Part shown: piece after piece, positions 1 to 64,000 of the stretch
Layout of the letters: every line of letters starts with the position of its first letter
How positions within the stretch are numbered: position 1 is the first letter of the stretch
Source: an uncultured virus (IMG/VR IMGVR_UViG_3300049170_000088)
Lineage: Duplodnaviria; Heunggongvirae; Uroviricota; Caudoviricetes
Direction: 5' to 3' (one strand)
DNA length: 64,000 nucleotides
Virus record (IMG/VR): IMGVR_UViG_3300049170_000088
Program-made: the position numbers and the translations under genes
Notes under the pieces: generated by a model
The model's database searches: none
What the model was told of the DNA's origin: nothing
Seen by the model: only the letters and a program-made list of their open reading frames with translations

Positions 1-268
1 CCCCCCGCCCTCCCGGCGCTGCGCCTCCCGCACCGCGGCCACCACCGGCACCAGCCCCTCCAGCGCCTGCGCCACCACCTCACCCAGCCGCGCCACCATC
101 CGCCGCATCGCCGCCATGAACTCCCGCAACGGCTCCAGCGCCTGCGTCATCTGCTCACTCACTGATCCCGCACCGGCCTTCCCTTGTCCGCCTTGGCCAG
201 CGCATAGCCGGTGATGTATCCCGTCACCCACGCGAAGCAGAACACCGCCACGCCACCGAGCAGCAGCA

Positions 269-541
269 TCACGGCCGCTCACCGCCGATGTCGTCCTTGC
301 TCGGCTCCGCGGTGCACCGGCGCTGCCGCAGCGCCTCCAGGTTCGAGACCACCTGCTCCGCGGCGTCCGCGAGCCGGTCCCCGGCTTCCTTGCCCCTGGC
401 GCGGCCCGCGGCCCGCGCCCTGGACGGATCGGTGGCCGCCGGACAGCCTGCACTGCGCGCGGCCGACGCCGCGAACCACATCCCCGCATACGTGCCCGCC
501 CCGAACACGGCCAGCGTGCCCAGCACGCACCGCCCGCGCAT
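269..541 (-). CDS. small hypothetical membrane/secreted protein
   Basis: ATG at 541 overlaps the stop of the upstream ORF; hydrophobic N-terminus. Confidence 0.4.
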   Translation of the reverse strand: MRGRCVLGTLAVFGAGTYAGMWFAASAARSAGCPAATDPSRARAAGRARGKEAGDRLADAAEQVVSNLEALRQRRCTAEPSKDDIGGERP

Positions 542-852
542 CAGGAGGCCTCCGCATCCGACGCACCGTCGGGCGCGGTGAACACCGAGACGTTCTCCTC
601 GATCTCGGGCCAGTGCCAGGTCCCCGGCAGACGCCCGGTCCCGTCGTAGGGCACCCCACCCGAATCCAGCGGATGGAACAGCAGCCCCTTGGGGTTGATC
701 ACCATCAGCCCCACCACGCCGGCGGAACCGACCTCGGTGATATCGGCGGGGCGGGACTCGGAGGAATACGCCTGACTGCCGTCCGCGCGCAGCGGCGTGC
801 CATGGCTGACGTAGCGCACGCGGCGTCCGGGACTGGGCTTGCGAGATGTCAT
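541..852 (-). CDS. conserved actinophage/plasmid hypothetical protein
   Basis: Motifs PSPGRRVRYVSHGTP, VGLMVINP and GTWHWPE resemble a small family I recall from actinobacterial mobile elements; coupled to neighbours. Confidence 0.65.
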   Translation of the reverse strand: MTSRKPSPGRRVRYVSHGTPLRADGSQAYSSESRPADITEVGSAGVVGLMVINPKGLLFHPLDSGGVPYDGTGRLPGTWHWPEIEENVSVFTAPDGASDAEAS

Positions 853-1157
853 GGAGCGATGGTGCCGTCACCGGCCGCGGCATCGGTGTCTGGCGCGCCG
901 GTCAGCTCGTCCAGGCGGTGCATGTGGGTGCGGCAGAACAGCGCGAAACAGGGCCCCGCGCCCAGCGTGTAGACGATGCGCAGCGCGCCGACCAGTGTGC
1001 CGAAGGAGCCGTGGCGCAGCCACGAGGCCTCCTCCCAGTCGCACACGAACGACTTCAACGAGGGGTGCATCAGCAGCTCGTAGCCGTGCGGGGAGGGGTG
1101 GGTGAAACGGGCCCGCAGGATTGCCCGGTGGCAGTCCGCTATCAGGGTCTCGTCCAT
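849..1157 (-). CDS. hypothetical protein
   Basis: ATG at 1157 (MDETLIAD); ATGA overlap with the next gene; high GC3. Confidence 0.55.
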   Translation of the reverse strand: MDETLIADCHRAILRARFTHPSPHGYELLMHPSLKSFVCDWEEASWLRHGSFGTLVGALRIVYTLGAGPCFALFCRTHMHRLDELTGAPDTDAAAGDGTIAP

Positions 1158-1216
1158 GATCCAACGGTAGAGGGGCGGACCCTGATCAGCGGGGTGCCGG
1201 GCAGCCGATCCTCCTC

Positions 1217-1492
1217 TTACCTCCCTCGTGGCCGCGCGCCCACCGGCACCTCCGTGCCGCGGGCCACCGTCCACCGCGGGGCGCTGTTGGTCCCCGAGCG
1301 CTCCAGCCAGCCGTACGCCTCCAGCACCCGGTACGCCTCCGCCACCGCGGCCTCGTTGACGCCGTAGCGGGCCGCGGTCAGCGCCTGGACGGAAAACCGG
1401 GCACCGGGCACGTGCCCTGCATGCAGGCCCTGGATCTTGGCCACGGTGCCCTGCACCACCTGGTCTATCGCCGTCAGTTGAATGATCGCCAT
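1217..1492 (-). CDS. GntR-like winged-helix DNA-binding protein
   Basis: PGARFSVQAL...RYGVNEAAVAEAYRVLEAYGWLER matches the GntR wHTH pattern; no effector domain. Confidence 0.65.
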   Translation of the reverse strand: MAIIQLTAIDQVVQGTVAKIQGLHAGHVPGARFSVQALTAARYGVNEAAVAEAYRVLEAYGWLERSGTNSAPRWTVARGTEVPVGARPRGR

Positions 1493-1591
1493 AGCCCGAC
1501 GGTACCCATCCGCCGGCGCGCCTGTACCCGAAATCGCCCTTGATTCCCACCCGTTGGGCTGCGCACCGGGCGCGGACGGAAGTATGGTCGG

Positions 1592-1678
1592 ACCCGCTGG
1601 TCCCCGCGCTCGCGGGGATGCGGGCGATGAGAGATCCGCGGAGGCGGCCTCCTGGCAGCCGTGGGAGGCCGCTTCTGC
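1592..1678 (+). ncRNA. candidate small RNA unit 1: solitary type I-E CRISPR-repeat-like sequence plus hairpin
   Basis: CTGGTCCCCGCGCTCGCGGGGATGCGGGC at 1597-1625, then a 15-bp stem 1638-1652/1664-1678 with two G-U pairs on the + strand. Confidence 0.55.
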
Positions 1679-1716
1679 ATGCGCAGGCGGCGCGACGTCA
1701 AGGAGTAGGAGCGGCT

Positions 1717-2175
1717 GTGGCCGACCTGGAGCTGTACGAGCAGAACACCGCGGCGTTCACGGTCGCCGAGCTGCGTGCCCTCTTCGAGTACGAAGCCGCC
1801 GTACTCGGTAGCGGGCTGCACGACTGCTTCGACGCCTTCGGCGTGGAGCACGTGCGCTGGCACGAGAGCGAGTTCGGGCAGGACGCCACCCGCGAGATGC
1901 TGCGGGAGCACGCCAAGATGATCAATACCTGGTATCTGGCTCTGGACGGCCTGCTCGGGGACATCCTCACCTGTACCAGCGAGAGCAGCACGTACAGCAC
2001 GGCGGCCTCCCGCTACCTCAAGGCGGCCTCTGACGAGTACCACCGCACACGGCAGAACTTCGAGCACGTGACCACGCTCTGGTCCCTGGCCCTGCTATCA
2101 GCGGGGGTGGACGCCGACTATCCGCCGGCGACCCGCGACGTGAGCCTGCCCATGCAGGCCCTCACCGACGAGTAG
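1717..2175 (+). CDS. acidic helical hypothetical protein (152 aa)
   Basis: AGGAG RBS at 1707-1711, GTG start at 1717, high GC3; lies between the two repeat-like units. Confidence 0.75.
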   Translation: MADLELYEQNTAAFTVAELRALFEYEAAVLGSGLHDCFDAFGVEHVRWHESEFGQDATREMLREHAKMINTWYLALDGLLGDILTCTSESSTYSTAASRYLKAASDEYHRTRQNFEHVTTLWSLALLSAGVDADYPPATRDVSLPMQALTDE

Positions 2176-2180
2176 CGCGT

Positions 2181-2267
2181 ACCCGCTGCTCCCGCGCGCG
2201 GGGATGCAGGCGATGAGGGCACGCCGGAAGCGGCCTCCCCGTATCCGTGGGAGGCCGCTTCCGGCGT
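2181..2267 (+). ncRNA. candidate small RNA unit 2: degenerate CRISPR-repeat-like sequence plus hairpin
   Basis: CTGCTCCCGCGCGCGGGGATGCAGGC at 2186-2211, then a perfect 19-bp stem 2221-2239/2249-2267; imperfect direct repeat of unit 1. Confidence 0.5.
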
Positions 2268-2337
2268 CGGAACATCGGGACAGCGGTTGGCGGTGAGATT
2301 GATCTTGGCCTGCGGAGGAAGGTGCTCGCGCGGGGGG

Positions 2338-2619
2338 CTACTCCAGCAGGTCCGCGACGTACCGGGCAACGATCTGCTCGTCGGTCATGGGGCCCCGGTG
2401 CCCCCGGGTGTTGGCGGCCTCCTCGTCCCGGCGCTCCGGGCGGCTCTTCTCGCCGCCGGGAAAGGGGGTTTCGCACAGACGGATTCCGCGGGCGTGTGCG
2501 GCGAGCAGGCGGCGTAGGAGGGCGCGCTCGGCGTCGTTGAGCGCCGCGGCGGCGGCCTGCACGTGCGGGGTGCCCAGCGAGGAGGCTTCCAGCAGGGCGT
2601 CGAATTGGGTGTCGTCCAT
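2338..2619 (-). CDS. hypothetical protein
   Basis: ATG at 2619 (MDDTQFDALLEASSLG); high GC3; converges on the unit 2 hairpin. Confidence 0.6.
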   Translation of the reverse strand: MDDTQFDALLEASSLGTPHVQAAAAALNDAERALLRRLLAAHARGIRLCETPFPGGEKSRPERRDEEAANTRGHRGPMTDEQIVARYVADLLE

Positions 2620-2804
2620 GACCGGGTTGTAGGCGCCGGCGCCGATGTTCCCCCCGCCGGTGCGGCGCTTTTCTCGGCCCCGGAGTCCTAAAGGGGTGGA
2701 TACCGTTGCTTCGGCCACACGGGCGCTGGCAGCGCCGTCCTGGTCGTGATTCCCGGTGTGCGTCGTTGGGCCGGGAAATCCGCCCCTTCCTTCGGAGGCC
2801 CTTG

Positions 2805-3305
2805 ATGACGAACCCGTTCAGCTCCTGGCAGGTGGGCGCTCTGCCGCCCGAGGTGGGAATCCCGGTGTCGATGCTTGTCCAGTCCGCTGTGGCGGGGACC
2901 GTCGATGACCAGATCACTGAGCACGCCGACGACTTGTTCGCGGTGCTCGATGAGCGCGGGGAAGCCGCTTGGCAGGAGGCCGCGGCCTTGCTTACGCAGT
3001 TCATCCTTAGCGGCGGTCACTACGGCTCGGGCGACGTCGCCGCGGACCGCTATCTCGCGCAGCAGCCAGCGCCCTCGCCTGAGCTGCCGGTGCTGACGGC
3101 GCTGCACGGGCTGAACGCGGTGTGTATCCGCACGAGTCCCGATGCCGCCAAAGGCTTCCTGCCGACACAGCCCGACTGGATCGTGCGGGGCGTGACGCGC
3201 TACCAGTTCTGCGTCGCGGCACACTGCGCGGGATACCCGCGCGAACGATCGGAGGCGCTGCTCGACGAACTGTGCGCCGACGAGAACGGACAGCGACTCA
3301 CGTAG
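2805..3305 (+). CDS. hypothetical protein
   Basis: GGAGG RBS, then ATG at 2805. Confidence 0.6.
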   Translation: MTNPFSSWQVGALPPEVGIPVSMLVQSAVAGTVDDQITEHADDLFAVLDERGEAAWQEAAALLTQFILSGGHYGSGDVAADRYLAQQPAPSPELPVLTALHGLNAVCIRTSPDAAKGFLPTQPDWIVRGVTRYQFCVAAHCAGYPRERSEALLDELCADENGQRLT

Positions 3306-3373
3306 AGCGCCGTCGAGGCAGCGGCGACGGCCAAAGAGCCCGCCATGCTGTCCCGTAATCTCCTGTACCTGTT

Positions 3374-3515
3374 ATCAAAACAGGTGGGAACGGACGTTTA
3401 CCCCATAGGATGCCTGCGCGCGGCGGGGCTCCGTTTCGGGCCCGCACTGTCCGTACGAGGGTCACCACAGGACGGCTTACAGGGAGGTAAGACTTCCGTT
3501 CCCACCTGATTTGAT
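3374..3515. repeat. imperfect ~30-bp inverted repeat pair
   Basis: ATCAAAACAGGTGGGAACGGACGTTTACC (3374-3402) versus the reverse complement of 3486-3515 (ATCAAATCAGGTGGGAACGGAAGTCTTACC). Confidence 0.8.
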
Positions 3516-3530
3516 GGTATGGGTCACCCC

Positions 3531-4469
3531 ATGAACGATGCTTCACCCGACCCCTGGGCGATCCGCGACGCCTGGCTGCACGGCACCTGGACCACCGCCG
3601 ACGGCGCCCTGGTCGCCGGACGCCTGTGGGACGAGGACACCCGCTACCGCTGGGAGCGCTACACCGACCACTGGATCGCCCAGCGCCAGCACACCGGCGA
3701 CCTATGGCAGCCCACCGGCGAAATGATCCGCGACTGGGTCAACCGGCTCATCCGCTTCGACACCGGCCAGCGCCTGGGACCCCGCTCCCGCGCACGGGCC
3801 TGCTCCATCATCCTGTCCTTCTACGAGCACTGCGAACAGGCGCACGGGCTGGGCCCCTTCCGCCTCCCCAAACGCTGGAAGATCATCGGTGTCGTCGAAG
3901 AACGCCAGCCCACCGTCTACCAGCCCTGGGTCACCGACGCCCTTCGAACCGCCGCCGACCAGTTCCAGGGCCTGCCCTCCTCCCCCGGCCGCGGCCCCCA
4001 CATGCAGCACCCCTCCCGCCACCGCCTGGCCTGCTACCTCCTGCTCTCGCGCCTGCGCCCCAAGCAGGCCATCCTGCTCGCCCTGGAAAACCTGGAGCCC
4101 GACCCCGCCGCCAAGATCCTGCGCGCCAAGATCCCCCTCAAGCACCACGCCGACGACAACGCCACCTTCGACGGCACCCTGCCCTGGCCCGTCTGGCGCG
4201 CCGTGGAAGACTTCCTGCCCATCCGCCGGCACAAACTCCCCGCCACCGGCCCCCACTTCGGCCCCGTCCTGACCACCCGCTCCGGCGCCCCCTACACCTG
4301 GGGCAACTTCCGCGAACTCATCCGCCCCGTCGTCGCCTCCCACCCCGACCTCGCCGACATCACCCCGCCCGTACGCCCCGACTGGATCGCCCACAGCCCC
4401 TCACCCTGGACCCACACCCGCGACGAAGACCCCGAACCGGCGCCCGAGCGCCGCCAGGAGCAGACATGA
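3531..4469 (+). CDS. degenerate tyrosine-recombinase-fold protein
   Basis: RHRLACYLLLSRLRPKQAILL is box I-like, PVLTTRSG follows; box II region reads RPDWIAHS, with no HxxR and no downstream Tyr. Confidence 0.55.
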   Translation: MNDASPDPWAIRDAWLHGTWTTADGALVAGRLWDEDTRYRWERYTDHWIAQRQHTGDLWQPTGEMIRDWVNRLIRFDTGQRLGPRSRARACSIILSFYEHCEQAHGLGPFRLPKRWKIIGVVEERQPTVYQPWVTDALRTAADQFQGLPSSPGRGPHMQHPSRHRLACYLLLSRLRPKQAILLALENLEPDPAAKILRAKIPLKHHADDNATFDGTLPWPVWRAVEDFLPIRRHKLPATGPHFGPVLTTRSGAPYTWGNFRELIRPVVASHPDLADITPPVRPDWIAHSPSPWTHTRDEDPEPAPERRQEQT

Positions 4470-4554
4470 GCACCACCCCCGCGCCGGGCACCGCGCCCTG
4501 GGACCTCCCGGCGCCCCCGTGGCGGGCGCACTCCAACTGCGAGGAGAAGACCGC

Positions 4555-5145
4555 ATGACGAACCCGATCAAGCCCCCCGTCGGCTCCTACGTCGCCATGG
4601 TGTTCCGGGTGACCGGATACGACCCTGACCGCGGCGAGACCCCCGAGAGTGCCACCATGGCCCGCCTGGAGCACGTTGACCTCGACGGTGAGACCACGGG
4701 CTGGGAGGCCCAGCAGATTGGTCTCTACGACACCACCGCCCAGGTTCTGAGCGAGCCGGGCGGCCTGCGCGCGATTGGCGTGCCTGTGGAGCCATTCCGC
4801 CATGACGGCCAGCGGGGGTTGTACCCGATGAACGACGGCGCGGGGTTCGGTGCGCCCGGAGGAGGAGTCGACGTGAACGACGCGCTTCCGCCGCGCTGCG
4901 CCGCGGAGTGGGGCATCTGCCCCGACCACGGCCCCACCCTGACCTCCAGCGGTGGAGTGTGCTGGTGCCACTGGCCCGGCTGCGGCCGCCGCTGGGACTA
5001 TGACCGGCTCGGTGAGGACTGCGCCGAGCCGGGCACCCACCGGGTCACCGGCACCAACGGCGTCTCCGTCATCTGCTGCTCCGTGCACGGGGCCGAAGCC
5101 ACCCAGGCGCTCGACGGCGCCGTTGTCGAACCCCTGAACCCCTGA
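4555..5145 (+). CDS. hypothetical protein with Cys/His-rich C-terminus
   Basis: GAGGAG RBS, ATG at 4555; CPDHG, CWCHWPGC and CCSVHG motifs. Confidence 0.6.
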   Translation: MTNPIKPPVGSYVAMVFRVTGYDPDRGETPESATMARLEHVDLDGETTGWEAQQIGLYDTTAQVLSEPGGLRAIGVPVEPFRHDGQRGLYPMNDGAGFGAPGGGVDVNDALPPRCAAEWGICPDHGPTLTSSGGVCWCHWPGCGRRWDYDRLGEDCAEPGTHRVTGTNGVSVICCSVHGAEATQALDGAVVEPLNP

Positions 5146-5162
5146 GAGCGAAGGAGCACACC

Positions 5163-5528
5163 GTGAGCACCTGGATGATCACCGGACGGGTCCGCTTCAC
5201 CAAGGACATCCCGGTCTCCAACGTCGACCCCGGCGACTCCCGCGTCTACCGCGCCGGCGAGGAGAAGGAGATGATCCTGCGCGGCCGGACCGGTCAGAGG
5301 CTGTCCGAAGGGACCTGGTGGTCCTCCACCTGCGTGGACAGCGCCTTCGTCGTGGACGCCGACGACGTGGAGGTCATCGAGCTGCGCGGCCCCTACTGGA
5401 CCAAGTGCGGCCACTGCGGCAGCGGCGGCCAGATCGAGGAGGGCAGCGACGGCCTGCCCTACGTGGACACCTCCGGCGAGCTGGCACGCGCCCGCGAACA
5501 GCGCACCGCGGGGCGCACCGGCGGCTAG
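5163..5528 (+). CDS. hypothetical protein
   Basis: AAGGAG RBS; high GC3; CGHC motif. Confidence 0.6.
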   Translation: MSTWMITGRVRFTKDIPVSNVDPGDSRVYRAGEEKEMILRGRTGQRLSEGTWWSSTCVDSAFVVDADDVEVIELRGPYWTKCGHCGSGGQIEEGSDGLPYVDTSGELARAREQRTAGRTGG

Positions 5529-6773
5529 TCGCCCTGCGGCTGCGCGGCAGCGGCGCCGAGGCCGCGCACCGCGTCCTCGCGCCAGGTGCGGTGACGGCCG
5601 GAGACGGTGTTGCGGGCGGCGAGACTGGCGACGAGGACGAACCAGGCCCCGGCGTCCAGTGTCGCCTCTCCCTCGCTGCACAGCACGCACACCGGCGCTT
5701 CGCGGTCGCCGCGGTGGCGGGCGATGCCGCCCCACCAGCCCAGGGCTATGGCGCGGGCGCACTCGGTGCAGCCGACCAGGGCCCGGGTGTCGTGTTCACC
5801 GGTCAGGCGGCCGTCGGCGGCCACGACGGTGCCGGTGCGCATGTCCTGTACGGCGCCGCGCAGGCTCATGACGCGCAGGGCTTCCTGGAGCTGGGGCGGA
5901 AGCGTGTCGGGTTCGGGGCCGTCAGGGACCGGGGGTCGGCGGTGTCCATTCATGCAGGAACTGTAGTGAGAATCGCATGCCCCAGGGCCCTTTCTGGCGA
6001 ACTGTGTTCGAGAAAGCAGCCACCTTCCGTGCCGGTGTGAGTGATGGATGCACGGTTTTCCGCCGATGCGGGAAATCCGTACGAGAACAGGATGTGCTCG
6101 AACGGGTAAGCGGAAGTTCACCTTCGGAGGATCTACGGTCAGGAGCCATGACAGGGGTACGGTGCTGACATACCTTCGGGTGGTCACTCGGGTTCCCTGC
6201 TGTCACAGGCCGGGGTGACCACTGTGATTGGCCTAGACCCCGCCCGTCACGGTGCGCTGAGCCGCCCCCGGCGAGGGGTCTGGCGCTTCGTACGGGTGGT
6301 CGATTATCCGTGCTCGGCGTCTACCGCGGACAGCTCCAGACCCGTGAGGATGAGTGGTTTTCGGCCTCCTGTCCCTTTGGCGCGCACGGCAGCCACTGCG
6401 CGGGTTGTGGAGGGGTTGTCCCGGTCGCCGGGTGCGGTTCTACTCGGGTCCGTCGGGGTGGTCGCCGTGGTGTGCGGGGCCCTGGTGGTGTCCGGCGGGG
6501 GTGTGGTCGCCGTCCTGGCGGGGTGCAGGGTGGGTGAAGGCGCGCAGGCGTTCGCGCAGGGTGCGCGGCCGGGTGGAGCGGACGGCTTCCTTGATGGTGG
6601 CCGTGGTGCGGTTGAGGGCGCGGGTGAGGATTCCGGCGAGGATGAGGGGGGTCAGCGCGGAGACCCAGGCGGGGACGGAGCCCCAGTCAACGGTGTCGGC
6701 GGCCAGTGTGATCATGTGTCACCTCCCCCACCAAAATACGGTGGAAAAGGACAAAGCCGGTCATACTCGGGGC

Positions 6774-6983
6774 ATGAACGACAACCTCTTCACGTCCCCC
6801 ATCAACGAATCGACCTGGACCGCCGCATGCGGCGGCGGCAAGTGCTGCATCGAGGTCGCCGAAGTCGTGGGCGGCGGCTTCGCCCTGCGCAACACCCAGT
6901 CACCCGCCCACGTCATCCGCTGCACCGCCGAGGAGCTGAAGACCTTCCACGCCCTGATCCCCGGCATGCTCGACCAGGGGTGA
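6774..6983 (+). CDS. DUF397-like protein
   Basis: WTAACGGGKCCIEVAEV...FALRNTQSP...TAEELKTF fits the DUF397 pattern. Confidence 0.65.
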   Translation: MNDNLFTSPINESTWTAACGGGKCCIEVAEVVGGGFALRNTQSPAHVIRCTAEELKTFHALIPGMLDQG

Positions 6984-7253
6984 TCACTGCTGACCGGCCT
7001 CCGGCGGGGAGTACACGGGCGCGGCCAGGCGCCGGATGTGATGCCCCGCCGGAAGCGCCGTGGCGATGGCCGCCGCCGCGTCCTCGCCCGAGGCCCCCCA
7101 GGTCACCGCGATGTCGACGTCAGGGACCAGCGGCAGCGCCTCCGTGTGGCAGTACAGCGGGCGCCCCTCCTGAACCGCCGTCACATCCTCGTCGGTCAGG
7201 GACAGGACCAGCATGGGGTGGCCGGTCGAATCGGTGATCTGCGCCATCATCAT
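6984..7253 (-). CDS. hypothetical protein
   Basis: ORF with typical GC3, in series with 7263-7511. Confidence 0.5.
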   Translation of the reverse strand: MMMAQITDSTGHPMLVLSLTDEDVTAVQEGRPLYCHTEALPLVPDVDIAVTWGASGEDAAAAIATALPAGHHIRRLAAPVYSPPEAGQQ

Positions 7254-7262
7254 CGTGCGAGC

Positions 7263-7511
7263 CTACTGCCCGAGCAGCATCGCGGTCCCGTGGTACAGGC
7301 TCACCCCGCCCGCCACGCACAGCGCCACCAGCAGTGTCCCGTGCCCCGTTCCCTGCTTCGCGGTGCGCACCACCGCGTCGTGGTCGCCCTGGGCGTGCAG
7401 ACGCCTCATCTCCTGCTCCCGGCGCAGCCATTCGGAATCCAGGGTGATCTTCACGGCGAGGCAGCAGCCGATCCCGAACGACAATAGGGCAAGACCGTAC
7501 AGAGCGGTCAC
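7263..7511 (-). CDS. small two-TM membrane protein
   Basis: Two hydrophobic segments. Confidence 0.5.
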   Translation of the reverse strand: MTALYGLALLSFGIGCCLAVKITLDSEWLRREQEMRRLHAQGDHDAVVRTAKQGTGHGTLLVALCVAGGVSLYHGTAMLLGQ

Positions 7512-7547
7512 GATGCATCACTCTCCATAACTGGTACAAAAGCGGGC

Positions 7548-8144
7548 ATGCGCCTCAAGCACCTCACCGCCCCCGCAGCCCTCCTGACGGCCGCCGCACT
7601 CACGCTGACCGGCTGCTCCTCGGATGCCTCCGACCACGTCAAGACCGGCAAGCTCGACGAGCACGGCAAGGCCGTCGTCGATGTCTGGTACGACGTCTCC
7701 CCGGACCGTGACAGGAAGCGCCTGGAAGGCCTCCAGGACACCGAAGTCCTCGCCGCCGTCAATGCCTTCCGGCTGCTGTGCGTGCTCCCGGAGAACCGTA
7801 TCGCCGACGCGCTGACCAAGAGCCCCAACCAGCTCTCCAAGGACGGCGCCGCCGAGCTGGCCGACGCGATCGAAGACCACCTGTGCACGGCCAAGGGCAT
7901 GAAGAAGCCCTCTGCCACCCCCTCCAAGCCGCAGGACAACGCCTCGCACGACCTGTCCAAGCCCACCAGCCGCCACGACCGCGAGGACGCCACCCTGCGC
8001 GTGCCGGCGGAACGCGAGCCCGCCTGGACGCACACCGACACCGGCGCCGGGCACAAGCACCGCTCCAGCGTGAAGGCCCCGGCCGCGCCCGCGGCCAAGC
8101 CCGTCGCCCCGGCCGCCCGCCCGGTGGTCAAGTCCGGCCGCTGA
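7548..8144 (+). CDS. lipoprotein
   Basis: Signal peptide with lipobox LTGC. Confidence 0.75.
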   Translation: MRLKHLTAPAALLTAAALTLTGCSSDASDHVKTGKLDEHGKAVVDVWYDVSPDRDRKRLEGLQDTEVLAAVNAFRLLCVLPENRIADALTKSPNQLSKDGAAELADAIEDHLCTAKGMKKPSATPSKPQDNASHDLSKPTSRHDREDATLRVPAEREPAWTHTDTGAGHKHRSSVKAPAAPAAKPVAPAARPVVKSGR

Positions 8145-8188
8145 ACGCGTACTTACCTCCCGGCTGCATCCCCGTAGAGTGACCGCAC

Positions 8189-8473
8189 ATGTGGTGGTCC
8201 TACGTTCTCGCCCTCGGGGGCGCCGCCGGGTTCTTCATGATGCGCTGCGGCATGTGGCAGGGCTTTGCCTGGTCCACCCTCATGCAGGCCGTCTGGCTCC
8301 TCTACAGCATCGTCACCGGTCAGTGGGGCTTCCTCTTCGGCGTCGCCCTGTACGGAACCATGTCCGTCTGGGGCTGGTACTCCTGGAAGCGCACCGGCGT
8401 GCCCTCCTCGGCCGCCGCCTGCACCTGCCCCTGTGCCTGCGGCGCCCGCGAAGCGGCCGTCTCAGGCCAGTGA
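8189..8473 (+). CDS. PnuC-like small membrane protein
   Basis: Trp-rich three-TM protein (QAVWLLYSIVTGQWGF...WGWYSWKR) resembling phage PnuC-like proteins. Confidence 0.55.
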   Translation: MWWSYVLALGGAAGFFMMRCGMWQGFAWSTLMQAVWLLYSIVTGQWGFLFGVALYGTMSVWGWYSWKRTGVPSSAAACTCPCACGAREAAVSGQ

Positions 8474-9454
8474 CAGCGGCCTGGACCCGTGGTCGCGCAC
8501 CAGCGTCTCCACCGAGCGCACCCACACCCGCAGCTCATCGGACGGGTTCAGCGCGTTGGCCCGCGCACGGGCCGCAGCCGACGCCACCGCCCACTCCTGC
8601 GGCTGCCGCACGAGCCGGTACAGCGCAGAAGACCACTGCTGGTACTGGTCGCGGTCCGCGTACGCGCCGGCGCTGCCCAGGGCCTCGCGCAGGCCCGCGG
8701 TCGGATGGGCGATGACGGGGATGCCGCTGCACATCGCCTCCAGGGCAGCCATGCCGTAGGACTCGTAGTACGAGGGCATCAGCAGCACCCGCGTGCGAGA
8801 CCACACGTCCCGCTTCATGTTCGAGGTCTGCCCAATGACCTGCACATTGGGCGGCAGCCCGGCCACGAGCTGTTCGCCGTAGCCGCCCCGCACCCCCAGG
8901 AACGGCACGTCGGGGAACAGGTGGGCGAGCGCGGAGAAGACGTGCACGCCCTTGTGGGCCGTCAGGTTGACCAGCGTGACCGAGCTGCCCGGCGTCGTCT
9001 CGTGCTCGTGCGGCCACACCGGCGGGTGCACCACGATCCACCGGCCGGTCAGCAGCTTGTGCCAGTCCCGCGCGATCCACTCGGTGTTGAACACCGTCAG
9101 GTCCGGCTGCATCGACAGCACCACACGGTGCTCGTCGAACGTGTTGTGCTGGATGATCACGGAGGGGACGCCGAACTCGCGGGCGGTCTGCACCCCCAGC
9201 GCGGCGTGCGTGTGGTGCGAAATGATCACATCCGGGCGCAGCGCCCGCGTCACCTCGACCACGGAGCGCTTGCGCTCGGAGAACGCGCGGATGCCCCCGT
9301 AGGTCCACTGCTCGGGGGCCTCGCGCATGTCCGTGGTGACCACGGTGACCTCATGCCCGGCGTGCTGCATCGCCTGGAGCATGGTGTGGAGCATCGTCTC
9401 GGAGCCCGCCAGGCGGTAGGGCGGGTAGAAGTGGACCAGGGCGACCACGCGCAT
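8462..9454 (-). CDS. glycosyltransferase, GT4 family (GT-B fold)
   Basis: HFYPP..AGSE N-terminus; LLMPSYYESYGMAALEAMCSGIPVI (EX7E motif). Confidence 0.9.
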   Translation of the reverse strand: MRVVALVHFYPPYRLAGSETMLHTMLQAMQHAGHEVTVVTTDMREAPEQWTYGGIRAFSERKRSVVEVTRALRPDVIISHHTHAALGVQTAREFGVPSVIIQHNTFDEHRVVLSMQPDLTVFNTEWIARDWHKLLTGRWIVVHPPVWPHEHETTPGSSVTLVNLTAHKGVHVFSALAHLFPDVPFLGVRGGYGEQLVAGLPPNVQVIGQTSNMKRDVWSRTRVLLMPSYYESYGMAALEAMCSGIPVIAHPTAGLREALGSAGAYADRDQYQQWSSALYRLVRQPQEWAVASAAARARANALNPSDELRVWVRSVETLVRDHGSRPLSLA

Positions 9455-9484
9455 GCCGGGGCACCTCTCCTTGGGGTATCGGGG

Positions 9485-10408
9485 TCAGGTCAGATCGGCG
9501 AGCGCTTGGGCCATGGCGGTGTGGAAGTGCTGGTTGCGGGCGAGCGCGTGGGCGCGGCCTTCCTTGCCGCGCGCGGTGCGCTCCTTGGCGCTCAGGGCGG
9601 CGGCCTGCTTCACCGCCGCGGCGATGTCGTCGGGCTCCACGCGCTTGCACCGCACGTGCCCGGACATCTCCTCGTCCTGCGCCGGCAGAAGGTAGCCGAA
9701 GTCGGGCTGTACGTGGGCGTTCATGGGGTCGGCGTCGGTCGTGATGACCTGCGCCCCGCACAGCAGGCCCTCCACGATGCCGTGCCCCCAGCCCTCGGCG
9801 CGCGAGGGCATGAGGTGGATGGCGTGGGTGTTCAGCAGCTCGGCGACCTCTTCGCGGTCCACGTGCCCGCGGTGGGTGGCGTTTTCGGGAAGCGTCTGCC
9901 CGGTCCAGGACAGATCCCAGTCCGCGGTGATGACCAGCGGCGGCAGCTCGGCGCCGTGCCGGTGCCAGGCCTCGACCACCGCGGCGGTGCCCTTGCCGGT
10001 GGAGCGCCCGGCCATGTGCAGCACGGCCTTGGCCTTGCGCCGCTTGGGCTGGGAGCGGTCGGGGGTGGCGAAGCCGGTGAAGATGAGGCGGCGCACGTCC
10101 AGGTGGTTGGCGATCTGTGCCATGGTCTCGGACTTGGCCCACACCTGGTCGAAGCGCTCGATCTGCTTGGCGTCGGCTTCGCTCAGGCAGTCAGGGTTGG
10201 GCACGAACACCGACGCCGCGGCGTGCGGTAGCAGGACGTCGCTGGTGGTCTCCAGGAAGATCGCGACGTCGCAGGCGTCCATCGTGCCCTCGCGGAAGTC
10301 GACCACCTGCACGTCGTGGCCCAGCGCCGTACAGGCGTCGCTCATGACCTTCAGGTCGACGCTCAGGCCGGAGTCGTTGTCCTTGGAGACGAGGGTGATC
10401 CGGGCCAT
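9485..10408 (-). CDS. glycosyltransferase (GT-B, GT4-like)
   Basis: HLMPSRAEGWGHGIVEGLLCGAQVITT (EX7E motif). Confidence 0.85.
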   Translation of the reverse strand: MARITLVSKDNDSGLSVDLKVMSDACTALGHDVQVVDFREGTMDACDVAIFLETTSDVLLPHAAASVFVPNPDCLSEADAKQIERFDQVWAKSETMAQIANHLDVRRLIFTGFATPDRSQPKRRKAKAVLHMAGRSTGKGTAAVVEAWHRHGAELPPLVITADWDLSWTGQTLPENATHRGHVDREEVAELLNTHAIHLMPSRAEGWGHGIVEGLLCGAQVITTDADPMNAHVQPDFGYLLPAQDEEMSGHVRCKRVEPDDIAAAVKQAAALSAKERTARGKEGRAHALARNQHFHTAMAQALADLT

Positions 10409-10977
10409 CAGGCGGTGACCTCCTGGATCAGGACGTCACGGCCGCCCCAGGGGGCCTCTCGCCGGTCGACGCGGTAGTTCACGCCGTTCTCGATCAGGTG
10501 CGGGATGAGCTTGAGGCCCTTGCGCACCCACTGGTCGTCCTGGTCCATGTCGTCGGCCAGGATCAGGCCGCCGGGCCGGATCAGCTCCAGCGCGAAGGCG
10601 TACTCCTTCATCACCAGGTCGGGATCGTTGTCCGAGTCCAGGAAGATGACGTCGAACGTCTGGCCCTCGCTGATCAGGCGCGGCATGACGTCCAGGCTGG
10701 AGCCGGTGATCAGCTCGGCGTGCTGGTCCACGCCGTGGCGCTCCAGGACCAGGCGCGCGTTGCTGACGTCCAGGTCGATGCCGACCACCCGGCCGCCGTG
10801 CCGGGCGGCGTGCTCGGCGAAGAACAGGCTGGACCAGCCGTCGGCCGGGCGGGCGGCGTCTGCGGTTTCCCGGATCGTGCCGACTTCAAGGACGTCAAGG
10901 GCCTTCTTGCCGGTGCGCTCCTGGAGTCCGGCCAGCTCGCGCTGAAGGATCACCTCAAGAGTCTTCATGCGCGCCAT
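10408..10977 (-). CDS. class I SAM-dependent methyltransferase (Methyltransf_24-like)
   Basis: VLEVGT, VVGIDLD, FDVIFLDS, IRPGGLILADD; translationally coupled to the glycosyltransferase. Confidence 0.85.
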   Translation of the reverse strand: MARMKTLEVILQRELAGLQERTGKKALDVLEVGTIRETADAARPADGWSSLFFAEHAARHGGRVVGIDLDVSNARLVLERHGVDQHAELITGSSLDVMPRLISEGQTFDVIFLDSDNDPDLVMKEYAFALELIRPGGLILADDMDQDDQWVRKGLKLIPHLIENGVNYRVDRREAPWGGRDVLIQEVTA

Positions 10978-11030
10978 GATCTGGCACGTATCACCCCATA
11001 GCGGTCATACGGTGCGCGTGTTGCCGCGGA

Positions 11031-11426
11031 CTACCGCTGGGCGTCGTAGGCCACGGCCTTCATGATCTCCTCGCGGCCCGGCGGCAGGTCCCATTCCTTG
11101 ATGAAGTCCTCCCCGTCCCGCGCCTGGTGCAGCAGCAACTTGAACCCTCGCCCGGTGGAGATCATCGCTTTCTCCGGCATCGCGTGCGCCGTGGTGAAGG
11201 TGTGCCGCAGGGAGTGCTCTCCGATGTAGGTCAGGCCGCCTTCCGTCTCGGCCTGCCCGAGTTGCGCCGTCGACCAGCAGAAACGCTTCATCGCCGCATC
11301 GCCGGTCTGGAACCGGTGCACCGCCGCGAGCACCATCCGGGTCTTCTCCTCGCCGCCCTCTTGGTAGTGCTCCTCGGCATGGTGAATGACCCACAGCATG
11401 TCCGTCTCCTCTCCTCGGCGCCGCAT
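11031..11426 (-). CDS. hypothetical protein
   Basis: High GC3; GGAGAGGAG RBS suggests the start is MLWVIHH. Confidence 0.55.
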   Translation of the reverse strand: MRRRGEETDMLWVIHHAEEHYQEGGEEKTRMVLAAVHRFQTGDAAMKRFCWSTAQLGQAETEGGLTYIGEHSLRHTFTTAHAMPEKAMISTGRGFKLLLHQARDGEDFIKEWDLPPGREEIMKAVAYDAQR

Positions 11427-11506
11427 GCGCGAAAGCGCCCAACCAGGCTTCTCCTGAAGCCAGTTGGGCGCTACCCGAATGCTGGATTTGTTACCGTGAG
11501 TACGCC

Positions 11507-12730
11507 TCAGTCAGGCATCCGGTCGAACCGGTTCACCCGCTCCGTGATCCTCAGCGGAGCGCCCTCGGGCCCCTTGATGTGCGGCAGCACGATGTGGTCC
11601 TTGTCGTGCCAGCACTGGGGCGGCACCGTGTTGTGCAGGTGAGTGGCCATGCACTTGTTCTGCCGGTATCCGCCCACGGGGAAGCGGCACTTGTAGTGCG
11701 GCTCGCGGCGACCGGTCGACGTCGCGGCATCGTCCTCGCGCTGCACACGGGTAGGACGCCGGCGCGGATGCACCCGCACCCGCCGCACGCCCCCCGAGCC
11801 GCCGATACCCTCCTTGGCGTCCCGCTTGCGGCCGTGCCGGTTGCGCGGCATCTCCTCCACCTCGCAGATGTTGCCCTTCTGCGTCATGAGCTGCCACGTG
11901 GTGTAGACCACGGAGAGCCATTCGTCGGTGGAGTCCTTCAACGGCTTCGGCCACTCGATTCCGAAAGGGACCAGCGTCTCGTTGTCCCAGGAGAGCGGCG
12001 TCACCTCCGTGGAGACGGTCACCTCGCGCATGCGGGCCGCCGTCATCGGCAACCCGTCCGGGCCCAGCCCCACCACCGTGTCGTCCGGCAGCAGCGCATA
12101 GCGGTCCTCGGTGCAGGTGTAGAAGTTCATCCAGATGCCCTTGAAGTGCAGGGGGACCCTCGTCAGCTCCTGGCCGTTGTTGTGCATCCACACCGGCTGC
12201 TGGGAGGGCGGCGCATCAGGGATCGCGATCGCGTCGGCCGCCGAGAACCGCGACCAGGACGCGGCCACGATGGGCGTGGTCACCCAGGCGTCCACGCCGT
12301 CGTAATCAGCCATCGTGCCGCGGATGACGTCACGGAAGTTCATCCGGTAGCCGCCGATCGGCTCATCGAAAACGATCAAGCCGGTGTCGGGGATTCCCTC
12401 CCGCCAGATGATCTCGCCCTGGTGCGGCTGCTCGGAGCACGCCAGCGCGAGCGCCGTCATGTCGGCATCCACGCTGAACAGCTCAGCGTTCGCCAGACGC
12501 CTGGTCTCCAGCGGGGCGAGGAACTGCGCAGCCACCGACCCCGGGGAGTAGTCGTGGAGCATGCCCGGAACGACCGGGAAGACGTTCGTGCGCCCGACGT
12601 TGACGGCCTGCGACAGCGTCTGCATGTAAGAGCGCTGCATCGAATAGCCGACCATCGTCGCGCGCCACTCCGGCAGGCGCTCCGGCGCCGGCGGATTCCA
12701 CGGCGGCATCCCCACGTCCGGGACGCTCAC
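11507..12730 (-). CDS. conserved phage/plasmid hypothetical protein
   Basis: GTG at 12730 overlaps the upstream stop; C-terminal RFPVGGYR...HIVLPHIKGPEGAPL resembles a common phage motif. Confidence 0.7.
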   Translation of the reverse strand: MSVPDVGMPPWNPPAPERLPEWRATMVGYSMQRSYMQTLSQAVNVGRTNVFPVVPGMLHDYSPGSVAAQFLAPLETRRLANAELFSVDADMTALALACSEQPHQGEIIWREGIPDTGLIVFDEPIGGYRMNFRDVIRGTMADYDGVDAWVTTPIVAASWSRFSAADAIAIPDAPPSQQPVWMHNNGQELTRVPLHFKGIWMNFYTCTEDRYALLPDDTVVGLGPDGLPMTAARMREVTVSTEVTPLSWDNETLVPFGIEWPKPLKDSTDEWLSVVYTTWQLMTQKGNICEVEEMPRNRHGRKRDAKEGIGGSGGVRRVRVHPRRRPTRVQREDDAATSTGRREPHYKCRFPVGGYRQNKCMATHLHNTVPPQCWHDKDHIVLPHIKGPEGAPLRITERVNRFDRMPD

Positions 12731-13119
12731 GACCGTGCCTCCTGCTCGCGCTCGTACTTCTCCAGCTCCTCGGCATACACCGGACCCACGTCGTAGCCGC
12801 GCGCTTGCAGCCATCGCAGCAGCAGCATCCGGTCCTCGTAGGAGCGGTCGGTGGCCTCCCGCCCCCCGTCGCCCCGGATCTCCTGCGCAGTCGAGCGGAT
12901 CGCGCGGGAACCAGACCACACTGCGATGTCCAGCGCATCGGAGCCCTGGTCCAGCAGCCCCTCCGTGGTGTTGAAGTACTCCAGGCGCTCCACCACCCGC
13001 ATCGCGCGCCGCTGCGCCTCTGAGGCCTCCCGTACGGCTTTCAGCAGCTGTCCGGCGTAGAAGTCGCCCACCAGATGGGCGGCGCGCTCCTCCTCCTCGG
13101 CACTCAGGTCGCTGTTCAT
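12727..13119 (-). CDS. hypothetical protein
   Basis: ATGA-coupled start at 13119 (MNSDLS). Confidence 0.6.
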   Translation of the reverse strand: MNSDLSAEEEERAAHLVGDFYAGQLLKAVREASEAQRRAMRVVERLEYFNTTEGLLDQGSDALDIAVWSGSRAIRSTAQEIRGDGGREATDRSYEDRMLLLRWLQARGYDVGPVYAEELEKYEREQEARS

Positions 13120-13667
13120 GCCTTCCCCTCCCATATTGCGCACGCCTGCTCCAGGCGCTCGTACTTCTCGGCGGTGCTGTGTCCGTCCCACTCCCAGCTC
13201 TCAACGCGCCGCACATGCCCGAAGTAGCGCATGTCCCGCTCAGGGATGTGCCAGGAGAGCTGACCGGCCGGGGAGGCGATGTAGACGATCCAGAAGCCCG
13301 GATAGTCGGGCGCCTCGGTGATCACCGAGGGCCAGCGGCGGGTGTACCCGGCCACCATCCGGTTCCGCTCCCGGTACACCTGGCTGGTCACCGGGTCGTC
13401 CCCGTCGGCGACGTCGACCGGCGGCGTGCGCCAGGCGCCGGTGTCGCTGAAGTCGCCGGCGCCAGGCACGTACAGGCCCTCACCGTGGACGTCGTAGCCG
13501 ATCTTCTGCCCGGCCCGCAGGTGCGGATTGCCCGCCGAGAGCCCGTCGGGACAGTCGAAGCAGCGCTCCCCGTCGTGACGCCCGTGCCGACAGCGGTCCA
13601 AGGAGGAAAGGACCTGCGCGAGCGCGCGCGCCTGCTCATCCGGTCCGAGCACGCTCATCAGGGTCAC
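13116..13667 (-). CDS. WDGH-motif phage protein
   Basis: VYRERN...SPAGQLSWHI...WDGHSTAEKYERL. Confidence 0.7.
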   Translation of the reverse strand: MTLMSVLGPDEQARALAQVLSSLDRCRHGRHDGERCFDCPDGLSAGNPHLRAGQKIGYDVHGEGLYVPGAGDFSDTGAWRTPPVDVADGDDPVTSQVYRERNRMVAGYTRRWPSVITEAPDYPGFWIVYIASPAGQLSWHIPERDMRYFGHVRRVESWEWDGHSTAEKYERLEQACAIWEGKA

Positions 13668-14155
13668 AGCACGCCTCCGGCCGCCCCGGCGTGCAGGCGC
13701 ACCGAGCTGCGCAGGATCAGCGCGGGCACCGGGGGCAGTCCGGCCGCCTCCAGGCGCTCAGCCAGGAGATGGCGCAGGCGTTCGGTGGTCATGCCGGGGA
13801 TGATCAGCGCGTGGTCGTGGGAGTGGAGCAGACGCGTCACGGCCGCCGCGGCATCCTCGGGCAGGATCGTGATCTCCTCGGATTCCATGCAAGGACCGGT
13901 CACCTGCGCGGGGAACCCCGGCTCGGGCCCGGCGAATCCGGAGCGCCGTAGCCGCACCACGTCCTCGGGCAGGACGCCCTGACGCATCAGCAGCAGCCCG
14001 GCCTTGGCGCGGAGCTGGGCATCGGGGACGGCGGCGATCGCGGCGTCCAGGGCGGGCAGCTCCTGCGGCGACAGCAAGTCGTAGTGGGGCAAGGGGTGTT
14101 GCCTTTCTGACGTGAGCGTCCGGTACCCGTCAAGCATGGCACCGGACGCTGACAC
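13664..14155 (-). CDS. truncated tyrosine-recombinase-like protein
   Basis: LLLMRQGVLPEDVVRLR is box I-like without the catalytic Arg; EAAGLPPVPALILRSS is box II-like. Confidence 0.4.
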   Translation of the reverse strand: MSASGAMLDGYRTLTSERQHPLPHYDLLSPQELPALDAAIAAVPDAQLRAKAGLLLMRQGVLPEDVVRLRRSGFAGPEPGFPAQVTGPCMESEEITILPEDAAAAVTRLLHSHDHALIIPGMTTERLRHLLAERLEAAGLPPVPALILRSSVRLHAGAAGGVL

Positions 14156-14204
14156 CGCGCGGCAGAAAGGGGCCGCGAGCCCCCTGTTTCCCGCTTGTGC
14201 GCCC

Positions 14205-14363
14205 CTACTTGCCGAAGATGTTGTAGGCGAATCCCAGGGCCACCAGGAGCGGGATGAACCACCACTCCAACCGCTTGCCGACAGCCTTCTCCGGCTCCAC
14301 GTTGCCCGTCTCGTCCCTGACCACGATCACGATCTTCTGTCGCTCGTTGTCCTGCGCGCCCAT
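14205..14363 (-). CDS. 52-aa membrane peptide (below the ORF-track cutoff)
   Basis: GGAGG RBS; MGAQDNERQK...WWFIPLLVALGFAYNIFGK. Confidence 0.5.
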   Translation of the reverse strand: MGAQDNERQKIVIVVRDETGNVEPEKAVGKRLEWWFIPLLVALGFAYNIFGK

Positions 14364-14529
14364 GCGCGTCCTCCCGGCTTCCGTTTAGGGCACCAGAATG
14401 CACCCGTTGGGCGCCCGAGTCATCCACCTACCTGCACTGTTACGGACTATGCGGGAGTATGCCGGAGTCGACGGTCGGGTCATCAGATCACCGTCAATGT
14501 CCGCTGCCCCCGATGGGCAGACCCGGTAT

Positions 14530-14730
14530 TCACTGCGGGAGTCCTGGGCCTCGACGATGACGTCCTTGCTTGTCAACGACGATCAAGGGCGGACAGCCGG
14601 GGCACGAGAAGAGGCCCTGAGAGCCGAGCCAGCGCCACCCCTCATCCCACAGGCCGGAGTGGTCCCGGTCTTCCGGCACGGGGGCGCTGGCCTTGCACCG
14701 GGTGCAGGTGACGGCAGTGGACTTCGTCAT
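14530..14730 (-). CDS. small zinc-ribbon protein
   Basis: CTRC...CPGC; ATG at 14730. Confidence 0.55.
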   Translation of the reverse strand: MTKSTAVTCTRCKASAPVPEDRDHSGLWDEGWRWLGSQGLFSCPGCPPLIVVDKQGRHRRGPGLPQ

Positions 14731-14762
14731 CAAGGGGCCTTTCTCGGGTGATCCACACCAGG

Positions 14763-15809
14763 CTATCGGCCGTGCCGTGACGGCTGAGCTGCAAAGATCA
14801 CCTCGTTGCCCGTGACGGGTACCTCGGCTGAACCCCCAGTGCGTGCGGACGGGGTCCGCACGCCCGCCACCGTGTCCAGGATCGTCTGCCACCGATGCCC
14901 ATAAGTGTGGTGCTCCCTCACGTGCTCGAACCCGGCCCGACGGATCTTCTCCCGCTCTGCGTCGTGCATCACGTAGTAGTCGATCAGCTCGTGCAGCTCG
15001 TCGAAGTCGCCGTAGGTGTAGAACGCCAGATGGCGGCCGTCGGTGAAGTGCTCCTCCAGGCCCGGCACATACGGGTGGATCAGGAACCCGCCACGGCCGA
15101 TCGTCTCGTAGACGCGGTCCGACCAGTAGCCCGTGTAGTCGAATCCGGGGCACAGCGAGTCCCCGATAATGACCTTGGTGTCCGCGTAGAAGCGGTTCAG
15201 CCCTTCCCCGAACACCGGGCCCTGCGGGCTCTCCGCGCCGCGGTGCGCGAACCCGTCCCCGTAGGTCTCCTCCAGCCAGTCCACCAGTACCGGACGATAC
15301 GGCCACTCCGCGGGGTAGTCCCTGCGCCCGCCCACAAAGCCCACGTCATGCAGGTACCCCTCCGGCCGCGGATCAGCCATCACGCACTCCCCGCGGTACA
15401 CGCCGGCGGGAAGGTAGTGCCCCTGCACCGGCGTCTCCCGGTTCAGGTACTCCACCAGGCCGGGGTCCACCGAGAAGAAGTGGTCGACGTGCCGGTACAC
15501 CGGCTCTCGCCGCACCTGCTCCGCGCGCTGAAGCCCGGTCCACAGATCCAGGTGGTAGCTCACCGAGGGCACCCCGGCCGCGCGCAGCTCGCCGAGAACC
15601 TGCTCCATGCTCAAAGCGCCCGGCGTCACCCCGCCCGGCGTATGCACCCACACCAGCACCTCCGCCGCCCGGCCGCGCTTCAGGATCTCCTCGGACGCGG
15701 CCCCGAGCTGGAGCCGGTCCACCTCATGCCCCAGATCCTCCAGCGACTGAGCCCAATAGGTCTCGCTCGTCCAGAAAGCTGCGAAGTTGCCGAGGAAGAC
15801 GATGCGCAC
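14763..15809 (-). CDS. glycosyltransferase, CgeB/Glyco_trans_1_2-like
   Basis: VRIVFLGN start; DVGFVG; YWSDRVYETIGRGGFL; HVREHHTYGHRW. Confidence 0.85.
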   Translation of the reverse strand: MRIVFLGNFAAFWTSETYWAQSLEDLGHEVDRLQLGAASEEILKRGRAAEVLVWVHTPGGVTPGALSMEQVLGELRAAGVPSVSYHLDLWTGLQRAEQVRREPVYRHVDHFFSVDPGLVEYLNRETPVQGHYLPAGVYRGECVMADPRPEGYLHDVGFVGGRRDYPAEWPYRPVLVDWLEETYGDGFAHRGAESPQGPVFGEGLNRFYADTKVIIGDSLCPGFDYTGYWSDRVYETIGRGGFLIHPYVPGLEEHFTDGRHLAFYTYGDFDELHELIDYYVMHDAEREKIRRAGFEHVREHHTYGHRWQTILDTVAGVRTPSARTGGSAEVPVTGNEVIFAAQPSRHGR

Positions 15810-16038
15810 GCCGGTTCCTTCCCTGCGCCGGGAGGCGCTGACCGGTAGGCCAGCGCTCATAGCAGACACAGTGTCATATACCGGGCATTCGGCAGCGGAA
15901 CGGCAGTGACTGGACTCGCCTTGGCGTCACGGGACGAAAACAGCAGGTCACCGAGGGTGCGCCGAATGGAAGAACGCCCCGTCAGGTCTGCGGACCGGAC
16001 GGGGCGTACCAGTGCCTCACCCGCTACCGTGACGGGCT

Positions 16039-16968
16039 ATGCGCGAAACACGTGGAGATACCGTACCCGTCCCGCCCCTCAGCGACGACCTTGCTTTCCT
16101 GGACATCGTCACCGAATGGGACATCAGCACCCCCTACCACGAGTGGAAGCCCTCCATCGTGGTCCCGCCCACCTTCCTGGCCGGTGCCGCCATCGGCCGC
16201 GTCATCGCCGTCTGCAACCAGAAGGGCGGCGCAGGCAAGACCACTACCAGCCTGGAGCTGGCCATGGCGCTCGTCGCCCGCGGACTGCGTGTGCGCATCA
16301 TCGACGCCGACAAGCAGGATGCCTCCCTGTCCGCATGGTTGCGCTACTTCCTTCCCGAAGGCGTCACGATCGCCGACGCACCCAACCTGCTGCACTTGTT
16401 CTTCGACCAGGAAGTGGGCCTGGCCGACGTCACCTACGCCACCCCCTACACGGGCCTGACCTTCGTACCCTCCTTCCCCGACCTGGACGACGTGGAAGCC
16501 AAGCGCCCCACCGGCTCCGAAACCGCTCTCCAGTTCCACCTGTCCCAGGACGACGACGCCGACGTCACGATCATCGACTGCGGCCCGGCACTGGGCCCCC
16601 TGACCGTCTCCGCCCTGGTCGCCGCCGACGACGTCCTCATCCCCGTGCAGGGCGACAGCGGCCTGGACGTCAAGGGCGCCGCCGCCCTGAACCGCTCGAT
16701 CACCACGGTACGCAAGCGGCTCAACCCCAAGCTCCGTGTCGCCGGCGTGGTCCTCACCGACTTCGAGAAGTCCAGCCTGGCGCGGCAGATCGGCCACATC
16801 TTCGCCCAGAAGTACCCCGAAGCCGTCCTGCTTCCCGTGCGCACCTCCGTACGCCTGGGTGAATCCCAGCTCGCCCGCACTCCCTTGAGGGTCTTCGCGC
16901 CGGGCGCCACCACGGTCCTGGACTACGACCGCGGCGCACAGCTCCTGTTGCAGAGCGGAGGCGCCTGA
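16039..16968 (+). CDS. parA: ParA/Soj partition ATPase
   Basis: Deviant Walker A NQKGGAGKTT; IIDADKQ; IIDCGP. Confidence 0.93.
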   Translation: MRETRGDTVPVPPLSDDLAFLDIVTEWDISTPYHEWKPSIVVPPTFLAGAAIGRVIAVCNQKGGAGKTTTSLELAMALVARGLRVRIIDADKQDASLSAWLRYFLPEGVTIADAPNLLHLFFDQEVGLADVTYATPYTGLTFVPSFPDLDDVEAKRPTGSETALQFHLSQDDDADVTIIDCGPALGPLTVSALVAADDVLIPVQGDSGLDVKGAAALNRSITTVRKRLNPKLRVAGVVLTDFEKSSLARQIGHIFAQKYPEAVLLPVRTSVRLGESQLARTPLRVFAPGATTVLDYDRGAQLLLQSGGA

Positions 16969-18014
16969 TGCCCACCTACGACGCCAGCGACGCCCTGAAC
17001 GAACTCTTCGACGAGGGCAGCAACGACAGCGGGCACAACGGCACTGCGAGGCCCACGGGTGACGCCGTGGAGGCGCGCACCCAGGCGCTCCTGGACGGGC
17101 CCACCGCGGCGGACGCCATCGACCCCGTTCTGCGGCTCGCGGACAAGCTGCCGCGCCTGGAGGACGTTCGCGAGGTCGCCGAGGACGACACCTCCGACCT
17201 GACCGACATCGAGCAGCAGCAAAGAGCACAGACCGAGTCCGTCATCGACACCGCGCTCGCGGCCAACGACGCCGCCTTGTGGGTCGTCGCCCTGGGCCTG
17301 GACCGCGCCGCCAAGGGCCGCTGGTGGCGCCGCGAATACGCCACCTGGGGCGCCTACGTGGAATCCCGGCTCGGCCGCAGCGCCGTCTACGGCCGACAGC
17401 TCCGCAAGAACGCCCCCCTCGCGCTGGAGACCGCGGCGGCGACCGGCACGGTGCCCAAGCCCTCCCACGTGAAGGTCACCGTCAAGACCGAGGAGCTGCA
17501 CGGACGTAACGCCGCCGTCGACCTGTACCGCTCTGTGCGCGACATCAGCGCCGACCTGGGCGGCAAGCCAACGGCCGCCAACCTCATGGCCGTCCAGCAG
17601 CGTCTCCCCAGCGCGCTGCCACCGCTGCCCGAACAGCAGCGCGCCGTCATCGAAGCCGCCGCACGCAGCACACTCCTTGGGCAGGACGAGGAGAGCGAAC
17701 CCGGGCCGGGCACGGGCGCTTCAATTGAAGCGCCCACCGAACAGTCCGAGACGACACCGGCCGACGCCGCCCCAGCCGGCGAGCCCGAGGACGACATCCC
17801 CGACGCGGAGATCGTCCCCGAGCATCTGGTGACCCTCAAGGACGCGCTGCGCACCCTGAACATCCTCAACAAGACGATCACCAAGGACGTGTTGGCGCAG
17901 GCCGCGGCCGATCCCTCCGACCCCGAGGAGTACCAGCGTCTACGGGCCGCCCTCGTACAGAAGGCGACCGCGCTACGCAACAAGGCGCTCCACGCCCCCG
18001 CAGGACGGCCATAA
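16968..18014 (+). CDS. ParA partner (putative centromere-binding protein)
   Basis: TGATG-coupled to parA; YATWGAYVESRLGRSAVYGRQL is HTH-like; no ParB CTPase GxxR motif seen. Confidence 0.65.
   Translation: MPTYDASDALNELFDEGSNDSGHNGTARPTGDAVEARTQALLDGPTAADAIDPVLRLADKLPRLEDVREVAEDDTSDLTDIEQQQRAQTESVIDTALAANDAALWVVALGLDRAAKGRWWRREYATWGAYVESRLGRSAVYGRQLRKNAPLALETAAATGTVPKPSHVKVTVKTEELHGRNAAVDLYRSVRDISADLGGKPTAANLMAVQQRLPSALPPLPEQQRAVIEAAARSTLLGQDEESEPGPGTGASIEAPTEQSETTPADAAPAGEPEDDIPDAEIVPEHLVTLKDALRTLNILNKTITKDVLAQAAADPSDPEEYQRLRAALVQKATALRNKALHAPAGRP
17714..17735. promoter_or_regulatory. 22-bp perfect palindrome, candidate parS-like site (copy 1)
   Basis: GGGCGCTTCAATTGAAGCGCCC; the 18-bp core recurs at 55127. 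Confidence 0.5.
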
Positions 18015-18030
18015 CCACGCGCACCCACAA

Positions 18031-18082
18031 CGCTGTAGGGCCGTCCCGCCGCGAGTTGCCACGGGAGAACGGCCCTACAGCG
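18031..18082 (+). terminator. stem-loop after the par operon
   Basis: CGCTGTAGGGCCGT / ACGGCCCTACAGCG, 14-bp inverted repeat. Confidence 0.6.
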
Positions 18083-18208
18083 CGCGCCTACCGTCGGACT
18101 GCTCCGAAGACTTCAGTGCCGCACAGAACGCTTCAGTGCATGGATGCGTTGAGCACGGCGCCCCGCGGGCATACGGCCCGCGGGGCGCCCCCGAGAGGGA
18201 GAGAGTGA

Positions 18209-18460
18209 ATGAGCAACACCCACAAGCAGCTTGAAGTGTGGTTCTCGTTCCTGCGCGACCGCGCCGCGGAGACGGGAACGCCGCAGTTCAACCGCATGGC
18301 GGGATTCGCCTATGGGTACGCCAGAGCGATGCTGGAGGTCGGGCACGAGGAACTGGCCCAGGAGAAGGTGAAGTGGCTGATCGCCGAGTCTGAGCAGTTC
18401 AAGAGGCACCCGACATACCCCGGCCGCGAGGCCGACGCGTCTGTGGCGCCCGTCGTCTGA
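18209..18460 (+). CDS. hypothetical protein
   Basis: GA-rich RBS; typical GC3. Confidence 0.6.
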   Translation: MSNTHKQLEVWFSFLRDRAAETGTPQFNRMAGFAYGYARAMLEVGHEELAQEKVKWLIAESEQFKRHPTYPGREADASVAPVV

Positions 18461-18473
18461 CGCGGAGCGACGC

Positions 18474-18962
18474 CTACCGGCTCCCCGGCGGCATCACCAG
18501 CGGCGGGGCATCGCACGAGGGCTCCCACCGGGGGCCCTCGCGCTGCCACAGGCACTGTCCCGCTGCCGTCGCCTCCTCGACCGTCCACGAACCGAAGCCG
18601 GGCAGCAGGGAAGCGCTCTCGTACGCCACGGCGCCCTCCTTGGAGAGTGCGACCAGCTTCCCGCACCGGCATCGCCCTCCCTTGAGCACGCGCACCGCGA
18701 GCGCGAATGCGGCATCGGCCGGTCCCCGGTGGTTCTCCTCGATGAGCCGCGTCCCGGCGAACTGCGCGGAGGCATACCAGGCCGCCTCCTCCACCGGCAC
18801 GTCCTCGTGCAGGAACCCGATCTCGAACCCGCGCGCTCCGGCGCGCTGGCACAGGTCAGCCGTTGCTGGCAGGATCTCGTCGTAGTCCTCGCCCATCTCC
18901 GGCATCACCGGCCCCGGCTCGGGGCGGCTGCGGCGCGGCTTCTTCCTTTTGTCACGACCCAT
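18474..18962 (-). CDS. hypothetical protein
   Basis: High GC3; CRCG and C-x-W motifs. Confidence 0.6.
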   Translation of the reverse strand: MGRDKRKKPRRSRPEPGPVMPEMGEDYDEILPATADLCQRAGARGFEIGFLHEDVPVEEAAWYASAQFAGTRLIEENHRGPADAAFALAVRVLKGGRCRCGKLVALSKEGAVAYESASLLPGFGSWTVEEATAAGQCLWQREGPRWEPSCDAPPLVMPPGSR

Positions 18963-18993
18963 GCGCGCACTGTAGTCATTTCGCGGCGACCGA

Positions 18994-19482
18994 TCAGCTC
19001 CAGCGCTGGGGGTTACAGGTGGTCAGGTAGCGCTTGAGGAAGGCGAATCCGGCCGTCCACTCACCGCGTGCCAGGCGGCTGCCGGGCGAGTCGATCCGGG
19101 CCAACGTGGGGAACATGCGCCGTACCCGCAGCTCCTTGTCGCGGGCGTGCACCAGGGCCTCTTCGGGGAGTATCCCGATGTCCTGGAGGAGATCGTGGCC
19201 GCGACGCACATGCCGGTGCATCTCCGCGGCCTCGGCCACATGCAGGCGCCGCAGTGGGACGCCGGTGCGCACAGGGGTGAACTGCGGTACCACGCCGTCG
19301 TGTTCGAGCTGGTCAAGCCACCCGTTGTAGCGCGGGTGCGCGGAGGGCCGCAGCCCGGCGGCGTTGCGGGACAGGTGCTGGCGGGCCCGCTTGGCGAGGG
19401 GCTGCACGGTCGCCCCGATGTAGCGGACGTCGGCGGGCGCGCGCGGGTCGGTGACGGCGTAGACGACGCCGGTGCGGTTCAC
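18994..19482 (-). CDS. GIY-YIG nuclease domain protein
   Basis: GVVYAVTDPR...VRYIGAT...KRARQH and a later AE; GTGA overlap with the recombinase stop. Confidence 0.75.
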   Translation of the reverse strand: MNRTGVVYAVTDPRAPADVRYIGATVQPLAKRARQHLSRNAAGLRPSAHPRYNGWLDQLEHDGVVPQFTPVRTGVPLRRLHVAEAAEMHRHVRRGHDLLQDIGILPEEALVHARDKELRVRRMFPTLARIDSPGSRLARGEWTAGFAFLKRYLTTCNPQRWS

Positions 19483-20531
19483 AGCCCGATTCCGATCAGG
19501 GCGTTGTCCTCCCAGCGGTCGCCCTCTTCGATGTACTCCTCCAACGTGGGCGAGCCGGGCCGGTGGCCGGACTGGCGGGCGATGGTCTTGCGGTCGATGC
19601 CCTTGCGGGCGGCTTCGGTGATGACGCCGCGGCGGGGGCTGTGGCCCGTGTGCCGCACGCCGCACTTGGCGTCCTCACTGCACTTGGTGATCAAGGCCCC
19701 GACCGACTTCGGGTGCAGTCCGCCGGCGAGTGGCTTCAGCGTGCGCCAGTGCAGCGCCTTGAAGAGGAAGTCGTCCGGGTCGTCCAGACCCGCGGCCTCC
19801 ACGTAGACCAGGAAGGAACGCACCGGGCACGTGGAGGGCCGCTGCCCGTAGGGCACCGCGACTTCTCGCGTGGACGTCTTGGAGACGCGGACCGTGACCA
19901 CCAGTCCGTTCTCCTCTACGCGTACGTCCCGCAGGCGCAGGTTCGCCATCTCCGCCTCGCGACCGGCCACGGCGAACTGGAGCAGCACCAGCGACCTGTT
20001 GCGCCACCCGTACAGGTTCTCCGGCTGTGCCTCGACGATCTTCTTCAGGTGCGGGATGAGCAGGGCGGGCGCCTTGCCGACACCGCGGCGCTCGCCCTTT
20101 TCCTCCATCTCCTCCTTGAGGCGCTTGAGGAGTTCGCGGGCGCGCAGGGCGATGTCCTGGTCGAGCTTGAGGCCGTAGCGGTCGCGGCCGGTGACCACTA
20201 CACCCGCAAGGCGCCGGTCGATCGTGTTGGGCGAGGTGAACATGCCGGGCTTGTAGCCGGGCTGGGTCCACAGCCACTCCACGAATGCGGTGAGCGTTCC
20301 GACCGTGATGGCGGTGAACGGGATCTGGAGCTGGAGACAGAACCCCTGCCACACACGCCAGTCGCTCTCGTAGGCCTTCTTGGTGTTCTTGGGCTTCTTG
20401 TCCGCAACGTACTTTGCGGATGCTTCATCCAACTCGGCCAGTCGAGCCAAAAGGTCTTCATCGAACTCATCGGGCATCACGGCTGCTTCGAGCGGAACGG
20501 CCGTAAGCTCCTCATTGACCACAATGGCCAT
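19479..20531 (-). CDS. tyrosine recombinase (integrase/resolvase)
   Basis: Full catalytic set: AGREAE (R), VSKT (K), GHSPRRG (HxxR), SGH, EEY; start codon uncertain. Confidence 0.9.
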   Translation of the reverse strand: MAIVVNEELTAVPLEAAVMPDEFDEDLLARLAELDEASAKYVADKKPKNTKKAYESDWRVWQGFCLQLQIPFTAITVGTLTAFVEWLWTQPGYKPGMFTSPNTIDRRLAGVVVTGRDRYGLKLDQDIALRARELLKRLKEEMEEKGERRGVGKAPALLIPHLKKIVEAQPENLYGWRNRSLVLLQFAVAGREAEMANLRLRDVRVEENGLVVTVRVSKTSTREVAVPYGQRPSTCPVRSFLVYVEAAGLDDPDDFLFKALHWRTLKPLAGGLHPKSVGALITKCSEDAKCGVRHTGHSPRRGVITEAARKGIDRKTIARQSGHRPGSPTLEEYIEEGDRWEDNALIGIGL

Positions 20532-20664
20532 TTCGCCGTCCGTTTTGAGAGCAAGATAAGTCGACATACCTTTAGTCCAATTCACCCGATTAGTCGCGAA
20601 GTTCACCGCCAATATGTGAGCTTATGTTGCCCCAGGCCCCCCGCGCTACAGGCCGCGCCACTAG

Positions 20665-20679
20665 TGACCTTGAAGGTCA
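20665..20679. promoter_or_regulatory. palindromic operator upstream of the Phd-like gene
   Basis: TGACCTT-G-AAGGTCA, ending 17 bp before the ATG. Confidence 0.5.
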
Positions 20680-20696
20680 TTCGGTACGCTTCGGCC

Positions 20697-20972
20697 ATGG
20701 AAACCACTGTGCGCAAGATGGCCCTGACGGAGATCAAGAACAACTGGTCTGCTGTTGTCACTCGGGCCAAGGAGGGCATGCCGACCATCGGGACCGACAG
20801 AGGTAAAGATGCCGTTGCGGTCGTTTCGGTCGATGTGCTCATGAAGTTCATTGAGGGGGAACGGAGCGAACTGCACGAAATGATCCGTGCGCGTCGGGAC
20901 GAGCCCACCACCGACCTCGCCGACGAGCTGGAAGCCGTCGTCAACCAGCAGCTCGGCAGCACGCAGGAATGA
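20697..20972 (+). CDS. Phd/YefM-like antitoxin
   Basis: MALTEIKNNWSAVVTRAKEGMPTIGTDRGKDAVAVVSVD fits the Phd N-terminal pattern; acidic tail. Confidence 0.7.
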   Translation: METTVRKMALTEIKNNWSAVVTRAKEGMPTIGTDRGKDAVAVVSVDVLMKFIEGERSELHEMIRARRDEPTTDLADELEAVVNQQLGSTQE

Positions 20973-21313
20973 GTGTGCGCCGCGAGCTGTTCGCCGCGGC
21001 GATCGCGCCGCCCTGCGGGTGCCCGCACACCGCCCACCAGTTCAGCCAGCTGATCCACTGCGGCGGACCCCGCCGTGAGCACGAAGGCACCGTGTACTGC
21101 CTGGGCTGCTGGGCCGCCGTCTTCCAACCGGCACTCGCCATCGCCAACGACTCCGGCGGCCAGGTACGCATCCTCGACTTCAGCCGCCTGGACCTCCTCT
21201 ACAACAGCCGGACGGTGAGCGCCGACGAGGCCTGGGGCGCCTGCAACCTTCCCTCCCGGCACTGGGCCGACTACGCCCGGAGCCTGGCCCCGAACACGGA
21301 GACCGATTCATGA
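20969..21313 (+). CDS. Cys/His-rich hypothetical protein
   Basis: ATGA-coupled on both sides; CGCPH, HCGG, HEG..YCLGC. Confidence 0.6.
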   Translation: MSVRRELFAAAIAPPCGCPHTAHQFSQLIHCGGPRREHEGTVYCLGCWAAVFQPALAIANDSGGQVRILDFSRLDLLYNSRTVSADEAWGACNLPSRHWADYARSLAPNTETDS

Positions 21314-21582
21314 CCGCAGCACCGCCCATCTCGCCGGCGCGTATCCGCGCCTCCGCCGTCACGGAGCTGCACGCGCTCGCCGAGGGCACCCTCTCCATCC
21401 GCTCGCTGGTCGTGGGACTGCTGCGCATCGCGCAGGACCCCCACGGGGCAGGCGTCTCACTGGGGCCGGGGCAGGACGTCTTCTACCGAAACCTGGAAGA
21501 CAGCAACCGCATCGTCCTCTACACGGTTGGATCGGAGCAGAACGTCACGATCGAAGGCTTCAGGAGGGCGACCGCTCTATGA
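21310..21582 (+). CDS. RelE/ParE-like toxin (putative)
   Basis: 90 aa; AVTELHAL...LLRIAQDPHGAG...YRNL...RIVLYTV...VTI follows the RelE/ParE layout. Confidence 0.45.
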   Translation: MTAAPPISPARIRASAVTELHALAEGTLSIRSLVVGLLRIAQDPHGAGVSLGPGQDVFYRNLEDSNRIVLYTVGSEQNVTIEGFRRATAL

Positions 21583-21833
21583 CGATGCAGGCCCAAGGCC
21601 AGGAACAGGACCAGGAGCCGAGGGAGCAGTGCCCGCGGTGCACGGAGGCGCTGCGGGCCTTCCCCGAGGACATCGGGGCGGCCAGCCGGGTCGTCGCCGA
21701 GGACCAGGACGTGCGGATCTGCGCAGCGTGCGGGATGGACGAGGCGATGAGGGTTACGGCCGGGCTCGCGCCGGTACCGCCGGGTGAGTGGCCGGTGCGC
21801 AAGCGGCTGGGCTTCCTTTCGGCCGTCCGATAG
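21579..21833 (+). CDS. small zinc-finger protein
   Basis: CPRC...ICAACGMDEA; ATGA-coupled. Confidence 0.6.
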   Translation: MTMQAQGQEQDQEPREQCPRCTEALRAFPEDIGAASRVVAEDQDVRICAACGMDEAMRVTAGLAPVPPGEWPVRKRLGFLSAVR

Positions 21834-21942
21834 GTCACGGGACCCGTGGGGGTCACGACTTCCGTTGACAACGGGAGTCGTGACCCCCTAACGTTTTCTG
21901 TGAAGGCCACGGCAGGCGTGACCCCCACGAGAGGAATCCCGT

Positions 21943-22584
21943 ATGTCCGACACCGCCCCCCGGCTCGACCTCGACAAGAAGGACGAGGACTCCCCGGAGG
22001 ACGAGAGCTTGCAGTCCGACGGCCACGACGAGCACTGCCGACGCAGCCACCTGCGCTGGACGCGCGTCGTCGCGGTCCTTACCTTCCTGCCCGCTCTGTT
22101 CGCGCTGCACTCCGCCTACATGACGGTCACCGACACCCGACTGCGCATCGACAGTGACGCGACCGCCCCCGGCGGCCAGAAGATCGAGCGCGGCATCGTG
22201 GCGTTTGACGGCGCCTGGTGGGAGCACGCCCTCATGGCCACGCCCTACCTGGTCATGGCCCTGGGAACCGTCATGGTGTGCCGCGCGCTGGTCCGCATCG
22301 ACGTCAACATGGTGATGCACTCGCGTCCCTTCACCCGGCGCGATTCGCAGGTGCTCTACGCAGCCCCGTTCTACGTCATGGGAGCCGATCTCCTGGCCAG
22401 CCTCACGACGGCCTACCTCCCGCGGCTGCTGCCCGGCACCGAGGGCCTGGACGACCCTAAGCTGGACACCGGAAGCGTCTTCGGCGGGTTCTGGATCGTC
22501 ACTCTGATGCTGGTGCTGTTTCAGATGCACCGGATTCACACCCAGGCACGGACCGCCCACGAGCGCCTGGAGGAGGTTGCATGA
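21943..22584 (+). CDS. DUF2975-like membrane protein
   Basis: Four TM segments, RPFT motif, C-terminal ERLEEVA; coupled to an HTH gene as in DUF2975-HTH pairs. Confidence 0.55.
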   Translation: MSDTAPRLDLDKKDEDSPEDESLQSDGHDEHCRRSHLRWTRVVAVLTFLPALFALHSAYMTVTDTRLRIDSDATAPGGQKIERGIVAFDGAWWEHALMATPYLVMALGTVMVCRALVRIDVNMVMHSRPFTRRDSQVLYAAPFYVMGADLLASLTTAYLPRLLPGTEGLDDPKLDTGSVFGGFWIVTLMLVLFQMHRIHTQARTAHERLEEVA

Positions 22585-22868
22585 CGACCGCGCAGGCCGC
22601 GCCGGTCCCGGAGACCGGCGCGCACCAACAGGAGCTGGAGCCCGGTGACATCGTGGTCCTGCTGGACGAGGTGCTGAAAGACCGGGGCATGTCCCTTGGG
22701 GAGCTGTCGCGCCGGACCGGCATCACGACCAAGAACCTCGCCGAGCTGAAGAACGGCAAGAAGAAGGCGATCTGGTGGTCCACGCTCGCGCCCGTGTGTG
22801 CGGTGCTGGACTGCCAGCCCGGTGACCTTCTGCGGCACGTGCCGACACACCACGAGCCCGCAGACTGA
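22581..22868 (+). CDS. Cro/C1-type (HTH_26/YozG-like) regulator
   Basis: LDEVLKDRGMSLGELSRRTGITTKNLAELKNGKKKAIWWSTL...LDCQPGDLL. Confidence 0.9.
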   Translation: MTTAQAAPVPETGAHQQELEPGDIVVLLDEVLKDRGMSLGELSRRTGITTKNLAELKNGKKKAIWWSTLAPVCAVLDCQPGDLLRHVPTHHEPAD

Positions 22869-22887
22869 GCACCACCGCACGTCAGGA

Positions 22888-22912
22888 GCCCCGCACCGGC
22901 ATGGTGCGGGGC
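22888..22912 (+). terminator. stem-loop
   Basis: GCCCCGCACC / GGTGCGGGGC. Confidence 0.55.
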
Positions 22913-22981
22913 CCCTTCCATGTCTGCGGTCCAAACTGGTCCCCGTACTCGAAACGGACTTATCGACCAGCGGAGACCCTT

Positions 22982-24145
22982 ATGGCCGTCAGCCGGTGCG
23001 CGCCACGCGTAGAGATCGCTCCTCCCCGCAGCACCCGCCGCCCCTTCGGCCTGTACTCCGTCGCCGAGGTCCGCGACGTCGAAGACGGCCACTGGTCGCA
23101 CGGCATCCAGTACCGCACCGAAGCGTGCTCCGGAAACGTCTACGCGTGGCCCAAGCCATGCCCCCCGGCCTGCGAGCCGGACTGCTTCGAGGCCACCACC
23201 ATCACCGTGCGCCTGGTCCACGAGGTCGAAGACCGCGACTGCGGCGACGTCTCCAAGATCACCGCTTCCGTGACGGCCCCCGCCACCCCCGCCGACCTGC
23301 CCTTCCGCACCATCATCAGTGTGTGGGTGGACTCCTGCGGCACCTCCGTGGACCTCACCCCCGGCGACACCGAAGTCACCGTCGCCCGCACCCCGGCCCG
23401 CGCCGGCGCCCTCAAGCCGCACGCGGTCACCGTCCGCGAGTCCTACAACGGCACCGAGAAGACCGTCAGCCTCGCGCCGCAGGCCACCACCGACGTCGTC
23501 CTGACCGCCGACCCCGACCAGCCGCGCCGGAAAGTCCTGGACGGCATCGGCCCGTGGATCGGCTCCGACCCCGTCCCCCTGTACTCCTCCGTGCACTGCA
23601 CCCCCGGCTCCGGCTTCGCCGAGGAGGCCAAGCGGATCACCGAAGACCGCCTGGCCTGCCAGGAGGAGTGCGCCGTGGAGGACTACCTGTGGACCCAACT
23701 CTCCGCCGGCGAAGCCCAGTACGTCGGCAACCCGGCCGCCCCCAAGACGTTCCTGTGCGCCATGGCGGAGCTGGAGGCCGCGACCGCCCGCGAGCGCTCC
23801 TGCACCACCGGCGTCCTGCACGTGCCCGCCCGGCTGTCCCTGCCGCTGTCCTCCGGAGGCTGCTGCCTCATCGAGGAGGAGGGCCGCGCACTGACCACCC
23901 GACTCGGCACGAAAATCGCCCTGGGAGCCTGCTACGACGACCGGATGCGGCCCGACGGCGTCCTCGCCGCGGAGGACCAGGTCGTCCTCATCGCCACCGG
24001 CCCCGTCGTCGTCCAGCGCGGCCCCATCAGCTCCTACGAGGGCCTGGACAAGGTCACCAACGACTACGCCGCCATCGCTGAACGCACCTTCGGCATCATC
24101 GCTGACTGCCCCCTGTTCTGGACCGTCGCGAAGAACTGCTCCTGA
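22982..24145 (+). CDS. capsid-associated (decoration/minor capsid) protein, paralog 2
   Basis: Paralog of 44227-45552: RPFGLYSVAEV..VEDGHW..GIQYR, RRKVLDG, GVLHVPA, TGPVVVQRGP, TNDYAAIAERT. Confidence 0.75.
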   Translation: MAVSRCAPRVEIAPPRSTRRPFGLYSVAEVRDVEDGHWSHGIQYRTEACSGNVYAWPKPCPPACEPDCFEATTITVRLVHEVEDRDCGDVSKITASVTAPATPADLPFRTIISVWVDSCGTSVDLTPGDTEVTVARTPARAGALKPHAVTVRESYNGTEKTVSLAPQATTDVVLTADPDQPRRKVLDGIGPWIGSDPVPLYSSVHCTPGSGFAEEAKRITEDRLACQEECAVEDYLWTQLSAGEAQYVGNPAAPKTFLCAMAELEAATARERSCTTGVLHVPARLSLPLSSGGCCLIEEEGRALTTRLGTKIALGACYDDRMRPDGVLAAEDQVVLIATGPVVVQRGPISSYEGLDKVTNDYAAIAERTFGIIADCPLFWTVAKNCS

Positions 24146-24148
24146 TGA

Positions 24149-24595
24149 TCAGGCGGACGGCGGAAGCACCGGCTCATCGATGTGGCAGTGCTCCACCTCC
24201 ACCCCGTACGCGCCCTCCCAGGACGACCACAGGCTCCGGGCGACCGCCTGACCCACCGCCACCGACCGGTGACGACCGCCCTGGCACACCACCGTCAGGA
24301 ACGCCAGCCGACCCAGCGGAACCTCATCGGCCAGGGCGCGAAGCTGCCGGGCCGTCCGGGCGATCAGCTCCGGGGCGCCGGGCGTCGCCAGCACGTGCGC
24401 GTACACCCGGCCGTGCAAGCCGGTCAGGTACCGCATCGCCGGATCGTCAGCCGGATTGCGCAGCACGTAACGCAGGTCCAGATACAGGCCGTTGGTGACG
24501 AGGTCGTGGGCTCCCTTGTGCCGGAAGCCGATGGTACGCACGACGGCGGCGACGAGCCCTCGCCCGTCCAGATGGGTGATCTGCATGCCGGACAC
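24149..24595 (-). CDS. RapZ C-terminal-like domain protein
   Basis: TIGFRH, DLRYVLRNP, LTGL, CQGGRHRSVAV. Confidence 0.8.
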   Translation of the reverse strand: MSGMQITHLDGRGLVAAVVRTIGFRHKGAHDLVTNGLYLDLRYVLRNPADDPAMRYLTGLHGRVYAHVLATPGAPELIARTARQLRALADEVPLGRLAFLTVVCQGGRHRSVAVGQAVARSLWSSWEGAYGVEVEHCHIDEPVLPPSA

Positions 24596-24640
24596 GATTG
24601 CGCTCCGGCGAAGGTTGCGGAAGTAGTTTCCTGTTTCCTC

Positions 24641-25060
24641 TTACGCCGCCTGCGCCCAGCGCGCGGCCACCGACCGGTCCACGATCATCTCCAGGAGATC
24701 ACGGGAGATGTGCCCCCACCTGCGGCCCGGATCGTCCGTCGGCTCCGCGCCGGACTCGTTGCCGTACGGGGTGAGCACCCGATACGGGTCGGGCCCGTAC
24801 TCACGTACCGCGAGCGCGGCCACCGGGTCGTAGATCTCGCCCACCAGCGCGGCCAGGGGGTTGACGTTGCGCACCGCCCACGCCGAGCGTTCCCGGTCAC
24901 ACGCCGCGCACACCCGCCACCCCCACTTGCCGCGCTGCTCCGCCCGCGCCACGCCCTGCGCCGGCTGATTCGCCGTTCCTCCGCAGTCCCCGCAGGCGAG
25001 CGGACCGGCGTAATTGATGACGGGCAGGAGCTGACCGGACAGTGAGCGCATGCCGCTCAC
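24641..25060 (-). CDS. hypothetical zinc-binding protein
   Basis: CGDC...CAAC; directly downstream of the distal tail gene. Confidence 0.5.
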   Translation of the reverse strand: MSGMRSLSGQLLPVINYAGPLACGDCGGTANQPAQGVARAEQRGKWGWRVCAACDRERSAWAVRNVNPLAALVGEIYDPVAALAVREYGPDPYRVLTPYGNESGAEPTDDPGRRWGHISRDLLEMIVDRSVAARWAQAA

Positions 25061-25069
25061 GCTACGGGC

Positions 25070-26533
25070 TCAGGTGGCGTCGAAGCGCGCGACGTAGCCG
25101 ATGCTGAATTCGGCCTGCGTGTCGATGTTCACGCGGACGTCGGCGCCGGCGGAGTTCTCCACCGTGACCTGCTGCGAGGTGACGATCTCGATGCAGAAGC
25201 CCGTCCCGCACGGGAAGACGGGCCACTGGAAGGACGTGCCGCCAGGACCGATCAGGGGAATGCGCTGTGTGGTCGTGACGAACTTCAGCTTGGGGTCCTT
25301 CTGGCGGCAGCGGGCGTACGCCTTCTGCGACCGGCCGTCGATGGAGATCGACGCGTTGGAAGGCAGCCAGGGGATGAACAGCTCCGCGCACGCCGTGCAG
25401 GGGTCGATGGGGTTCTTCGTGCAGTCCCGGCCCTGGAGGTTCTGGTAGAAGCGGAAGAGGGTGTTCTCCAGCGGCTGCGAGCCCGACTCGATGTTGATGT
25501 ACGGCACGCCCTCCGCCTGCCGCGGCATCAGCAGCGGAGACACCGTCTTGATGGTCCGCCACGCCGCGTAGGGCCTCTCGGGGTAGCAGCGGTCGACGGG
25601 CACCGGCACCTTGGGCACCGGGGGCGGGAAGGGGCAGTGCGGGTTCTCCTCGCACTTGGGTCCTTCGCGCTGCTGCTGGTCGCAGTCCTCGCGCTGCTGG
25701 TCGGGGTCGAACCGGGAGACCTTGCTGCCCTTGACGAACTTGGTGTAGTCCACGACGCGGATGGAGTCCGCGTACGCCCAGGGCTTGCCCGCCACGATGG
25801 TGAACTCCACGCCGGTCGCCACCGCGGCGCCGCCGCGGGCCCCGCCGAACCCGGCGCAGCCGCTCGCGCCTCCGCCGCCGATCTGCGTCACGGTGCCCGA
25901 GCCGGAGGTTCCGCCGCTGCCGCCGCCGGTCAGCGATGAGTCGCCGCCCGAGCCGCCCTGCTGTCCGCCGGTCAGTGCGATCTGGTTGGGGCCCTCCATC
26001 AGCCCGACGTCCATGAAGTGACGCAGGTAGCGGGAGCGCTGGCCCGGATTGTCGCCGTCGTCGTCCTGCGGGCAGCACGAGTAGATGCAGAAGGTCAGGC
26101 CCGAACACTCGTTGTTCTGGCAGGAGTTGCCGCGCAGGATGTGGGAGAGCCAGCCGATTGCGTAGATCAGCGCGCAGTGGTCCAGGGCGAAGACGGCCAG
26201 GGTGACCTGGATCTCGCGGTGCGCCATCCGCAGGGGTCCGATCACCGAGCCGTCGCCGACGGCTTCGGTGGGTGAGCGGGTGCCGGTGCCCCCGAAGCCC
26301 ACCATGTCCATCCCCATGAAGCCCAAGACGCGCTGCGACTCGGGGTAGTGCGGGTCGTACCAGGGCGCCCGGTCGGTCTTGGGCGTGGTGTAGAGCGGCG
26401 AGCCCAGGGCGGCGTTCAGGCCGTCGCAGGGCGCGCACATCATGCCGAGCCCGGCCCGCTGAGCGTAGGCGTAGGTGCGTGCCTCATTCAGGACCTCAAC
26501 CCCGCCGTATTCGGCGTACCCGAGGTAGGGCAT
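25070..26533 (-). CDS. minor tail protein (distal tail/Dit-like)
   Basis: ATG at 26533 with GGAGAG RBS; GYAEYGGVEVLNEART...APWYDP..PES resembles actinophage minor tail proteins that follow the tape measure. Confidence 0.65.
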   Translation of the reverse strand: MPYLGYAEYGGVEVLNEARTYAYAQRAGLGMMCAPCDGLNAALGSPLYTTPKTDRAPWYDPHYPESQRVLGFMGMDMVGFGGTGTRSPTEAVGDGSVIGPLRMAHREIQVTLAVFALDHCALIYAIGWLSHILRGNSCQNNECSGLTFCIYSCCPQDDDGDNPGQRSRYLRHFMDVGLMEGPNQIALTGGQQGGSGGDSSLTGGGSGGTSGSGTVTQIGGGGASGCAGFGGARGGAAVATGVEFTIVAGKPWAYADSIRVVDYTKFVKGSKVSRFDPDQQREDCDQQQREGPKCEENPHCPFPPPVPKVPVPVDRCYPERPYAAWRTIKTVSPLLMPRQAEGVPYINIESGSQPLENTLFRFYQNLQGRDCTKNPIDPCTACAELFIPWLPSNASISIDGRSQKAYARCRQKDPKLKFVTTTQRIPLIGPGGTSFQWPVFPCGTGFCIEIVTSQQVTVENSAGADVRVNIDTQAEFSIGYVARFDAT

Positions 26534-26544
26534 GGATCTCTCTC

Positions 26545-29500
26545 CTATGTCTCGGGCGGGTTGAGGACGGCGGTCACGCCCTTGTTCACGGCGGTGATGT
26601 ACTGGTTGAAGGCGGCTGTACGGTTCGCGGGGTTCTGGATGGACGCGAGGCTGAGGTCGCCGCCTGCGTAGAAGGCCTGGCGCTGCGTGCGGGAGATCTC
26701 GATCTGGCAGCCGGCGCCGAACTCGCACTTGTTGCAGATGTTGTCCCGGTCCGTTCCGGTCAGCCCGGACGGGGCGTCCTTGCACAGGAACCCGGCTGCG
26801 GTCAGCTCGGCGCGGATGGCGTCGCGCAGCTCGGTGTCCAGCCCTCCCACGTAGGTGAGGGCGGTGCCCGGCTCCCGGTCCGCGTGCCCGTGCCAGGACA
26901 CGATCCGCGGTGCAGAGGCCACGTGCGCGACTCCGGTGGGCTCGTCGAAGCGGGTGGAGGTGATGTGCAGCGACGCGTTGTTCGAGGGCTTGCGGCCGGA
27001 GAACGTGTAGAAGCCGTATCCGCCGTTCTGCGCCGCCTGGTCGGCGAGCTGTTCGGGCGGGGCTTCCATGCCGCCGCCGTGGATGGCGATGTGGCTCAGC
27101 CCGTTCGCCACTGGCCGCTCGATGATGAAGTAGTCCCGGTCCTTGACGTTGACCAGGGCGCCGGTGCCCGGGACCAGGTCGGTGGCCAGATCCTCGAAGT
27201 TGAAGTAGGTGTCATTGCCGAGGTCTTCGCAGGGCACCGGGTAGGGGCCGCCGCAGGCCCGGATGCTGGAGTCCTGGATGTCCTGGACGCATACCTCGTA
27301 GGAGCCCGGCTGGTACTCGCGCGGGCTGACGACCTCGCCGGTCGCCGCGGCGTGCGTCGTGGGGTTGGGGTCGTCCGGAATCCAGTAGATCTTGACGCCG
27401 CGGTTGTTCGCGTTGACGTACGAGACCTTGATCTTGTTGGCGTCCGGCGGGCACCCCTCGTACTTGATGCTGACGCCCTTGGCGGCCGGGGTGCCGGTAC
27501 AGGGGATCTGGGTGACGCCGGTCGCCACGGCGGTGCCGCCGTCGGCGTCCTTGACGATGATCTGTACGGGCTGGGATGCCCGGTGCGCCGGGGTGGCGTA
27601 CACGTTCGCCTTGCGGCGCCCGGTGGCGTCGGTGGAGAAGCCCCACGCCAGGCGGGGGCCTTCCGGGCTGGGCAGCACGAAGATCGACTCGGACTCTCGC
27701 CAAGTCAGGTTCGGGTACTGGTCGTTGGGGATGTTCGTGATGACGTTGCCGGTCGCCCCACGGATGTCGGTGACCGTCAAGCGGGCGTTGTTGGCGTCCC
27801 CGGCCCCGTAGAAGTGGTACGCGTAGTTCCCGTACAGCGTCCAGCACTGGAAGTTCGGGATCGACGTGTCGTTGACGGCGCAGTCGAAGACCGGGGAGCC
27901 GAACTGGCGCGCCAGGAAGTCCGACAGCTTCCAGACGGTGATGTGGTACTGGTTGTCCTGGCTGCGGTGGCGGACCGCGATGCGGTCGTGGTCCAGGTCC
28001 AGGCACGGGTTGACATGGTCGGAGTCGGGGCGCGGGTCGTAGCGCTCGATGCTCGGGTCGTTGGCCTGGAGGATCTTCCCGGCGGTGTAGGGGAAGCGGG
28101 CGACCTGGGTGCCGTATCCGTTGGAGCCGATGGCGGTGGGCGGCGGGTCGATGGCGGTGAAGAGGTTGACCGTGCTCCCCGAGTGCTGCACGCCGAGGCC
28201 CGAGCCGTGGTCCCAGCCGCGCGAGGGGCCGGGAAGGACACCGACCAGGTACATGTGGGAGATGGGCTCGGTGCCGTTGGGGGCGACGCGGTTGATGGCG
28301 AGGTGGCCGTTGGCCGCGCGCACGGCGTGGTCGATAGCGGCGTTCTCGCCGGCGAGCTGGCGTCCGCCGTTGATGACCTGGCTGAAGTAGACGTCGCCGT
28401 TGGTGCGGTCGACGTCGGCCTGCTGGTGCACGGTGGTCTGCGAGAGCGTGACCGTGCCGCCCAGGATCGGATCGGCCTTGCGGGCGACCTGGAGCGGGTC
28501 GCCCTCCTTCCAGTAGGTGTGGGCCGGGATCTGGCCGCTCTGGTAGGTCTGCACGTCGCCGTCGCCCCAGTCCACGGTGATCGGGTAGCGGGTTCCGGCG
28601 GCGATGTCCAAGGTGACCTTGTGGTCGTCGGCGGGGTCGCAGATGGCCGTGGCGTCGGGGCCGGACTGGCAGGGCACGTTGACGGTGTCGGCGCCGGTGC
28701 GGCCGTCCTCGTCGGGGTCGGTTGCGGTGATGACGAAGCGGCCGTCCAGACCGGCCGGGTACAGCACGGTCGTGACGTCCACCCCGTCGCCCTGGTTGGT
28801 GGCGTCGTCGATGGTGGCGCCGCTGGTGGCGCTGATGACGACCGAGCCGTGGCCGCGGTTGTCGGCGGTGACCTTGAAGCGGCGGCCGGTGCCGTCGGTG
28901 GGGTCGCAGACCGCGGCCACCGCGATCAGTTCGGCGCCGCCGCCGGTGCACACGGGGGTCTGCACGGAGCGGCAGCCGCCGTCCACGGCCTCGGAGCACA
29001 CCATGATCAGGAAGGAGCGGCCCAGGCCGTCAGGGTAGGCGTGGGTGAGGGTGCCGGGCCGTACGCCGGTCTGGAGCGGGGAGCCGTCGCCCCAGTCGAC
29101 GGAGACGGTGCCGCGGTCGTTGTTGAAGACGCTGATGGTGGCGGTGCAGCTCTGGTTCCAGGAGACGAAGGTGACGTCGGGGCGCAGGCCTCCGGCCACG
29201 TAGGTGCAGCGTCCGCAGAAGTTGGGGATGTCGTTGCGGCAGACCTTGATGGGGAAGCGGCCGTCGGTGGTGAAGGTGTGGCGCAGGCGGGCCGTGCAGT
29301 CCTCACCGACGGCGATGTACTGGTACTGGTCGGTGCCTGCGTCCTCGCCCCAGTCGACGCGCAGTCCGTACTTGCCGATCGGGGATTCGCCGGGGCAGGC
29401 GCAGGCCACGGTGTCGGGGTCCGGGGTGCCGCACCAGGCCTGGGTGGGCAGCGTGACGTCGACCAGGACACTGCGGCCGGTGTCGTCGGTGGGGTCCTGG

Positions 29501-30531
29501 AGGCAGCGGATGACCGGCTCGTCGGGGGGCAGGGGCACGGTCAGGGTGCGGTTGGTGCAGATCTGCGGGAACGCCTTGTCGCAGACGGTGAGTTCGTAGG
29601 TGGCCGGGGCGGCGTTGGGGTTGCCGCATCCGGCGCCGTAGCTGTGCTGGCCGATCTGTCCGTCGCGCAGCTCGGTTTCGGCGCCGTCGCCCCAGCGCAC
29701 GCGGACGGGGCCGTAGCCGCGGTTGTCGGCCTGGACGGTGACGAGGCATCCGGTGGTGTTGGAGCCGCGTTTGACGAGGACTTCGGGCGGCTCGGGGATG
29801 CCGCCGTCCACCGGCTGGATACCGCAGTCGGGTTCGGGAGGCGGGAAGGTCGTCACGAACTGCACGAAGTCGGCGTTCGCGCGGACGGGGCAGGCCAGCG
29901 GGGCAGGGCGCTGGCCGTCCATCAGCACGTTGTAGGGGCCGCGGCCCCAGCCGGAGGAGCGTCGGGTGGTGCCGGAGAAGGAGAAGGTGATGGGCCCGTT
30001 GGCGATGGTCCACTGGCCGATCTGGACGCCGGAGATGCAGGGGAAGAGGAGGTAGCCGTATTCGGCGCCGCCCTGGGACTGCTTGCAGGCGGCGCCGGCG
30101 CCGGAGTAGACGTTCATCCACACCTCCAGTGCGAAGCCGGAGGAGTCGCAGCCGCCGCCGGAGACCGCGGAGAAGCCGATGATCATGCCGGTGGAGTCGC
30201 GGATGGGGCACCAGTTGGGCTTCATGATCAGGACGAGGGAGGGGTCCAGGGCGCACAGTTCCAGGGAGACGCCGTAGTTGGAAGGGGTCGGGCAGGTCAG
30301 GGTGGTGAAGCAGACCTGTCCGTCGGCCTTGGTGATGGGGTTCTGGTCGCCCTGGTCACCGCCTTCGTCTTCGCCGGGTGAGACGACGATGTTGACGAAG
30401 GCATCAGTGGTGACCTGCCCGCTTCCGCCGGGGTTTTGGGGGTCCTCGAAGAGGGGGCGGCAGCACCCGTCCAGCTTGGTGGCGCGCAGCACAGCGGCAC
30501 CGCTGAAGCTGGGGCAGATCACCTGAGCCAT
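26545..30531 (-). CDS. tail tube paralog 2 fused to PKD repeats, TagC/RBP-like propeller and poly-gamma-glutamate hydrolase
   Basis: N-terminal ~520 aa highly similar to 42378-44126; repeated DWGDG..HTY; propeller-like segment; C-terminal HGGGME, HITSTRFDEP, SWHG, QIEIS. Confidence 0.8.
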   Translation of the reverse strand: MAQVICPSFSGAAVLRATKLDGCCRPLFEDPQNPGGSGQVTTDAFVNIVVSPGEDEGGDQGDQNPITKADGQVCFTTLTCPTPSNYGVSLELCALDPSLVLIMKPNWCPIRDSTGMIIGFSAVSGGGCDSSGFALEVWMNVYSGAGAACKQSQGGAEYGYLLFPCISGVQIGQWTIANGPITFSFSGTTRRSSGWGRGPYNVLMDGQRPAPLACPVRANADFVQFVTTFPPPEPDCGIQPVDGGIPEPPEVLVKRGSNTTGCLVTVQADNRGYGPVRVRWGDGAETELRDGQIGQHSYGAGCGNPNAAPATYELTVCDKAFPQICTNRTLTVPLPPDEPVIRCLQDPTDDTGRSVLVDVTLPTQAWCGTPDPDTVACACPGESPIGKYGLRVDWGEDAGTDQYQYIAVGEDCTARLRHTFTTDGRFPIKVCRNDIPNFCGRCTYVAGGLRPDVTFVSWNQSCTATISVFNNDRGTVSVDWGDGSPLQTGVRPGTLTHAYPDGLGRSFLIMVCSEAVDGGCRSVQTPVCTGGGAELIAVAAVCDPTDGTGRRFKVTADNRGHGSVVISATSGATIDDATNQGDGVDVTTVLYPAGLDGRFVITATDPDEDGRTGADTVNVPCQSGPDATAICDPADDHKVTLDIAAGTRYPITVDWGDGDVQTYQSGQIPAHTYWKEGDPLQVARKADPILGGTVTLSQTTVHQQADVDRTNGDVYFSQVINGGRQLAGENAAIDHAVRAANGHLAINRVAPNGTEPISHMYLVGVLPGPSRGWDHGSGLGVQHSGSTVNLFTAIDPPPTAIGSNGYGTQVARFPYTAGKILQANDPSIERYDPRPDSDHVNPCLDLDHDRIAVRHRSQDNQYHITVWKLSDFLARQFGSPVFDCAVNDTSIPNFQCWTLYGNYAYHFYGAGDANNARLTVTDIRGATGNVITNIPNDQYPNLTWRESESIFVLPSPEGPRLAWGFSTDATGRRKANVYATPAHRASQPVQIIVKDADGGTAVATGVTQIPCTGTPAAKGVSIKYEGCPPDANKIKVSYVNANNRGVKIYWIPDDPNPTTHAAATGEVVSPREYQPGSYEVCVQDIQDSSIRACGGPYPVPCEDLGNDTYFNFEDLATDLVPGTGALVNVKDRDYFIIERPVANGLSHIAIHGGGMEAPPEQLADQAAQNGGYGFYTFSGRKPSNNASLHITSTRFDEPTGVAHVASAPRIVSWHGHADREPGTALTYVGGLDTELRDAIRAELTAAGFLCKDAPSGLTGTDRDNICNKCEFGAGCQIEISRTQRQAFYAGGDLSLASIQNPANRTAAFNQYITAVNKGVTAVLNPPET

Positions 30532-30690
30532 TGGGCGGATTCTCCTCTATCGTCAGACTTCGCCCATTCTGTCCGCTTCCCTCCGTTCCGTCGCGTAGCG
30601 CGACCGGCACGAGCGGCGCAGCCGCACCACAGACCACCAAGCAGCCACAATGGGGCAAAGCTCTGAAACCGCCCACATTGAGGTAGCTCT

Positions 30691-32076
30691 GTGACGCAGG
30701 AACCCGACACCCAGCACGAGCAGGACCAGGAGCACCCGGACCCCTTCGCCCTCCTGGTGCAGGCCGCCGCCTCCGCCCGCGGAAGCATCGACAACGCCGT
30801 TCACCAGCTCGCCGTCCGCTTCGCCGAGACCTCCGCCGCCCAGGAGGAACGGGACGGCGAGCACCGCGAGGCCCTGCGCCAGCTCTCCCTGGTGGCCCTG
30901 GACATCAACGAGGCCTTCCAGAACGCCGCGGCGGAGACCACCCGCGAACTGGGCCGCCTCAAGCAGCAGGGCGCCACCCACCAGGAGACGACCGGCAAGC
31001 GGATCGTCCAGTCCACCCAGGCCCTGACTCAGCGCTTCGACGCCGCCGACACAAAGCTGGAGGAGATCAGCGACAGTCAGGGCGAGCACTACCGACTCAC
31101 CGGCGCCGTCCTGGAGAAGGTCTCCCCGCTGCCGGAGAACCTGTTCGACTACGCGGAGAACACCCGTGACCAGATCGGCCAGCTCTCCCAGGCCGTCGCC
31201 GATCACCAGGCGCTGACCGCCGCCGTCCGCGAGGACGTGAGCGCGCTGCCCGAGGCGATCAGCGGCCAGGGGGAGGAGACCCGCGAGCAGGTGGGCGCCG
31301 CGCTCGCCCTCGTCCGTACCGCGCTGGACGCCATCCGCGAGACCGGCGCGGACGTGCGCGGCGTGGAGAACGCCCTCGCCATGGTGATCGGAGCCGCACG
31401 GGACCAGATCCTCGCCCCGCTGAACCAGTACGCCGCCCACGCCGCCGACCGCGGAAACGAGCACACCGGCCGCCTGGAACGCATTCAGCACGTCGTGGAG
31501 GCCGCCGTCGCCGAACAGGCCACGCACTCCACCGTCCTGGAGGCCATCGCCGGGGAGAGCCACGCCACCGCCCAGGCCGTCCCCCAGGCCCTGTCCCAGA
31601 CGCTCGATGCGCTCGCGGCCGCCGGCGAGGAGACCCGGCGCACCGTGCTGGACGTCGAACAGCGCATCTCCGCGGCGCTCGCCCTGAACGCCGAGCGCGC
31701 CGACCAGGCCCTGACCTCGATCGCCGCGAACCTGGGCCACTTCAGCGCGACCTTCGACGCCTTCGCCGAGCAGGCCGCCAGCGCCGCGGCCGTCGACACC
31801 CTGCGCGGGGACGTCTCTGCCCTCTCGGAGCTGCTGGCCTCCAGCACCGAGGACTTCACCGGCGCCGTCCAGCAGGCGGTCGCCGACATGACCACGATGC
31901 GCACCGCCTGGTCGCAGGAGTCCGCCGCGGTGCTCCAGGCCCTGGACAAGATGGGAAGGATGTTCCTGGAGAAGGCCAATGCGAGCGAGTACGCGCGCGA
32001 CCAGGGCGTCATCGAGCTGGGACGCAGGGTGGCGCGCCTGGAGCTGGACCGGGCTCCGGCGGCCGTGGGGTCCTGA
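30691..32076 (+). CDS. long alpha-helical/coiled-coil protein
   Basis: 461 aa Ala/Glu/Gln/Leu-rich, amphipathic, no Cys; high GC3. Confidence 0.8.
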   Translation: MTQEPDTQHEQDQEHPDPFALLVQAAASARGSIDNAVHQLAVRFAETSAAQEERDGEHREALRQLSLVALDINEAFQNAAAETTRELGRLKQQGATHQETTGKRIVQSTQALTQRFDAADTKLEEISDSQGEHYRLTGAVLEKVSPLPENLFDYAENTRDQIGQLSQAVADHQALTAAVREDVSALPEAISGQGEETREQVGAALALVRTALDAIRETGADVRGVENALAMVIGAARDQILAPLNQYAAHAADRGNEHTGRLERIQHVVEAAVAEQATHSTVLEAIAGESHATAQAVPQALSQTLDALAAAGEETRRTVLDVEQRISAALALNAERADQALTSIAANLGHFSATFDAFAEQAASAAAVDTLRGDVSALSELLASSTEDFTGAVQQAVADMTTMRTAWSQESAAVLQALDKMGRMFLEKANASEYARDQGVIELGRRVARLELDRAPAAVGS

Positions 32077-32082
32077 ACGTGC

Positions 32083-32108
32083 GAAAGCCCCTCCGAAGAG
32101 GGGCTTTC
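32083..32108. terminator. terminator hairpin between convergent genes
   Basis: GAAAGCCCCTC-CGAA-GAGGGGCTTTC. Confidence 0.75.
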
Positions 32109-32228
32109 CCCAGGGCTCGACCACGGCAGTGTACGAATCCCGAGACCTGTGCTGGAAGCGCCGAAGCGCTTCGCCCAGGCGTGTTCGAGTATGCCATGTG
32201 CCGGCGGGACTACCGATACCCAATGGCG

Positions 32229-32930
32229 TCAGCCCGTGGCGGAATCCGGATAGGCGTAGATGTCCCCCACGGTCGCGATCTCGCGCCAAAAGACCTGGTC
32301 AGGGGCATGATAGGCACTCAGGAGGCCTTCGGCGGCGATGGTCTCGTAGACGTTTGTGATCTCACCCACCTCCGGCAGCATCTTCACGGTGTAGGGCTGG
32401 AGCACGGTCAGCCCGGCGTCGATCCAGTACGGCAGGAGCTGCACCTGGGGCAGGGCGCGGATGCGCCCGTCCTCGCTCTCCAGGGCGACGGGGCGTTCGG
32501 TGGTGTAGCGCACCAGGGCCATGGTGGCGCTCGCGCGCGCCTGGGCGTGGCGCTCGAAGAGCGGCGCGAGGGGCAGGTCGGTGACGACGGAGCCGTTGAC
32601 GAGGAGGAAGGGCCGGGCGGGGTCTTCCAGGGCCCCGTGGGCGTAGGCGACGGCTCCGGCGGTGCCCAGCGGGGAGGGCTCGACCGCGTGGCGCACGCGC
32701 AGGCCGTAGTAGCCGCCTCCGCCGACGAATTCGGAGATCTGGCGGTGCTGGTAGCGCGAGGCGATCACTACCTGGCCGATGCCTTGGGCTGCCAGCCAGG
32801 AGAGCTGACGGGTGATCAGCGCGAGGCCGCCGACCGGCATGAGGGCCTTGGGCATGGAGTCGGAGTAGGGCCGCAGGCGTTCGGCACGGCCGCCCGCCAG
32901 GATGATCGCTTGAGTGATGGAGGGCTCCAT
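32229..32930 (-). CDS. sugar-phosphate nucleotidyltransferase (NTP_transferase)
   Basis: AIILAGGRAERLRPYSDSMPKALMPV; EPSPLGTAGA; LVNGS in place of the usual NGD. Confidence 0.85.
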   Translation of the reverse strand: MEPSITQAIILAGGRAERLRPYSDSMPKALMPVGGLALITRQLSWLAAQGIGQVVIASRYQHRQISEFVGGGGYYGLRVRHAVEPSPLGTAGAVAYAHGALEDPARPFLLVNGSVVTDLPLAPLFERHAQARASATMALVRYTTERPVALESEDGRIRALPQVQLLPYWIDAGLTVLQPYTVKMLPEVGEITNVYETIAAEGLLSAYHAPDQVFWREIATVGDIYAYPDSATG

Positions 32931-33112
32931 AGCAGCCCAGTTTTCCCCACGATGCCCCCTTTGTAGGGGATCGCCACCACTGGCCCCCGCGCCGGGCGGA
33001 CTCGGTATGACGCAGCTGTCTCGCCCGGTGCGGGGTAGCTGTCAGCGTGCCGTCCGCCGCCGGATGCGCCCCAACGCAAGATCCGGACGGCACGCCGTCA
33101 GGTACGGCCTGA

Positions 33113-33394
33113 TCAGCCGTTGTTGACCGGCAGGAGGTCGCCGTCGGCCTGCGGCGCAGCGTTCTCGTTGGCGCCCTGGTAGGGGCCGACCTTGGAGCCG
33201 ATCACCGGCACCGCGACCTGAGCCGGGACGGTGGCGTGGTCCAGGACCGAGATGTCGCCGTTGATCAGCGAGGTGACCGGCGCCGTGGAGTGCGGGGCGC
33301 TGTCACCGTTTCGCGTTCCGTCGGCCGCGGCCACGCCGGCAGAGGCGGCGACGGCGGCACCGGTGACGAGCGCCGTGGCGATGAGCTTCTTCAT
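33113..33394 (-). CDS. small secreted protein, rodlin-like
   Basis: Sec signal MKKLIATAL...AAA; APVTSLING...ENAAPQADGDLL loosely resembles rodlin motifs. Confidence 0.55.
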   Translation of the reverse strand: MKKLIATALVTGAAVAASAGVAAADGTRNGDSAPHSTAPVTSLINGDISVLDHATVPAQVAVPVIGSKVGPYQGANENAAPQADGDLLPVNNG

Positions 33395-33639
33395 GGGAAT
33401 CTCCCGGAGGTGTGCAGACTTGGGGGTACGCCCGGACCGAGCCGGACGGGTGATCACTCCCGTCCGGAGACGGAAGTGATCTGCGAGCCGTTGGTGACGG
33501 GACGTGGCCCGCTCCTGTCACTCGTTAAACATGATCAGACTCGCGAAGACACGGATCTTGGCCTGCACACGCCCAAGGTCATACAAGCTGAGCGCCGTCC
33601 GGGTGATCCGGACGGCGCTCGGGGAAAGGGCAGGTCAGG

Positions 33640-33891
33640 CTACTTGACCTTGACCCATCCGCAGTAGTGACCGTGCCAGGGGTGCAGCAGGTCCAGGTCG
33701 ACGTTGAGGTTGAGCAGTCCGCCCAGTCCGACGTGCACGTCAGAGGGGTCCGTGCAGATCCACACGTACCCGGAGCGGGAGTTGAAGGGCGTGGACGGGG
33801 GCTCGGGGTCGGCCGCCGCCACGGCGGGGGCAGCAGCGGCGAGAGCCAGGACGGGAACGGCCGCAAGAGCGGCGAGGCGTCGGAGCATCAT
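33640..33891 (-). CDS. small secreted protein
   Basis: Signal peptide; two Cys flank the hydrophobic strand GLGGLLNLNVDLDLL. Confidence 0.6.
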   Translation of the reverse strand: MMLRRLAALAAVPVLALAAAAPAVAAADPEPPSTPFNSRSGYVWICTDPSDVHVGLGGLLNLNVDLDLLHPWHGHYCGWVKVK

Positions 33892-33977
33892 GCCGCAATT
33901 GTCGGACGAATCGACATAGAATGCACTTAATAACACAGACCAGTTACAAACCGGACAGGCGGTGATGGGAGCCACGC

Positions 33978-34343
33978 GTGCCGACCTTCCTCCAGGCCGT
34001 CGGAATCGCCTGCCTCGCCTTCGCCCTCACCCTCACTGTCCGCCCCAAAGTCCGCCCCGGCCCGGCCACTTACGCCTGGGCCGTCGGCGTGGACGCCCTG
34101 TGCATCACCTTCATTCTCGCCGTGATCATCGTCTGGCCCGCCTGGTGGCTCCTGGCCCCGCTCCTGCTCTGGGGCGCCGTGACGGCCCTGCACATCACAC
34201 GCCTGCGCGACGCCCGCGCCATGGTCAGAGTCCTTCAGGCCAACCGCGCCCCGCTCCACCCGACCCACCGTCAGCAGCCCGGTGACGCCTACGGCTACGA
34301 GGCATGGCCGCACGACCCCGAGGAAGGCGACCGCCGCTACTGA
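33978..34343 (+). CDS. membrane protein
   Basis: Three hydrophobic segments; GGGAG RBS. Confidence 0.6.
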   Translation: MPTFLQAVGIACLAFALTLTVRPKVRPGPATYAWAVGVDALCITFILAVIIVWPAWWLLAPLLLWGAVTALHITRLRDARAMVRVLQANRAPLHPTHRQQPGDAYGYEAWPHDPEEGDRRY

Positions 34344-34536
34344 CCCGGATCACCGCATGCCAGCCCATCAGCCACACCCGCAGCCTCACAACCATCTCCT
34401 CGACCGGCGCAGCCCCGGAGCCTCCCGCGACCGGCGGTCCCGGAAGTCGCGCACGTACCAGGCAGGAAGCGGCTCGATGCGCCGACGCGGGAAGCGCCGG
34501 CGCACCCACCGCGAACGGCGGAGCACCGCCCGGCGG

Positions 34537-34722
34537 CTACTCGCCCGCCCTCTTGCCCCGGCGGCGCAACACCCGGCCGGGCAGCGTGATCAGCTTCTTC
34601 ACCCCGCCGAGCGCCACGCCCACGACGAGCCCGGCCAGAACAACGAGCGCCAGGACCACCCAGCCCAGGGTCTTGAACACTCCGGCGAGCACGACCGGAT
34701 CGGAAGCAGCGAGCAGCATCAT
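34537..34722 (-). CDS. small single-TM protein
   Basis: Hydrophobic helix and basic tail; ATGA-coupled. Confidence 0.5.
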   Translation of the reverse strand: MMLLAASDPVVLAGVFKTLGWVVLALVVLAGLVVGVALGGVKKLITLPGRVLRRRGKRAGE

Positions 34723-34958
34723 GAACCTCCTGTGTGGGGACCGGCGATCCGTCCGCCGGTCAACGCGTCGAACCAGATCTCTTCGTCCTCGGCGTCCGGG
34801 TCCTTCACGACCCAGTACGGGAGGCCGTCCAGCACCACGACCTGGAGGGCCCCCAGCGGGCCGTGGCGAGTCGAGCGGCGCCCGATGTCCCCCAGCGCCG
34901 AGCGCAGGGCGGCGGCGGCCGGTCGCGCGTGCGCCATGCCGGGTACTCCGGTCCGCAT
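34719..34958 (-). CDS. hypothetical protein
   Basis: Follows the hub gene; GA-rich RBS. Confidence 0.5.
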   Translation of the reverse strand: MRTGVPGMAHARPAAAALRSALGDIGRRSTRHGPLGALQVVVLDGLPYWVVKDPDAEDEEIWFDALTGGRIAGPHTGGS

Positions 34959-34986
34959 CTGCCCTTCCTCTCCGTCGTCTTCCTGA

Positions 34987-36420
34987 TCAGGACTGCATGT
35001 CCGCGAACTCGACGGCCGCCGCGGGAGGCGGGGGCAGCTCGCCGCGCTCGAACCAGGCCGCCGCCGCCGCGTCGCCCGCGGCCTGCGCGGTCGCCGCGCG
35101 GGCCCCGGTCTCGTCCACGCCGGGCACGTCCATCGGCGTCATCCCCACCGCGATCTTCTCGCCCGCCTCGTCCCAGGTGACGGTGACGTTGGACAGCACG
35201 AACGCCTGCTGCACCTTCCGGCAGGCCCGATCCACCCGCATGTCGAAGCGGTAGCCGCACACGAGCTGGTCGAAGCACAGCGGCGCCTCCGGGTGCAGGG
35301 CTGCACCGTTGTCCACCGCGATGGATACGGGCACCGGGTAGCGGCCCTTCAGCTCCGCCTTGGCGATGTCCAGCAGGGCGGCGCGCTGGTCGGCCTCGCA
35401 TTCGGTGGTGCAGTCGTCCACGCAGTCACGGATGCACTTGTTGCACGCTGACTGGCGGGAGGCGGGGGTGTCGCAGTTCCAGGACTTCTTGGTCTTGGAG
35501 TACTCGCACGGCCCGCACAGGGTGCTTCCCCGGCACTTGCCGCTGCCCGGCTTCGTGCAGTCCTTCTCCTCGCACTCGCACTTGGGCACGTCGGTGGAGG
35601 AGACCAGCCAGTCCACCCGGCCGTAGGGGTTGTTGCAGCTCTTGCCGGTGGTGACGGTCTGGCGGTCCTTCTCCGAGGACCCGTTGGTGGCCACGGCCCT
35701 GGTGGCGAACTCCTGGCCGTCGCGCACGATCTGGAAATCGCCCATCAGGTCGTCGGTGGTCAGCGTGGCCACCGGCAGGTCGTCCTTGTCCGGCTTGCCC
35801 TTCAGGATCAGCCGGCGCCCCACCGTCGTCCAGTACAGGCCCGACTTGACCAGCTCCGACAGCAGGTCGACGACGTACTTCGTCTGGTCCTGCGGCTTGT
35901 ACGCGGGCCGGGCGCCGACGTTGGAGCGAGAGATGAAGGGGGTCAGGCAGGCGTGGTCGACCTTCTTGCCGTCCTGGGTGGTGGTGCAGGCGTACCTGGA
36001 GTTCAGGAGGTTGTGGTCGATGTAGTACTTCGCGATCGTGGAGACGTCGGCCTCGCCCCGCTTGTACTTCTTGGTGGAGAAGTTCACGATGCGGGCCAGC
36101 CACGCCGTGATGTCCCAGGCCTCCACCGTCACCTCCGCGCGGGTCTCGGTGACCGTCATGACCGGCCCCTGCCACACCAGGTCGGCATCCCGGTAGATGG
36201 ACAGCTCGTGCAGCCACGGTTCGATCTGCCCCACGCCCTCGCAGCACACGTCGTCCAGCGAGTCCTTGGTGATGACGATGGTCGCCGTCGCGGTGTCATT
36301 CAGGGTCCGCTCGTACGTCAGCGACGTCAGGCTCTCCACCGGCAGGAACACCTGGTCCCCGCACCGCCAGTGGATGACGGCGTGGTAGGAGGTGGGACAG
36401 CCCAGCGTGCACAGCGCCAC
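34987..36420 (-). CDS. minor tail protein (baseplate hub/Tal-like)
   Basis: LTYERTLNDTATATI, IEPWLHELSIYRD..LVWQGPV, YGRVD and LHPEAP..FDQLV fit siphovirus hub proteins; directly after the tape measure. Confidence 0.75.
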   Translation of the reverse strand: MALCTLGCPTSYHAVIHWRCGDQVFLPVESLTSLTYERTLNDTATATIVITKDSLDDVCCEGVGQIEPWLHELSIYRDADLVWQGPVMTVTETRAEVTVEAWDITAWLARIVNFSTKKYKRGEADVSTIAKYYIDHNLLNSRYACTTTQDGKKVDHACLTPFISRSNVGARPAYKPQDQTKYVVDLLSELVKSGLYWTTVGRRLILKGKPDKDDLPVATLTTDDLMGDFQIVRDGQEFATRAVATNGSSEKDRQTVTTGKSCNNPYGRVDWLVSSTDVPKCECEEKDCTKPGSGKCRGSTLCGPCEYSKTKKSWNCDTPASRQSACNKCIRDCVDDCTTECEADQRAALLDIAKAELKGRYPVPVSIAVDNGAALHPEAPLCFDQLVCGYRFDMRVDRACRKVQQAFVLSNVTVTWDEAGEKIAVGMTPMDVPGVDETGARAATAQAAGDAAAAAWFERGELPPPPAAAVEFADMQS

Positions 36421-36429
36421 AGCTGCCCC

Positions 36430-38766
36430 CTACGCCGCGAGGGCAGCGGCCAGGGCGCGCTGCATCCGGTGGACGATGATGTCGTTCTGGCTCGCCGCGG
36501 TGTGGATGTGCACGGCCACATCCCGCGGTGCCACCCGGCCGCCGGAGGCCGCGCCGGAGCGCACCATCAGCTCCATCAGACCGGCCTTCTCGGCGAGTTC
36601 GGCGGCCCGCTGCGGCCGGGTCAGCGGGATGACCACCTCGGGACCGGCCTCGCCCACCAGTGCCTTGGTGGGGCCCGCGATGATTCCGCCGGAGGCCAGG
36701 TTCACGCCGGGGATCTTGTTGAGGGCGCCCTTGCCGAAGTCCTTGATGGCGCCGCCGATGTCCTTCAGCTTGCCCAGCGCCTTCCCGGCCCACTCGAACA
36801 GGGTCTTCAGCACGCCGACGACACCGGAGATGGCGCCCTTGACGAGTTCGAGGGCTCTCTTGACCGCCGGGGTCTCCTTGGCCCACCTGCCGAAGGCAGT
36901 CACGGCCTTGGCCACCGCGGAAATGATCTTGAGAACCTGGGTGATGACCTGGACGGCCACGCCGATCAGTTTCGTCAGCACGGAGACCAGTGGCGGCAAG
37001 GCCGTGATCGCCAGCTCCATGATCTTGATCACGAGCGGGCCGACCGCCCCCCACAGGTCGACGAAGGTCGTCGCCAACTGGGCGATCAGCGGGGCGAGTT
37101 GGGTGATCGCGTCAGCCAGGGCCTGGCCCAAGATCTCGATCAGGTCGGTCAGCGGCCCCTCGACCATCGGCGTCAGAATTGCGGCAACTTGGGCAAAAGC
37201 CTCAATAACGGGCTGAAAGGCAGGAACTAGGGCATCTAGGACCTTCGACAGTTGCTCGCCGAGGAGCGTGAGCAGTTGCTCGATCAGCGGCATGAACGGC
37301 TCCAGCAGAGCCGTAATGATCTTGAGGGCTTCGCCGAAGGCTTCGAGCAGTACCCCGCCGATCTCGCCGAGCCCCTTGGCCAGGGGCTCCAGCACCTCAA
37401 GCAGGCCGGTGATCGCTTCCGTGGCGACGTGCGTCCCGTCAGCCATCGGCTTGAACAGCTCGCCGAAAAGCCCGAGCAGGCCTCCCACCAGCTCCAGGAT
37501 GTCGCCGAAGGCGCGCATCCCGTTGGACATCGCCTCGAAGGCGTCAGAGCCCTCGCCGCCCGCCGAGGCGTTCTTCAGGAACTCGCCGAACTTCTCGCCG
37601 GCGGCGCCGATCGCCTCGCCCATCCGCTCCCAGAGCGGGAGCGTGTTCGCCACGACGGCGGCGATGCCCTCCATCGCCGGGCCGACCGCATCACCGAAAC
37701 CCTTCGCGACCGCCTCAAGGATCTTGAAGGAGTCCGCAACGAGCTGGATGCCCTCCTGGGTGCGGAAGAACTTCTCGAACTCGGTGATGATCCGGTTGAC
37801 GGCCTCGAACGCGCCGTTGAGCGCGGCCGTGCCGACCGGCGTGTTCAGCGCGTCATTGATCGCATCCTTCAGACCGCCGAAGGACTCCTTGAGTTCGTCC
37901 CCTCTCTTCTTCCAGAGGATGAAGGCCGCAGCAGCAGCAGCCGCGGCGCCGGGGATGGCGTAGATCAGGCCCGCGAGCGGGGCCAGGAGGACCACCAGGG
38001 CCGCGATCGCGTAGCCGAGCGCGGCCGACTGGCGCCCCACGATGCCGCCGAGCGTGGCGAATGCGGACTGAATGCGCCCGAGCTGACGGACCGTGCGGTT
38101 CGCGTTGCGGGTGATGTCCCCGTCTCCGCCCCCGTCTCCGCCGCTGCGGCGTCCGCCGGTGGCCGGTCCACGGCCGTTGCCGCAGGGGTTGCCGCCGATG
38201 GAGACACACCGCACCCGCACCGTCGCCGGCGGCATGCCTCGGGTGAGGGCGTTGACCTGGGCGCGGAACCCTGCCGCCAGCGGGCGAAGGCGGATGCCCG
38301 CCTCCATGCCCCGCGTGAGGGCGTTGACCTTGGTGCGGAACCCGGTGGCGACGGGGTTGAGGCGGATGTTCGCCTCTATGCCGCTGGTGAGGGCATTGAC
38401 CTTCTGCTTGAACCCGGCCGCGATGGGGTTCAGGCGGATGTTGGCCTCGAATCCGCCCGTGAGGGTGTTGACCTTCTGGCGGAATCCGGTCGCCAGGGGG
38501 TTGAGGCGGATGTTCGCCTCCATGCCCCTGGTGAGGGCATTGACCTTCTGCTTGAACCCGGCGGCCAGCGGGTTCAGGCGGATGTTCGCGGTCATGCCGC
38601 GGGTCATGTTGTTGACCGCGGTGCGAAAGCCGGTCATGTCCGGCCTCACGCGGACCTCGGCGTCGCCGACGGAGGCGATGGCCGCTTCCACTTCCTCCCG
38701 GAAGCGCGACGTGTCCGCGACGATGCGGACATCCGCCTCGCCGATCGAACCCGCCGGAGTCGTCAC
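36430..38766 (-). CDS. tape measure protein
   Basis: IGEADVRIVADT N-terminus; long amphipathic repeats; C-terminal LASGGII.GPT.ALVGEAGPEVVIPL. Confidence 0.9.
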   Translation of the reverse strand: MTTPAGSIGEADVRIVADTSRFREEVEAAIASVGDAEVRVRPDMTGFRTAVNNMTRGMTANIRLNPLAAGFKQKVNALTRGMEANIRLNPLATGFRQKVNTLTGGFEANIRLNPIAAGFKQKVNALTSGIEANIRLNPVATGFRTKVNALTRGMEAGIRLRPLAAGFRAQVNALTRGMPPATVRVRCVSIGGNPCGNGRGPATGGRRSGGDGGGDGDITRNANRTVRQLGRIQSAFATLGGIVGRQSAALGYAIAALVVLLAPLAGLIYAIPGAAAAAAAAFILWKKRGDELKESFGGLKDAINDALNTPVGTAALNGAFEAVNRIITEFEKFFRTQEGIQLVADSFKILEAVAKGFGDAVGPAMEGIAAVVANTLPLWERMGEAIGAAGEKFGEFLKNASAGGEGSDAFEAMSNGMRAFGDILELVGGLLGLFGELFKPMADGTHVATEAITGLLEVLEPLAKGLGEIGGVLLEAFGEALKIITALLEPFMPLIEQLLTLLGEQLSKVLDALVPAFQPVIEAFAQVAAILTPMVEGPLTDLIEILGQALADAITQLAPLIAQLATTFVDLWGAVGPLVIKIMELAITALPPLVSVLTKLIGVAVQVITQVLKIISAVAKAVTAFGRWAKETPAVKRALELVKGAISGVVGVLKTLFEWAGKALGKLKDIGGAIKDFGKGALNKIPGVNLASGGIIAGPTKALVGEAGPEVVIPLTRPQRAAELAEKAGLMELMVRSGAASGGRVAPRDVAVHIHTAASQNDIIVHRMQRALAAALAA
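38234..38660 (-). repeat. 72-bp (24-aa) tandem repeat in the tape measure N-terminus, five clear units plus one degenerate
   Basis: EANIRLNPxAxGFxxKVNALTxGM; GAGGG..TTGACCT recurs at 38245, 38317, 38389, 38461 and 38533. Confidence 0.9.
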
Positions 38767-38815
38767 CCTTGCCCCATTTTCCCGATCAGTTACGTATCGG
38801 GGTTAATGGTATGCA

Positions 38816-39559
38816 TCAGCCTCCTTCGTCCAGTGATGACTCACCCGCCACGCGCCGGGACTGCACCCACTCCTTGGCCTGCGCCGCGAACTGATCCATC
38901 GTCACCAGCGGCTGACCGGCCCACGGCAGCTCCGGCGCCTGCTCCTCGCCCTGCCCCGCCTCGCCGTCCGCCTCCTGGTCGTGCCCGGCTTCCGTCGCCG
39001 GCGCGGCAGACTCAGCAGCCGCCTTCGCTACCCAGTGCGGGGCGTTCACCTGGAAGCTGGAAGCGTCCATACCCGCCGCCTCGTCCTCATCCTCGGGCAG
39101 GTAGACGGCGTACTCCGGAGGCGCCAGGATCTCGGTCTGGAGCTGCTGCCACTCCACGTCCTTCTCGCAGGTGGAGGCCAGCCACGTCATCAGCGCGGCC
39201 GACAGCCGCCGCGGCGACACCCAGGGCGCATCCGGCTCGAAGCCGTGCCGCAGCGTCCAGGACTCGAAGGAGAACCAGCTCACCTTCCGCGTGGAGGCCA
39301 GTCGCGTGGCCGACCACCACTCCACGCCGTAGATGTCCGGCGCGAGCGCATGCCAGATGCGCCACAGGGACCGCACCGTCATCAGGTCCCTGCGGTCCTC
39401 CAGGCGCTCCCACACCCAGTCCCGGCCGTCCTCGTCCAGGGCCTCGGGCAGGATGCGCATCCAGTCCCCCGACGCGGCGATCTCGTACGCCTCGGCCGCG
39501 TTCAGGGGACGGATCTCCAGGTCCCGGCCGTCGATCCGGAACGCAACGGGGCAGATCAC
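38816..39559 (-). CDS. tail assembly chaperone 2
   Basis: GTG at 39559 overlaps the TGA of chaperone 1; position before the tape measure. Confidence 0.6.
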   Translation of the reverse strand: MICPVAFRIDGRDLEIRPLNAAEAYEIAASGDWMRILPEALDEDGRDWVWERLEDRRDLMTVRSLWRIWHALAPDIYGVEWWSATRLASTRKVSWFSFESWTLRHGFEPDAPWVSPRRLSAALMTWLASTCEKDVEWQQLQTEILAPPEYAVYLPEDEDEAAGMDASSFQVNAPHWVAKAAAESAAPATEAGHDQEADGEAGQGEEQAPELPWAGQPLVTMDQFAAQAKEWVQSRRVAGESSLDEGG

Positions 39560-40050
39560 CGGCCCGTGCGCGCCCCGGTCTGCGACTTCGGGGTGCGGGC
39601 GCCCTTGGTGCCGGTGCGCCGCGTCCCGCCGCCCTGGGCCTTCTTCGCCGCGCGGCGCTGCTCGCGGTTGTGGCCGCCGGGCTCGTTGCCGGGCACCTCC
39701 ATGCCCATGGCCTCGAAGTGGGCCGCGATCATGGGCTGGTAGTGGTTGAGGACCCGGCCGAAGACGTACAGGAGCTTCATCATGCTGACCTCGTCGTCTT
39801 CGGGGTCGCGCATGCGATCCAGCACCTCGGCGGCGTCGTCCTCCTCCAGGGAGCACTTCAGGAACTCGACCATGGCGTCGGCGCCGCCGTCCGAGCCCTC
39901 CTGCATGGGTGTGAACAGGTGCCACTTCTTGTCCGGCGGGCAGGAGGCGGTGTAGATGGTTCCTCCGATGCGGACCTTCACCGGTTCGGCCTGAACCGGG
40001 ATGTAGCCGTCATCTGCGTCAATCACGAACTCTTCCGTCATAGCGGACAA
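39556..40050 (-). CDS. tail assembly chaperone 1
   Basis: Acidic; LDRMRDPEDD and NREQRRAA motifs; synteny. Confidence 0.65.
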   Translation of the reverse strand: MSAMTEEFVIDADDGYIPVQAEPVKVRIGGTIYTASCPPDKKWHLFTPMQEGSDGGADAMVEFLKCSLEEDDAAEVLDRMRDPEDDEVSMMKLLYVFGRVLNHYQPMIAAHFEAMGMEVPGNEPGGHNREQRRAAKKAQGGGTRRTGTKGARTPKSQTGARTGR

Positions 40051-40094
40051 GTTACGCGCGTGTGATCAGCGGCTGACGGCAACGCTCCGAACCG

Positions 40095-40859
40095 CTAGCA
40101 GTACGGCTCCGGCACCGGGCAGCCGGTCACGTCCGTGGGCTGCTTCAGGTCGATGGTCAGCGCCATCACCCCGCCCGCACACGCCCCCTGACGGGGCAGC
40201 GACGACCACTGCGCCGCCTGGACCGGGAAGCCCCGCAGCGCCGGGCAGCAGCCAACCACCCACCGCATGATCTCTGCGTCCGCGAGTGCCACGAACGCGT
40301 CCGCCTCGCGCGGCTCGCACGGCACCGGGCGCCCGTCCGGCGACGTGCCCTTCGCGCAGCGCAGCACCCCGAAGTTGAAGGTCACGCGCCACAGGCCGCC
40401 GCCGGCGCACACGCCGCCGTTCGCGGTGACGACGTTGCCCCGTCCGGCTTGGGGCACCCACTGCTGGGAGGCGGTGCGCACCCAGGCCATGCCCTGCCAC
40501 ATCGGCTCGTCCTCGGGCGCCGCAGCGACCGGCGCCAGGCCTTCCATCTTCGGCAGGTGCCCGGCCAGATCCTGCGGTTCGGCTTCGCGGCAGCACGGCG
40601 TGGTGCAGTCGCATGCGCACCAGTCGGCCGTGGCGACCTCGCCCTCGTTGACGACGCAGCACCAGCACACGGGCCGGTTGCAGGCGGTCAGGCCGGAGCA
40701 CAGGCAGTCCTTGATCCCGAGCGCGATACGGGTGACAGGGTCTGGGCCGCACGGTGGCTTGGGCTGCCATACCGGCGGCTCGGCCGCGGCGTAGGACTGG
40801 GGGGACAGCGCGGCCCCGCGTACGGTCTCGGCGCGGCTCGCGCGACGCTCACCATCCAT
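40095..40859 (-). CDS. tail terminator-like protein
   Basis: DCLC, GMAWVR, FGVLRC, DAEIMR..CC and QGACAGG resemble actinophage tail terminators; synteny. Confidence 0.65.
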   Translation of the reverse strand: MDGERRASRAETVRGAALSPQSYAAAEPPVWQPKPPCGPDPVTRIALGIKDCLCSGLTACNRPVCWCCVVNEGEVATADWCACDCTTPCCREAEPQDLAGHLPKMEGLAPVAAAPEDEPMWQGMAWVRTASQQWVPQAGRGNVVTANGGVCAGGGLWRVTFNFGVLRCAKGTSPDGRPVPCEPREADAFVALADAEIMRWVVGCCPALRGFPVQAAQWSSLPRQGACAGGVMALTIDLKQPTDVTGCPVPEPYC

Positions 40860-41865
40860 ATCCGCCACCTCCAAAGCCGGGCCTGCCCACGCGCCACGAC
40901 GTCGGGGAGGCAGGGAAGTCAGGACTGAACACGGCGGACGGCTGCTTGAGGCCGTGCGGGTTGACCAGCGCCACCCACTCGTCGACCTCGGGAATGCCGG
41001 TCATGAACGGCTCCCCGTCCTGGAAGGAGGGGGCCTGGAGCTGGTAGGTGATGCCCTCTCGGGTGACCTGGGTGGCGTTGAAGGGCACCTCGCACGCGCC
41101 GCCGTCCGCCCCGCAGGACTGCGCGATGCGGCACGCGAGGCGCGAGGCGGCGAGCACGCCGCCGGGCGGCACCGGCTGTCCGCGCTCGTAGAGCACGGAG
41201 AAGGTGCACGGTTCGGTGTCGCACAGGTCCAGGCGCTGGCACTTGGGCCAGCACGGCTCACACGAGGAGCACCCGGTGGGGCACTGGCCGCAGCCGTCGC
41301 AGCCGCCTCCGGACGTGCCGCGGCGTACGAGCCGGTTCGGCGGGAAGACCGTGTAGGTGGCCGGGTCGACGATCTGCCCGTGCCACTTCACTTCGACGAT
41401 GCAGGCGACCGGGCCGGGCAGCAGGATCTCGCACAGCTCGATGCACGAGCAGTCGCCCTTGCACGACCCGCACGAGAGGTTGATCCAGTTCCCGCCGCCC
41501 AGGTTCGCCGGCAGCATGGCGCCGCCGCCGGGGAAGCCGCCCAGCCAGGAGTTGCCCCACCGCCCGGACATGCCGCCCTGGGGGCCTTCGATGCCCCAGG
41601 TGCCGGTGAACACGCGGTTCCAGCCGTCGCAGGAGCGGCGGCAGGGCCGGACGTACTCGCGGCACAGCCCGTACCGGCCGCCGGTCGCCCGCCACAGCCG
41701 TTCGGAGGCGATGGCCATGGCGATCCAGTGCCGCGGCTCGAAGTCTTCCGGCTCGCACGGCCAGCCGGGGCAGCACGAGGGGTCGATGGGCCAGGGCGCG
41801 CAGGGGCCGCCCTCCGGCTCCCAGCCGGAGGGCCACGGGCACGTGATGACCCCTGGCGCGTACAC
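40849..41865 (-). CDS. head-to-tail adaptor
   Basis: LWRATGGRYGLC..VRPC, LPGPV, WPKCQ, VTREGI, TGIPEVDEWV. Confidence 0.75.
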   Translation of the reverse strand: MYAPGVITCPWPSGWEPEGGPCAPWPIDPSCCPGWPCEPEDFEPRHWIAMAIASERLWRATGGRYGLCREYVRPCRRSCDGWNRVFTGTWGIEGPQGGMSGRWGNSWLGGFPGGGAMLPANLGGGNWINLSCGSCKGDCSCIELCEILLPGPVACIVEVKWHGQIVDPATYTVFPPNRLVRRGTSGGGCDGCGQCPTGCSSCEPCWPKCQRLDLCDTEPCTFSVLYERGQPVPPGGVLAASRLACRIAQSCGADGGACEVPFNATQVTREGITYQLQAPSFQDGEPFMTGIPEVDEWVALVNPHGLKQPSAVFSPDFPASPTSWRVGRPGFGGGGYGW

Positions 41866-41868
41866 GCG

Positions 41869-42393
41869 CTACCGCTTGGAGGCAGAGATGGTGAAGGTGA
41901 TGCCCTCGCCCGCCTCGCAGCACTGCGTGGGGTAGTCGCCGCCGTCGTCGACCTGGCACGCCTTGGCCTGGTAGGTGCCCGGCTGGAGCGGCCCCAGCGG
42001 CGCCGTGTCCCCCGAGCCGCCGCCGGTCACCGGCGCGGACTGGGCGACCGGCGCCCCGTCCTTGTAGAGCACGGCCACGGTGTCGGCCTCCCCGTCGGGG
42101 TGCGCGATGGACACCACCACGTGGTCCTGCTCGTCGCCGGTGAGCTGGGTGGCCACCACCAGCGGGCGCACACACGAGGGCACGCCGCCGGGGGCGAAGG
42201 ACGGCGCGAAGCCGTAGGAGTAGCTGCCACAGGGGATCGTGACGGTCCGCTGTCGCTGCACCCCGTCCTCGGTGGTCGCGGTGATGGTGAAGGTGCCCTC
42301 GGTGGCGTACCGGTGGGGCCTGACGCCCTTGTCGCCGGTCCACTGCTCCGGGTAGGTCCCGTCACCCCAGTCGATGGTTACTGTGCGAGGCAT
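41869..42393 (-). CDS. PKD/Ig-like domain protein (possible continuation of tail tube 1)
   Basis: Starts TVTIDWGDG...HRYATEGTFTIT; overlaps the tail tube stop by 16 nt; GGAG upstream. Confidence 0.7.
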   Translation of the reverse strand: MPRTVTIDWGDGTYPEQWTGDKGVRPHRYATEGTFTITATTEDGVQRQRTVTIPCGSYSYGFAPSFAPGGVPSCVRPLVVATQLTGDEQDHVVVSIAHPDGEADTVAVLYKDGAPVAQSAPVTGGGSGDTAPLGPLQPGTYQAKACQVDDGGDYPTQCCEAGEGITFTISASKR

Positions 42394-44126
42394 GGCGACA
42401 GCACTCCCAGATCAGTGCAGACGGTGTCGATGGCGAGGTTGATCGTGTGGCGGTCGGCGCTGTAGATGTCGCACTCGGGGTCGATGTTCAGGCAGTCGCC
42501 GGGAACGCCGGGACACACTGGCGGCCGGACGGTGCCCGCGCACTGCTTCTTGTCGACCTCGGAGCACACGACGACAGCCGGGCGACGGCCGCGGAACGTC
42601 GACCCGTAGTTGAAGGTGACTTCCTCGGACGGGGTGACGTTCGTCTGGCGCCCCTCGGGGGTGCCGGTGCCCCAGTCGATCGAGACGGTGCCCTTGCCCC
42701 AGTTGTCGATGCAGAGAACCAGCTGGCAGTTGTCGCGCCACTCCTTGAACATCACCAGCGGGCGCAGGCCTCCGCCGGCGATGAACGGCTCCTTGGAGCA
42801 GAACGTCGGGATGTCGTTGCGGCAGATCTTGATGGAGAACGTGCCGTCGGTGGCGTACTCGTGGCGCAGCCGCACCGTGCACTCGTCGTTGACGGCGATG
42901 TACTGCACCCGGTCCGGTCCGGCGGAGTCGCCCCAGTCCACGGAGATGCCGTACTGGCCAATCTGCGATTCGCCGGGGCAGGCGCACTTGAGGACGTCGT
43001 CCGAGGGCGGCCCGCACCAGGCGTGCGGCGGCAGGCTGACGTCCACCACGGCCGTCTTGCCGGTGGTGTCGGTGGGGTCCTGGTAGACCGTCAGGACCGG
43101 CTCGTCGTCCGGCAGCGGCACCAGGATGGTCTTGGTCGACTGGATCTGCGGCCACTGCTTGTCACGGACGGTGATCGTGCGCTCGACCGGCGCGGAGCCG
43201 GGCGCGCAGTTGGCGTAGGTGTGCGTCGCCGATCCGTAGGAGCGCACGGTGGAGATCTCGCCGTCGCCCCAGTCCACCTCGACCGGTCCGAAGCCGTGGT
43301 TGTCAGGCCGCAGTTCGACGGTGCACCGGTCCTGGCCCGGAACGCCCTGGATGAACAGGTCCGCCGGCTCGGGGATGCCGCCGTCGACCGGCTGCTTGCC
43401 GCACTCCGCCTCGGGGGGCGGAAAGGTGGTCAGGAACTGGATGAAGTCGTCGTCCTCGGCGACCGGGCAGGGCAGCGGGGAGGGGGTGCCGTTGTCCATC
43501 AGCACGTTGTAGGGGCCCTTGCCCCAGTTGCTTCCGCGCTTGGTGGTGCCGGTGAAGGAGAAGCTGATCGGTCCGTTCTGGACGGTGAACTCGCCGATGC
43601 TCACGTTGGTGATGCAGGGGAAGAGGAGGTATCCGTGCTGGGCGGCTCCGCCCTGGCGGCAGGCTCCGGAGGCACCGGAGTAGACGTTCATCCACAGCTC
43701 CAGCGCGAAGCCGGAATCACAGTTCGCCTTGCCCTTGGCCGTGAATCCGATGATCGTGCCAGTGGAGTCCCTGATCGCGCACCATGCGGGCTGCATGATC
43801 AGGACGAGTTCGGGGTCCAGCGCACACAGGGTCAGGTTGATCGTGTAGGCCTGCGGCGGGTTGCACTGGACGGTGGTCATACAGGTCTGGCCGTTGGCCT
43901 TGACGACGGTGTCTCCCTCACCGCCACCTCCGCCGCCGCCGCCTCCGCCGCCGCCCTCTTCGCCTTCGCCGGGGCTGACTTGGACGGACACGAAGGCGTC
44001 CGTGGTCACCTGGCCGGAGTTGCCGGGGTTGTCGGGGTCTTCGTAGACCGGCGCGCAGCAGCCGTCCACCTTCGTGGCGCGCAGCACGGCGGCGCCGCTG
44101 TAGCTAGGGCAGATCACCGAGGCCAT
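42378..44126 (-). CDS. major tail (tube) protein with PKD extensions, paralog 1
   Basis: LRATKVDGC, FVSVQVS, KANGQTC, FALELW, GYLLFP, WGKGPYNV; three DWG-type PKD repeats. Confidence 0.8.
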   Translation of the reverse strand: MASVICPSYSGAAVLRATKVDGCCAPVYEDPDNPGNSGQVTTDAFVSVQVSPGEGEEGGGGGGGGGGGGEGDTVVKANGQTCMTTVQCNPPQAYTINLTLCALDPELVLIMQPAWCAIRDSTGTIIGFTAKGKANCDSGFALELWMNVYSGASGACRQGGAAQHGYLLFPCITNVSIGEFTVQNGPISFSFTGTTKRGSNWGKGPYNVLMDNGTPSPLPCPVAEDDDFIQFLTTFPPPEAECGKQPVDGGIPEPADLFIQGVPGQDRCTVELRPDNHGFGPVEVDWGDGEISTVRSYGSATHTYANCAPGSAPVERTITVRDKQWPQIQSTKTILVPLPDDEPVLTVYQDPTDTTGKTAVVDVSLPPHAWCGPPSDDVLKCACPGESQIGQYGISVDWGDSAGPDRVQYIAVNDECTVRLRHEYATDGTFSIKICRNDIPTFCSKEPFIAGGGLRPLVMFKEWRDNCQLVLCIDNWGKGTVSIDWGTGTPEGRQTNVTPSEEVTFNYGSTFRGRRPAVVVCSEVDKKQCAGTVRPPVCPGVPGDCLNIDPECDIYSADRHTINLAIDTVCTDLGVLSPCLAQ

Positions 44127-44226
44127 ACGCCACGACTCCATTCACGAATCTGTCCGATACATACCTACTGGATGCATTCTGTCCGTTTTTTGAGCTTTCG
44201 TCTGCTGTGCCGGGTTCAGTGTCGGA

Positions 44227-45552
44227 TCAACCGACCGCACCCGGCTCCCCCTCGACCTCCAGACCCTCCCCGCCCTCCTCGACCTCCGGAGGCTCAGGCG
44301 CCTGACACCAGTCGTTCGGGCACGCCGTGTAGAGCAGCGCGCAATCAGTGGTCACCGCGTACGCCCGCTCCGCGATCGCCGCGAACTCGTTCGTGATCCG
44401 GTCGAAGCCCTCGAAGAGGTTCACCGGACCCCTCCGCACGGTCACCGGACCCGTGCCGTACATGACGATCTGATCCGGCGTCACGCCCTGGTCGACGGGC
44501 CCCAGCGTGGCCTCGTAGCCGGTGCCGAAGACCACCGGAGTCCCCAGCGGCGTGTACCACCCCGACAGGTCCGTCCAGATCGACCCGAGCGAGGCCAGCC
44601 GCATCGCCACCACCGCGGGCACATGCAGCACCCCCAGGCCGCCGAGGGTCTGGATCAGCGCCGCCTCCAGCCGCGAGAGGCACACCTCCAGCCGAGCCGC
44701 GGGCCACGGCATGCGCCGGAAGCTCCCCGAGCACTCGCCGCCCACCGGAATGGGGTGGCTCTCGCGCATGGTGCGCCACAGCCACTCCTCCACCGCCCGC
44801 TGCTCGCCGGTCTCCAGCCGCCGGCGCGCCATCGGTTCGGCATCCTTGACGAAGTCGGCGCCCGGCGAGCACGCCGCCGAGCTGTAGATCCAGAACGGAT
44901 CGCCGCACACCCAGCCGGGCGGCCCGTCCAGCACCTTGCGGCGCTCCTTCAGCCACTCCTCGGGCTCCGGCGACAGCTCGAAGGTCACCGCGACGGCTTC
45001 CAGGTCCGGGCGGAACTCGACGCGCTTCTCCGCGCCGAGCCCGGCTTCACGGATCATGACGTGCGCGGTGCACGTCTTGGAGATCGCGGCCACCCAGTGC
45101 CCGGCGCCGTCCGCCTCCTCCTCCTCAGCCCCCTTCGGGCCAAGGACGGGGATGGTGACGAGCTGACCACCATCGACCTGGACCTGAATCCGTGTGGTCG
45201 GCGGAAGCGCCCAGCACGGATCGGCCTTGGCCACCGCGAACAGGATGCGGTGATCCTTCTGGTCTTCCGGCGGCGAGCACTCCAGGCGCGGCGTGCCGTC
45301 GTCCGGCGCGGGCTTGCCCACGAACAGCTCGACGGTGATCGTGACCGGCTGGACCGGCAGGGCCTGCGGCAGGCACGGACGCGGCCAGGAGTAGACGTTC
45401 GCGTCACAGCCCTGGGAGCGGTACTGGATGCCCCACTCCCACGTGCCGTCCTCGACCGTCTCGACCTCGGCAACGCTGAACAGCCCGAACCGCGACGGAC
45501 GAATCCGCGGGCCGGGCACCTCTACGCGAGGACCGGGACAGGTCACCACCAT
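44227..45552 (-). CDS. capsid-associated (decoration/minor capsid) protein, paralog 1
   Basis: Directly after the major capsid; RFGLFSVA..W..GIQY, EQRAVEEWLW, GVLHVP, TPLGTPVVFGTGY, AERAY. Confidence 0.75.
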   Translation of the reverse strand: MVVTCPGPRVEVPGPRIRPSRFGLFSVAEVETVEDGTWEWGIQYRSQGCDANVYSWPRPCLPQALPVQPVTITVELFVGKPAPDDGTPRLECSPPEDQKDHRILFAVAKADPCWALPPTTRIQVQVDGGQLVTIPVLGPKGAEEEEADGAGHWVAAISKTCTAHVMIREAGLGAEKRVEFRPDLEAVAVTFELSPEPEEWLKERRKVLDGPPGWVCGDPFWIYSSAACSPGADFVKDAEPMARRRLETGEQRAVEEWLWRTMRESHPIPVGGECSGSFRRMPWPAARLEVCLSRLEAALIQTLGGLGVLHVPAVVAMRLASLGSIWTDLSGWYTPLGTPVVFGTGYEATLGPVDQGVTPDQIVMYGTGPVTVRRGPVNLFEGFDRITNEFAAIAERAYAVTTDCALLYTACPNDWCQAPEPPEVEEGGEGLEVEGEPGAVG

Positions 45553-45771
45553 CGGCGAATCCAGCTTCCTTCGGAGCGGTCATGACGAAGCGGGACGCAG
45601 ACACGTCCGCTCGCGCTCGGGACACGAACCGACGTGCTGCGCCCCGCCTCCAGGCATCCGCTTGGGACCACCGGGGGTCCGGGGAGGTGACGGAGGAACC
45701 CGTGCACCGCCGCTCCCCGGACCGATTCGGGGACGTCCACGGATGCCGCCCAGGGGCGGGCCGCGAACGGA

Positions 45772-48216
45772 CTACTTGTTGCGCGAGGTGTTCCGCTGCG
45801 TGCCCGTACCGCCGCCACCGCTGGACTGCTGTCCAGAGGGAGCCGCCAGCGGAGCCGGGGCAGGCGCCGGGGCGGGCGGCACCGGCGCCGGGGTGTCGCA
45901 CGGCCGGAATCCGAGCTGCGCGGCCTGCTGATCGGCGAACGCCTTCTCCGCGTTGGTGAACGCCTGGTTGCAGTCGTTGCAGTCGGACGGGCCGTAGCCC
46001 GGCGTGCACTCACACGGCTTGCAGCCGGTGACGACCGGACCACCGGACAGACCGTTCGGGCAGAGCGGGATGTCCAGGAGGTAGGGGTCGTAGCAGCGCT
46101 TGCACACCTGGATGCCCTCTTCGGTGAAGAGGGAGGTGTACTTGTTCTCCATCAGCGACGCGTGGTCGTAGATGCCTTCCAGCGTGATGACGTCCTGCTG
46201 GAGCTTGAAGACCGATCCGGCCGGGTACAGCAGGATCTTCACGTGCGTCGGCCAGTGCGACGGCGGCAGGCCGCCGAAGAGCGGACCGGCGTTCTGGCCG
46301 CAGAACGTGTCGCACTTGAACTCGAAGGGGCGCAGGCAGTTGAACTTCGCGTCGCAGCAGTCGCCGCCCTCGTACACGCCCGCCGCGCAGCAGCTCGCGG
46401 CCGGAAGGACGCGGCCCTCGTTGGAGGACCGGCGCGGCCGTCCGGCGCACGGGTTGTTCGGGTCGGGGGTGTCGCACGGGCAGCAGTCGTACACGCCGGG
46501 GCTGTGCGGGTACTTGGCCTTGCCGTGGCTCGGGTTCTCGTTGGGGCAGCCGCACCCGGGCGGGCAGTCGCCGTTGTTCGGCTGGAAGGCCGCCGAGAAG
46601 GCGTCCTGCCAGTCGTAGACGAACTGGACGCGCACGCCGCGGGACTGGAGGAACTGAATGAGCTGCTGGTCGGTGACGTTCCAGCGGTTCAGGTTCCAGC
46701 CGGACTTCTTGGAGAGGTCCGCGCGCAGGATCGGCAGCAGCCAGTACGGCATGATCGCTTCGAGCGTCGCGGCGCGCGGCAGGCGGTACCGGTAGCGCTG
46801 GTACTCGACCATCATCTCCAGGATGGAGAGGACGGACTCCACGGCGCCGGGGCCGTGCAGACCGGCGACGTCCATGCCCGAGGTGGGCAGGTTGACCTGC
46901 GGCATGCTGATCTGGGTCGCCAGGGACTCCACCTTGGCGATGGTCCAGGCGTTCATGCGGCGGCGGTGCGCCTTCAGGACGCGGGCGGTGAAGTCCGCCG
47001 TCCACTCCGGCCATCCGCGCTCCATCAGGATCGAGTTGCGGATGCAGATGCCGTCCAGCTCCAGCAGACACTCAGTCCACTCGGGGCACGGGATCTCGAT
47101 GCAGCACTTCTTCTTGCCGTCCGGGGCGTCGTCGCAGTCCTTCCAGTGCAGGTCGTCCTTCCCGAAGTGGAAGCCGACGCCGCCGTAGAGGGGGCTGAAG
47201 TCGAACGCCTGCGGGAAGCGGATACCGCTGCGCCGCGTGGTGACGGTGGGCAGGTCAAGGAAGCCGTCGTCGCCCTGGTCGTCGGGACACAGGTCCCACA
47301 GGGTGTCCGGCGGCGCGCACCAGGCGCCCGCGGCCACCAGGCTGCCGCCCGGCAGGGAGAACTCGTCGGCGGCGGCCTTGATCGCCCCGTCGATGTCCAT
47401 CTCCTGCGTGATGGAGTACTTGCTCGCCACGTGGCGGGTGATGGTCGCGATGCCCGCGCGGCCCGACGTCGCCGAGCGCACCATGGACTGCATGCGCGTG
47501 TTGACGACGGTGGCCAGGTGGCCGATGTCGCCGATGTTCTGGCGCGAGGAGATGCCGGGGACGTCCGCGGAGGTGACCGTGTACCGCGCGGAGCGGTCAT
47601 CGGCCGCCGCGCGCGAGCCGGAGCCGCGGCCGGGGGTGACACCGGCGCCCTTGGAGCGCAGGAAGTTCAGCGGCAGGCGCCGGTCCTGGGTGGCCAGGGC
47701 GCGGGAAGCGCCGGCGGAAGCCGAGGACTTCTTCTTCGTGGTCTTCTTCTTGTCGTCCTTGGCCGGGGTGTCGGCGCCCGGATCGTCCTTCGGGTCGTCG
47801 TCTTCGTCGGCGTCCTCGTCGTCGGCGGAGTCGTCGGCGAACTGGCCGCCCTCACCCTCGTCGTCGTCGGCGCCGTCCTCGCTGACCACGCGTGCCCCGA
47901 GCGAGGCGAGGCGGCGCTGGGCCTCCTCGTTGCGCTGCTGGGTGCCCACGTTGTACTCGCGCAGGTGCTCCACCACGTCCACGAGGAATTCGAGGGCGGT
48001 GAGCTGGTCATCGCTGGGGGTGCGCTCTTCCGCCTCTTCGCGCAGCTCCCGGAAGCGGTCGACGGCGGCGGCCTCCAGGCCGCTCATGTCGGTGCCGCTT
48101 TCGGCAGCGGCGCTCACGGCGTCGCGGATTGCCTCACTGCGCTCGTCGTCGTTCGCGGACGCGAGCACGTTGAGGATGTCGTCAAGTTCCACCTGAGTGT
48201 CCTTTGATCGAGACAT
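45772..48216 (-). CDS. major capsid protein with N-terminal scaffold-like region
   Basis: GGSLVAAGAWCAPPDTLWDLC, LDLPTV..RRSGIRF, VYDWQ, WP..V.ILLYPAG, LFTEEG; likely ATG at 48216. Confidence 0.85.
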   Translation of the reverse strand: MSRSKDTQVELDDILNVLASANDDERSEAIRDAVSAAAESGTDMSGLEAAAVDRFRELREEAEERTPSDDQLTALEFLVDVVEHLREYNVGTQQRNEEAQRRLASLGARVVSEDGADDDEGEGGQFADDSADDEDADEDDDPKDDPGADTPAKDDKKKTTKKKSSASAGASRALATQDRRLPLNFLRSKGAGVTPGRGSGSRAAADDRSARYTVTSADVPGISSRQNIGDIGHLATVVNTRMQSMVRSATSGRAGIATITRHVASKYSITQEMDIDGAIKAAADEFSLPGGSLVAAGAWCAPPDTLWDLCPDDQGDDGFLDLPTVTTRRSGIRFPQAFDFSPLYGGVGFHFGKDDLHWKDCDDAPDGKKKCCIEIPCPEWTECLLELDGICIRNSILMERGWPEWTADFTARVLKAHRRRMNAWTIAKVESLATQISMPQVNLPTSGMDVAGLHGPGAVESVLSILEMMVEYQRYRYRLPRAATLEAIMPYWLLPILRADLSKKSGWNLNRWNVTDQQLIQFLQSRGVRVQFVYDWQDAFSAAFQPNNGDCPPGCGCPNENPSHGKAKYPHSPGVYDCCPCDTPDPNNPCAGRPRRSSNEGRVLPAASCCAAGVYEGGDCCDAKFNCLRPFEFKCDTFCGQNAGPLFGGLPPSHWPTHVKILLYPAGSVFKLQQDVITLEGIYDHASLMENKYTSLFTEEGIQVCKRCYDPYLLDIPLCPNGLSGGPVVTGCKPCECTPGYGPSDCNDCNQAFTNAEKAFADQQAAQLGFRPCDTPAPVPPAPAPAPAPLAAPSGQQSSGGGGTGTQRNTSRNK

Positions 48217-48230
48217 CGACTTTTGGTGCT

Positions 48231-48298
48231 CCCGGCGCAGACACCAGTCAGAGCGCGAAGTGCTGGGGACCGTGGCCCCCGGCGCAGACACCAGTCAG
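48231..48298. repeat. 21-bp perfect direct repeat upstream of the major capsid gene
   Basis: CCCGGCGCAGACACCAGTCAG at 48231-48251 and 48278-48298. Confidence 0.9.
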
Positions 48299-48606
48299 GC
48301 GGATCGGTCAGAAACCTACACATCTCACATTAAAAGGGGCGCATGGTGCGGCGCGCCGCATCAGCGGGCTTCAACTGCACCTCAAACGCACTTCACGCAG
48401 GCGCGAGGCAGACATGGGAAAGGGCCGCCTTCCCGCTGTGATTGCGGATGGGTCGCGCCCTGGGGGGGTAGGGCGTTCTCCGCGGGAAGACGGCCGCACA
48501 GGCGCCGTGGCCGTGGGAGGGCGGCGCCTTCGGCCCCGAAGGGCCGGTGATCCCACACTAGCGTCTGGACGCCGGGCGACCGGTCATATCCGGCACGCGT
48601 CACTCT

Positions 48607-48786
48607 TCAGCGTGTGGTCTGCTCCCAGTAACCGCCGTGCTGGGACACCGACCGGTCAGCGTCCTCCTTCACGTAGTAGTCGACGCGGGAGCCGTCGGGC
48701 CGGTAGTGCCGGAAGATCACCGTCTTCCCGGCCGGGGTCGTCTGTCGCCGCCCGCCGCAGGACGAGCAGTTACCGAAAGTGCTCAT
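48607..48786 (-). CDS. 59-aa head-module protein (absent from the ORF track)
   Basis: MSTFGNCSSCGG...YRPDGSRVDY..KEDADRSVSQHGG; GGAG RBS; ATGA overlap. Confidence 0.65.
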   Translation of the reverse strand: MSTFGNCSSCGGRRQTTPAGKTVIFRHYRPDGSRVDYYVKEDADRSVSQHGGYWEQTTR

Positions 48787-49220
48787 GGGGTTCTCCGTTC
48801 TCTTTCAGGGCCCGCGGAGTCCCGGCCGTTCCGCCGGTCGGTGACGCGCAGGAGTTGTTGGGGTGGCTGCGGCGCGCGCGAGCCCGCGCTGATGCCGCTC
48901 GCGAGCTGGGCCAGACGCTCATCGCGCAGCCGGGCCGCGTCCTCGTCGGTGGTGCGCTCGGAGACCTCGGGCACGTGCCACATCCGCCTCGCGGCTTCCT
49001 TGCGCAGGGCGAAGGCGATCTCTCCGGCCGGTGAGTCGATGACCACGCGCAGGTGGCTGCCGCCCTCGATGGGCACCAGGGAGGACGGCCACATCCCGGC
49101 GAGCACGCCGAGCACCAGGGCCAAGTCCTCCTCGGTGCGCTCCAGGGCCTGGCTCAGCGCGTGGAACTCCTCGACCGACGGCCGGAACTTGGCTCCGGCC
49201 GTCTTCTTGGCACCGGCTAT
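48783..49220 (-). CDS. hypothetical protein, distantly similar to 13116-13667 (start unclear)
   Basis: High GC3; MWPS...VVIDSPAGEIAF parallels RWPS...VYIASPAGQLSW. Confidence 0.45.
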   Translation of the reverse strand: MAGAKKTAGAKFRPSVEEFHALSQALERTEEDLALVLGVLAGMWPSSLVPIEGGSHLRVVIDSPAGEIAFALRKEAARRMWHVPEVSERTTDEDAARLRDERLAQLASGISAGSRAPQPPQQLLRVTDRRNGRDSAGPERERRTP

Positions 49221-51508
49221 GACGCCACCGCCTCGGCCTCGGCCAGGGCCTGGGTGTCCTCGGCTGCGTTCGCGCGGGACTCCGCCCGCTTGGCCTGCCA
49301 GTGCGCGACGTCCGCGCAGCCCTGGGCGCGGGTCTTGGCGGTCACCCGCTGGGTCTTGGGCCAGTTCAGGCCGTCGGCCGGGTTGCCTCCGGCGCCGCCT
49401 CGGCACCACTTCTTGACGACGTTGACGGCCACCGCGATGGCATGGGACTCCGTCATGCCCTTGGCCATCAGGTGGTTGGCCACGCGCCGGATGAAGTTGG
49501 GCAGGTGCCCGGTGGTGGTCTTCTCGATCCAGTTCTCGCGGTTGCCCTTCTTGAAGCCCTCGGCCTCCGCGACGCCCGCGTACTCGCCCTCCTTGCCCTC
49601 CTCGGGCTGACAGGCGTGCATGATCTCCGGGTCGGCCAGACACTCGATCATGTAGGCGGCCAGCTCCTCGTGATACGCCGGGGAGCCGCCCACGTCACTG
49701 TCGCCGATGCCGCCGGATGCCTTGCCGGTGTCGCCGAGCGGTCCGGGACGCTCGGCGAGTTCGGCCATGCGCTTGGTCATGCTGGCGATGCGCGAGCCGG
49801 ACAGCCGCTTCGCGGCCAGCTGCACGCGCGCGGTGCGCTCCGCGGCGAACACGCTCTCCGCGCGCGCCTGGTGCGCGTCGGCGTCCTGGCTCAGGGCGCC
49901 GCAGCCCAGCGCGGAGAACGGCGCTCCCTCGGCGCCGGCGCGAGCCCTGGTCTGGGGGAAGCCGGGCACGTTGACGGCGAGCGCGGCCACCAGCTCCATG
50001 CCGCCGCGCACCGCACGCCAGTCGCCGGACAGCCCGCACAGCGCGATGCGGGTGCGCTCCTCCTCGTCCAGGTGGGGCAGCAGGGAGCCCGCGCACCAGA
50101 TGCCGAACTCGTCCTCGCCGACGGCGACGACGGCCGCCATGGTGCCGGTGTTGTCGTAGTGGGCCGTCGCGGAGGCGGGCAGCGCTTCCAGGGAGGCGTG
50201 GCCGGTGTCCATGGTGATGACGCCGACCTCGCGGATACCGCCGCCCTTGGTCTCCAGGAGGCGGGTGGCGTAGTAGGCGTAGCCCGTGTTGGACGGCGGG
50301 GCCATCACGCACCGCTTGTCCACGCCGATGTGGCAGACGTTCCACAGCGCGAGGTGGCCGAAGACGCGGTCGCCGGCGACGGTCCAGGGAGTGCCCTCGG
50401 CGAACGGGGGCCGCTCGAACCACGGGGCGGGGGGCTTGAAGGAGTCGGGGGCGAACTGGCCAACCGCGAGGGCGGTCGTGGTGGAGCGGACCAGCGAGGC
50501 CGCGGACTTCTTCTCGCCCTTCCAGGGAGCCTGGATGGAGGGGTCCTTGAAGGTGGTGGCGGCGCGGCTGTAGAGGGTGCTGAGCTTGGACTTCAGGCCG
50601 GAGGTGGACACGTCGGTGCCGCCGCGGCCACCCTGGACGACGGCCGCCGCGGCAACGACGCCGGAGAAGACGGCCTTCAGCTCGCCGTCGATGACGTCGG
50701 CGAAGGGGAACTTGTAGGAGCCGACGTTGTTGGGGTCGGCGTTCTCGTCGCGGTAGAGGAAGCCCTGGCTCATCTTGGCTACGTCCAGCGAGCCGTCTTC
50801 CTTCTTGGCGCGGGCGGCCATGCGCTTCTTCGCTCCGGCGCCGTCCCAGGACCGGCCGCGGTCGGCGAAGGGAAGGGAGGTGTTGCCGATCGCCGCGGCG
50901 GTGACCGCGTAGCCCTCGGTCAGCTTCTCGCCCTCGATGTCGCCGGTCTCCGCGTAGGAGGAGACGAACGCCTCGGGGAAAGCGGGCTGAGAGACGAGGG
51001 TGGCCCCCATCAGCCGCCAGTCGGAGAAGACGATGCCCTGGTGTGCGGGCAGTTCCTCGGGGTCATCACTGGCCGCGTAGGCAGCGCAGTCAACCAAGGA
51101 GCGGTTGTCTCCGATGCAGCCGATCTGGTGGGAGTCGTCGTCCAGGTCCACGCTCACGAAACGGAGCCAGTTCTGGTGGACCTTGCGGGCGACGTCGGCC
51201 GCGCGCTCGTCCTCCAGATCAAATCGGCCTTCCCCCATCAGCAGGTCGCCTTCGATCCAGGCGTGGTCGATCACGCCCACCGGGACGGCGCCGTCGTGGC
51301 CCTGACTCAGGGCGTCCTGGTAGAGGAGCGGGAGCGGGAGGGGACGGGTGCGGGGCACGCCGTTCTCGGGCCGGGCCAGGAGTCGCCGGTCACGGGAGGA
51401 GGCGAAGACGCCGAGCGGGGCCAGGACGCCCCTCCACGTGCCGGGGACCGGGGCGTCGTCGCCGTCGGTCTTGGAGTTCTGAGTGCTTTCAGTGGTTACG
51501 GTCATCAT
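49217..51508 (-). CDS. capsid maturation protease, multidomain
   Basis: WRGVLAP, PLPLLYQ, GHDGAV.VG, VSVDLD, GATLV..PAF; between portal and capsid. Confidence 0.8.
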   Translation of the reverse strand: MMTVTTESTQNSKTDGDDAPVPGTWRGVLAPLGVFASSRDRRLLARPENGVPRTRPLPLPLLYQDALSQGHDGAVPVGVIDHAWIEGDLLMGEGRFDLEDERAADVARKVHQNWLRFVSVDLDDDSHQIGCIGDNRSLVDCAAYAASDDPEELPAHQGIVFSDWRLMGATLVSQPAFPEAFVSSYAETGDIEGEKLTEGYAVTAAAIGNTSLPFADRGRSWDGAGAKKRMAARAKKEDGSLDVAKMSQGFLYRDENADPNNVGSYKFPFADVIDGELKAVFSGVVAAAAVVQGGRGGTDVSTSGLKSKLSTLYSRAATTFKDPSIQAPWKGEKKSAASLVRSTTTALAVGQFAPDSFKPPAPWFERPPFAEGTPWTVAGDRVFGHLALWNVCHIGVDKRCVMAPPSNTGYAYYATRLLETKGGGIREVGVITMDTGHASLEALPASATAHYDNTGTMAAVVAVGEDEFGIWCAGSLLPHLDEEERTRIALCGLSGDWRAVRGGMELVAALAVNVPGFPQTRARAGAEGAPFSALGCGALSQDADAHQARAESVFAAERTARVQLAAKRLSGSRIASMTKRMAELAERPGPLGDTGKASGGIGDSDVGGSPAYHEELAAYMIECLADPEIMHACQPEEGKEGEYAGVAEAEGFKKGNRENWIEKTTTGHLPNFIRRVANHLMAKGMTESHAIAVAVNVVKKWCRGGAGGNPADGLNWPKTQRVTAKTRAQGCADVAHWQAKRAESRANAAEDTQALAEAEAVAS

Positions 51509-51538
51509 CGCCTCACGAAGTGACGGTTTGCGGCGACT

Positions 51539-54076
51539 TTAACCTTTGATCCCTGTTAGGTCCTTTGACCGATCCGGCCCAGGAATGTCTGTTTCCTCCC
51601 GAGGGGCGGAGAGGTCCGCCCACTCCGGGCATCCGCGCTCCGCCATCACGGCCCGCAGCAGCATCAGGTCGTGCGGCTTGCCCTCCCTGATCAGCGCCCG
51701 CACGTAGATGTCGACCAGCTCGTGCGTGCACGGCGCGTCCGGCAGCACCAGATGCAGATCCCGGTACGCCCCGGCGAGCATCAGTTCCGTCTGCTCGGTG
51801 TTCGGCTCCAGGTGCACGTGGATCTCGTGCTTGGGGATGTCCCGGTACTGCGCCCGCACCGGCCGGGACTGACGCGACAGCAGCCAGTTGCCCGCCTTGT
51901 CCAGCGCGCGCACCGCGGCCATCTCCACGGCCTTCTCCACCGCCGCGGCGCCCGGCGCCGACGGCCCGGCCGGGGCCCCCTTGCTCTTGGGCTGCGGCCG
52001 GTCCTTGGCGCCCTCCTCCACCGGCCGACCCGACTTCTGCGGGGCCTTCTTGCCCCCGTCCCCCGAGGCGGCGCCGCCCGCGGCCGACGACTTGTTCTGC
52101 GCCGGCGAGCTCCCGCCGCCCTGCTGCTGGGTCTTGGGCGGCACCGGTGCCGAGGAAGCCACCTGGTTCTTCGCGTACTCCTGGAGATCGGGGGTGTCGA
52201 TGCCCAGCAGCGGCAGCAGCAGAGGGGCGATCAGGCCCTGCGAGGCCACGATCGACTGGAGTACGTGTCGGTTGCGCTCCTCCTTGGTGGGCGCGTCCTC
52301 GTCCCCGAAGCCCAGCACCTGCCGCAGCGCCCGCTCGCCCAGTGCGCCCTGCTGGTAGGCCTGGAGCGCCTGCTGCGGCCGGTTGGCCTGCTGCACCAGG
52401 TCCGACACGTCGTACCAGAGTGCGAACTCCTCGGTGTCCCCGACGCCGAGCGCTTCGAGCGAGGGCCGTAGGTACTGATACGTCAGCGCGTCGCAGATCA
52501 GCGCGAGCAACGGCTCAATGTGGATCTTGATGCTCGACTCTTCGAGCGCCCACACGCTGTTCCCGGTCCAAAACACGGTGCCCTCGTGCCGGGCCAGCCA
52601 CGTCTGGTTCCCGGTGGTGGGGCACCAGATGGTGCCCGTGTAGTACGTCTGGTTCATCTGCTTGGGCGTGGGCGTGAACCGGCCGCGGTGCGCCAGCGAC
52701 AGATCGCGGGCGCCGTCCTCGGTGTCGGTCAGCAGGTGGAAGTAGCCCAGCTCCGCGGAGAGCAGATCCTTGGAGGTCACCCACATCGGCACGCCGTGAC
52801 GCGAGCGGACCGGCCAGCGGTGCGCGAGCGTGGTCAGCGAGTGATGCCCCTCGCCCTTCATCTCCACCATGGGCTCAGCGAGCACGTCCCACGTGTTGAT
52901 CTCCTGGCACGCTCCCCACTCCGGGGCGCCGGTCTGGTGATTGAGGGTCATCACCTCCTCTCCCTGCTTCAGCTCGCCGTAGGTCTTCCAGCCGCCGCGG
53001 GTGAGAATTTCCGTTGTATCGGGCACGCACCAGTGGTTGATGTCGGCGATGCCCAGCAAGATTTCTGCCGGGATGTCCAGGCCGGAGGCGATGCGTTTGG
53101 TCGCGGCGTCGCGCAGGTCGGCCGCCGCGGCGTCCAGCGGCGTGGAGAAGGAGAAGTGCTTGATGCCGTTCCCGGCCTCCGCGGGCCCGCGCACCACGAT
53201 GGGCACCACCGCCGAGGCGCTGCCGCGGTCCTTCAGCGGCGTCATCATCGCCTCCACCAGGGAGGCCGTGAACGGATCGGAGTGGATGGGGTTGATGCCG
53301 TCGCCCTGCGCGGGCTGGGGGAAGGTCAGCTCGTCGGGCAGGAAGAGCAGACCCGCGCCGGCGAGGCGGGATTCCGCGGAGGCGGAGATGTGCGCGGAGA
53401 GGTCCAGCAGCTCCTTGCACGCCCCGCGCAGCGAGATGACCGGCGAGTCGGGGTACCAGTTGCGCCGGGGGTGCGGGCGCCAGATCCGGATGAGGGCCGC
53501 GTTGTCGGTGTCGATCTCGACCGGGTCCGGCTCGTCGGGCGGCGTGATCTGCATCGTCCCGGAGGCGGAGTTGGTGACCTCTGCGGAGTTGACGACCTGC
53601 CAGATCCGCTCGTGGTCCTCGGGGTGGTCGTAACCGCAGATGTAGGTCTCGCCCACGAGGTTGATGTGGGTGGCCAGGCGCCGCAGCATCTCGCCCTGCC
53701 CGAGCTGGCCCCCGAACAGCTCGTAGTAGGGCTGGAGCACCCGGTCCATGCCGTCTTCGGAGGACTCGATCGGCGTGGGCGGCGCGGAGCCTTCCGGGTC
53801 GATGCGGCCGATGTAGAGCCTGGCCCTGGAACAGGCGTTGGCAATCCAGCCGATGCCGAAGCGCAGCTCGGGAACGGAGTCGTACAGCTCCCAGGCGTCG
53901 ATCTGCCAGTCCGCGGCCTGGGAGACCGGCCGTACCCGGTCGCGGGTGATCAGCGCGGCGGAGGCGACGGTCGCGGTACCGAAGGTGCGCGGGATGTGGT
54001 GGCCGTCGTCGGGCAGGTCGATGGTTCGGGTGTGGGTGGCGGTGGTCTTCCTGGTCAGCCGGGGAAAGACGCTCAC
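51539..54076 (-). CDS. portal protein with intein
   Basis: WQIDAWELYDSVPELRF, RIWRPHP, DSP, SRLAGAG, SAVVPIV, GLDIPAEILLG..NHW; first gene of the head module. Confidence 0.85.
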   Translation of the reverse strand: MSVFPRLTRKTTATHTRTIDLPDDGHHIPRTFGTATVASAALITRDRVRPVSQAADWQIDAWELYDSVPELRFGIGWIANACSRARLYIGRIDPEGSAPPTPIESSEDGMDRVLQPYYELFGGQLGQGEMLRRLATHINLVGETYICGYDHPEDHERIWQVVNSAEVTNSASGTMQITPPDEPDPVEIDTDNAALIRIWRPHPRRNWYPDSPVISLRGACKELLDLSAHISASAESRLAGAGLLFLPDELTFPQPAQGDGINPIHSDPFTASLVEAMMTPLKDRGSASAVVPIVVRGPAEAGNGIKHFSFSTPLDAAAADLRDAATKRIASGLDIPAEILLGIADINHWCVPDTTEILTRGGWKTYGELKQGEEVMTLNHQTGAPEWGACQEINTWDVLAEPMVEMKGEGHHSLTTLAHRWPVRSRHGVPMWVTSKDLLSAELGYFHLLTDTEDGARDLSLAHRGRFTPTPKQMNQTYYTGTIWCPTTGNQTWLARHEGTVFWTGNSVWALEESSIKIHIEPLLALICDALTYQYLRPSLEALGVGDTEEFALWYDVSDLVQQANRPQQALQAYQQGALGERALRQVLGFGDEDAPTKEERNRHVLQSIVASQGLIAPLLLPLLGIDTPDLQEYAKNQVASSAPVPPKTQQQGGGSSPAQNKSSAAGGAASGDGGKKAPQKSGRPVEEGAKDRPQPKSKGAPAGPSAPGAAAVEKAVEMAAVRALDKAGNWLLSRQSRPVRAQYRDIPKHEIHVHLEPNTEQTELMLAGAYRDLHLVLPDAPCTHELVDIYVRALIREGKPHDLMLLRAVMAERGCPEWADLSAPREETDIPGPDRSKDLTGIKG
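52559..53029 (-). other. mini-intein (157 aa) in portal
   Basis: N-terminal CVPDTTEILT..GWK; block B TLAHRW; block F IWCPTT; C-terminal TGN followed by Ser. Confidence 0.9.
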
Positions 54077-54081
54077 TTAGA

Positions 54082-54405
54082 TCACCTCGCGTCCAGGTGC
54101 TGAGCGGCCAGGCCGGTCAGCCAGGAGAGGGTGAGCAGTCCGGCGCCCCACTGGTAGGCGAGGGTGTCTCCGTACTCGATCGCGGCCGGGGTGACTCCGG
54201 CGGCCACCCAGATCGACATGCACCAGGGGCAGCCGATCAGCTCGTTGAACCACTCCCAGCCCGCGGAGGGCTTGCCGCCCTCCTCCTGGGGGGTCGCCTT
54301 CTTCGCGAGGCGATCACGCAGGGGGAAGGTGATGCTGTCCCTGCCGATGAGGCGGGTGATGCGCGCGGTCGCGCCGAGGGCGGTGATGGCAGTGATCGGG
54401 TCCAC
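54082..54405 (-). CDS. DUF1360-like membrane protein
   Basis: ATARITRLI..DSIT.PLR...ELIGCPWCMSIWVA. Confidence 0.8.
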   Translation of the reverse strand: MDPITAITALGATARITRLIGRDSITFPLRDRLAKKATPQEEGGKPSAGWEWFNELIGCPWCMSIWVAAGVTPAAIEYGDTLAYQWGAGLLTLSWLTGLAAQHLDAR

Positions 54406-54653
54406 GCGGCGCACACTAACCAAAAAGCGACATCACGCCCGGTAGCGCCCATACGTGGCGAACCTGAACTGTCGTCACCAATACCCGCAGATGCGAGAAT
54501 TAGCGCAATGCGGTGGATACCGTTTCACGCCTTGTTCTGCACCTGGGTCTACACCATCTGGCAGCAGCCCCCCACCGGCCCGACCAACCTGCCCATCTAC
54601 ATCGCGGTCCTCGGAGCAGTGATCGCCTTCCGCCAGGAGGAGGAACCCGAGCC

Positions 54654-55073
54654 ATGGCCGTCGCCCGACTCAACTCCGGCGCCATCAACCACCTCCTCAA
54701 GGGCCGCGGCGGACTCGTCGACCGGCACTTCTCCCGCCACGCCGCCAACGTCGAACGCGCCTGCAAGGCCCTCGCCCCCGCCGAGTCGGGCGCCCTGAAG
54801 GCGTCCATCCGCACCCGGCGCACCGTCGCCGGTCCCCTGGTCATCTGGCACATCGGCTCACCGCTGCGCTACGCCAAGTACCCCAACTGCGGAACCGGCA
54901 TCTACGTCGGCCGCGGACGCATCGTCCCTCGCCGAGCCCCCAAGCTCGTCTTCTACTACAAGGGCCGCAAGTGGGTCCTGGACTCCGTCCGCGGCCAGGA
55001 GCCGCAGCGCTTCATGATCGAAGGGCTGCGCCGCGGCCAGCCCTACCCAGTCACCCCGCTGCCCTGCGGCTGA
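54654..55073 (+). CDS. HK97 gp10-like neck/tail-completion protein
   Basis: AP.ESGALKASI, YAKY..GTG, VRGQ.PQRFM; GGAGGAGG RBS. Confidence 0.75.
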   Translation: MAVARLNSGAINHLLKGRGGLVDRHFSRHAANVERACKALAPAESGALKASIRTRRTVAGPLVIWHIGSPLRYAKYPNCGTGIYVGRGRIVPRRAPKLVFYYKGRKWVLDSVRGQEPQRFMIEGLRRGQPYPVTPLPCG

Positions 55074-55081
55074 GCACGCCA

Positions 55082-55113
55082 CGGGCCCCCGTCTCCGCCG
55101 AGACGGGGGCCCG
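55082..55113. terminator. terminator hairpin between convergent genes
   Basis: CGGGCCCCCGTCTC / GAGACGGGGGCCCG. Confidence 0.75.
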
Positions 55114-55126
55114 CGATCTTGCATTA

Positions 55127-55144
55127 GCGCTTCAATTGAAGCGC
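55127..55144. promoter_or_regulatory. 18-bp palindrome, candidate parS-like site (copy 2)
   Basis: GCGCTTCAATTGAAGCGC, identical to 17716-17733. Confidence 0.5.
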
Positions 55145-55756
55145 CTACGCCGCGGCGGACAGGCTCCTGTCCACGCTCGCCGCAACGCCGGCGGTTCCGG
55201 GACCCTGGGCCGCGCGCATGCGCTCCTTGTCCCGCAGCTCCGCATTGCGGTGCTCGCACATCTGGTGCCACTGCGCGCGCACCGAGGCGCCGCCGGGCTC
55301 GATCCACCCGTACTGCTCGCCCGTGCGTACCACCTCCTCGATGTCGTAGCCCTCCAGGGCGCCGACAGCGACGGCAGCCTGCATGCCGTGCCCGGCCGCC
55401 TTCATGCGCCCGATCGTCTTGCGCTCGCGCCCGAGAAGCCTGGCCGCTTCTCGCGCCGTGCAGAAACGGTCGGGCACCTTGACGTACCAGTCGGGCGGCT
55501 CCTCATCCCGGCGCGGGCGTCCCACCCGGTCCGCGCGCGCCGGTCGGCCCCGCACGTCGATGCGGCCGGTCTCCTTGAGCCACCGCGTGATCCGCTTCTC
55601 CTCCCATCCCGGCTGGAAGCCGATGTAGATGTCCGGCCGCGGACACCAGGGACCGATCGCGATCTTGTCGAAGGTTCCCTTGGAGATGCCGACGCGGCGG
55701 TAGATGTCGTGGCCCGCCAGATAGCGGACCGGCTCATCTCTGCTGTCCTGGTTCAT
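55145..55756 (-). CDS. tandem AlpA/excisionase-like HTH protein
   Basis: Two units: YLAGHDIYRRVGIS..P.PD..GW and FCTAREAARLLG...GY. Confidence 0.6.
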   Translation of the reverse strand: MNQDSRDEPVRYLAGHDIYRRVGISKGTFDKIAIGPWCPRPDIYIGFQPGWEEKRITRWLKETGRIDVRGRPARADRVGRPRRDEEPPDWYVKVPDRFCTAREAARLLGRERKTIGRMKAAGHGMQAAVAVGALEGYDIEEVVRTGEQYGWIEPGGASVRAQWHQMCEHRNAELRDKERMRAAQGPGTAGVAASVDRSLSAAA

Positions 55757-56165
55757 GGGTCCTCGCTTCTTTGCTGCTCAGCGGGGTGCCACAAGCAAGG
55801 GTCCACTCTACTTCGAACGGCCTAACGCCACCCCGCAAGGTAGTTGCCGCCCGGCGTCTGGGGGTGTGTCCTAGTTATGTCATCTGCACTGTTCATACTG
55901 GTTTGGGGTAATCCATGGGAAGCGGCACCGCCCGACACGCCATGGACCAGGCCATGGGCCAGTGCTGGTGCCCGCTGCGCCACCGGCGACCCGCCGGACG
56001 CGGTGTGTCAGGGCAACGCGACTCCAAGCCACCCTCCACCCCCGAGGCCCCCAAGGAACCCACGCGGCTTCAGCGTCTCAAAGCGCTGCTGACGCGGGGC
56101 CAGAGGAAGTCGAAGGACAGTCCGCCTACCCAAGGCGCCCCCCAGGGTGCCGGAGGAGAGTCACC

Positions 56166-56309
56166 ATGATCGTCATGGCGCGTGGCCGCGGTGGCAACAT
56201 CGCGAACCTCAAGCGAGGCCGCAAGAAGAAGAAGTCCGGCAAGCGCAGCGGCGGCCGTCCGTTCGCCGCGTCCGGCAGCGCCTTCTCCTACAGCCCGCGT
56301 GGCCGGTAG
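56166..56309 (+). CDS. 47-aa highly basic peptide
   Basis: GGAGGAG RBS; ARGRGG..KRGRKKKKSGKR; high GC3. Confidence 0.45.
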   Translation: MIVMARGRGGNIANLKRGRKKKKSGKRSGGRPFAASGSAFSYSPRGR

Positions 56310-56312
56310 TAG

Positions 56313-56972
56313 ATGAGCCTGCACGGCATCTGGTCCGAGGGCTCCCGCCGCACCGGCGGGGGCCCTTCGGGCATGCCCTCCTTCCAGCCCAGGCGGTGGC
56401 CGCTCAAGCCGCGGGCCAAGGTTCCCCAGGAGGACCCCACCGACGCGCAGGACGAGGCCAACCCCGCCCTGGACCGTTCCTCCTCCGGCGGCGAGAGTTC
56501 CGGCACCCACGGCGAGGGCCGCGGCATCGACGGGCGCGACAACGACAACCCGTCCACCCAGGACATCACCGTGCGCCGCAACGACCACCACGGCGACGAC
56601 CACTCCGAGCCGCACCGCTCCAGCCGCAAGGATCTCGACAAGCGCCGCGGTGTGAAGGGCCTGCGCTCCCGCCGGCGCCGCGAGGCCGGAGGCGACCGCG
56701 AGGAGATGACGGCCGACCAGGAGGACGAACCCGCACCGCCGACCGCCTCCGTCCACACCGCCGCAGGGATCAGCATGAGCGACTTCGCGCCCACGTCCTT
56801 CCAGGCCGACAACGGCCCGCGCCCCCGGCTGCCCGGCACGACGCCGCTGCGCTACATCACCCCCTCCAAGCGCCCGCGCGCCGGGCTCGGCGCCTCCCGC
56901 TCGCGCAAGCTGCCCGGCCCCGAGCCGGTGAGCAGCCCACTGCCGTGTCCGGGGTGTCACAACCAGAGGTGA
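56313..56972 (+). CDS. low-complexity hypothetical protein
   Basis: High GC3; charged and probably disordered. Confidence 0.55.
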   Translation: MSLHGIWSEGSRRTGGGPSGMPSFQPRRWPLKPRAKVPQEDPTDAQDEANPALDRSSSGGESSGTHGEGRGIDGRDNDNPSTQDITVRRNDHHGDDHSEPHRSSRKDLDKRRGVKGLRSRRRREAGGDREEMTADQEDEPAPPTASVHTAAGISMSDFAPTSFQADNGPRPRLPGTTPLRYITPSKRPRAGLGASRSRKLPGPEPVSSPLPCPGCHNQR

Positions 56973-57042
56973 CAGGAGCTCAGCCGGCAGACTTCGGCGT
57001 GGCGCATCACAGTGACCGGAATGACCCAGTTTCATCCGGTTC

Positions 57043-58191
57043 ATGGCACCACGCCTCGGCTCACTCTGCTCCGGATACGGCGGCCTCGACATGGCCGTCT
57101 CCCACGTCTTCCATGCCCAAACGGTCTGGCACTGCGAGAACGCAGCCGCCCCGTCAGCGGTCCTCGCGCACCGCTTCCCCGGCATCCCCAACCTCGGCGA
57201 CCTGAAGGAAGCCGACTTCACCGACGTCGAACCCATCGACATCCTCGCCGCGGGCTTCCCCTGCCAGGACGTCTCCATCGCCGGACGCCGTGTCGGCATG
57301 CGCGAGGGCAACCGCTCCGGACTGTGGTCCCACGTCGTGCGCGCCATCGAGACCCTTCAACCGACCTGGGTGGTGATCGAGAATGTCCGCGGACTCCTCT
57401 CCCAGAGGGCCCATGGCGTGCTGGAACCCTGCACGCGGTGTCTGGGACACCAAAAGCCGGAACACCGGCTGCGGGCACTGGGAGCCGTACTCGGCGATCT
57501 GGCCCTGCTCGGGCTCGATGCGGAATGGCTGTGCCTACGCGCATCCGACGCCGGCGCGCCGCACCGGCGCGACCGCACCTTCATCCTGGCCCGCCGCGCC
57601 GCTTCTGAAGACCCCGACCTCGAACATTGGCTCCAATGGCGGGACTCAGCATCCGGACAAGCGCAAGCGCGGCGGCCATGGCCCGACCTTGGCGGACGAG
57701 GTGGAATGGGTGCTGCTGCCCACTCCGTCAGCCTCGAACCCCAACGACAGCGAGCCCCTGGAGAGCTGGGAGGCGCGCCGTCAGCGGAACCTGGCCAAGG
57801 GGATCAACGGGAACGGGCAGGGGACGCCGCTGGGTGTGGCTGTCCGGCTGCTGACGACCCCGGATGCGGCATCGTCTGGGGCAAGTACGAAGCCGTCATC
57901 CGCCGCTGGGAAGAGCTGATCGGGTACCCGGCACCGTGCCCGATCGGCTGGGTGAAGACGGGACGCCGGATCACACCGGAGTTCGTGGAGTGGATGATGG
58001 GCCTGCCCCCCGCATTCGTCACCGGCGTCCCCGGCATCTCCCGCACCCGGCAGTTCACCGTACTCGGCAACGGCGTCGTGCCCCAGCAGGCGGTGATGGC
58101 CCTGTCCATCCTGCGCGAGCGCTTCTCCCGCGAGGAGCAATGTGCCGAGGAGGCCGTGCAGCTCCTCCTGGACCTCAACATGGCTTCCTGA
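57043..58191 (+). CDS. DNA (cytosine-5) methyltransferase
   Basis: SLCSGYGG (I), GFPCQ (IV), ENV (VI), HRRDR (VIII), EWMMGLP (IX), LGNGV (X). Confidence 0.92.
   Translation: MAPRLGSLCSGYGGLDMAVSHVFHAQTVWHCENAAAPSAVLAHRFPGIPNLGDLKEADFTDVEPIDILAAGFPCQDVSIAGRRVGMREGNRSGLWSHVVRAIETLQPTWVVIENVRGLLSQRAHGVLEPCTRCLGHQKPEHRLRALGAVLGDLALLGLDAEWLCLRASDAGAPHRRDRTFILARRAASEDPDLEHWLQWRDSASGQAQARRPWPDLGGRGGMGAAAHSVSLEPQRQRAPGELGGAPSAEPGQGDQRERAGDAAGCGCPAADDPGCGIVWGKYEAVIRRWEELIGYPAPCPIGWVKTGRRITPEFVEWMMGLPPAFVTGVPGISRTRQFTVLGNGVVPQQAVMALSILRERFSREEQCAEEAVQLLLDLNMAS
57383..57919 (+). CDS. overprinted alternative-frame ORF inside the methyltransferase
   Basis: WPCSGSMRNG and three LL(K/P/T)TP repeats; GC3 bias moves to this frame at about 57600-57860. 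Confidence 0.6.
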   Translation: MSADSSPRGPMACWNPARGVWDTKSRNTGCGHWEPYSAIWPCSGSMRNGCAYAHPTPARRTGATAPSSWPAAPLLKTPTSNIGSNGGTQHPDKRKRGGHGPTLADEVEWVLLPTPSASNPNDSEPLESWEARRQRNLAKGINGNGQGTPLGVAVRLLTTPDAASSGASTKPSSAAGKS

Positions 58192-58200
58192 CCAGGGCGT

Positions 58201-58235
58201 TAAAAAGGGCCGTGAAGAAATCACGGCCCTTTTTA
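58201..58235. terminator. bidirectional intrinsic terminator
   Basis: TAAAAAGGGCCGTGA / TCACGGCCCTTTTTA. Confidence 0.85.
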
Positions 58236-58273
58236 AGGTCTGGCAGCGCCTGCCATTTCCGGCGCACCCACGG

Positions 58274-58546
58274 TCAGTACAGGTTGCGCTGGGCGTTCCA
58301 CCGGGAGATGTACCAGGCGTAGACCGCGTTGCCGATTCCGGCGGTCAACAGCAGCAGCCAGAAGTGCGCCCAGAAGGACTGGCGGCGCTTGCCGCGCACC
58401 CCCCACCCGGCCGCCGCGGAGGCGGAGGAGGAGGCGGAGTTGTTGATGATGATGGGCGGCACCGCGTAGCCCGCGGGCTGCGGCGGCAGGTGGTACTGGC
58501 CCTGCTGGGCGTGGTGCTGGTCGTACGGGCCCGGCGGCGTGGACAT
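58274..58546 (-). CDS. small membrane protein
   Basis: AAGGAG RBS; HFWLLLLTAGIGNAVY. Confidence 0.65.
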   Translation of the reverse strand: MSTPPGPYDQHHAQQGQYHLPPQPAGYAVPPIIINNSASSSASAAAGWGVRGKRRQSFWAHFWLLLLTAGIGNAVYAWYISRWNAQRNLY

Positions 58547-59154
58547 CGGATGCTCCTTCGTGAGCGGGAGTTCGGCAGAAGGGCACAGGCCCCGCTCTAC
58601 GGTTGCAGAGCGGGGCCTGGGATGGAGGTCTATCAGACAGGTTCGCCGACCGCGCGGCGCACCTTGAAGTGGGCGCTCAGTTCGTTCCAGTCGACTCCTT
58701 CGGCGGCCGGGTAGCCGTAGTGGGCGCAGGCGCCGGTGAGGGTGGTGGGAAGGATCAGCCGGGTGCGGCCGGTGGGCTCCGGCGGGCGCCGCCGCAGCAA
58801 GCGGGTTATTGCGGTACGCATGGTATGCCCTTTCCGGCCGGGTTCTCCGGCGACCGATCACGGTGGTTGTAAGGGGTTAGAAGAGAGTGAGGGGTCCGGC
58901 GTCGTCCTCGGAACCGTCACGCACTGTACGGGACTGTGCTGCCCACCCGTCAAGGCACGAAACCCGGTATACCTCGTCCAGGTCGGACAGGTACGCCTCC
59001 ACCCCGGGGATGACCAGGTCGTCTTCCTGCTCCTCGTGAGACACATCACTGGCCACCGTCACCACTCCTTCCGCCGGCGAAAAGGGACACGGGACCGGCC
59101 CCCATGGGCCCGGCCCCGTGTCCAGAAGAACGCCTGGCGTGTGCGGATACGTCA

Positions 59155-60162
59155 TCAGGCGCGCGGTACATCGCTCTTCTTGACGCCGGTCAGGTTGCGG
59201 CCATTGACCTTCACCTGGCCCACCTTGATCTGCCGGTACACCAGGGCATCGGCGAAGTCCGAGGACTTCGTCTGCGGCGTGACCAACTGCGGGGCGTCCT
59301 TCTTCTCCCGGGCCGCCTTCAGCAGGTCGGCCAGGTGGATGCCGTTCTTGTCGCCGATCTGCTCCAGCACCCAGCCCCACACGTAGCGGTCCACGTCCTC
59401 CTTCGTCCACGCAACCGGCTCGTCTCCCTCCTCCGGCTCCTCCTCGACCGGCTCCTTCTCCAGGGAGATCTTCGGCCTCGCCTCGTCGTCCTTGCCCTGC
59501 TCGCCCTTCTCCTTGGCCAGGAACTCCGCGACGTCTTCGGGATCGAGCCCGTAGCGGGCGGCCTTGGCGACCAGGCGCTTGCGCTCCGCGTTCTTGGACT
59601 TCTTGGCCTTGGCGATCTTGCGGAGCCGGGCGTCGTCGCGGGCGTCGTCCGCGAACATCCAGGAGGCGACGATGAGGCCGCAGCCGACCATGGGGACGAT
59701 GAACTCCTTGCCCGGTTGAAGGGCGAAGTACGCCGTGCCCACGGTCGGACCGATGACGAGGGCGGCCCGGATACCGAGCTTGGCCAGGCCACCCTCCTCC
59801 TTCACATCGGGCGCGGTGATCCAGTAGTAGGCCAGACGCGGCAGGTACTTGGTGGAGACGGCGAGGTCTTCCACGGTCTCGATGATGAAGCGGCGGATCT
59901 CCAGGGGGCCGATGATCTCGCGCCACTGTTCGCCGATCCAGTACCAGGTGCGGTGCAGGAGGCCCGGCTCCTCCTCCTGGTCCTCCTCGTCCTCCTGGTC
60001 CTCCTCGACCGGCGCGTCCTCCGGCTGGTCCTGGTCCTCGTCCTGGTCGGGCGCCTCGGGCTCCGGCTCGCTCTTGACCAGCAGCAGGCGGGGGCCTTCG
60101 GGCTCGGGGGGCTCATCCTCCGGCGGGAGGGCTAGGGGCTTCTCGGGTTCAGCGGTGCTCAC
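59155..60162 (-). CDS. membrane protein with acidic N-terminus (transfer/spread cluster)
   Basis: GTG at 60162 with GAGGA RBS; two TM segments. Confidence 0.65.
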   Translation of the reverse strand: MSTAEPEKPLALPPEDEPPEPEGPRLLLVKSEPEPEAPDQDEDQDQPEDAPVEEDQEDEEDQEEEPGLLHRTWYWIGEQWREIIGPLEIRRFIIETVEDLAVSTKYLPRLAYYWITAPDVKEEGGLAKLGIRAALVIGPTVGTAYFALQPGKEFIVPMVGCGLIVASWMFADDARDDARLRKIAKAKKSKNAERKRLVAKAARYGLDPEDVAEFLAKEKGEQGKDDEARPKISLEKEPVEEEPEEGDEPVAWTKEDVDRYVWGWVLEQIGDKNGIHLADLLKAAREKKDAPQLVTPQTKSSDFADALVYRQIKVGQVKVNGRNLTGVKKSDVPRA

Positions 60163-60173
60163 GGCCGTTCCTC

Positions 60174-60653
60174 TCAGGAGAAGCGCTGGACGATGTGGTT
60201 GGAGAGGTCGGTGAGGCCCACGAAGAGGCTTCCGTCGGCGGCCGACCAGGCGCTGTAACCGAGGAAGCCCCACAGGATGCGCTGCATGGGCTTGAGCTTG
60301 AACAGCCACAGGATGAGACCGATGCCCACGCCGATAGCGGCCGGAGTCGCCTCGCCCATGCCGAGGTTGTTGACCATGCCGGTGAGGTCCAGGGCCAGTT
60401 TCTGGAGGTCCGTCAGGAAGCCTCCGGCGGCGGCGAAGGAGGCGGCCATGATGACGCCGACGACCACCAGAATCCACGGCTTGCCATCGGCCTTACCGGA
60501 CTTCTTCAGGCCCATGGCCAGGATCATCATGATCAGCGCGGTGCCCCCGGCGCCGAAGCGGCCGACGGCGCTCAGGCCGCCGCCCTCGGCGGCCAGGACG
60601 GTGAACTGTGCGTCGTGCAGGAACATCGCGGCGTCGGCGGCGGAGATACGCAT
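60174..60653 (-). CDS. multi-TM membrane protein
   Basis: ATG at 60653; about four Gly-rich TM helices. Confidence 0.7.
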   Translation of the reverse strand: MRISAADAAMFLHDAQFTVLAAEGGGLSAVGRFGAGGTALIMMILAMGLKKSGKADGKPWILVVVGVIMAASFAAAGGFLTDLQKLALDLTGMVNNLGMGEATPAAIGVGIGLILWLFKLKPMQRILWGFLGYSAWSAADGSLFVGLTDLSNHIVQRFS

Positions 60654-60697
60654 GGCGGTGCCTTTCAAGGGAATTCGAGCAGGCGGAAAGGGGGGTC

Positions 60698-61798
60698 TCA
60701 GGGGGTCATGAAGAGCAGTTCGGCGACGCCGAGGGTGCCGGTCACGGCGCAGGTGGCCCAGTGGAAGATGTGACCCTGGGGGGTGTGGGCGTAGGCCTCG
60801 GTGCGCCGGTCGATGAGGTACCAGGACGTGGTGGTGGCCGTGATGCCGACCAGATGCGGCATCCAGTACGTCATGTCCAGGCCCTTGGATTGGAGGTAGC
60901 CGACCAGGGCGTAGCCCCAGGGCAGTGCGAAGTAGCCGCCGACGGCCGTTGCGAGGACGCGGAAGGGCACGTAGTTGCCGAAGATGGCGTTCCAGGCGTT
61001 GTCCACGAAGTCCGTCAGGTGGCCGACGACGGGGACGACGCTCAGGATGCGTCCGAAGCCGGAGAAGAGCTGTCCGACGGCGGCGAAACCGGGCTGGAGG
61101 ATGTGCTGGAGTTTCCCGAGCAGCTTCCATGCGCCGAATGCGCCGGCGAAGGTGGCGATCCAACTTGCGGCGTCGCTGGGCGAGTTGTGGGCGTAGACCA
61201 GCATGTTGGTGGCGTAGTCGTCGGCTCCCACGGCCCACCCGATGGCGGCTCCGGTGCCGTATTTGGCGGCCAGGAGACGGCGGTGGCGGACCTGTTCGTC
61301 CTCCCGCATGAGCTGTATCTGGCGCTTGACGCGGTCGACGAAGCCCTGGGTGTCCTTGTCCTCGTCGGCCGGGGCCTCTTTGGCGGCGTCGGTGGGCTGC
61401 GGTCCGCCGTGGGGCTGTGTGACGAAGACGACCGGGCCTTCGGCGTCCTTGATCAGGTCGGCGATTTCCGGACTGATTTTCGGCTGGGAAGCATCGGGTG
61501 CGACGGTGTCGGTCTTCTCGCCGGGGCGCTTGCGCCAGAACTCCGGGTCCCACTTCTTGGGCTCGGGGGTGTCCGTGCCGGTGTCCTCGGGAGCGGCCTT
61601 CTGGCCTGCGATTTCAGGCTTGTTGGGGGCCTTTTCGACCGTGCCGGTGTCCGCCGCGGTCTCCGCGCGAGAGTCCGGCTCGTCCGGCTCGGCGGCCTTG
61701 GGCTGCTCGGTTCCGGTGGTGTCGGGGAAGGTGAGAAAAGGACCGGGAGGCCACACACGCGTGCGTGTGTGGGTGTCATCGGACATGATGGGCAGCAC
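60698..61798 (-). CDS. membrane protein
   Basis: Pro/Glu-rich N-terminus and multi-TM C-terminus. Confidence 0.7.
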   Translation of the reverse strand: MLPIMSDDTHTRTRVWPPGPFLTFPDTTGTEQPKAAEPDEPDSRAETAADTGTVEKAPNKPEIAGQKAAPEDTGTDTPEPKKWDPEFWRKRPGEKTDTVAPDASQPKISPEIADLIKDAEGPVVFVTQPHGGPQPTDAAKEAPADEDKDTQGFVDRVKRQIQLMREDEQVRHRRLLAAKYGTGAAIGWAVGADDYATNMLVYAHNSPSDAASWIATFAGAFGAWKLLGKLQHILQPGFAAVGQLFSGFGRILSVVPVVGHLTDFVDNAWNAIFGNYVPFRVLATAVGGYFALPWGYALVGYLQSKGLDMTYWMPHLVGITATTTSWYLIDRRTEAYAHTPQGHIFHWATCAVTGTLGVAELLFMTP

Positions 61799-62010
61799 TC
61801 CTTGCGTTCATGGCGGGGAGAGGGAGCCCTCGGTGGTACCGGCCAGGAACTGACCGAGGGCTCTCGCATGTCTTGAGGTTGTTGGGCTTCACGAGCGTAT
61901 AGAGAGCAACCGCTCGCCTTCGTGCGTTTCGAACAAAGCGCTATTGAGGGGCCCAGGGTAAGGACTTCCGGGCCGGACTATAAAGTATCACGGACTGTAT
62001 GGTCGATGTA

Positions 62011-63681
62011 CTAGTTGCCGTTGACGGCGCGCAGCCGACGGCCGCCCTCGGGCTTCTTCGTGGTCTCGGCCTTCACTTCCTTGATCCGGTCCTGCGCCCA
62101 CCGCACGGACTTGCCGAACTGCTTGCCCAGCGACTCCGATTCGACCGGCTTCCCGGCCGCCACGGACTCCCGGTACACCTGGCGGGCGTCCTCCTGGATC
62201 TTCTGCTGGAGCTTGCGGCCCGTCAGCTCCCCCTCCGCGGGGTCCTCGCCGGTCTCCGGCTCGTCGACCGGCTCGTCGACCGGCTCGGGCTCGGGCTCGG
62301 GCTCGGCGGTGCTTGCGCCGGCGGAAGCGGGCTCCTTGACCGGCTCCTCAGCCACCACGGGCTCCTTGAGCGGCGCCGGGTGCGGGCGCGCGGGCTCCGC
62401 GTGCGGGCCCGGCGATCCGGACGGAGGTTGCGGGTCGGGATCGGGGTCCGGCTCGGGCTTCTCGGGCGCCCTCGGCTTGAGCAGGGAGACGGTAGGCGTG
62501 TCGTCCGTACGCGGGTACTCCTCGCCGCCGTGCTTGCGCGGGTCGTCCAGAGCGGGGTCTATCTCGGCGAACGCCACTGCCTTCCCACCCGGCGCCGCCG
62601 CGGAGGAGGCGGCGTTGCGGGCGCGCAGCCGGGCCGCCATGTCCTGAAGGCTCGTTTCCGGTGCGGGCTGGGCCGTCGGGAGGACCGGCGCGGACTGCCG
62701 GGGCACGATGGGGAGTTCGGGGGCGGTGGCGGCCCGCATGACGCCCTCGCGGACCACCGTGCGGGTCTGCATGGCCAGGGCGTGCGCTTCGGGGTCAAGC
62801 AGTTCGGTGGTGTTCCAGACCTCGGGCAGCATCATGGAGGAGAGCTGGCGGGCCTGGCGGCGCTCGGCGAGGCGGGTCGTCAGCTCGCGGCGCCGCTTCA
62901 GGTCTCCGCCGCAGCCAAGCGAGGCGTACTTGGAGGCCTTCTTGTGCTTCTTGGCGATCTGCCGCTTGTCCCAGCGGCCGGGGGTGCCCTCTTCCAGGAA
63001 CTCCAGCTCGGCGTAGAGGTCGACGGCCTTGTTCAGGTTGCGGTCCCTGACGATCTCCAGGGCCGTCTTGTTGCGCTCGGCGAGGCCCATGGACGCGAAG
63101 ATCCGGGTGCGGGCCTCGCGGGCGAGCTGCGCGAACATGGAGTTGTTCTCGGCGTCGGCGTCTTTGTGCTTCAGCTCGATGTCGAGCATGAGGTGCCACA
63201 TCAGCATGGCCATGACGGGGCCGAAGAAGGCGCGTACGACGCCGATCCAGAAGGAGTCGGAGACCTCGAAGGCGGGGATGACCTGCACGCCGACGACCAC
63301 TTTGACCAGGGTTCCGGGCACGCCGGGGGTCTTGGCCGCGCTGTTGAGGTTCTGGCGGGCCATGAACACCAGGGCGAGCACGCCCAGTTCGGCGACGCCG
63401 AAGAGGATGCCCCGCTCCCAGTTGTCGGTCATGCCCATCTTCCCGGCGAAGCGCCAGGAGGAGTCGGCGGAGAAGAGGGTGAAGCCGAGCGCCGCGGCGA
63501 AGCCGAGCGCGACGGCGATGGAGACCTTGCCGTGGAGGAAGGCCACGGTCTTCTTGACGCTCTTGAAGAGCCACTTGGTTGCCGGGACGACGACCAGGGC
63601 GACGGCGAGGAGGAGCAGAAGGATGATGACCGCGACCGTGGGAGTCGGCGGCGACTCGGGAAGGTGGTCGAGCGGGTTCAT
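62011..63681 (-). CDS. Spd-like plasmid spread/transfer membrane protein
   Basis: N-terminal TMs (SADSSWRFA..FGVAEL..PG.PG.LV), Pro/Glu linker, C-terminal HTH-like ESLGKQFGKSVRWAQDRI. Confidence 0.6.
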   Translation of the reverse strand: MNPLDHLPESPPTPTVAVIILLLLLAVALVVVPATKWLFKSVKKTVAFLHGKVSIAVALGFAAALGFTLFSADSSWRFAGKMGMTDNWERGILFGVAELGVLALVFMARQNLNSAAKTPGVPGTLVKVVVGVQVIPAFEVSDSFWIGVVRAFFGPVMAMLMWHLMLDIELKHKDADAENNSMFAQLAREARTRIFASMGLAERNKTALEIVRDRNLNKAVDLYAELEFLEEGTPGRWDKRQIAKKHKKASKYASLGCGGDLKRRRELTTRLAERRQARQLSSMMLPEVWNTTELLDPEAHALAMQTRTVVREGVMRAATAPELPIVPRQSAPVLPTAQPAPETSLQDMAARLRARNAASSAAAPGGKAVAFAEIDPALDDPRKHGGEEYPRTDDTPTVSLLKPRAPEKPEPDPDPDPQPPSGSPGPHAEPARPHPAPLKEPVVAEEPVKEPASAGASTAEPEPEPEPVDEPVDEPETGEDPAEGELTGRKLQQKIQEDARQVYRESVAAGKPVESESLGKQFGKSVRWAQDRIKEVKAETTKKPEGGRRLRAVNGN

Positions 63682-63733
63682 GAGGCTGGGGCTTCCTATT
63701 CGGTGGCGGCCGAGTAGCCCTGCGGGAGAGTTT

Positions 63734-63976
63734 TCATCCTCCCGAGTTGGTGACGGCTACGGGGCAGATTTCGAGCAGCGGGCAGGTGGCGCAGATGACC
63801 ACCGCGTCGGCGCGGTCCTGCGGGTCAGGACGCAGCGATGCGGCGAGGCGGCCGTAGAGATCGGCGTAGGGGATACAGGCCGCGATCCCCTGGTCGGTGG
63901 GCAGTGTGCGCGCCGCGTGGAGCATTTGGAGCTTGCGGGCGGATTCTGCCGTTACCTTCTGGGGGTGAAGGGCCAT
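63734..63976 (-). CDS. WhiB-like protein, truncated
   Basis: AAC...AVVICATCPLLEIC gives C-Xn-C-X2-C-X5-C; GVWGG turn missing. Confidence 0.55.
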   Translation of the reverse strand: MALHPQKVTAESARKLQMLHAARTLPTDQGIAACIPYADLYGRLAASLRPDPQDRADAVVICATCPLLEICPVAVTNSGG

Positions 63977-64000
63977 GGGGTGCTCCGCTTGATCTCATGG

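Follow-up and report, generated by a model that had tools for sequence, protein, structure and literature searches.

A solitary look-alike of the Streptomyces type I-E CRISPR repeat, followed by a conserved RNA hairpin on a phage or phage-plasmid, as a candidate RNA anti-CRISPR

The window analysed here (the whole stretch of DNA, 64,000 nucleotides long, with a GC content of 69%) encodes tape measure, capsid and portal proteins, as well as ParA and an integrase, according to Pfam and PHROG matches. The source is a soil metagenome contig of 67.6 kb, and the carrier is probably a phage or phage-plasmid, Streptomyces-like and of Streptomyces origin. Identical 151-nt pieces were present in DNA contigs of a second soil run, at 1339-1489 and 1582-1732. 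An earlier note on this DNA had reported that the window is devoid of cas genes and of a CRISPR array; this was corroborated, since no Cas domain was detected in 51 ORFs scanned with Pfam or in 18 ORFs scanned with PADLOC, and the repeat model described below revealed no array. The locus of interest contains the following features.

1217..1492, − strand: divergent gene of a 91-aa basic winged-helix protein (pI 10.37; weak Pfam GntR match, E 2.8e-4, below the curated cut-off)
1583..1588, + strand: TATGGT, which may be a −10-like hexamer and lies 8 nt ahead of the repeat-like sequence (read from the sequence)
1589..1680, + strand: unit 1, made up of the 5' flank, the I-E repeat-like hairpin, the GATGAG linker and hairpin 2 (repeat families D1 and D5, alignment, fold)
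1597..1625, + strand: 29-nt repeat-like core of unit 1, CTGGT CCCCGC GCTC GCGGGG ATGCGGGC (model R1, alignment, BLAST)
1638..1678, + strand: hairpin 2 of unit 1, arms 1638-1652 and 1664-1678 (inverted repeat I9, folds, pair table)
1717..2175, + strand: ORF152, gene of a 152-aa acidic protein with a GTG start and AAGGAG upstream (GC3, homologues)
2178..2267, + strand: unit 2, located in the 3' untranslated region of ORF152, where the module is present as a decayed copy (D1 and D5, alignment, fold)
2186..2211, + strand: shortened core of unit 2, CTGCT CC---CGC GCGC GGGG ATGCAGGC (alignment, R1, fold)
2221..2267, + strand: hairpin 2 of unit 2, arms 2221-2239 and 2249-2267 (inverted repeat I2, pair table)

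The two units are direct repeats of approximately 85 nt (1589-1680 and 2178-2267) that are 83% identical and flank a single 152-aa gene, in agreement with the two imperfect direct repeats of about 87 nt described in the earlier note. They comprise family D1, with two copies of 69 nt and 83% identity (1607-1675 and 2193-2261), and family D5, the 16-nt 5' part, with 88% identity (1589-1604 and 2178-2193). The window contains the conserved 21-mer CGCGGGGATGCRGGCGATGAG exactly two times, as compared with 0.02 occurrences expected from shuffles, and none of 100 shuffles contained it twice. The spacing between units 1 and 2 is 586 nt, and the letters after the repeat-like part are common to both. 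Both units occupy intergenic positions (the flanking ORFs have coding GC3) and are in the same sense orientation as ORF152. The succession of GATGAG and a long stem after each core, also pointed out in the earlier note, was evident in the sequence and in inverted repeats I9 and I2. A small peptide read through the units was rejected because most of the changes between the two copies alter the amino acid in the sole long frame.

The core of unit 1 was compared with a covariance model (R1) constructed from 59 distinct natural Streptomyces type I-E repeats, with filters off and on both strands. Unit 1 obtained 28.2 bits (E 2.6e-6) on the + strand and was the sole significant match in the 64 kb, no other sequence on either strand being below E 0.09; its opposite strand scored 13.6 bits. 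This score falls within the range of decayed terminal repeats (13-40 bits) and below that of intact ones (42-49 bits). In the natural repeats, columns 6-11 and 16-21 (CCCCGC / GCGGGG) are invariant across the 59 distinct sequences and enclose a 4-nt loop; both arms are intact in unit 1, and its loop, GCTC, is seen in 10/59. The 29-nt element with CCCCGC-GCTC-GCGGGG that had been read at 1597-1625 is thus present as described. The flank CTGGT is found in two of the 59 repeats, both from arrays of the same genome (G283), and the flank of unit 2, CTGCT, is the commonest natural one (35/59) among 13 flank variants. In both units, ATG comes right after the stem, as in natural repeats.

It could be argued that unit 1 is an ordinary GC-rich palindrome that merely resembles a repeat in 69% GC DNA, an idea to which we assign hardly any probability. 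With one mismatch allowed, CCCCGC-N4-GCGGGG by itself appeared 4 times in the window, where 3.16 occurrences are expected, and is thus not rare; in addition, CCCCGCGC..GCGGGGATGC hairpins are present in many unrelated contigs. Since the GC hairpin alone is not rare, the signal rests on the full repeat. In this regard, the E value obtained with R1 together with its strand asymmetry, the fact that CTGGT and CTGCT are two of the 13 natural flank variants, and the agreement of the ATG after the stem all argue against a chance resemblance, which is already unlikely. Unit 1 is a repeat look-alike derived from a Streptomyces I-E repeat, in sense orientation, solitary, and located on a mobile element.

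The alignment of 1597-1625 with Streptomyces I-E repeats held over the first 24 nt, of which 23 are identical to natural repeats, but failed over the last 5 nt, of which only 1-2 are. As a consequence, the 8-nt I-E handle that had been attributed to unit 1 is supported in its layout but not in its sequence: GG at positions 27-28 was present in 0/59 natural repeats, and any G at these positions in 1/59. The handle of natural Streptomyces repeats has the form ATG[G/C/A]NCC[C/G] and ends in N-C-C-[C/G], position 28 being C in at least 90% of them, whereas that of unit 1 is ATGCGGGC; the two units end in CGGGC and CAGGC. The alignment of unit 1 to R1 deletes four handle positions. A handle of this type is nevertheless not impossible, because an array in a metagenome contig (L244) carries older repeats that end in ATGCGGGC. 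The cut equivalent to that of Cas6e would be between G1617 and A1618.

Unit 1 is not arrayed. Only two copies exist, without the spacers of about 32 nt or the 61-nt period of I-E arrays, and no other same-strand R1 match lies at 100 nt or less from either unit. When unit 1 was compared by BLAST with real arrays, a match of 43.7 bits was obtained (26/29 nt, 90% coverage, 96% identity) with settings and a library that differ from those of SRUFinder, whose published rule for solitary repeat units (SRUs) is at least 41.1 bits and at least 90% coverage (PMC10651486). A second match reached 49.1 bits (29 nt, 97%), and 5 nt of these correspond to a spacer.

Unit 2 gave a different picture. Its core is 26 nt long versus 29 nt in unit 1, as anticipated from its earlier description as a shortened copy, and a 3-nt deletion in the 5' arm leaves the I-E arms incomplete. 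It scored 11.0 bits with R1 (E 0.71, ninth in the list), and the core folded alone yielded −13.6 kcal/mol (z −0.33). Unit 2 is a decayed copy and not a second good mimic; hence, of the two I-E mimics proposed in the earlier note, only unit 1 stands, the stem of unit 2 being broken.

Hairpin 2 of unit 1 has arms of 15 nt that are 87% complementary and form 15-17 bp if G-U pairs are counted; it is terminator-like but lacks a U tract. In unit 2, this hairpin is a perfect 19-bp stem (100% complementary) placed between the convergent ORF152 and ORF126. All 16 pairs compared are kept in both units; one is changed on both sides, three are changed on one side via G-U, and none is broken. The predicted fold of unit 1 had a free energy of −60.3 kcal/mol on the + strand (z −3.6) versus −50.8 on the − strand, a difference of 9.5 kcal/mol in favour of the + strand, and, in line with the pair table, this substantiates the previous observation that the G-U pairs of this stem form only on the + strand. 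The fold of unit 2 was about equal on both strands (−62.6 kcal/mol on +, z −4.0; −64.7 kcal/mol on −). The conservation of the pairs of hairpin 2 and the stability of unit 1 on the + strand point to a + strand RNA. Hairpin 2 is conserved as an RNA structure, and its changes are structure-preserving only as + strand RNA. When the units are compared, the terminator hairpin proves better preserved than the repeat one, an observation that goes against the reading that we prefer below. The earlier note had considered that loci keeping hairpin 2 without the repeat-like hairpin would speak against a CRISPR mimic, and the paralogous unit 2 is such a locus: the 16 pairs are kept and the I-E stem is not common to both units.

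In the predicted fold of unit 1, the handle segment GCGGG (1620-1624) pairs with the 5' flank CCCGC (1593-1597), so that the would-be Cas6e site is inside a predicted 14-bp helix, unlike in natural repeats. According to this model, the pairing of handle and flank could block the processing of unit 1 by Cas6e. The hexamer TATGGT does precede unit 1 at 1583-1588, as had been noted; we regard it as a lead only, because a sigma-70 consensus scan of 1400-2900 gave 0 promoter-like sites. If transcription started just after TATGGT, unit 1 may lack a 5' leader to which Cas7 could bind, in contrast to RacrIF1.

The main rival to a CRISPR-related function, which we consider quite possible, is that unit 1 is a repeat-derived relic with no CRISPR role, that is, an array fragment gained by recombination. 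To the same degree, it is conceivable that this relic was kept and duplicated only within a two-hairpin module acting as terminator, insulator or RNA-stability element around a solitary 'moron' gene. CRISPR arrays are common on Streptomyces plasmids. The fact that hairpin 2 is the portion best preserved (16/16 pairs in each unit), the position of unit 2 between two convergent genes, where one would expect a bidirectional terminator, and the decay of its I-E stem are consistent with such a relic, as are the score of unit 1, which is like that of decayed terminal repeats, the replacement of its handle by helix-lengthening letters, and the existence of other mobile-DNA scars nearby, such as the relic of a Tn3-family inverted repeat at 2269-2310, beside unit 2. 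Furthermore, CCCCGCGC..GCGGGGATG palindromes with extended stems are generic hairpins in other contigs. However, unit 1 has retained an intact stem and 5' flank (23/24) even though the units diverge by 17%, and a terminator in a divergent promoter region, directly ahead of the gene that it would silence, is odd. The module is also in the sense orientation of the repeat, and the same features define validated Racrs. Regarding the adjacent DNA, the stretch 2262-2321 was examined as a tRNA or att site and rejected, since no tRNA was found and the stretch is the Tn3-family inverted-repeat relic.

ORF152 is a real gene, with a GC3 of 0.92, and its product has a pI of 4.57. It does not belong to any family in Pfam, PHROG, NCBIfam or PADLOC. 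Thirty-five homologues were identified, and every one with an organism name is from Streptomyces. The nearest of them, P0002-P0004, are encoded on short Logan contigs and are 80-75% identical. The predicted structure is a helical bundle (pLDDT 81.1), for which Foldseek returned 0 matches in the PDB at E <= 0.001; the best match of the sequence search against the PDB had an E of 0.51. The idea that ORF152 is a known Acr was rejected, given that it has neither a family in these four collections nor a PDB match. The units were absent from the four ORF152-homologue loci that were read (L001, L002, L003 and L016), and no relative of the divergent winged-helix protein was found in viral_contigs. Hairpin 2 of unit 1 is separated from the start codon of ORF152 by 36 nt, and because of this short gap ORF152 is probably transcribed through unit 1.

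This arrangement would also allow a Cas6e-responsive cassette, which we judge unlikely. In such a cassette, the ORF152 mRNA would have a repeat on each side and the gene in the spacer position; the host Cas6e would cut or bind both ends, and the stability or translation of ORF152, possibly a protein anti-CRISPR, would be tied to the presence of the I-E system. The common sense orientation of both units and ORF152, the 36-nt distance with its probable transcription through unit 1, and the acidic and small nature of a protein without known fold agree with this proposal; in addition, clustering of racr candidates with acr genes is on record, and a single transcript carries RacrIC1 and AcrIC5 (PMC10651486). 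It is at odds with the degraded stem of unit 2 and with the ORF152 homologues that work without units at the four loci read, and nothing marks ORF152 as an Acr, either by a PDB fold match or by a family. In a version of the cassette that seems no less doubtful, the phage would sense I-E by means of Cas6e acting on the untranslated regions of ORF152, and would release or stabilise an anti-defence message only there. Unit 1 would then be a slowly cut or uncut trap for Cas6e, because its re-paired handle puts the cleavage site inside the 14-bp helix. If this were true, it would represent a new mode of RNA anti-CRISPR, distinct from the Cas6-Cas7 filament of RacrIF1.

Homologous units were sought in several collections. 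Exact-pattern scans of viral_contigs returned 0 and 0; the scan of genome_contigs returned 117 stretches, which were all inspected and proved to be chance matches, none with the upstream hairpin; that of metagenome_contigs returned 20, none of them homologous. Diverged copies escape exact-word scans of this kind. When 401 Streptomyces genomes were searched with the unit by BLAST, with two candidates scored per genome, seven gave matches. Those in G283, G304, G335 and G392 are real arrays, and those in G097, G205 and G303 were discarded as chance coding matches. No Streptomyces match was found to the part of the unit beyond the repeat (60 nt, with the hairpin). Among phages, the best 40 of 72 BLAST records were dismissed because they matched only in part, for the most part within annotated genes of unrelated phages, and four single-place plasmid matches (H36, H42, H46 and H48) were rejected as solitary units, since all four are arrays. 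Rfam gave no match in the window at gathering scores and no CRISPR family around the units at E <= 10, a blank that is uninformative because real Streptomyces arrays likewise gave no CRISPR family. None of 156 distinct spacers, a tiny sample taken from the fetched arrays, matched the window, the best having 16 contiguous nt.

In an improbable alternative, the repeats are homology handles: by recombining with arrays of the host or of plasmids, they would allow the element to integrate or the ORF152 cassette to be exchanged. The direct repeats do bracket a single gene that other elements carry without units, it has been suggested that SRUs integrate into arrays (PMC10651486), and the 11 nt upstream of unit 1 (GGTCGGACCCG) are the same as a spacer end in the FR-008 plasmid array. 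Nonetheless, the homology covers only about 24 nt, and the duplicated unit runs 60 nt past the repeat into a hairpin that arrays lack. The 11-nt match, moreover, comes from the top BLAST matches among very many repeats, and selection bias can explain it.

A first list of SRUs was given by Faure et al. 2019 (as cited in PMC10651486), and SRUs and the RNA anti-CRISPRs (Racrs) were described by Camara-Wilpert et al. 2023 (PMC10651486). According to that work, two I-E Racrs, RacrIE1 and RacrIE2, are active, inhibition is carried by the RNA upstream of the Cas6f cut, including the stem-loop, and a mutant with the reverse complement of the 5' handle retained inhibition. Like these elements, unit 1 is a single intergenic repeat look-alike on a phage or plasmid, without cas genes, in sense orientation, and adjoining a small gene of unknown function; its stem arms are identical to the repeats of the likely host genus, and I-E is a type with validated Racrs. 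The profile of solitary repeats on mobile elements invoked in the earlier note therefore suits unit 1, which is solitary, intergenic and sense, and is accompanied by phage genes, ParA and an integrase. In contrast to SRUs and Racrs, a single gene is bracketed by two diverged copies, the 5 nt at the end of the handle are swapped for letters predicted to pair with the 5' flank, and the long second hairpin belongs to a duplicated module. Four window strings and one reverse complement had 0 matches in the SRU table of PMC10651486, and Streptomyces is not mentioned in its text or in those of its supplements that were searched.

As regards natural Streptomyces I-E repeats (L005, L006, L007 and L138-L146), unit 1 shares with them the 29-nt layout, the CCCCGC / GCGGGG arms, the 4-nt loop, the CTG[C/G]T 5' flank and the ATG after the stem; it differs in not being arrayed, in its score (28.2 bits versus 42-49 for intact repeats) and in having flanks that are predicted to pair. 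I-E-like hairpins with a palindromic extension are also found in IMG/VR contigs (for example L151, L189 and L209; GTCATCCCCGCGCAGGCGGGGATGAC), and these have the same stem with helix-extending letters in place of the handle. They are solitary and reside on viral contigs, as unit 1 does, but have other flanks and hosts, and share no common linker or second hairpin with it.

The earlier note had also suggested a viral crRNA-like regulator (Cracr or crlRNA), in which Cascade, guided by the sequence that follows the handle, would repress promoters of cas or toxin genes; we find this very improbable. Viral crlRNAs for I-E do exist: Liu et al. (bioRxiv 10.1101/2024.10.29.618823) describe Cracrs as mini-arrays with a repeat-short guide-repeat organisation and a typical handle, whose guides match a cas or toxin promoter. 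The units recall Cracrs, which are phage repeat-derived RNA genes directed against I-E and other types and often lie beside acr genes, and the distance from the handle of unit 1 to the 3' base of hairpin 2 is 53 nt, equal to a 32-nt spacer plus 21 nt of repeat. This length, however, is not kept in unit 2 (56 nt), no second repeat exists within 100 nt, and the would-be guide folds on itself in a stem of 15-19 bp. The handle is non-canonical (0/59), whereas CracrIE1 keeps the typical 8-nt handle (bioRxiv 10.1101/2024.10.29.618823). When the would-be guides were compared with one cas3/casA promoter (L005, 7300-7600), which is a weak test, unit 1 had no common word of at least 8 nt and the longest for unit 2 was 9 nt. 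Neither a mini-array nor a typical handle was seen in the units, nor, with the single promoter region compared, a guide matching a cas or toxin promoter; the crRNA-like regulator is poorly supported, there being neither a second repeat nor a canonical handle, and the guide being self-paired.

Taking these results together, the reading that we tentatively prefer is that unit 1 is a solitary repeat unit from a Streptomyces I-E repeat that acts as a Racr-type RNA anti-CRISPR and, held just as tentatively, that its carrier is a temperate phage or phage-plasmid. The class of solitary repeat units and Racrs is already known, and the units fit it as a candidate. The first hairpin of unit 1 closely copies the I-E repeat of the genus, which makes it a candidate RNA decoy that would act against CRISPR immunity. 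From the earlier inference of crRNA mimics aimed at the I-E Cascade, a sense look-alike in unit 1 is retained, but not the pair of mimics or the I-E handle. In the mechanism that we infer, unit 1 would be transcribed on the + strand, either as a short RNA ended by hairpin 2 or as the 5' leader of the ORF152 mRNA. Its stem-loop, with arms identical to the natural ones and a naturally used GCTC loop, would be bound, and perhaps cleaved, by the host Cas6e. In this way Cas6e, and perhaps Cascade subunits, would be drawn off the real pre-crRNA, which may weaken immunity in the manner of a Racr-type RNA anti-CRISPR. Unit 2 would be an older or decayed paralogue whose main remaining role may be that of a terminator hairpin for ORF152.

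Type I-E is the common type of CRISPR in Streptomyces, as Cas6e (PF08798) is encoded in 175 of the 401 genomes searched, and a literature search showed no title on I-E anti-CRISPRs of Streptomyces phages among the matches listed. If unit 1 is a working Racr, it would extend RNA anti-CRISPRs to actinomycetes, would provide a small tool to turn off endogenous I-E systems in antibiotic-producing strains, and would single out ORF152 and its relatives on plasmids as candidates for an anti-defence role. Should it prove to be no more than a relic, it nevertheless records the movement of array fragments into phages.

A direct-repeat search of the window returned two pairs belonging to the units, one of 69 nt with 83% identity (1607-1675 and 2193-2261) and one of 16 nt with 88% identity that forms their 5′ part (1589-1604 and 2178-2193). 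A 21-mer common to both units occurs twice, against 0.02 occurrences expected; chance is the least probable of the explanations weighed. The core of unit 1 (1597-1625, 29 nt) reads CTGGT-CCCCGC-GCTC-GCGGGG-ATGCGGGC, and that of unit 2 (2186-2211) is the same stretch minus 3 nt of the 5′ arm. On the 3′ side, each core is followed by GATGAG, about 9 nt and a long hairpin (hairpin 2). These observations confirmed all of the earlier note's anatomy, namely a pair of direct repeats, a 29-nt core in unit 1 with a shortened copy in unit 2, and GATGAG followed by a stem. The units lie among the following genes:

1217-1492, minus strand: small basic winged-helix gene
1589-1680: unit 1, in the divergent region between the winged-helix gene and ORF152
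1717-2175, plus strand: ORF152 (152 aa), GC3 0.92, GTG start behind AAGGAG
2178-2267: unit 2, between the convergent ORF152 and ORF126
2338-2718, minus strand: ORF126

ORF152, bracketed by the units, is a genuine gene. An identical copy of 1582-1732 was present in a second soil run, which shows presence alone.

Rfam reported no CRISPR family at the units, and since it also reported none at real arrays it is uninformative here; for this reason, we collected natural repeats for a model of our own. Plasmids and 401 Streptomyces genomes were searched with the unit by BLAST, which led to I-E arrays, with cas genes alongside in two loci (L005 and L007); four plasmid matches that seemed solitary all turned out to be arrays once read. 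From the array loci, 311 repeats (59 distinct) were aligned to build a covariance model, and the whole window was searched with filters off. Unit 1 scored 28.2 bits (E 2.6e-6; the next match in the window had E 0.09), the minus strand at the same site 13.6 bits, and unit 2 11.0 bits (E 0.71). With the same model, scores are 42-49 bits for intact natural repeats and 13-40 bits for decayed ones at array ends. Aligning 1597-1625 to Streptomyces I-E repeats, a check suggested in the earlier note, gave 23/24 identities over the first 24 nt and 1-2 matches over the last 5. The flank CTGGT is that of the arrays of one Streptomyces genome (G283), the loop GCTC occurs in 10 of the 59 distinct repeats, and GG at positions 27-28 in none of them. 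From the model score and the base-by-base comparison, we conclude that unit 1 derives from a Streptomyces I-E repeat, with the Cas6e-type stem-loop kept and the handle (the 8 nt 3′ of the stem) lost, and that unit 2 is a decayed copy. The proposal of two I-E repeat mimics is therefore upheld for unit 1 but not for unit 2, which scores low and lacks 3 nt of the 5′ arm, and the I-E handle ascribed to unit 1 is contradicted.

The 11 nt before the unit 1 core (1586-1596, GGTCGGACCCG) are identical to those that end a spacer of the FR-008 plasmid array (L006, 3990-4000), and 8 nt (CGGACCCG) to those that end a spacer of the S. globisporus array. These matches may stem from biased selection, the arrays compared being top BLAST hits, or be a remnant of the array fragment that gave rise to the unit.

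In the predicted plus-strand fold of unit 1, the handle GCGGG (1620-1624) pairs with the 5′ flank CCCGC (1593-1597), making the repeat stem about 14 bp long, interrupted by a 2-nt bulge. Unit 2 is also predicted to pair flank with handle (CUGC with GCAG), its inner stem being down to 4 bp; in the alignment of 59 repeats, natural repeats lack such flank pairing. Hairpin 2 is the best-kept part of the module: all 16 of 16 pairs form in both units, with none broken, one pair being altered on both sides (G-C to C-G) and three on one side via G-U. Folded on the plus strand, which encodes ORF152 and carries the repeat in sense, unit 1 gains 9.5 kcal/mol in stability over the minus strand. This difference and the pair conservation of hairpin 2 support the view that the units act as an RNA element read on the plus strand, and the strand bias claimed for unit 1 holds, the one-sided changes via G-U included. 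A consensus scan called neither terminator nor promoter at the units; hairpin 2 lacks a U tract, and TATGGT (1583-1588) is no more than a possible −10 element. A tentative reading, nearly as likely as that of a decoy for Cas6e, sees the module as a CRISPR-repeat relic that has been retained because of its hairpins.

No second occurrence of the module was found in viral_contigs, genome_contigs, metagenome_contigs, the four ORF152-homologue loci read or the four plasmid matches read. Exact words from it gave 0 matches in viral_contigs; the 117 stretches in genome_contigs were chance matches to coding DNA, none with the upstream hairpin; and the 20 metagenome_contigs stretches with the stem plus ATGCNGGC were unrelated hairpins, one of them in an array (L244/L245). 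Older repeats of this array end in ATGCGGGC, so a handle like that of unit 1 can exist in nature. L244/L245 is a single metagenome contig with two I-E-like arrays (repeat GGTTCCCCCGCGCGCGCGGGGATGCACC); in the second, repeats distant from the conserved flank end in ATGCGGGC, ATGCGGGG or ATGCGGCG, so that the unusual handle start of unit 1 recurs in a run of variants. A stem-pattern scan of IMG/VR gave 141 matches, 30 of them solitary by a crude rule, and since the handle was altered or extended as a palindrome in some, such variants are not unusual. Solitary I-E-type stems with non-canonical handles were seen in the IMG/VR viral contigs L151, L189, L209, L161, L163, L167 and L223; one family extends the palindrome (GTCATCCCCGCGCAGGCGGGGATGAC) and another continues straight into ...GGGGATGGAGATGACCATGACC.

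ORF152 has 35 homologues, and all those with a named organism are from Streptomyces. At the four loci read (L001, L002, L003 and L016) none had a repeat-like unit, and the homologues, lying within small-gene operons, were followed by unrelated hairpins or the next gene. Successive genes of these operons are joined by a near-identical stop-RBS-start junction (GAGCAGTGAGGACCACGACCATG and variants; L001 4981-5003; L016 3980-4003 and 4453-4476; L002 ~4727-4746 and ~4940-4960), which looks like a cassette-like boundary motif. A Cas6e-responsive ORF152 cassette is an unlikely reading of the module. ORF152 is acidic (pI 4.57), and it is predicted to form a helical bundle (pLDDT 81.1, pTM 0.73) that matched no PDB fold at E ≤ 0.001; acidity and predicted fold neither support nor exclude an Acr role.

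Directly 3′ of unit 2, 2269-2310 is what remains of a Tn3-family terminal inverted repeat, present as a single copy with no inverted partner in the window. In 31 Streptomyces plasmids it has matches in DNA that bears no annotation; in two loci (L253 and L254) the match stops ~80-90 nt short of a DUF4158 (Tn3 transposase N-terminus) gene. At this relic, 62 nt, of which about 10 lie outside the repeat, are 95% identical to an S. cellulosae plasmid, beside an integrase gene. Just before ORF316 (3519-4469), a gap of lower GC contains a 24-nt inverted repeat (3374-3397 and 3492-3515; 92% complementary, 94 nt apart) that may serve in regulation or attachment; an S. violaceusniger Tu 4113 plasmid shares 85% identity with 3367-4431. 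That the units themselves serve as recombination handles is improbable.

The window has 69% G+C and is part of a 67,577-base contig from a soil-metagenome assembly. ORF, Pfam and PHROG scans found a coding GC3 signature in ORFs that include, besides a head-tail adaptor and tail proteins:

16039-16968: ParA-type ATPase
19479-20612: tyrosine integrase
36430-38766: tape measure protein
45772-48291: major head protein
49217-51508 and 51539-54076: portal proteins

Relatives of the proteins nearest the units came only from Streptomyces plasmids and one IMG/VR contig. Together with the structural, integrase and ParA genes, this marks the element as a temperate phage or phage-plasmid, one that most likely belongs to Streptomyces. 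In line with the earlier note, no Cas domain was seen in 51 ORFs scanned with Pfam or 18 with PADLOC. The element also carries three glycosyltransferase genes, a methyltransferase gene and a tail-type protein of 1,328 aa with a poly-gamma-glutamate hydrolase domain at its end (8462-10977, 14763-15869 and 26545-30531, jointly).

Solitary repeat units (SRUs) on viruses and plasmids and their RNA anti-CRISPR (Racr) action are already published; PMC10651486 describes 2,103 viral and 90 plasmid SRUs, of which ~234 rows in its supplement are I-E-typed (468 occurrences over two columns), two I-E Racrs active in Pseudomonas, and clustering of racr candidates with acr genes. In RacrIF1, inhibition resides in the stem-loop together with RNA lying 5′ of the Cas6f cut, and a handle reverse-complement mutant still inhibits. 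Unit 1 is alike at the sequence level, being solitary and intergenic on a mobile element; it scores ~44-49 BLAST bits at coverage of ~90% or more, with settings and a repeat library other than those of SRUFinder. It differs in the paired copy, the re-paired handle and the attached second hairpin. Viral crRNA-like regulators (Cracrs), as described in bioRxiv 10.1101/2024.10.29.618823, need to be mini-arrays with a typical handle and a guide matching a cas promoter, and none of these features was seen in the units. Against the single comparable cas promoter, the would-be guide of unit 1 shared no word of at least 8 nt and unit 2 a longest word of 9 nt; that the units are Cracrs is very unlikely.

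The most likely reading, still a tentative one, is that unit 1 would be a Racr-type decoy for Cas6e, its RNA being a short transcript or the leader of the ORF152 message, and that unit 2 would be mainly a terminator. The RNA anti-CRISPR interpretation is partly supported: unit 1 is an I-E-derived solitary unit on a mobile element, but unit 2 is decayed and the handle is not I-E. Unit 1 is a candidate I-E SRU or Racr, of a kind that is known but that we did not find described in Streptomyces. Selection pressure for an anti-CRISPR decoy is plausible, because Cas6e occurs in 175 of the 401 Streptomyces genomes searched.

Follow-up and report, generated by a model that had tools for sequence, protein, structure and literature searches.

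The window, a 64,000-nt stretch of DNA from an uncultured virus (IMG/VR record IMGVR_UViG_3300049170_000088), carries the virion genes of a siphovirus between positions 22,982 and 55,073, and no terminase or lysin gene was recognized among them. An initial annotation, made from the sequence alone, described a rearranged module and proposed either a large phage-plasmid with dispersed modules or a domesticated particle system (GTA-like or spore-associated). We asked which of these the window represents, and where its packaging and lysis genes are.

The virion module is shared with a circular plasmid

The virion module of the window was collinear, at ~70-85% DNA identity (e.g. 82.8% over 12.8 kb), with pSTRVI02 (NC_015952.1), a complete circular plasmid record of 191,151 bp that forms a separate circular contig within the genome of a cultured strain, Streptomyces violaceusniger Tu 4113. 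The only paper found to mention the plasmid deals with transporters (PMC5001237). Gene order was identical across the whole module, and the 17 virion genes had protein identities of 49-88%. The rearranged layout is thus real but not peculiar to the window. Unlike the window, pSTRVI02 carries fatty-acid/AfsA-type and sugar-modifying gene clusters. The dN/dS ratio was 0.20-0.52 in all 30 window-pSTRVI02 gene pairs compared, including those of the virion genes. None of the 17 virion genes is disrupted in the window or in pSTRVI02, and all of them evolve under purifying selection. Since the capsid protein of the window is encoded on a contig of 67,577 bp, the window is a fragment. A Kitasatospora relative sits on a 190,722-bp contig.

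Head and neck genes

The following head and neck genes were assigned:

54654..55073, + strand, HK97 gp10-like neck/tail-completion gene, inverted (PHROG 5, E 3e-5)
54082..54414, - strand, DUF1360 membrane protein (PF07098, E 2.5e-11; PHROG 781)
51539..54076, - strand, portal protein (PHROG 776, E 9e-143)
49217..51508, - strand, capsid maturation protease (PHROG 21470, 859 and 18402; Phlyer gp12, E 2e-28)
45772..48192, - strand, major capsid hexamer protein with Cys-rich inserts (PHROG 777, E 7e-124)
44227..45552, - strand, capsid pentamer-type protein 1 (PHROG 779, E 2e-39; Phlyer gp15, E 4e-6)
22982..24145, + strand, capsid pentamer-type protein 2 (PHROG 779, E 7e-34; Phlyer gp15, E 1e-4)

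The portal, protease, capsid, tube, adaptor, tape measure, hub and Dit ORFs, initially described as intact, all matched PHROG families and contained no internal stops. The inverted neck gene was found, as described, directly upstream of DUF1360, the marker gene ahead of the portal in this lineage; its pSTRVI02 counterpart was 87% identical, annotated as HK97 gp10 family and in the same orientation. The gp10 gene of a Micromonospora plasmid is also inverted before DUF1360. Relative to the Phlyer and phiAsp2 portals, the portal protein had a single 157-aa insert (residues 350-506; 52559-53029), which begins with Cys and ends with Asn/Ser in both the window and pSTRVI02. Intein matches were weak (Atlas 0.85; PDB E 0.06). 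The insert is probably a mini-intein.

The major capsid protein, 82% identical to that of pSTRVI02, matched proteins annotated as "major capsid hexamer protein". Cys made up 3.4-4.1% of the capsid protein in 7 close full-length members; among 110 others the median was 1.7%. Two further genes had been called decoration genes. The first instead matched Phlyer gp15, the "major capsid pentamer protein". The second does lie on the opposite strand, 21.6 kb from the capsid gene; however, its product is an HK97-fold protein of the pentamer type with 35% identity to pentamer-type protein 1. The structural model of this protein (pLDDT 83.9) showed an HK97 fold with an inserted beta domain, and aligned with 9eg4 (VIA Z 13.9, rmsd 4.8, 251 aligned) and with HK97 (VIA Z 11.4, rmsd 4.5, 234 aligned). 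Both PHROG 779 genes are predicted to encode pentamer-type capsid proteins, the pentamer role being taken from how GenBank annotates Phlyer gp15. The Rosebush/Bclasvirinae arrangement, with one HK97 protein for hexamers and another for pentamers, is present, and the window adds a third HK97-type gene.

Tail genes and a receptor-binding tube protein

The tail genes were as follows:

42378..44141, - strand, major tail tube protein 1 with PKD/Ig-like extensions (PHROG 792, E 5e-56)
41869..42393, - strand, PKD/Ig-like protein overlapping the end of tube gene 1 (weak PF18911)
40849..41865, - strand, head-tail adaptor (PHROG 783, E 3e-65)
40095..40859, - strand, probable tail terminator (position; phiAsp2 pas20, weak, E 2e-7)
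39556..40041, - strand, probable tail assembly chaperone 1 (position; PF23781, E 0.009, below cut-off)
38816..39559, - strand, probable tail assembly chaperone 2 (position only; 64% to pSTRVI02)
36430..38766, - strand, tape measure protein, 778 aa (PHROG 305, E 1e-42)
34987..36420, - strand, baseplate hub/minor tail protein (PHROG 837, E 6e-63)
34719..34958, - strand, small gene after the hub (tblastn)
26545..30531, - strand, tube protein 2 (PHROG 792, E 2e-50; 55% to tube 1 over 557 aa)
25070..26533, - strand, Dit-like tail-tip protein (PHROG 838, E 7e-51; Phlyer gp29, E 2e-7)

The 16-nt overlap of tube gene 1 with the PKD/Ig-like gene is also present in pSTRVI02, and the tape measure gene contains 72-nt repeats. 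The Dit-like gene lies behind the second tube gene at a measured 9.9 kb from the tape measure gene (~10 kb in the initial annotation), and it was likewise correct that no tail fibre gene follows the hub. In pSTRVI02 a 689-aa gene is located between the hub and the small gene; tblastn revealed that it is missing from the window. PDB sequence searches with this protein and with the capsid and pentamer proteins gave nothing meaningful.

The second tube gene is present, but it encodes a tube/receptor-binding fusion (PF21311, PF05908). Its tube domain is followed by PKD repeats, a five-bladed, receptor-binding propeller (~678-1004; PF21311, 26.5 bits vs. cut-off of 23.7) and a poly-gamma-glutamate hydrolase domain (1130-1313; PF05908, E 6e-45; PDB 3a9l, E 4e-30). 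A single-sequence fold of the C-terminal 861 residues was discarded (pLDDT 35.8). Tube 2 of pSTRVI02 lacks the hydrolase; the tail-tip enzymes thus differ between the two elements, as they do in ordinary phages. Elsewhere in the protein library, this propeller and hydrolase occur as fusions with hub or Dit-like proteins. Since it carries a receptor-binding beta-propeller and a hydrolase, tube 2 probably stands in for the missing tail fibre.

Terminase and lysis genes probably lie outside the window

No terminase or lysin family matched any of the 70 window proteins scanned, and tblastn with TerL, TerS and lysin queries was also negative, as the initial annotation had it. On pSTRVI02, genes for TerS, a split TerL and an amidase endolysin were found 4-12 kb past the stretch matching the left end of the window. 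The split TerL consists of an ATPase gene and an RNase H nuclease gene. It was detected by profile (PF03237); tblastn with Rosebush-type TerL overlooked it, and it did not match the TerL of Phlyer or S. atratus. Full-length relatives of the ATPase (82-88% identical) have Walker A/B motifs and matched PHROG terminases. The nuclease alignment matched TerL nuclease structures (E 8e-13) and retained the catalytic Asp residues; a second, degenerate nuclease-like gene lies downstream. The amidase matched PF01510 (E 1e-21) and PHROG 880 endolysin.

One sequencing run contained 0.99 of the words of window positions 44001-54000. Contigs of the same run, separate from the window and at a depth of 496-595, covered TerS, the ATPase, both nuclease-like genes and the amidase. 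A loose-end motif of one contig of that run was absent from the window. Terminase and lysin are most probably missing from the window because the contig is cut, and the suggestion that they lie outside it is supported by pSTRVI02 and by the contigs of this run, which may be the source of the window. Among 16 informative loci of this capsid lineage, only 7 had TerL within 3.5 kb ahead of the portal. Because the loci extend no further than 10 kb to either side of the capsid gene, the single copies of pentamer and tube genes counted in them are an unfair test. The stand-alone ATPase type also occurs on plasmids of 11-32 kb, so that we infer its pairing with this portal.

pSTRVI02 thus bears head, tail, packaging and lysis genes on one circular replicon (with an interrupted ATPase gene and no recognized holin), together with genes for a primase-polymerase, Erf and a DNA methylase, which supports the phage-plasmid proposal. 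We assign a probability of about 0.8 to the reading that the window is a fragment of a ~190-kb temperate Streptomyces siphovirus of the pSTRVI02 family that persists as a circular plasmid. The anomaly of the window is then mostly ordinary: a cut contig from a phage-plasmid.

Short inserts in the terminase ATPase gene

The TerL ATPase gene was interrupted in three relatives at three different sites, by inserts of 8, 9 and 8 nt (L105, L109/L110 and L111, respectively). Every insert starts with an in-frame ATA, a rare codon, and the take-off/landing codons were GCC/GCC, GAA/GAA and the synonymous pair CTT/CTC. pSTRVI02, the only complete relative, has a frameshifted ATPase gene, and all 3 distinct close ATPase loci known as DNA are interrupted. 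Uninterrupted close ATPases comprised five sequence types (P0121, P0122, P0123, P0124 and P0395); three Streptomyces noursei proteins that share one accession prefix are a capsid protein, tube 2 and an uninterrupted ATPase. The L109-type insert was present on 11 ENA and 8 JGI contigs, and three sources together supplied 4 contigs with the L111 type. Sequencing error was rejected for these two; the pSTRVI02 insert is in one assembly. Hairpins, evaluated with no shuffle control, were predicted near all three insert sites at differing positions. Comparison with pSTRVI02 showed no insert of the bypass kind in an automatic set of 68 window genes, from which some true genes were absent, and the 30 compared gene pairs were all uninterrupted. 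The ATPase of the window element itself is probably uninterrupted.

UUA bypass inserts have been described in TerL of phage Hau3 and two prophages (PMC10732093). The inserts found here resemble them in being short (7-10 nt there) and located at conserved TerL positions, in having a rare codon first and a matching landing codon, and in having uninterrupted orthologues. They differ in the first codon (UUA there, AUA here) and in affecting a split, unrelated terminase at three sites. The main text of that paper contains neither "AUA" nor "ATA" (0 occurrences). We propose, at about even odds, that in some members the ribosome skips the 8-9 nt insert at a slow AUA codon to make full-length ATPase. 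That the family repeatedly gained such an AUA-keyed bypass, along with a large head of three HK97-type proteins and receptor/depolymerase domains on tube 2, is a proposition for which we see the chances as evenly balanced.

The shared first codon points to AUA supply as a signal. If the proposal is true, packaging, and hence the switch from plasmid to virion, would depend on shortage or inactivation of lysidine tRNA-Ile, a second rare-codon sensor of Streptomyces phages alongside UUA. No tRNA genes were found in the window and no tRNA-Ile on pSTRVI02. Few cases of natural translational bypassing are known, and three inserts that arose independently yet share their first codon are ready test cases.

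The inserts could instead be loss-of-function lesions of a phage that is becoming a plasmid and whose empty heads or tails serve the host as spore-associated or bacteriocin-like particles. The interruption of every close locus known as DNA and the Cys-rich virion proteins agree with this. However, random lesions do not predict an in-frame ATA start with a matched end codon in 3 of 3 inserts, and five close sequence types are uninterrupted. Each interrupted gene has a single lesion and an overall dN/dS of 0.07-0.15, which also argues against loss of function, although the same values are expected if the inserts are recent. We consider such a grounded phage improbable.

Plasmid functions and distribution of the family

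Besides the virion genes, the window contains:

16039..18014, + strand, ParA and partner gene (PF13614, E 1e-31)
30691..32076, + strand, 461-aa helical protein with no family (conserved in pSTRVI02, 71%)
59155..63681, - strand, four membrane proteins (conserved in pSTRVI02; the last DUF2637/SpdB-like by Atlas features only)

The ParA gene flanking the module was confirmed; neither ParA nor the partner gene was found on pSTRVI02. Of the four membrane genes, initially called Spd-like, one had an Atlas feature score of 0.94 to DUF2637 clusters. Pfam and NCBIfam gave no support, and blastp returned no DUF2637 protein. Antitoxin-like genes are also present in the window, and both elements encode tyrosine integrases. 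FtsK/TraB had no match on pSTRVI02, which leaves the virion as the obvious means of spread.

Of 401 Streptomyces genomes sampled, 1 contained a close match to the capsid protein in a strict first look, and the ATPase was found in 0 of the 401 family genomes. In capsid scans of viral and genome contigs, all relatives among the matches listed were distant (28-44% identity). The close-capsid alignment, TerS and Dit had no match when viral contigs were scanned, and no long DNA match was present among 50,697 phage records. The family most likely represents uncatalogued ~190-kb Streptomyces phage-plasmids, which our searches did not detect in IMG/VR or the GenBank phage collection; pSTRVI02 may already be among the phage-plasmids in the supplement of Pfeifer et al. 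2021.

Proposed life cycle and alternatives

The virion is of the Rosebush/phiAsp2 type. In the phage-plasmid reading, the element would be maintained outside the chromosome; pSTRVI02 is an extrachromosomal circular record with a primase-polymerase, and the window has ParA. Induction would lead to an HK97 head built from one hexamer and two pentamer-type proteins, and to a non-contractile tail. Tube 2 would form part of the tail, probably close to the Dit ring, where it would display the carbohydrate-binding propeller and, in the window isolate, also the hydrolase that cuts poly-gamma-glutamate. The DNA would be packaged by the two-gene TerL, of a lineage other than the Rosebush type, encoded with the amidase in a separate module. 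Replacement of TerL by such a module would explain the empty slot before DUF1360. A cultured strain has a complete member of the family, which should therefore be inducible.

Rosebush packs 67 kb of DNA in a T=9 head (PMC7150772), so an element of ~190 kb would need a much larger head. The tube paralogue with its receptor/depolymerase domains and the third HK97-type protein bear on how a 70-kb-class virion is scaled to 190 kb. The head could instead remain near T=9, too small for the replicon, and pack fragments of plasmid or host DNA as a plasmid-borne GTA-like particle. The occurrence of the capsid family in phages of 55-101 kb, the terminase from another lineage and the scattered modules are compatible with this possibility. 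However, the replicon retains TerS, endolysin, replication, recombination and methylase genes, and receptor modules differ among members. It is also extrachromosomal and rare, whereas a GTA is a fixed part of the chromosome that passes vertically through a whole clade. A GTA-like particle is as improbable as a grounded phage, and the domesticated particle of the initial annotation is unlikely.

The integrase and the lack of a detected ParA make it conceivable that pSTRVI02 is an excised prophage. The element could also be an ordinary jumbo-size phage, either lytic or temperate and integrating, with a circular form that was deposited as a plasmid. This would fit the integrases of both elements, the negative ParA and TraB searches on pSTRVI02 and the high contig depth in the soil run, but is the least probable reading, given the separate circular contig in the cultured strain and the ParA, partner and antitoxin-like genes of the window.

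Comparison with known systems

Bclasvirinae (Rosebush, Phlyer) and phiAsp2 share with the window the DUF1360, portal, protease, hexamer/pentamer, tube, adaptor, hub and Dit families; in Actinoplanes phage phiAsp2 the small terminase gene is also apart from the portal. They differ in identity (~30-40% to the window), genome size (58-69 kb), the presence of just one pentamer gene and one tube gene in the displayed 50 kb, and far fewer capsid and tube cysteines. Bclasvirinae have genomes of ~70 kb and a single-gene TerL, as in Phlyer; pSTRVI02 has 191 kb and a TerL of another type.

pZL12 reportedly has a lytic cycle. The Streptomyces plasmid-phages pZL12 and pSLE1 are circular replicons with virion genes (PMC4487206), as are Streptomyces plasmids of 99-103 kb that encode a capsid protein of this family. 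All are about half the size of pSTRVI02, and in the plasmid of S. atratus TerL is unsplit and near the portal.

Stand-alone ATPase proteins of the split-terminase type number > 7,500. Thermus phage Riverbug and Meiothermus phages MMP7 and MMP17 have such a gene (~270 aa, ~40% identical) in genomes of 33-34 kb; the degenerate second nuclease-like gene is a feature of the window family.

Relationship to a complete circular plasmid

pSTRVI02, a plasmid of Streptomyces violaceusniger Tu 4113, is circular (191,151 bp), and its capsid protein is 82% identical to that of the window. The two elements aligned across the whole virion module (window 22982..55073) with the same gene order; position 139,478 of pSTRVI02 corresponds to window position 435. 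The contig on record for the window's capsid protein is 67,577 bp long, so the window makes up roughly one-third of such an element. In 30 gene pairs both copies were uninterrupted, and the dN/dS of these pairs, which the initial annotation had proposed to measure, was 0.20-0.52 by a simple Nei-Gojobori count, in which dropped poorly aligned columns lower the ratio and high GC3, by capping dS, raises it.

The capsid protein had a match in 11 of 401 Streptomyces genomes; that of pSTRVI02 alone was close (1,603 bits vs ≤359 for the others). The sister plasmid carries primase-polymerase, Erf, exonuclease, methylase and integrase genes (94 and 90 larger ORFs scanned), and gave no match to FtsK/TraB or ParA. 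This gene set and the rarity among the 401 genomes fit a mobile phage-plasmid, not a fixed host system. The proposal of a domesticated particle system is not supported by a capsid with a close match in 1/401 genomes, and the other initial proposal, a large phage-plasmid with dispersed modules, is favoured by the complete circular sister, which bears TerL and amidase genes. We consider the latter the probable nature of the window element (probability about 0.8). The literature search yielded no description of a pSTRVI02-type phage-plasmid family, most subscription papers lying outside its coverage; the available part of PMC4487206 deals with pSLE1 and pZL12, and "Streptomyces" occurs 0 times in the main text of PMC7969092.

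Organization of the virion module

Window GC content is 65-72%. Genes were taken from a codon model, and Pfam and PHROGs were searched with 70 window proteins. The virion genes correspond to PHROGs 776, 777, 779, 781, 783, 792, 837 and 838, and the best phage matches of the capsid protein were phiAsp2, Gordonia phages and cluster B mycobacteriophages (33-38% identity). The unusual layout first described was confirmed: an inverted neck gene precedes DUF1360, the Dit-like gene lies 9.9 kb from the tape measure gene, a second PHROG 779 gene is on the opposite strand, nothing fibre-like follows the hub in the window, and none of the 70 proteins matched a terminase or lysin. In the sister, a 689-aa gene absent from the window follows the hub.

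The portal gene of both elements contains a 157-aa insert with intein-like ends (window 52559-53029, -). Virion proteins encoded at window 40095-48192 are Cys-rich (capsid 3.8%, tube 4.9%, adaptor 7.7%, terminator 7.9%), a composition that suggests a disulfide-linked or metal-binding particle. In both elements, the end of tail tube gene 1 falls within a PKD-like repeat (window 42378-42393, -), and the next gene, which overlaps it, apparently supplies the rest of that repeat. A frameshift extension is possible; no slippery site common to the two elements was seen.

Terminase and amidase genes outside the window

The terminase and lysin, suspected to lie outside the window, were located on the sister, where PF03237 gave a profile match at 129 kb. 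TerL is split into ATPase and RNase H nuclease genes.

Sister 127,751-128,386: nuclease gene
Sister 129,522-130,058: TerS-like gene, assigned by position and by homologues upstream of other ATPases
Sister 134,716-135,306: amidase gene
L105 (a piece of pSTRVI02):7624-8421 (-): second, degenerate TerL-nuclease-like gene of the same region, without the catalytic Asp pattern; kept in relative L111 and in contigs of sequencing run X1

Full-length close ATPases have 269-271 aa and Walker A and B motifs, and match terminase PHROGs. The nuclease aligned with 27 relatives matched TerL nuclease structures (E 8e-13), and 14 of the 28 aligned members matched PF17289. On the plasmid map, the terminase and amidase genes are ~90 kb from the portal, but 4-12 kb separate them from the region that aligns with the left end of the window.

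X1 is the only run listed as containing window 44001-54000, and it may be the source of the window. One of its contigs (10,292 bp, depth 496) covers TerS and amidase, with ATPase pieces at equal depth, and another (6,755 bp, depth 595) covers the nuclease-like genes; these contigs were not joined to the window. Among 8 relatives tested, the loose end in the X1 ATPase matched only P0124, an uninterrupted sequence type. Three S. noursei proteins sharing one accession prefix are a capsid protein, a tube 2 protein and an uninterrupted ATPase.

Of 84 loci examined, 16 had enough sequence, and in 7 of these a terminase was found ≤3.5 kb upstream of the portal, by three queries that may miss some. 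Terminases displaced from this position are common in the capsid lineage. The sister's terminase did not match TerL of Phlyer or S. atratus, suggesting that the original was replaced by another module.

Short inserts in the terminase ATPase

Each of the three distinct close ATPase loci available as DNA carries an interrupting insert, in all cases outside the window:

L105:10082-10089 (-): pSTRVI02 insert, 8 nt, after codon 149
L109:10256-10264: insert of relative L109/L110, 9 nt including a stop, after codon 93
L111:5575-5582: L111 insert, 8 nt, after codon 229

Each insert begins with an in-frame ATA codon and closes with the same three letters as the codon just before the insert (GCC/GCC, GAA/GAA) or with a synonym of that codon (CTT/CTC). 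ATA is rare: 3/15,030 codons in 41 window genes and 13/40,230 in high-GC3 ORFs of the sister. Given the genes' own trinucleotide content, the chance of three identical random words is 4e-4 and of all being ATA 5e-8; the former is the fair figure, because ATA was not predicted beforehand. Two of the three insert types recur across several assemblies, and the interrupted genes have dN/dS of 0.07-0.15 at high synonymous divergence. The other 144 ATPase loci (28-44% identity) showed no internal stop or split, one having an extra partial match.

We regard the three independent ATA-led inserts as candidate sites of translational bypass. AUA decoding requires TilS-modified tRNA, and AUA is decodable in Streptomyces. 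Against bypass, five close ATPase sequence types are uninterrupted, and the three sites share no established stimulatory signal. A mobile-element footprint is possible, all three inserts beginning with ATAT. As precedent for bypass, the available text of Antonov et al. 2023 (PMC10732093) reports UUA inserts of 7-10 nt in 3/100 terminase genes and a junction peptide found in E. coli; its main text does not mention AUA, and our search found no paper on AUA-keyed bypass.

In the three ATPase genes, GC3 upstream of the insert is 0.72-0.74, and synonymous divergence is 0.60-0.73 vs 0.29-0.44 for TerS. Codon use thus looks relaxed or de-optimised in that one gene.

Duplicated capsid and tube genes

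Of the supposed decoration pair, the second copy is real but the label failed: both PHROG 779 proteins (35% identical to each other) match Phlyer gp15, annotated as a major capsid pentamer protein. The second copy, modelled from 38 sequences (pLDDT 83.9), matched HK97-fold capsids; because this copy is also HK97-fold in the model, the element is predicted to encode three HK97-type proteins. The available part of PMC7150772 gives T=9 at 67 kb for Rosebush and T=16 at 165 kb for Myrna.

Tubes 1 and 2 are 55% identical over 557 residues. Beyond the shared part, tube 2 continues with PKD-like repeats, a propeller (PF21311, 26.5 bits against a cut-off of 23.7) and a predicted poly-gamma-glutamate hydrolase. 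The propeller is present in tube 2 of the sister and of S. noursei; the hydrolase had no match in either. A hub domain is also present in 10 of 150 library matches, and in one library protein the hydrolase and propeller domains precede a region that is Dit-like by eye. Judged from these architectures, propeller and hydrolase are exchangeable tail-tip modules.

Other genes

Three glycosyltransferase genes and a methyltransferase gene (window 8462-10977 and 14763-15869, -) are kept in the sister; phiAsp2 has a similar cluster, and by analogy virion or DNA glycosylation is possible. A small protein with a signal-peptide-like start (window 33113-33394, -), chaplin-like by eye and without a family match, has three tandem homologues on the sister and one copy here. 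Sister ORF L076:4127-12208 (+) spans 2,693 codons, and its only family match is a C5 methylase domain close to the end; L078:21707-29553 (-) is a cluster of ketosynthase, acyl carrier and AfsA-related genes. Window 19479-20972 encodes a tyrosine recombinase and a Phd/YefM-like antitoxin, and window 24149-24595 is a RapZ C-terminal-like gene.

Follow-up and report, generated by a model that had tools for sequence, protein, structure and literature searches.

A paralogous tail-tube protein with a receptor-binding-type propeller and a predicted poly-γ-glutamate hydrolase in a pSTRVI02-like Streptomyces element

Small Ig-like or carbohydrate-binding decorations have been described on some phage tail-tube proteins (PMC8718954, PMC6669499). 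In SPP1 gp17.1*, lambda gpV, T5 pb6 and TpeX of the lactococcal 936 phages the tube domain is followed by a C-terminal extension of this type, consisting of one Ig domain or CBM that is often added by frameshift, and TpeX binds host cells (PMC8718954, PMC6669499). Duplicated tube proteins form the baseplate tube rings of T5 (p140) and T4 (gp54) next to the distal tail protein (Dit). In the actinophages of the cluster B type, the tube, Dit and hub proteins have been resolved by cryo-EM in the cluster B5 mycobacteriophage Mysterious (278, 477 and 362 residues, the same lengths as the proteins of Acadian, also of cluster B5), with the phrog_792-type gp20 as the tail tube (PMC13252515), and the loci seen contain one tube gene encoding 230–350 residues. 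The staphylococcal receptor-binding proteins (RBPs) P68 gp17, phi11 Gp45 and 80alpha gp61 (PF21311; PMC4901313) combine a five-bladed β-propeller with a trimeric stem and tower, the GlcNAc site of phi11 being itself only modelled (PMC4901313). The poly-γ-glutamate (γ-PGA) hydrolases PghP of the Bacillus phage phiNIT1 (PDB entry 3a9l) and PghL/YndL (PF05908; PMC6506827, PMC4497714) are stand-alone enzymes of about 210 residues; PghP is described as non-structural in one review and as a virion-associated enzyme in another.

The window analysed here is a 64-kb stretch of DNA from a soil-virus element that resembles the Streptomyces phage-plasmid pSTRVI02; the element is a predicted cluster-B-like temperate Streptomyces siphophage and probably a phage-plasmid like pSTRVI02. 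Its tube domain, Dit and hub are homologous to those of the cluster-B-type phages, from which it differs in having two tube genes, encoding 582 and 1328 residues, and in the relocation of Dit behind the second of these. The shorter gene, TTP1 (42378..44126, minus strand), is the canonical tail-tube gene at the usual site after the capsid genes and encodes a tube domain with three PKD repeats. The longer, which we name TTP2 (26545..30531, minus strand), resembles gp17.1*, gpV, pb6 and TpeX in joining a tube domain to a C-terminal extension but, unlike them, is a separate paralogous gene with six Ig-like repeats, a full RBP-type propeller and an enzyme.

The TTP2 reading frame lies at the coordinates given in the original prediction (30531–26545, minus strand) and runs for 1328 residues with zero internal stops; it is preceded by a GAGGAG ribosome site and has a GC3 of 0.91–0.96 across every domain. 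A shadow-ORF reading was rejected. A contractile-injection-system locus was rejected too, since the window has genes for a portal, a protease, a capsid and an adaptor. The motifs previously quoted were all found: AHTYWKEG (residue 670), TTVHQQ (699), HMYL (759), HGSGLGV (775), GYG (805), PVQIIVKD (988), HGGGME (1151), HITST (1189), SWHG (1212) and QIEIS (1276). The domain identities that had been proposed (tube, PKD repeats, propeller and hydrolase) were supported. Overlapping unitigs from a single sequencing run span the whole frame with 0 letter differences, but the window may derive from this very run, and the agreement therefore reflects assembly self-consistency only. The tube–PKD–propeller layout is also present in five other protein clusters, one of which (P0004) has the hydrolase as well, and this recurrence rules out a chimera for the tube–PKD–propeller part; a chimeric assembly was rejected on the recurring architecture and the agreement of the unitigs. 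Two scans of GTDB genome contigs returned no relative, and a viral scan with the single TTP2 protein as query returned none either.

The tail-tube domain comprises residues 1–245 of TTP2 (29797..30531, minus strand). Residues 10–242 match the phrog_792 major tail family with an E-value of 1.9e-50 and a tblastn comparison of the domain with Acadian gp20 gave 4e-25, in line with the tube identity first proposed for the N-terminus. A sequence search of the PDB found no solved relative of this domain, and the alignment-free model had a pLDDT below 50 over residues 1–245 and of 34 for the whole fold of residues 1–1106. Both TTP2 and TTP1 retain 45 of 60 family-conserved positions, defined by 62 distant rows among which the median is 52. 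The two proteins are paralogues: their tube domains are 67% identical, PKD repeats 1–3 are common to both and they split into separate clades (92/84). The tube domain is the best conserved part of TTP2 (73–82% identity to homologues, compared with 50–72% elsewhere) and is not decayed. Its dN/dS is 0.25–0.43 and that of the other domains is higher, although the synonymous sites are saturated (GC3 > 0.9), which makes these ratios suitable for ranking the domains only. The place upstream of the tape measure gene (36430..38766, minus strand; 778 residues) in the structural operon is occupied by TTP1, and TTP2 lies downstream in its own unit. TTP2 was therefore rejected as the major tail protein, and its earlier designation as a minor tube subunit agrees with the canonical placement of TTP1. 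The promoter-like motif CGGACAGAATG, which was picked after looking at both upstream regions, has only two copies in the window, one upstream of TTP2 (30565..30575, minus strand) and one upstream of TTP1 (44175..44185, minus strand).

Behind the tube domain, a profile made from homologues identified PKD/Ig-like repeats 1–4 (28666..29790, minus strand; residues 248–335, 339–449, 451–527 and 538–622), for which the PKD_4 match was weak (E = 1e-3). The first part of repeat 5 (residues ~626–676; 28504..28656, minus strand) is separated by the propeller from its closing strands (residues ~987–1012; 27496..27573, minus strand), and the repeat profile then identifies repeat 6 (residues ~1025–1102; 27226..27459, minus strand). 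This profile matched the start of repeat 5 at residues 626–688 and, weakly, the closing strands at 973–1012 (i-E of 0.04); together with the strand pattern of the model it supports the suggested insertion of the propeller within a PKD repeat, its second half being the weaker match.

The inserted segment (residues ~684–985; 27577..28482, minus strand) is a five-bladed β-propeller of the receptor-binding type by profile and structure match. It scored 26.9 bits against PF21311 (cut-off 23.7) when scanned alone, while the family was absent from the Pfam report for the whole protein, and a profile search of the PDB gave an E-value of 7e-26. The model (pLDDT of 91) superposes on the P68, 80alpha and phi11 RBPs with Z-scores of 28–29.5 and an r.m.s.d. 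of 2.6–2.8 Å over 263–271 residues (best single match: Z of 29.5, 2.8 Å, 271 aligned), compared with a Z-score of 16.8 for the best unrelated structure, and what had been called a propeller-like segment is thus assigned to the P68/phi11 type. In the profile alignment the cavity residues Q703, S777 and Q895 correspond to Gln165, Thr211 and Gln330 of phi11, so that the cavity glutamines are kept, and the apolar Met164 and Met329 are replaced by H702 and F894. TTP2 lacks the trimeric stem and tower: its flanks are PKD-like repeats and the matches are confined to the propeller. It shares the PF21311 domain but does not belong to the staphylococcal RBP architecture, its propeller sitting in a PKD repeat of a tube protein and having a putative Streptomyces ligand.

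The origin of this propeller can be traced to the tail tip, as had been suggested. In all nine viral loci found carrying it the propeller forms the N-terminus of the baseplate hub, whereas profile and motif searches found neither propeller nor hydrolase in the hub of the window (34987..36420, minus strand; 477 residues), which directly follows the tape measure gene and matches phrog_837 in its C-terminal part only. Tube-borne propellers nest among hub-borne ones in quick trees, one of which was built with 70 of 95 stand-alone propellers dropped at random, and monophyly of the hub-borne propellers was rejected by an AU test (p = 0.0006) of a one-clade hypothesis selected after the tree was seen. 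The Dit gene (phrog_838; 25070..26533, minus strand; 487 residues) lies 11 nt behind TTP2, and the tube paralogue is thus encoded with baseplate genes. The usual site of Dit is between the tape measure and the hub; it immediately precedes the hub in 29 of the 32 loci with both genes (some of them duplicates across collections), and the three exceptions are TTP2 elements. The TTP2–Dit adjacency is found in the window and in L001, L082, L083 and L085, and in L086 with an ORF inserted between the two. Acadian gp20, gp28 and gp29 belong to phrog_792, phrog_838 and phrog_837, respectively, and the genes of the window match them. A second capsid-pentamer paralogue is encoded nearby (22901–24145), and a divergent gene at 30691–32076 had no usable match in the Atlas. 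The claim that adsorption functions have moved off the tip holds for the gene origin of the propeller, but the position on the particle may still be at the tip, adjoining the baseplate, because TTP2 is coupled to Dit. The original prediction had overlooked this relocation of Dit, the paralogy with TTP1 and the contrast between the propeller-less hub of the window and the propeller-bearing hubs of related phages.

The C-terminal domain (residues ~1108–1328; 26545..27210, minus strand) is of the PghP-type zinc γ-PGA hydrolase family. It matches PF05908 with an E-value of 6e-45 (153.5 bits against a cut-off of 22; profile positions 13–190 of 191) and PDB entry 3a9l with an E-value of 4e-30. The zinc ligands His40, Glu45 and His103 of PghP correspond to H1151, E1156 and H1214, and His78, Thr80, Ser81 and Glu165 correspond to H1189, T1191, S1192 and E1278; R1284 is also listed. 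All residues reported to be essential in PghP are retained, and TTP2 is thus predicted, as before, to end in a γ-PGA hydrolase with an intact active site, with the metal and catalytic residues of PghP, PghL and YndL but as the C-terminus of a predicted structural protein. Only two of the six tube-plus-propeller clusters end in the hydrolase, which points to an exchangeable end cassette, a feature that had been missed, and near residues 1085–1100 the similarity shifts from PKD-ended homologues to the hydrolase-ended P0004. The hydrolase form is encoded in an S. noursei strain (WP_366409376.1). In a quick PghP tree with P0004 on a long branch, the nearest relatives of the domain are hub fusions. 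These Streptomyces phage PghP–(propeller)–hub proteins (P0007 and P0010–P0017) carry the same two cargo domains at the N-terminus of a hub, hydrolase then propeller, whereas TTP2 carries them at the C-terminus of a tube protein, propeller then hydrolase. Among actinobacterial phages, PghP domains turn up repeatedly on tail proteins, the hub and Dit included, and 25 of 42 long PghP proteins, hand-picked and scanned, match a tail family. Such fusions are thus common, and the earlier idea of an enzyme on a tail part is not unique to TTP2. At the sequence level we regard the homologies, the intact active site, the paralogy, the gene order and the origin of the propeller as demonstrated.

The reading that we favour, with modest confidence, is that TTP2 is an accessory tube subunit, probably in a ring next to Dit, that presents a binder of wall glycopolymers together with an enzyme that cuts capsule. 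Its incorporation, position, ligand and substrate we infer along the following lines. The main tube gene would have been duplicated to give TTP2; TTP1 would build the main tube, and the tube domain of TTP2 would join the tail, most likely as one or more rings adjoining the Dit hexamer. The PKD chain would hold out the P68/phi11-type propeller, which would bind a cell-wall glycopolymer, a task that falls to its hub-borne counterpart in related phages. The terminal zinc peptidase, an exchangeable cassette, would cut γ-PGA and so allow the propeller and the tail tip to reach the wall. Host-binding extensions on tube proteins provide one precedent (PMC8718954, PMC6669499). Another is T5 p140, a tube-protein duplicate whose ring next to Dit is the model for the proposed position; p140, however, carries no decoration and shares 9% identity with pb6 (10.1101/2022.09.20.507954), as against 67% between TTP2 and TTP1, and TTP2 has a cargo of ~1080 residues. 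Against the favoured reading, the tube domain diverges faster in TTP2 than in TTP1 (82% and 91% identity, respectively, between the window and pSTRVI02), and four of the six clusters, including that of pSTRVI02, lack the hydrolase even though the pSTRVI02 host has pgsB and pgsC.

The high identity and heavy decoration of TTP2 would also fit its mixing along the tube. TTP2 might make up a scattered minority of the tube subunits, in the manner of SPP1 gp17.1* and lactococcal TpeX but made by gene duplication rather than by frameshift, with a shaft studded with binders and enzymes on which the particle creeps through a polymer coat. The 67% identity of the tube domains, the three shared PKD repeats, the CGGACAGAATG motif upstream of both genes and the documented host-binding extended tube subunits are consistent with such an arrangement, which we nevertheless consider somewhat unlikely, as it leaves unexplained the move of Dit behind TTP2, an arrangement kept in all four lineages for which the gene context is available.

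A γ-PGA-coated target of the element, which had been predicted, is plausible. Homologues of pgsB and pgsC are on record for many Streptomyces, including an adjacent pair in S. violaceusniger Tu 4113, the host of pSTRVI02; the literature consulted for comparison predicts γ-PGA production by Streptomyces only on the basis of gene content. An active, virion-borne hydrolase could instead be aimed at the γ-PGA of neighbours (for example in a Bacillus biofilm) or at another γ-glutamyl polymer in the actinobacterial envelope. The co-occurrence of pghP with pgsB in only 13% of cases outside the Bacillales would suit this, as would the fact that none of the papers examined shows γ-PGA on Streptomyces cells. 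We think it unlikely given the recorded pgsB–pgsC pairs and the recurrence of PghP on actinobacterial phage tail proteins, which fits a host barrier. The more ambitious proposal, that the adsorption apparatus has been rebuilt around a duplicated tube subunit, with the main receptor-binding domain taken off the hub and carried by the tube subunit together with a working depolymerase on an exchangeable end, needed for passage through a Streptomyces γ-PGA coat, is offered tentatively as possible rather than probable.

Particle formation by the element family is predicted only, because the pSTRVI02 terminase is split over two frames in its record, no terminase lies within the 64-kb window and the gene of ~690 residues that follows the hub in relatives is absent from it. 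Together with the location of TTP2 beyond the main structural operon and the description of characterized PghP as non-structural and burst-released, this would accord with TTP2 acting outside infectious particles, as a soluble or oligomeric enzyme or decoy released at lysis, or in defective particles. Such a role is improbable in view of the strongest conservation falling in the tube domain, the head and tail genes of the window, which are all open, and the coupling of TTP2 to the essential Dit gene. It is very improbable that TTP1 and TTP2 replace each other as the main subunit, so that two kinds of particle differing in host range arise: the separate transcription units, each with CGGACAGAATG upstream, and the nearby capsid-pentamer paralogue would fit, but there was no sign of an invertible segment or a switch, a tube purely of 1328-residue subunits would be very crowded and, as Dit depends on the TTP2 unit, every particle requires expression of this unit.

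A literature search covering titles and abstract openings, with subscription papers outside its scope, found no tube protein with both an RBP-type propeller and a catalytic domain, and nothing on TTP2, the tail of this element family or any enzyme-bearing tube protein; the papers examined held no description of a γ-PGA coat made by Streptomyces. Should TTP2 be part of the virion, the tube would be a display scaffold for ~1000 residues of cargo, and this phage family would break the usual rule by which the tape measure gene is followed by Dit and the receptor-binding genes. Many Streptomyces hold γ-PGA synthase genes, and the retention of an intact hydrolase on phage tails would speak for the polymer being produced and protecting the cell; one strain, S. 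violaceusniger Tu 4113, has both a close element and pgsB/pgsC homologues. Taken together, the analysis suggests that the virus uses a component that normally serves only as a conduit to strip the coat of its host and hold on to the cell.

The second tail-tube gene of the window, TTP2, lies on the minus strand (30531-26545) and in translation encodes 1328 residues, in which all of the motifs quoted in the original prediction are present at their proposed places. The N-terminus had been proposed to be a tube domain, and residues 10-242 match the major tail protein family phrog_792 (PHROGs; E = 1.9e-50). Further PHROGs matches are to tail proteins (residues 707-986) and a poly-gamma-glutamate hydrolase (residues 1131-1318); Pfam assigns PF05908 (E = 6e-45), and PF21311 exceeds its cut-off when the middle part is scanned in isolation. 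Several PKD repeats were anticipated, and a repeat profile from which repeat 5 was left out recovers six PKD-like units (residues 248-335, 339-449, 451-527, 538-622, 626-1012 and 1025-1102). The profile splits unit 626-1012, as expected for a propeller inserted inside a PKD repeat, with its second half matched weakly (i-E = 0.04). In a single soil-metagenome run with the window DNA, which may be the source of the window, overlapping unitigs cover the whole ORF with zero differences and an even depth of about 570-670. TTP2 is real: an intact and unusual gene.

TTP2 is 55% identical to the product of the canonical tube gene, TTP1 (44126-42378, minus strand), across TTP2 residues 1-543, and the two form separate clades (92/84) in a tree over the elements found. 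Long tube fusions in the protein database fall into at least six clusters at 90% identity (top 8000 candidates scored in the first search). The propeller is common to all six, and the C-terminal end is a hydrolase in two (the window and the Streptomyces noursei protein P0004) and a further PKD repeat in four. The tube domain is the best-conserved region of TTP2 and keeps 45 of 60 family-conserved positions, as does TTP1, which at the sequence level argues that it still assembles, although it diverges faster than that of TTP1 (82% versus 91%). The window contains two copies of the pattern CGGA(C/A)AGAATG, one 5' of each tube gene (0.04 expected, a value that is not independent because the pattern was derived from these same upstream regions). 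All eight of its matches across 176 loci are upstream of tube genes; TTP1 of locus L001 and TTP2 of L082 have a variant instead of the exact pattern.

An AlphaFold model of residues 578-1106 (115-row alignment; mean pLDDT 91) bears out the receptor-binding-like propeller. It matches the receptor-binding proteins of P68, 80alpha and phi11 with Z of 28.2-29.5 and r.m.s.d.s of 2.6-2.8 Å, the next unrelated fold reaches only Z 16.8, and Foldseek is concordant. Residues Q703, S777 and Q895 align with Gln165, Thr211 and Gln330 of the phi11 cavity, a site that is described as modelled, not measured, in PMC4901313. The order tape measure, Dit (distal tail protein), propeller-hub fusion is found in all nine viral loci with the propeller, and a PHROGs search and sequence inspection found no propeller in the window's hub (34987-36420, minus strand). 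In a quick tree the tube-borne propellers fall inside the hub-borne ones; the alternative in which all 19 hub-borne rows form one group is rejected (p-AU 0.0006, in a test on this quick tree selected after the first tree had been seen). The nesting, the hub without a propeller and the nine hub-borne loci make transfer from hub to tube the most likely history in the TTP2 lineage.

The C-terminal domain is, as predicted, of the PghP (poly-gamma-glutamate hydrolase) type: it aligns to PDB entry 3a9l (E = 3e-31) and retains in the alignment every residue reported by PMC6506827 as essential in PghP. The domain is N-terminal in 111, C-terminal in six and internal in four of 121 longer PghP-bearing proteins. 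Among 42 scanned (hand-picked from 120 listed as the top matches plus at least one per length class), 25 have tail-family matches (hub, Dit, Gp37-like and others) and none has a tube-family match. The window hydrolase is sister to that of P0004 (SH-aLRT 96, with P0004 on a long branch), and both adjoin PghP-hub fusions; in the tube tree the window clusters with PKD-ended forms, apart from P0004 (99/96 and 95/88). Similarity shifts to P0004 at about residues 1085-1100. The discord between the trees, together with this switch, fits an end cassette swapped by recombination, or else several losses. One enzyme may also have replaced another: a gene of about 690 aa (GDPD-like according to a high-scoring Atlas lead) lies 3' of the hub in L001, L086/L087, L090 and L091 (four close elements), and a more distant version in nine loci (L167-L175). 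At the window's 34987/34958 junction it is cleanly missing and the subsequent 79-aa gene is retained, but it could sit beyond the window, and the context of P0004 was outside the comparison.

The minus strand of the window encodes portal, protease, capsid hexamer and pentamer, tube, adaptor, chaperone, tape measure and hub proteins; ParA, an integrase, a DNA methylase and glycosyltransferases are also encoded (Pfam). Much of the window aligns at 67-85% identity with pSTRVI02, a 191-kb plasmid of Streptomyces violaceusniger Tu 4113 in which the structural genes follow the same order. Family search and comparison of relatives found no terminase within the 64-kb window. That of pSTRVI02 is distant from the structural block, and its large-terminase homology is split over two frames in the plasmid's database record (128715-129691; L165:28715-29691). 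The structural genes form a set of the kind found in cluster-B mycobacteriophages. In B5 phage Mysterious, three proteins are reported as resolved (PMC13252515), namely tube gp20 (278 aa), Dit gp28 (477 aa) and hub gp29 (362 aa), and the equally numbered and sized proteins of B5 phage Acadian belong to phrog_792, phrog_838 and phrog_837, which the window genes match. The tape measure protein (36430-38766, minus strand; 778 aa) is short compared with the 1997 aa of that in B5 (PMC13252515) and starts with repeats of about 21 aa.

A second capsid-pentamer gene (22901-24145, plus strand; phrog_779; 35% identity to the canonical 45552-44227) is also duplicated in pSTRVI02, so the element has doubled one capsid and one tube gene. 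The portal protein has an insert of about 157 aa (53029-52559, minus strand) that begins with C and ends in GN ahead of S, a pattern that we take to resemble a mini-intein; it is present in pSTRVI02, missing in distant portals and has zero Pfam matches. The structural proteins of the window stand out as rich in Cys: TTP2 contains 43 Cys residues, and Cys-rich inserts occur in the capsid hexamer, adaptor and hub. Between hub and TTP2, two small genes (33113-33457 and 33640-33975, minus strand) have signal-peptide-like starts and no convincing match in family searches; the first of them is present three times in pSTRVI02. Divergent from TTP2, 30691-32076 (plus strand) encodes a 461-aa protein that has no match in family searches and adjoins TTP2 in L001 and L082-L086. 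Genes at 8462-15869 and 32229-32930, common to pSTRVI02, encode three glycosyltransferases, one methyltransferase and one nucleotidyltransferase, which might alter either the host surface or the particle. In a distant virus (L009:9104-13508), PKD-like repeats occur on two proteins, a 712-aa capsid pentamer and a 750-aa tube protein.

The usual gene order is tape measure-Dit-Tal (PMC9863714). Dit is immediately 5' of the hub in 29 of 32 loci with both genes (cross-collection duplicates counted), and the three exceptions (the window, pSTRVI02 and L086) all have TTP2. The window Dit (25070-26533, minus strand) starts 11 nt past the TTP2 stop, an arrangement also present in L001, L082, L083 and L085. 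An extra ORF separates the genes in L086 (13556-14215); it opens with a duplicate of the Dit start and carries motifs that are presumably HNH/endonuclease VII-like. L082, L083 and L085 are closely related to pSTRVI02 (a single 90% cluster), and the adjacency thus represents about three lineages at most beyond the window, in a comparison made without the homologues P0002, P0004 and P0006.

With regard to the substrate, paired pgsB and pgsC homologues are tabulated for many Streptomyces, Tu 4113 included, in PMC4497714, which cautions that genes are not proof of production and reports pgsB alongside pghP in only 13% of cases outside Bacillales. The TTP2 of the Tu 4113 element is itself without the hydrolase. 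The PghP of phiNIT1 is described as not structural in PMC6966330 and is placed among virion-associated enzymes in PMC5380687.

All parts of TTP2 belong, by sequence, to known families, and decorated tube proteins and baseplate tube paralogues are already known; a tube paralogue with a receptor-binding propeller, a catalytic domain and a relocated Dit was not found in the literature searched (subscription papers outside its scope). The coupling to Dit and the precedent of T5 p140, a tube-paralogue ring by the baseplate (10.1101/2022.09.20.507954), favour a position for TTP2 in a ring adjoining the baseplate. The close sequence match between TTP2 and TTP1, like the SPP1/TpeX precedents (PMC8718954, PMC6669499), leaves room for mixing along the tail shaft. 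The proposal that adsorption and depolymerase functions had left the tail tip may hold in that they moved between genes, but in a baseplate ring they would have stayed at the tip. Most likely, TTP2 would enter the tail via its tube domain, with the chain of Ig-like repeats extending the propeller and enzyme outward; the enzyme would thin a gamma-PGA layer and the propeller would bind a wall glycopolymer.
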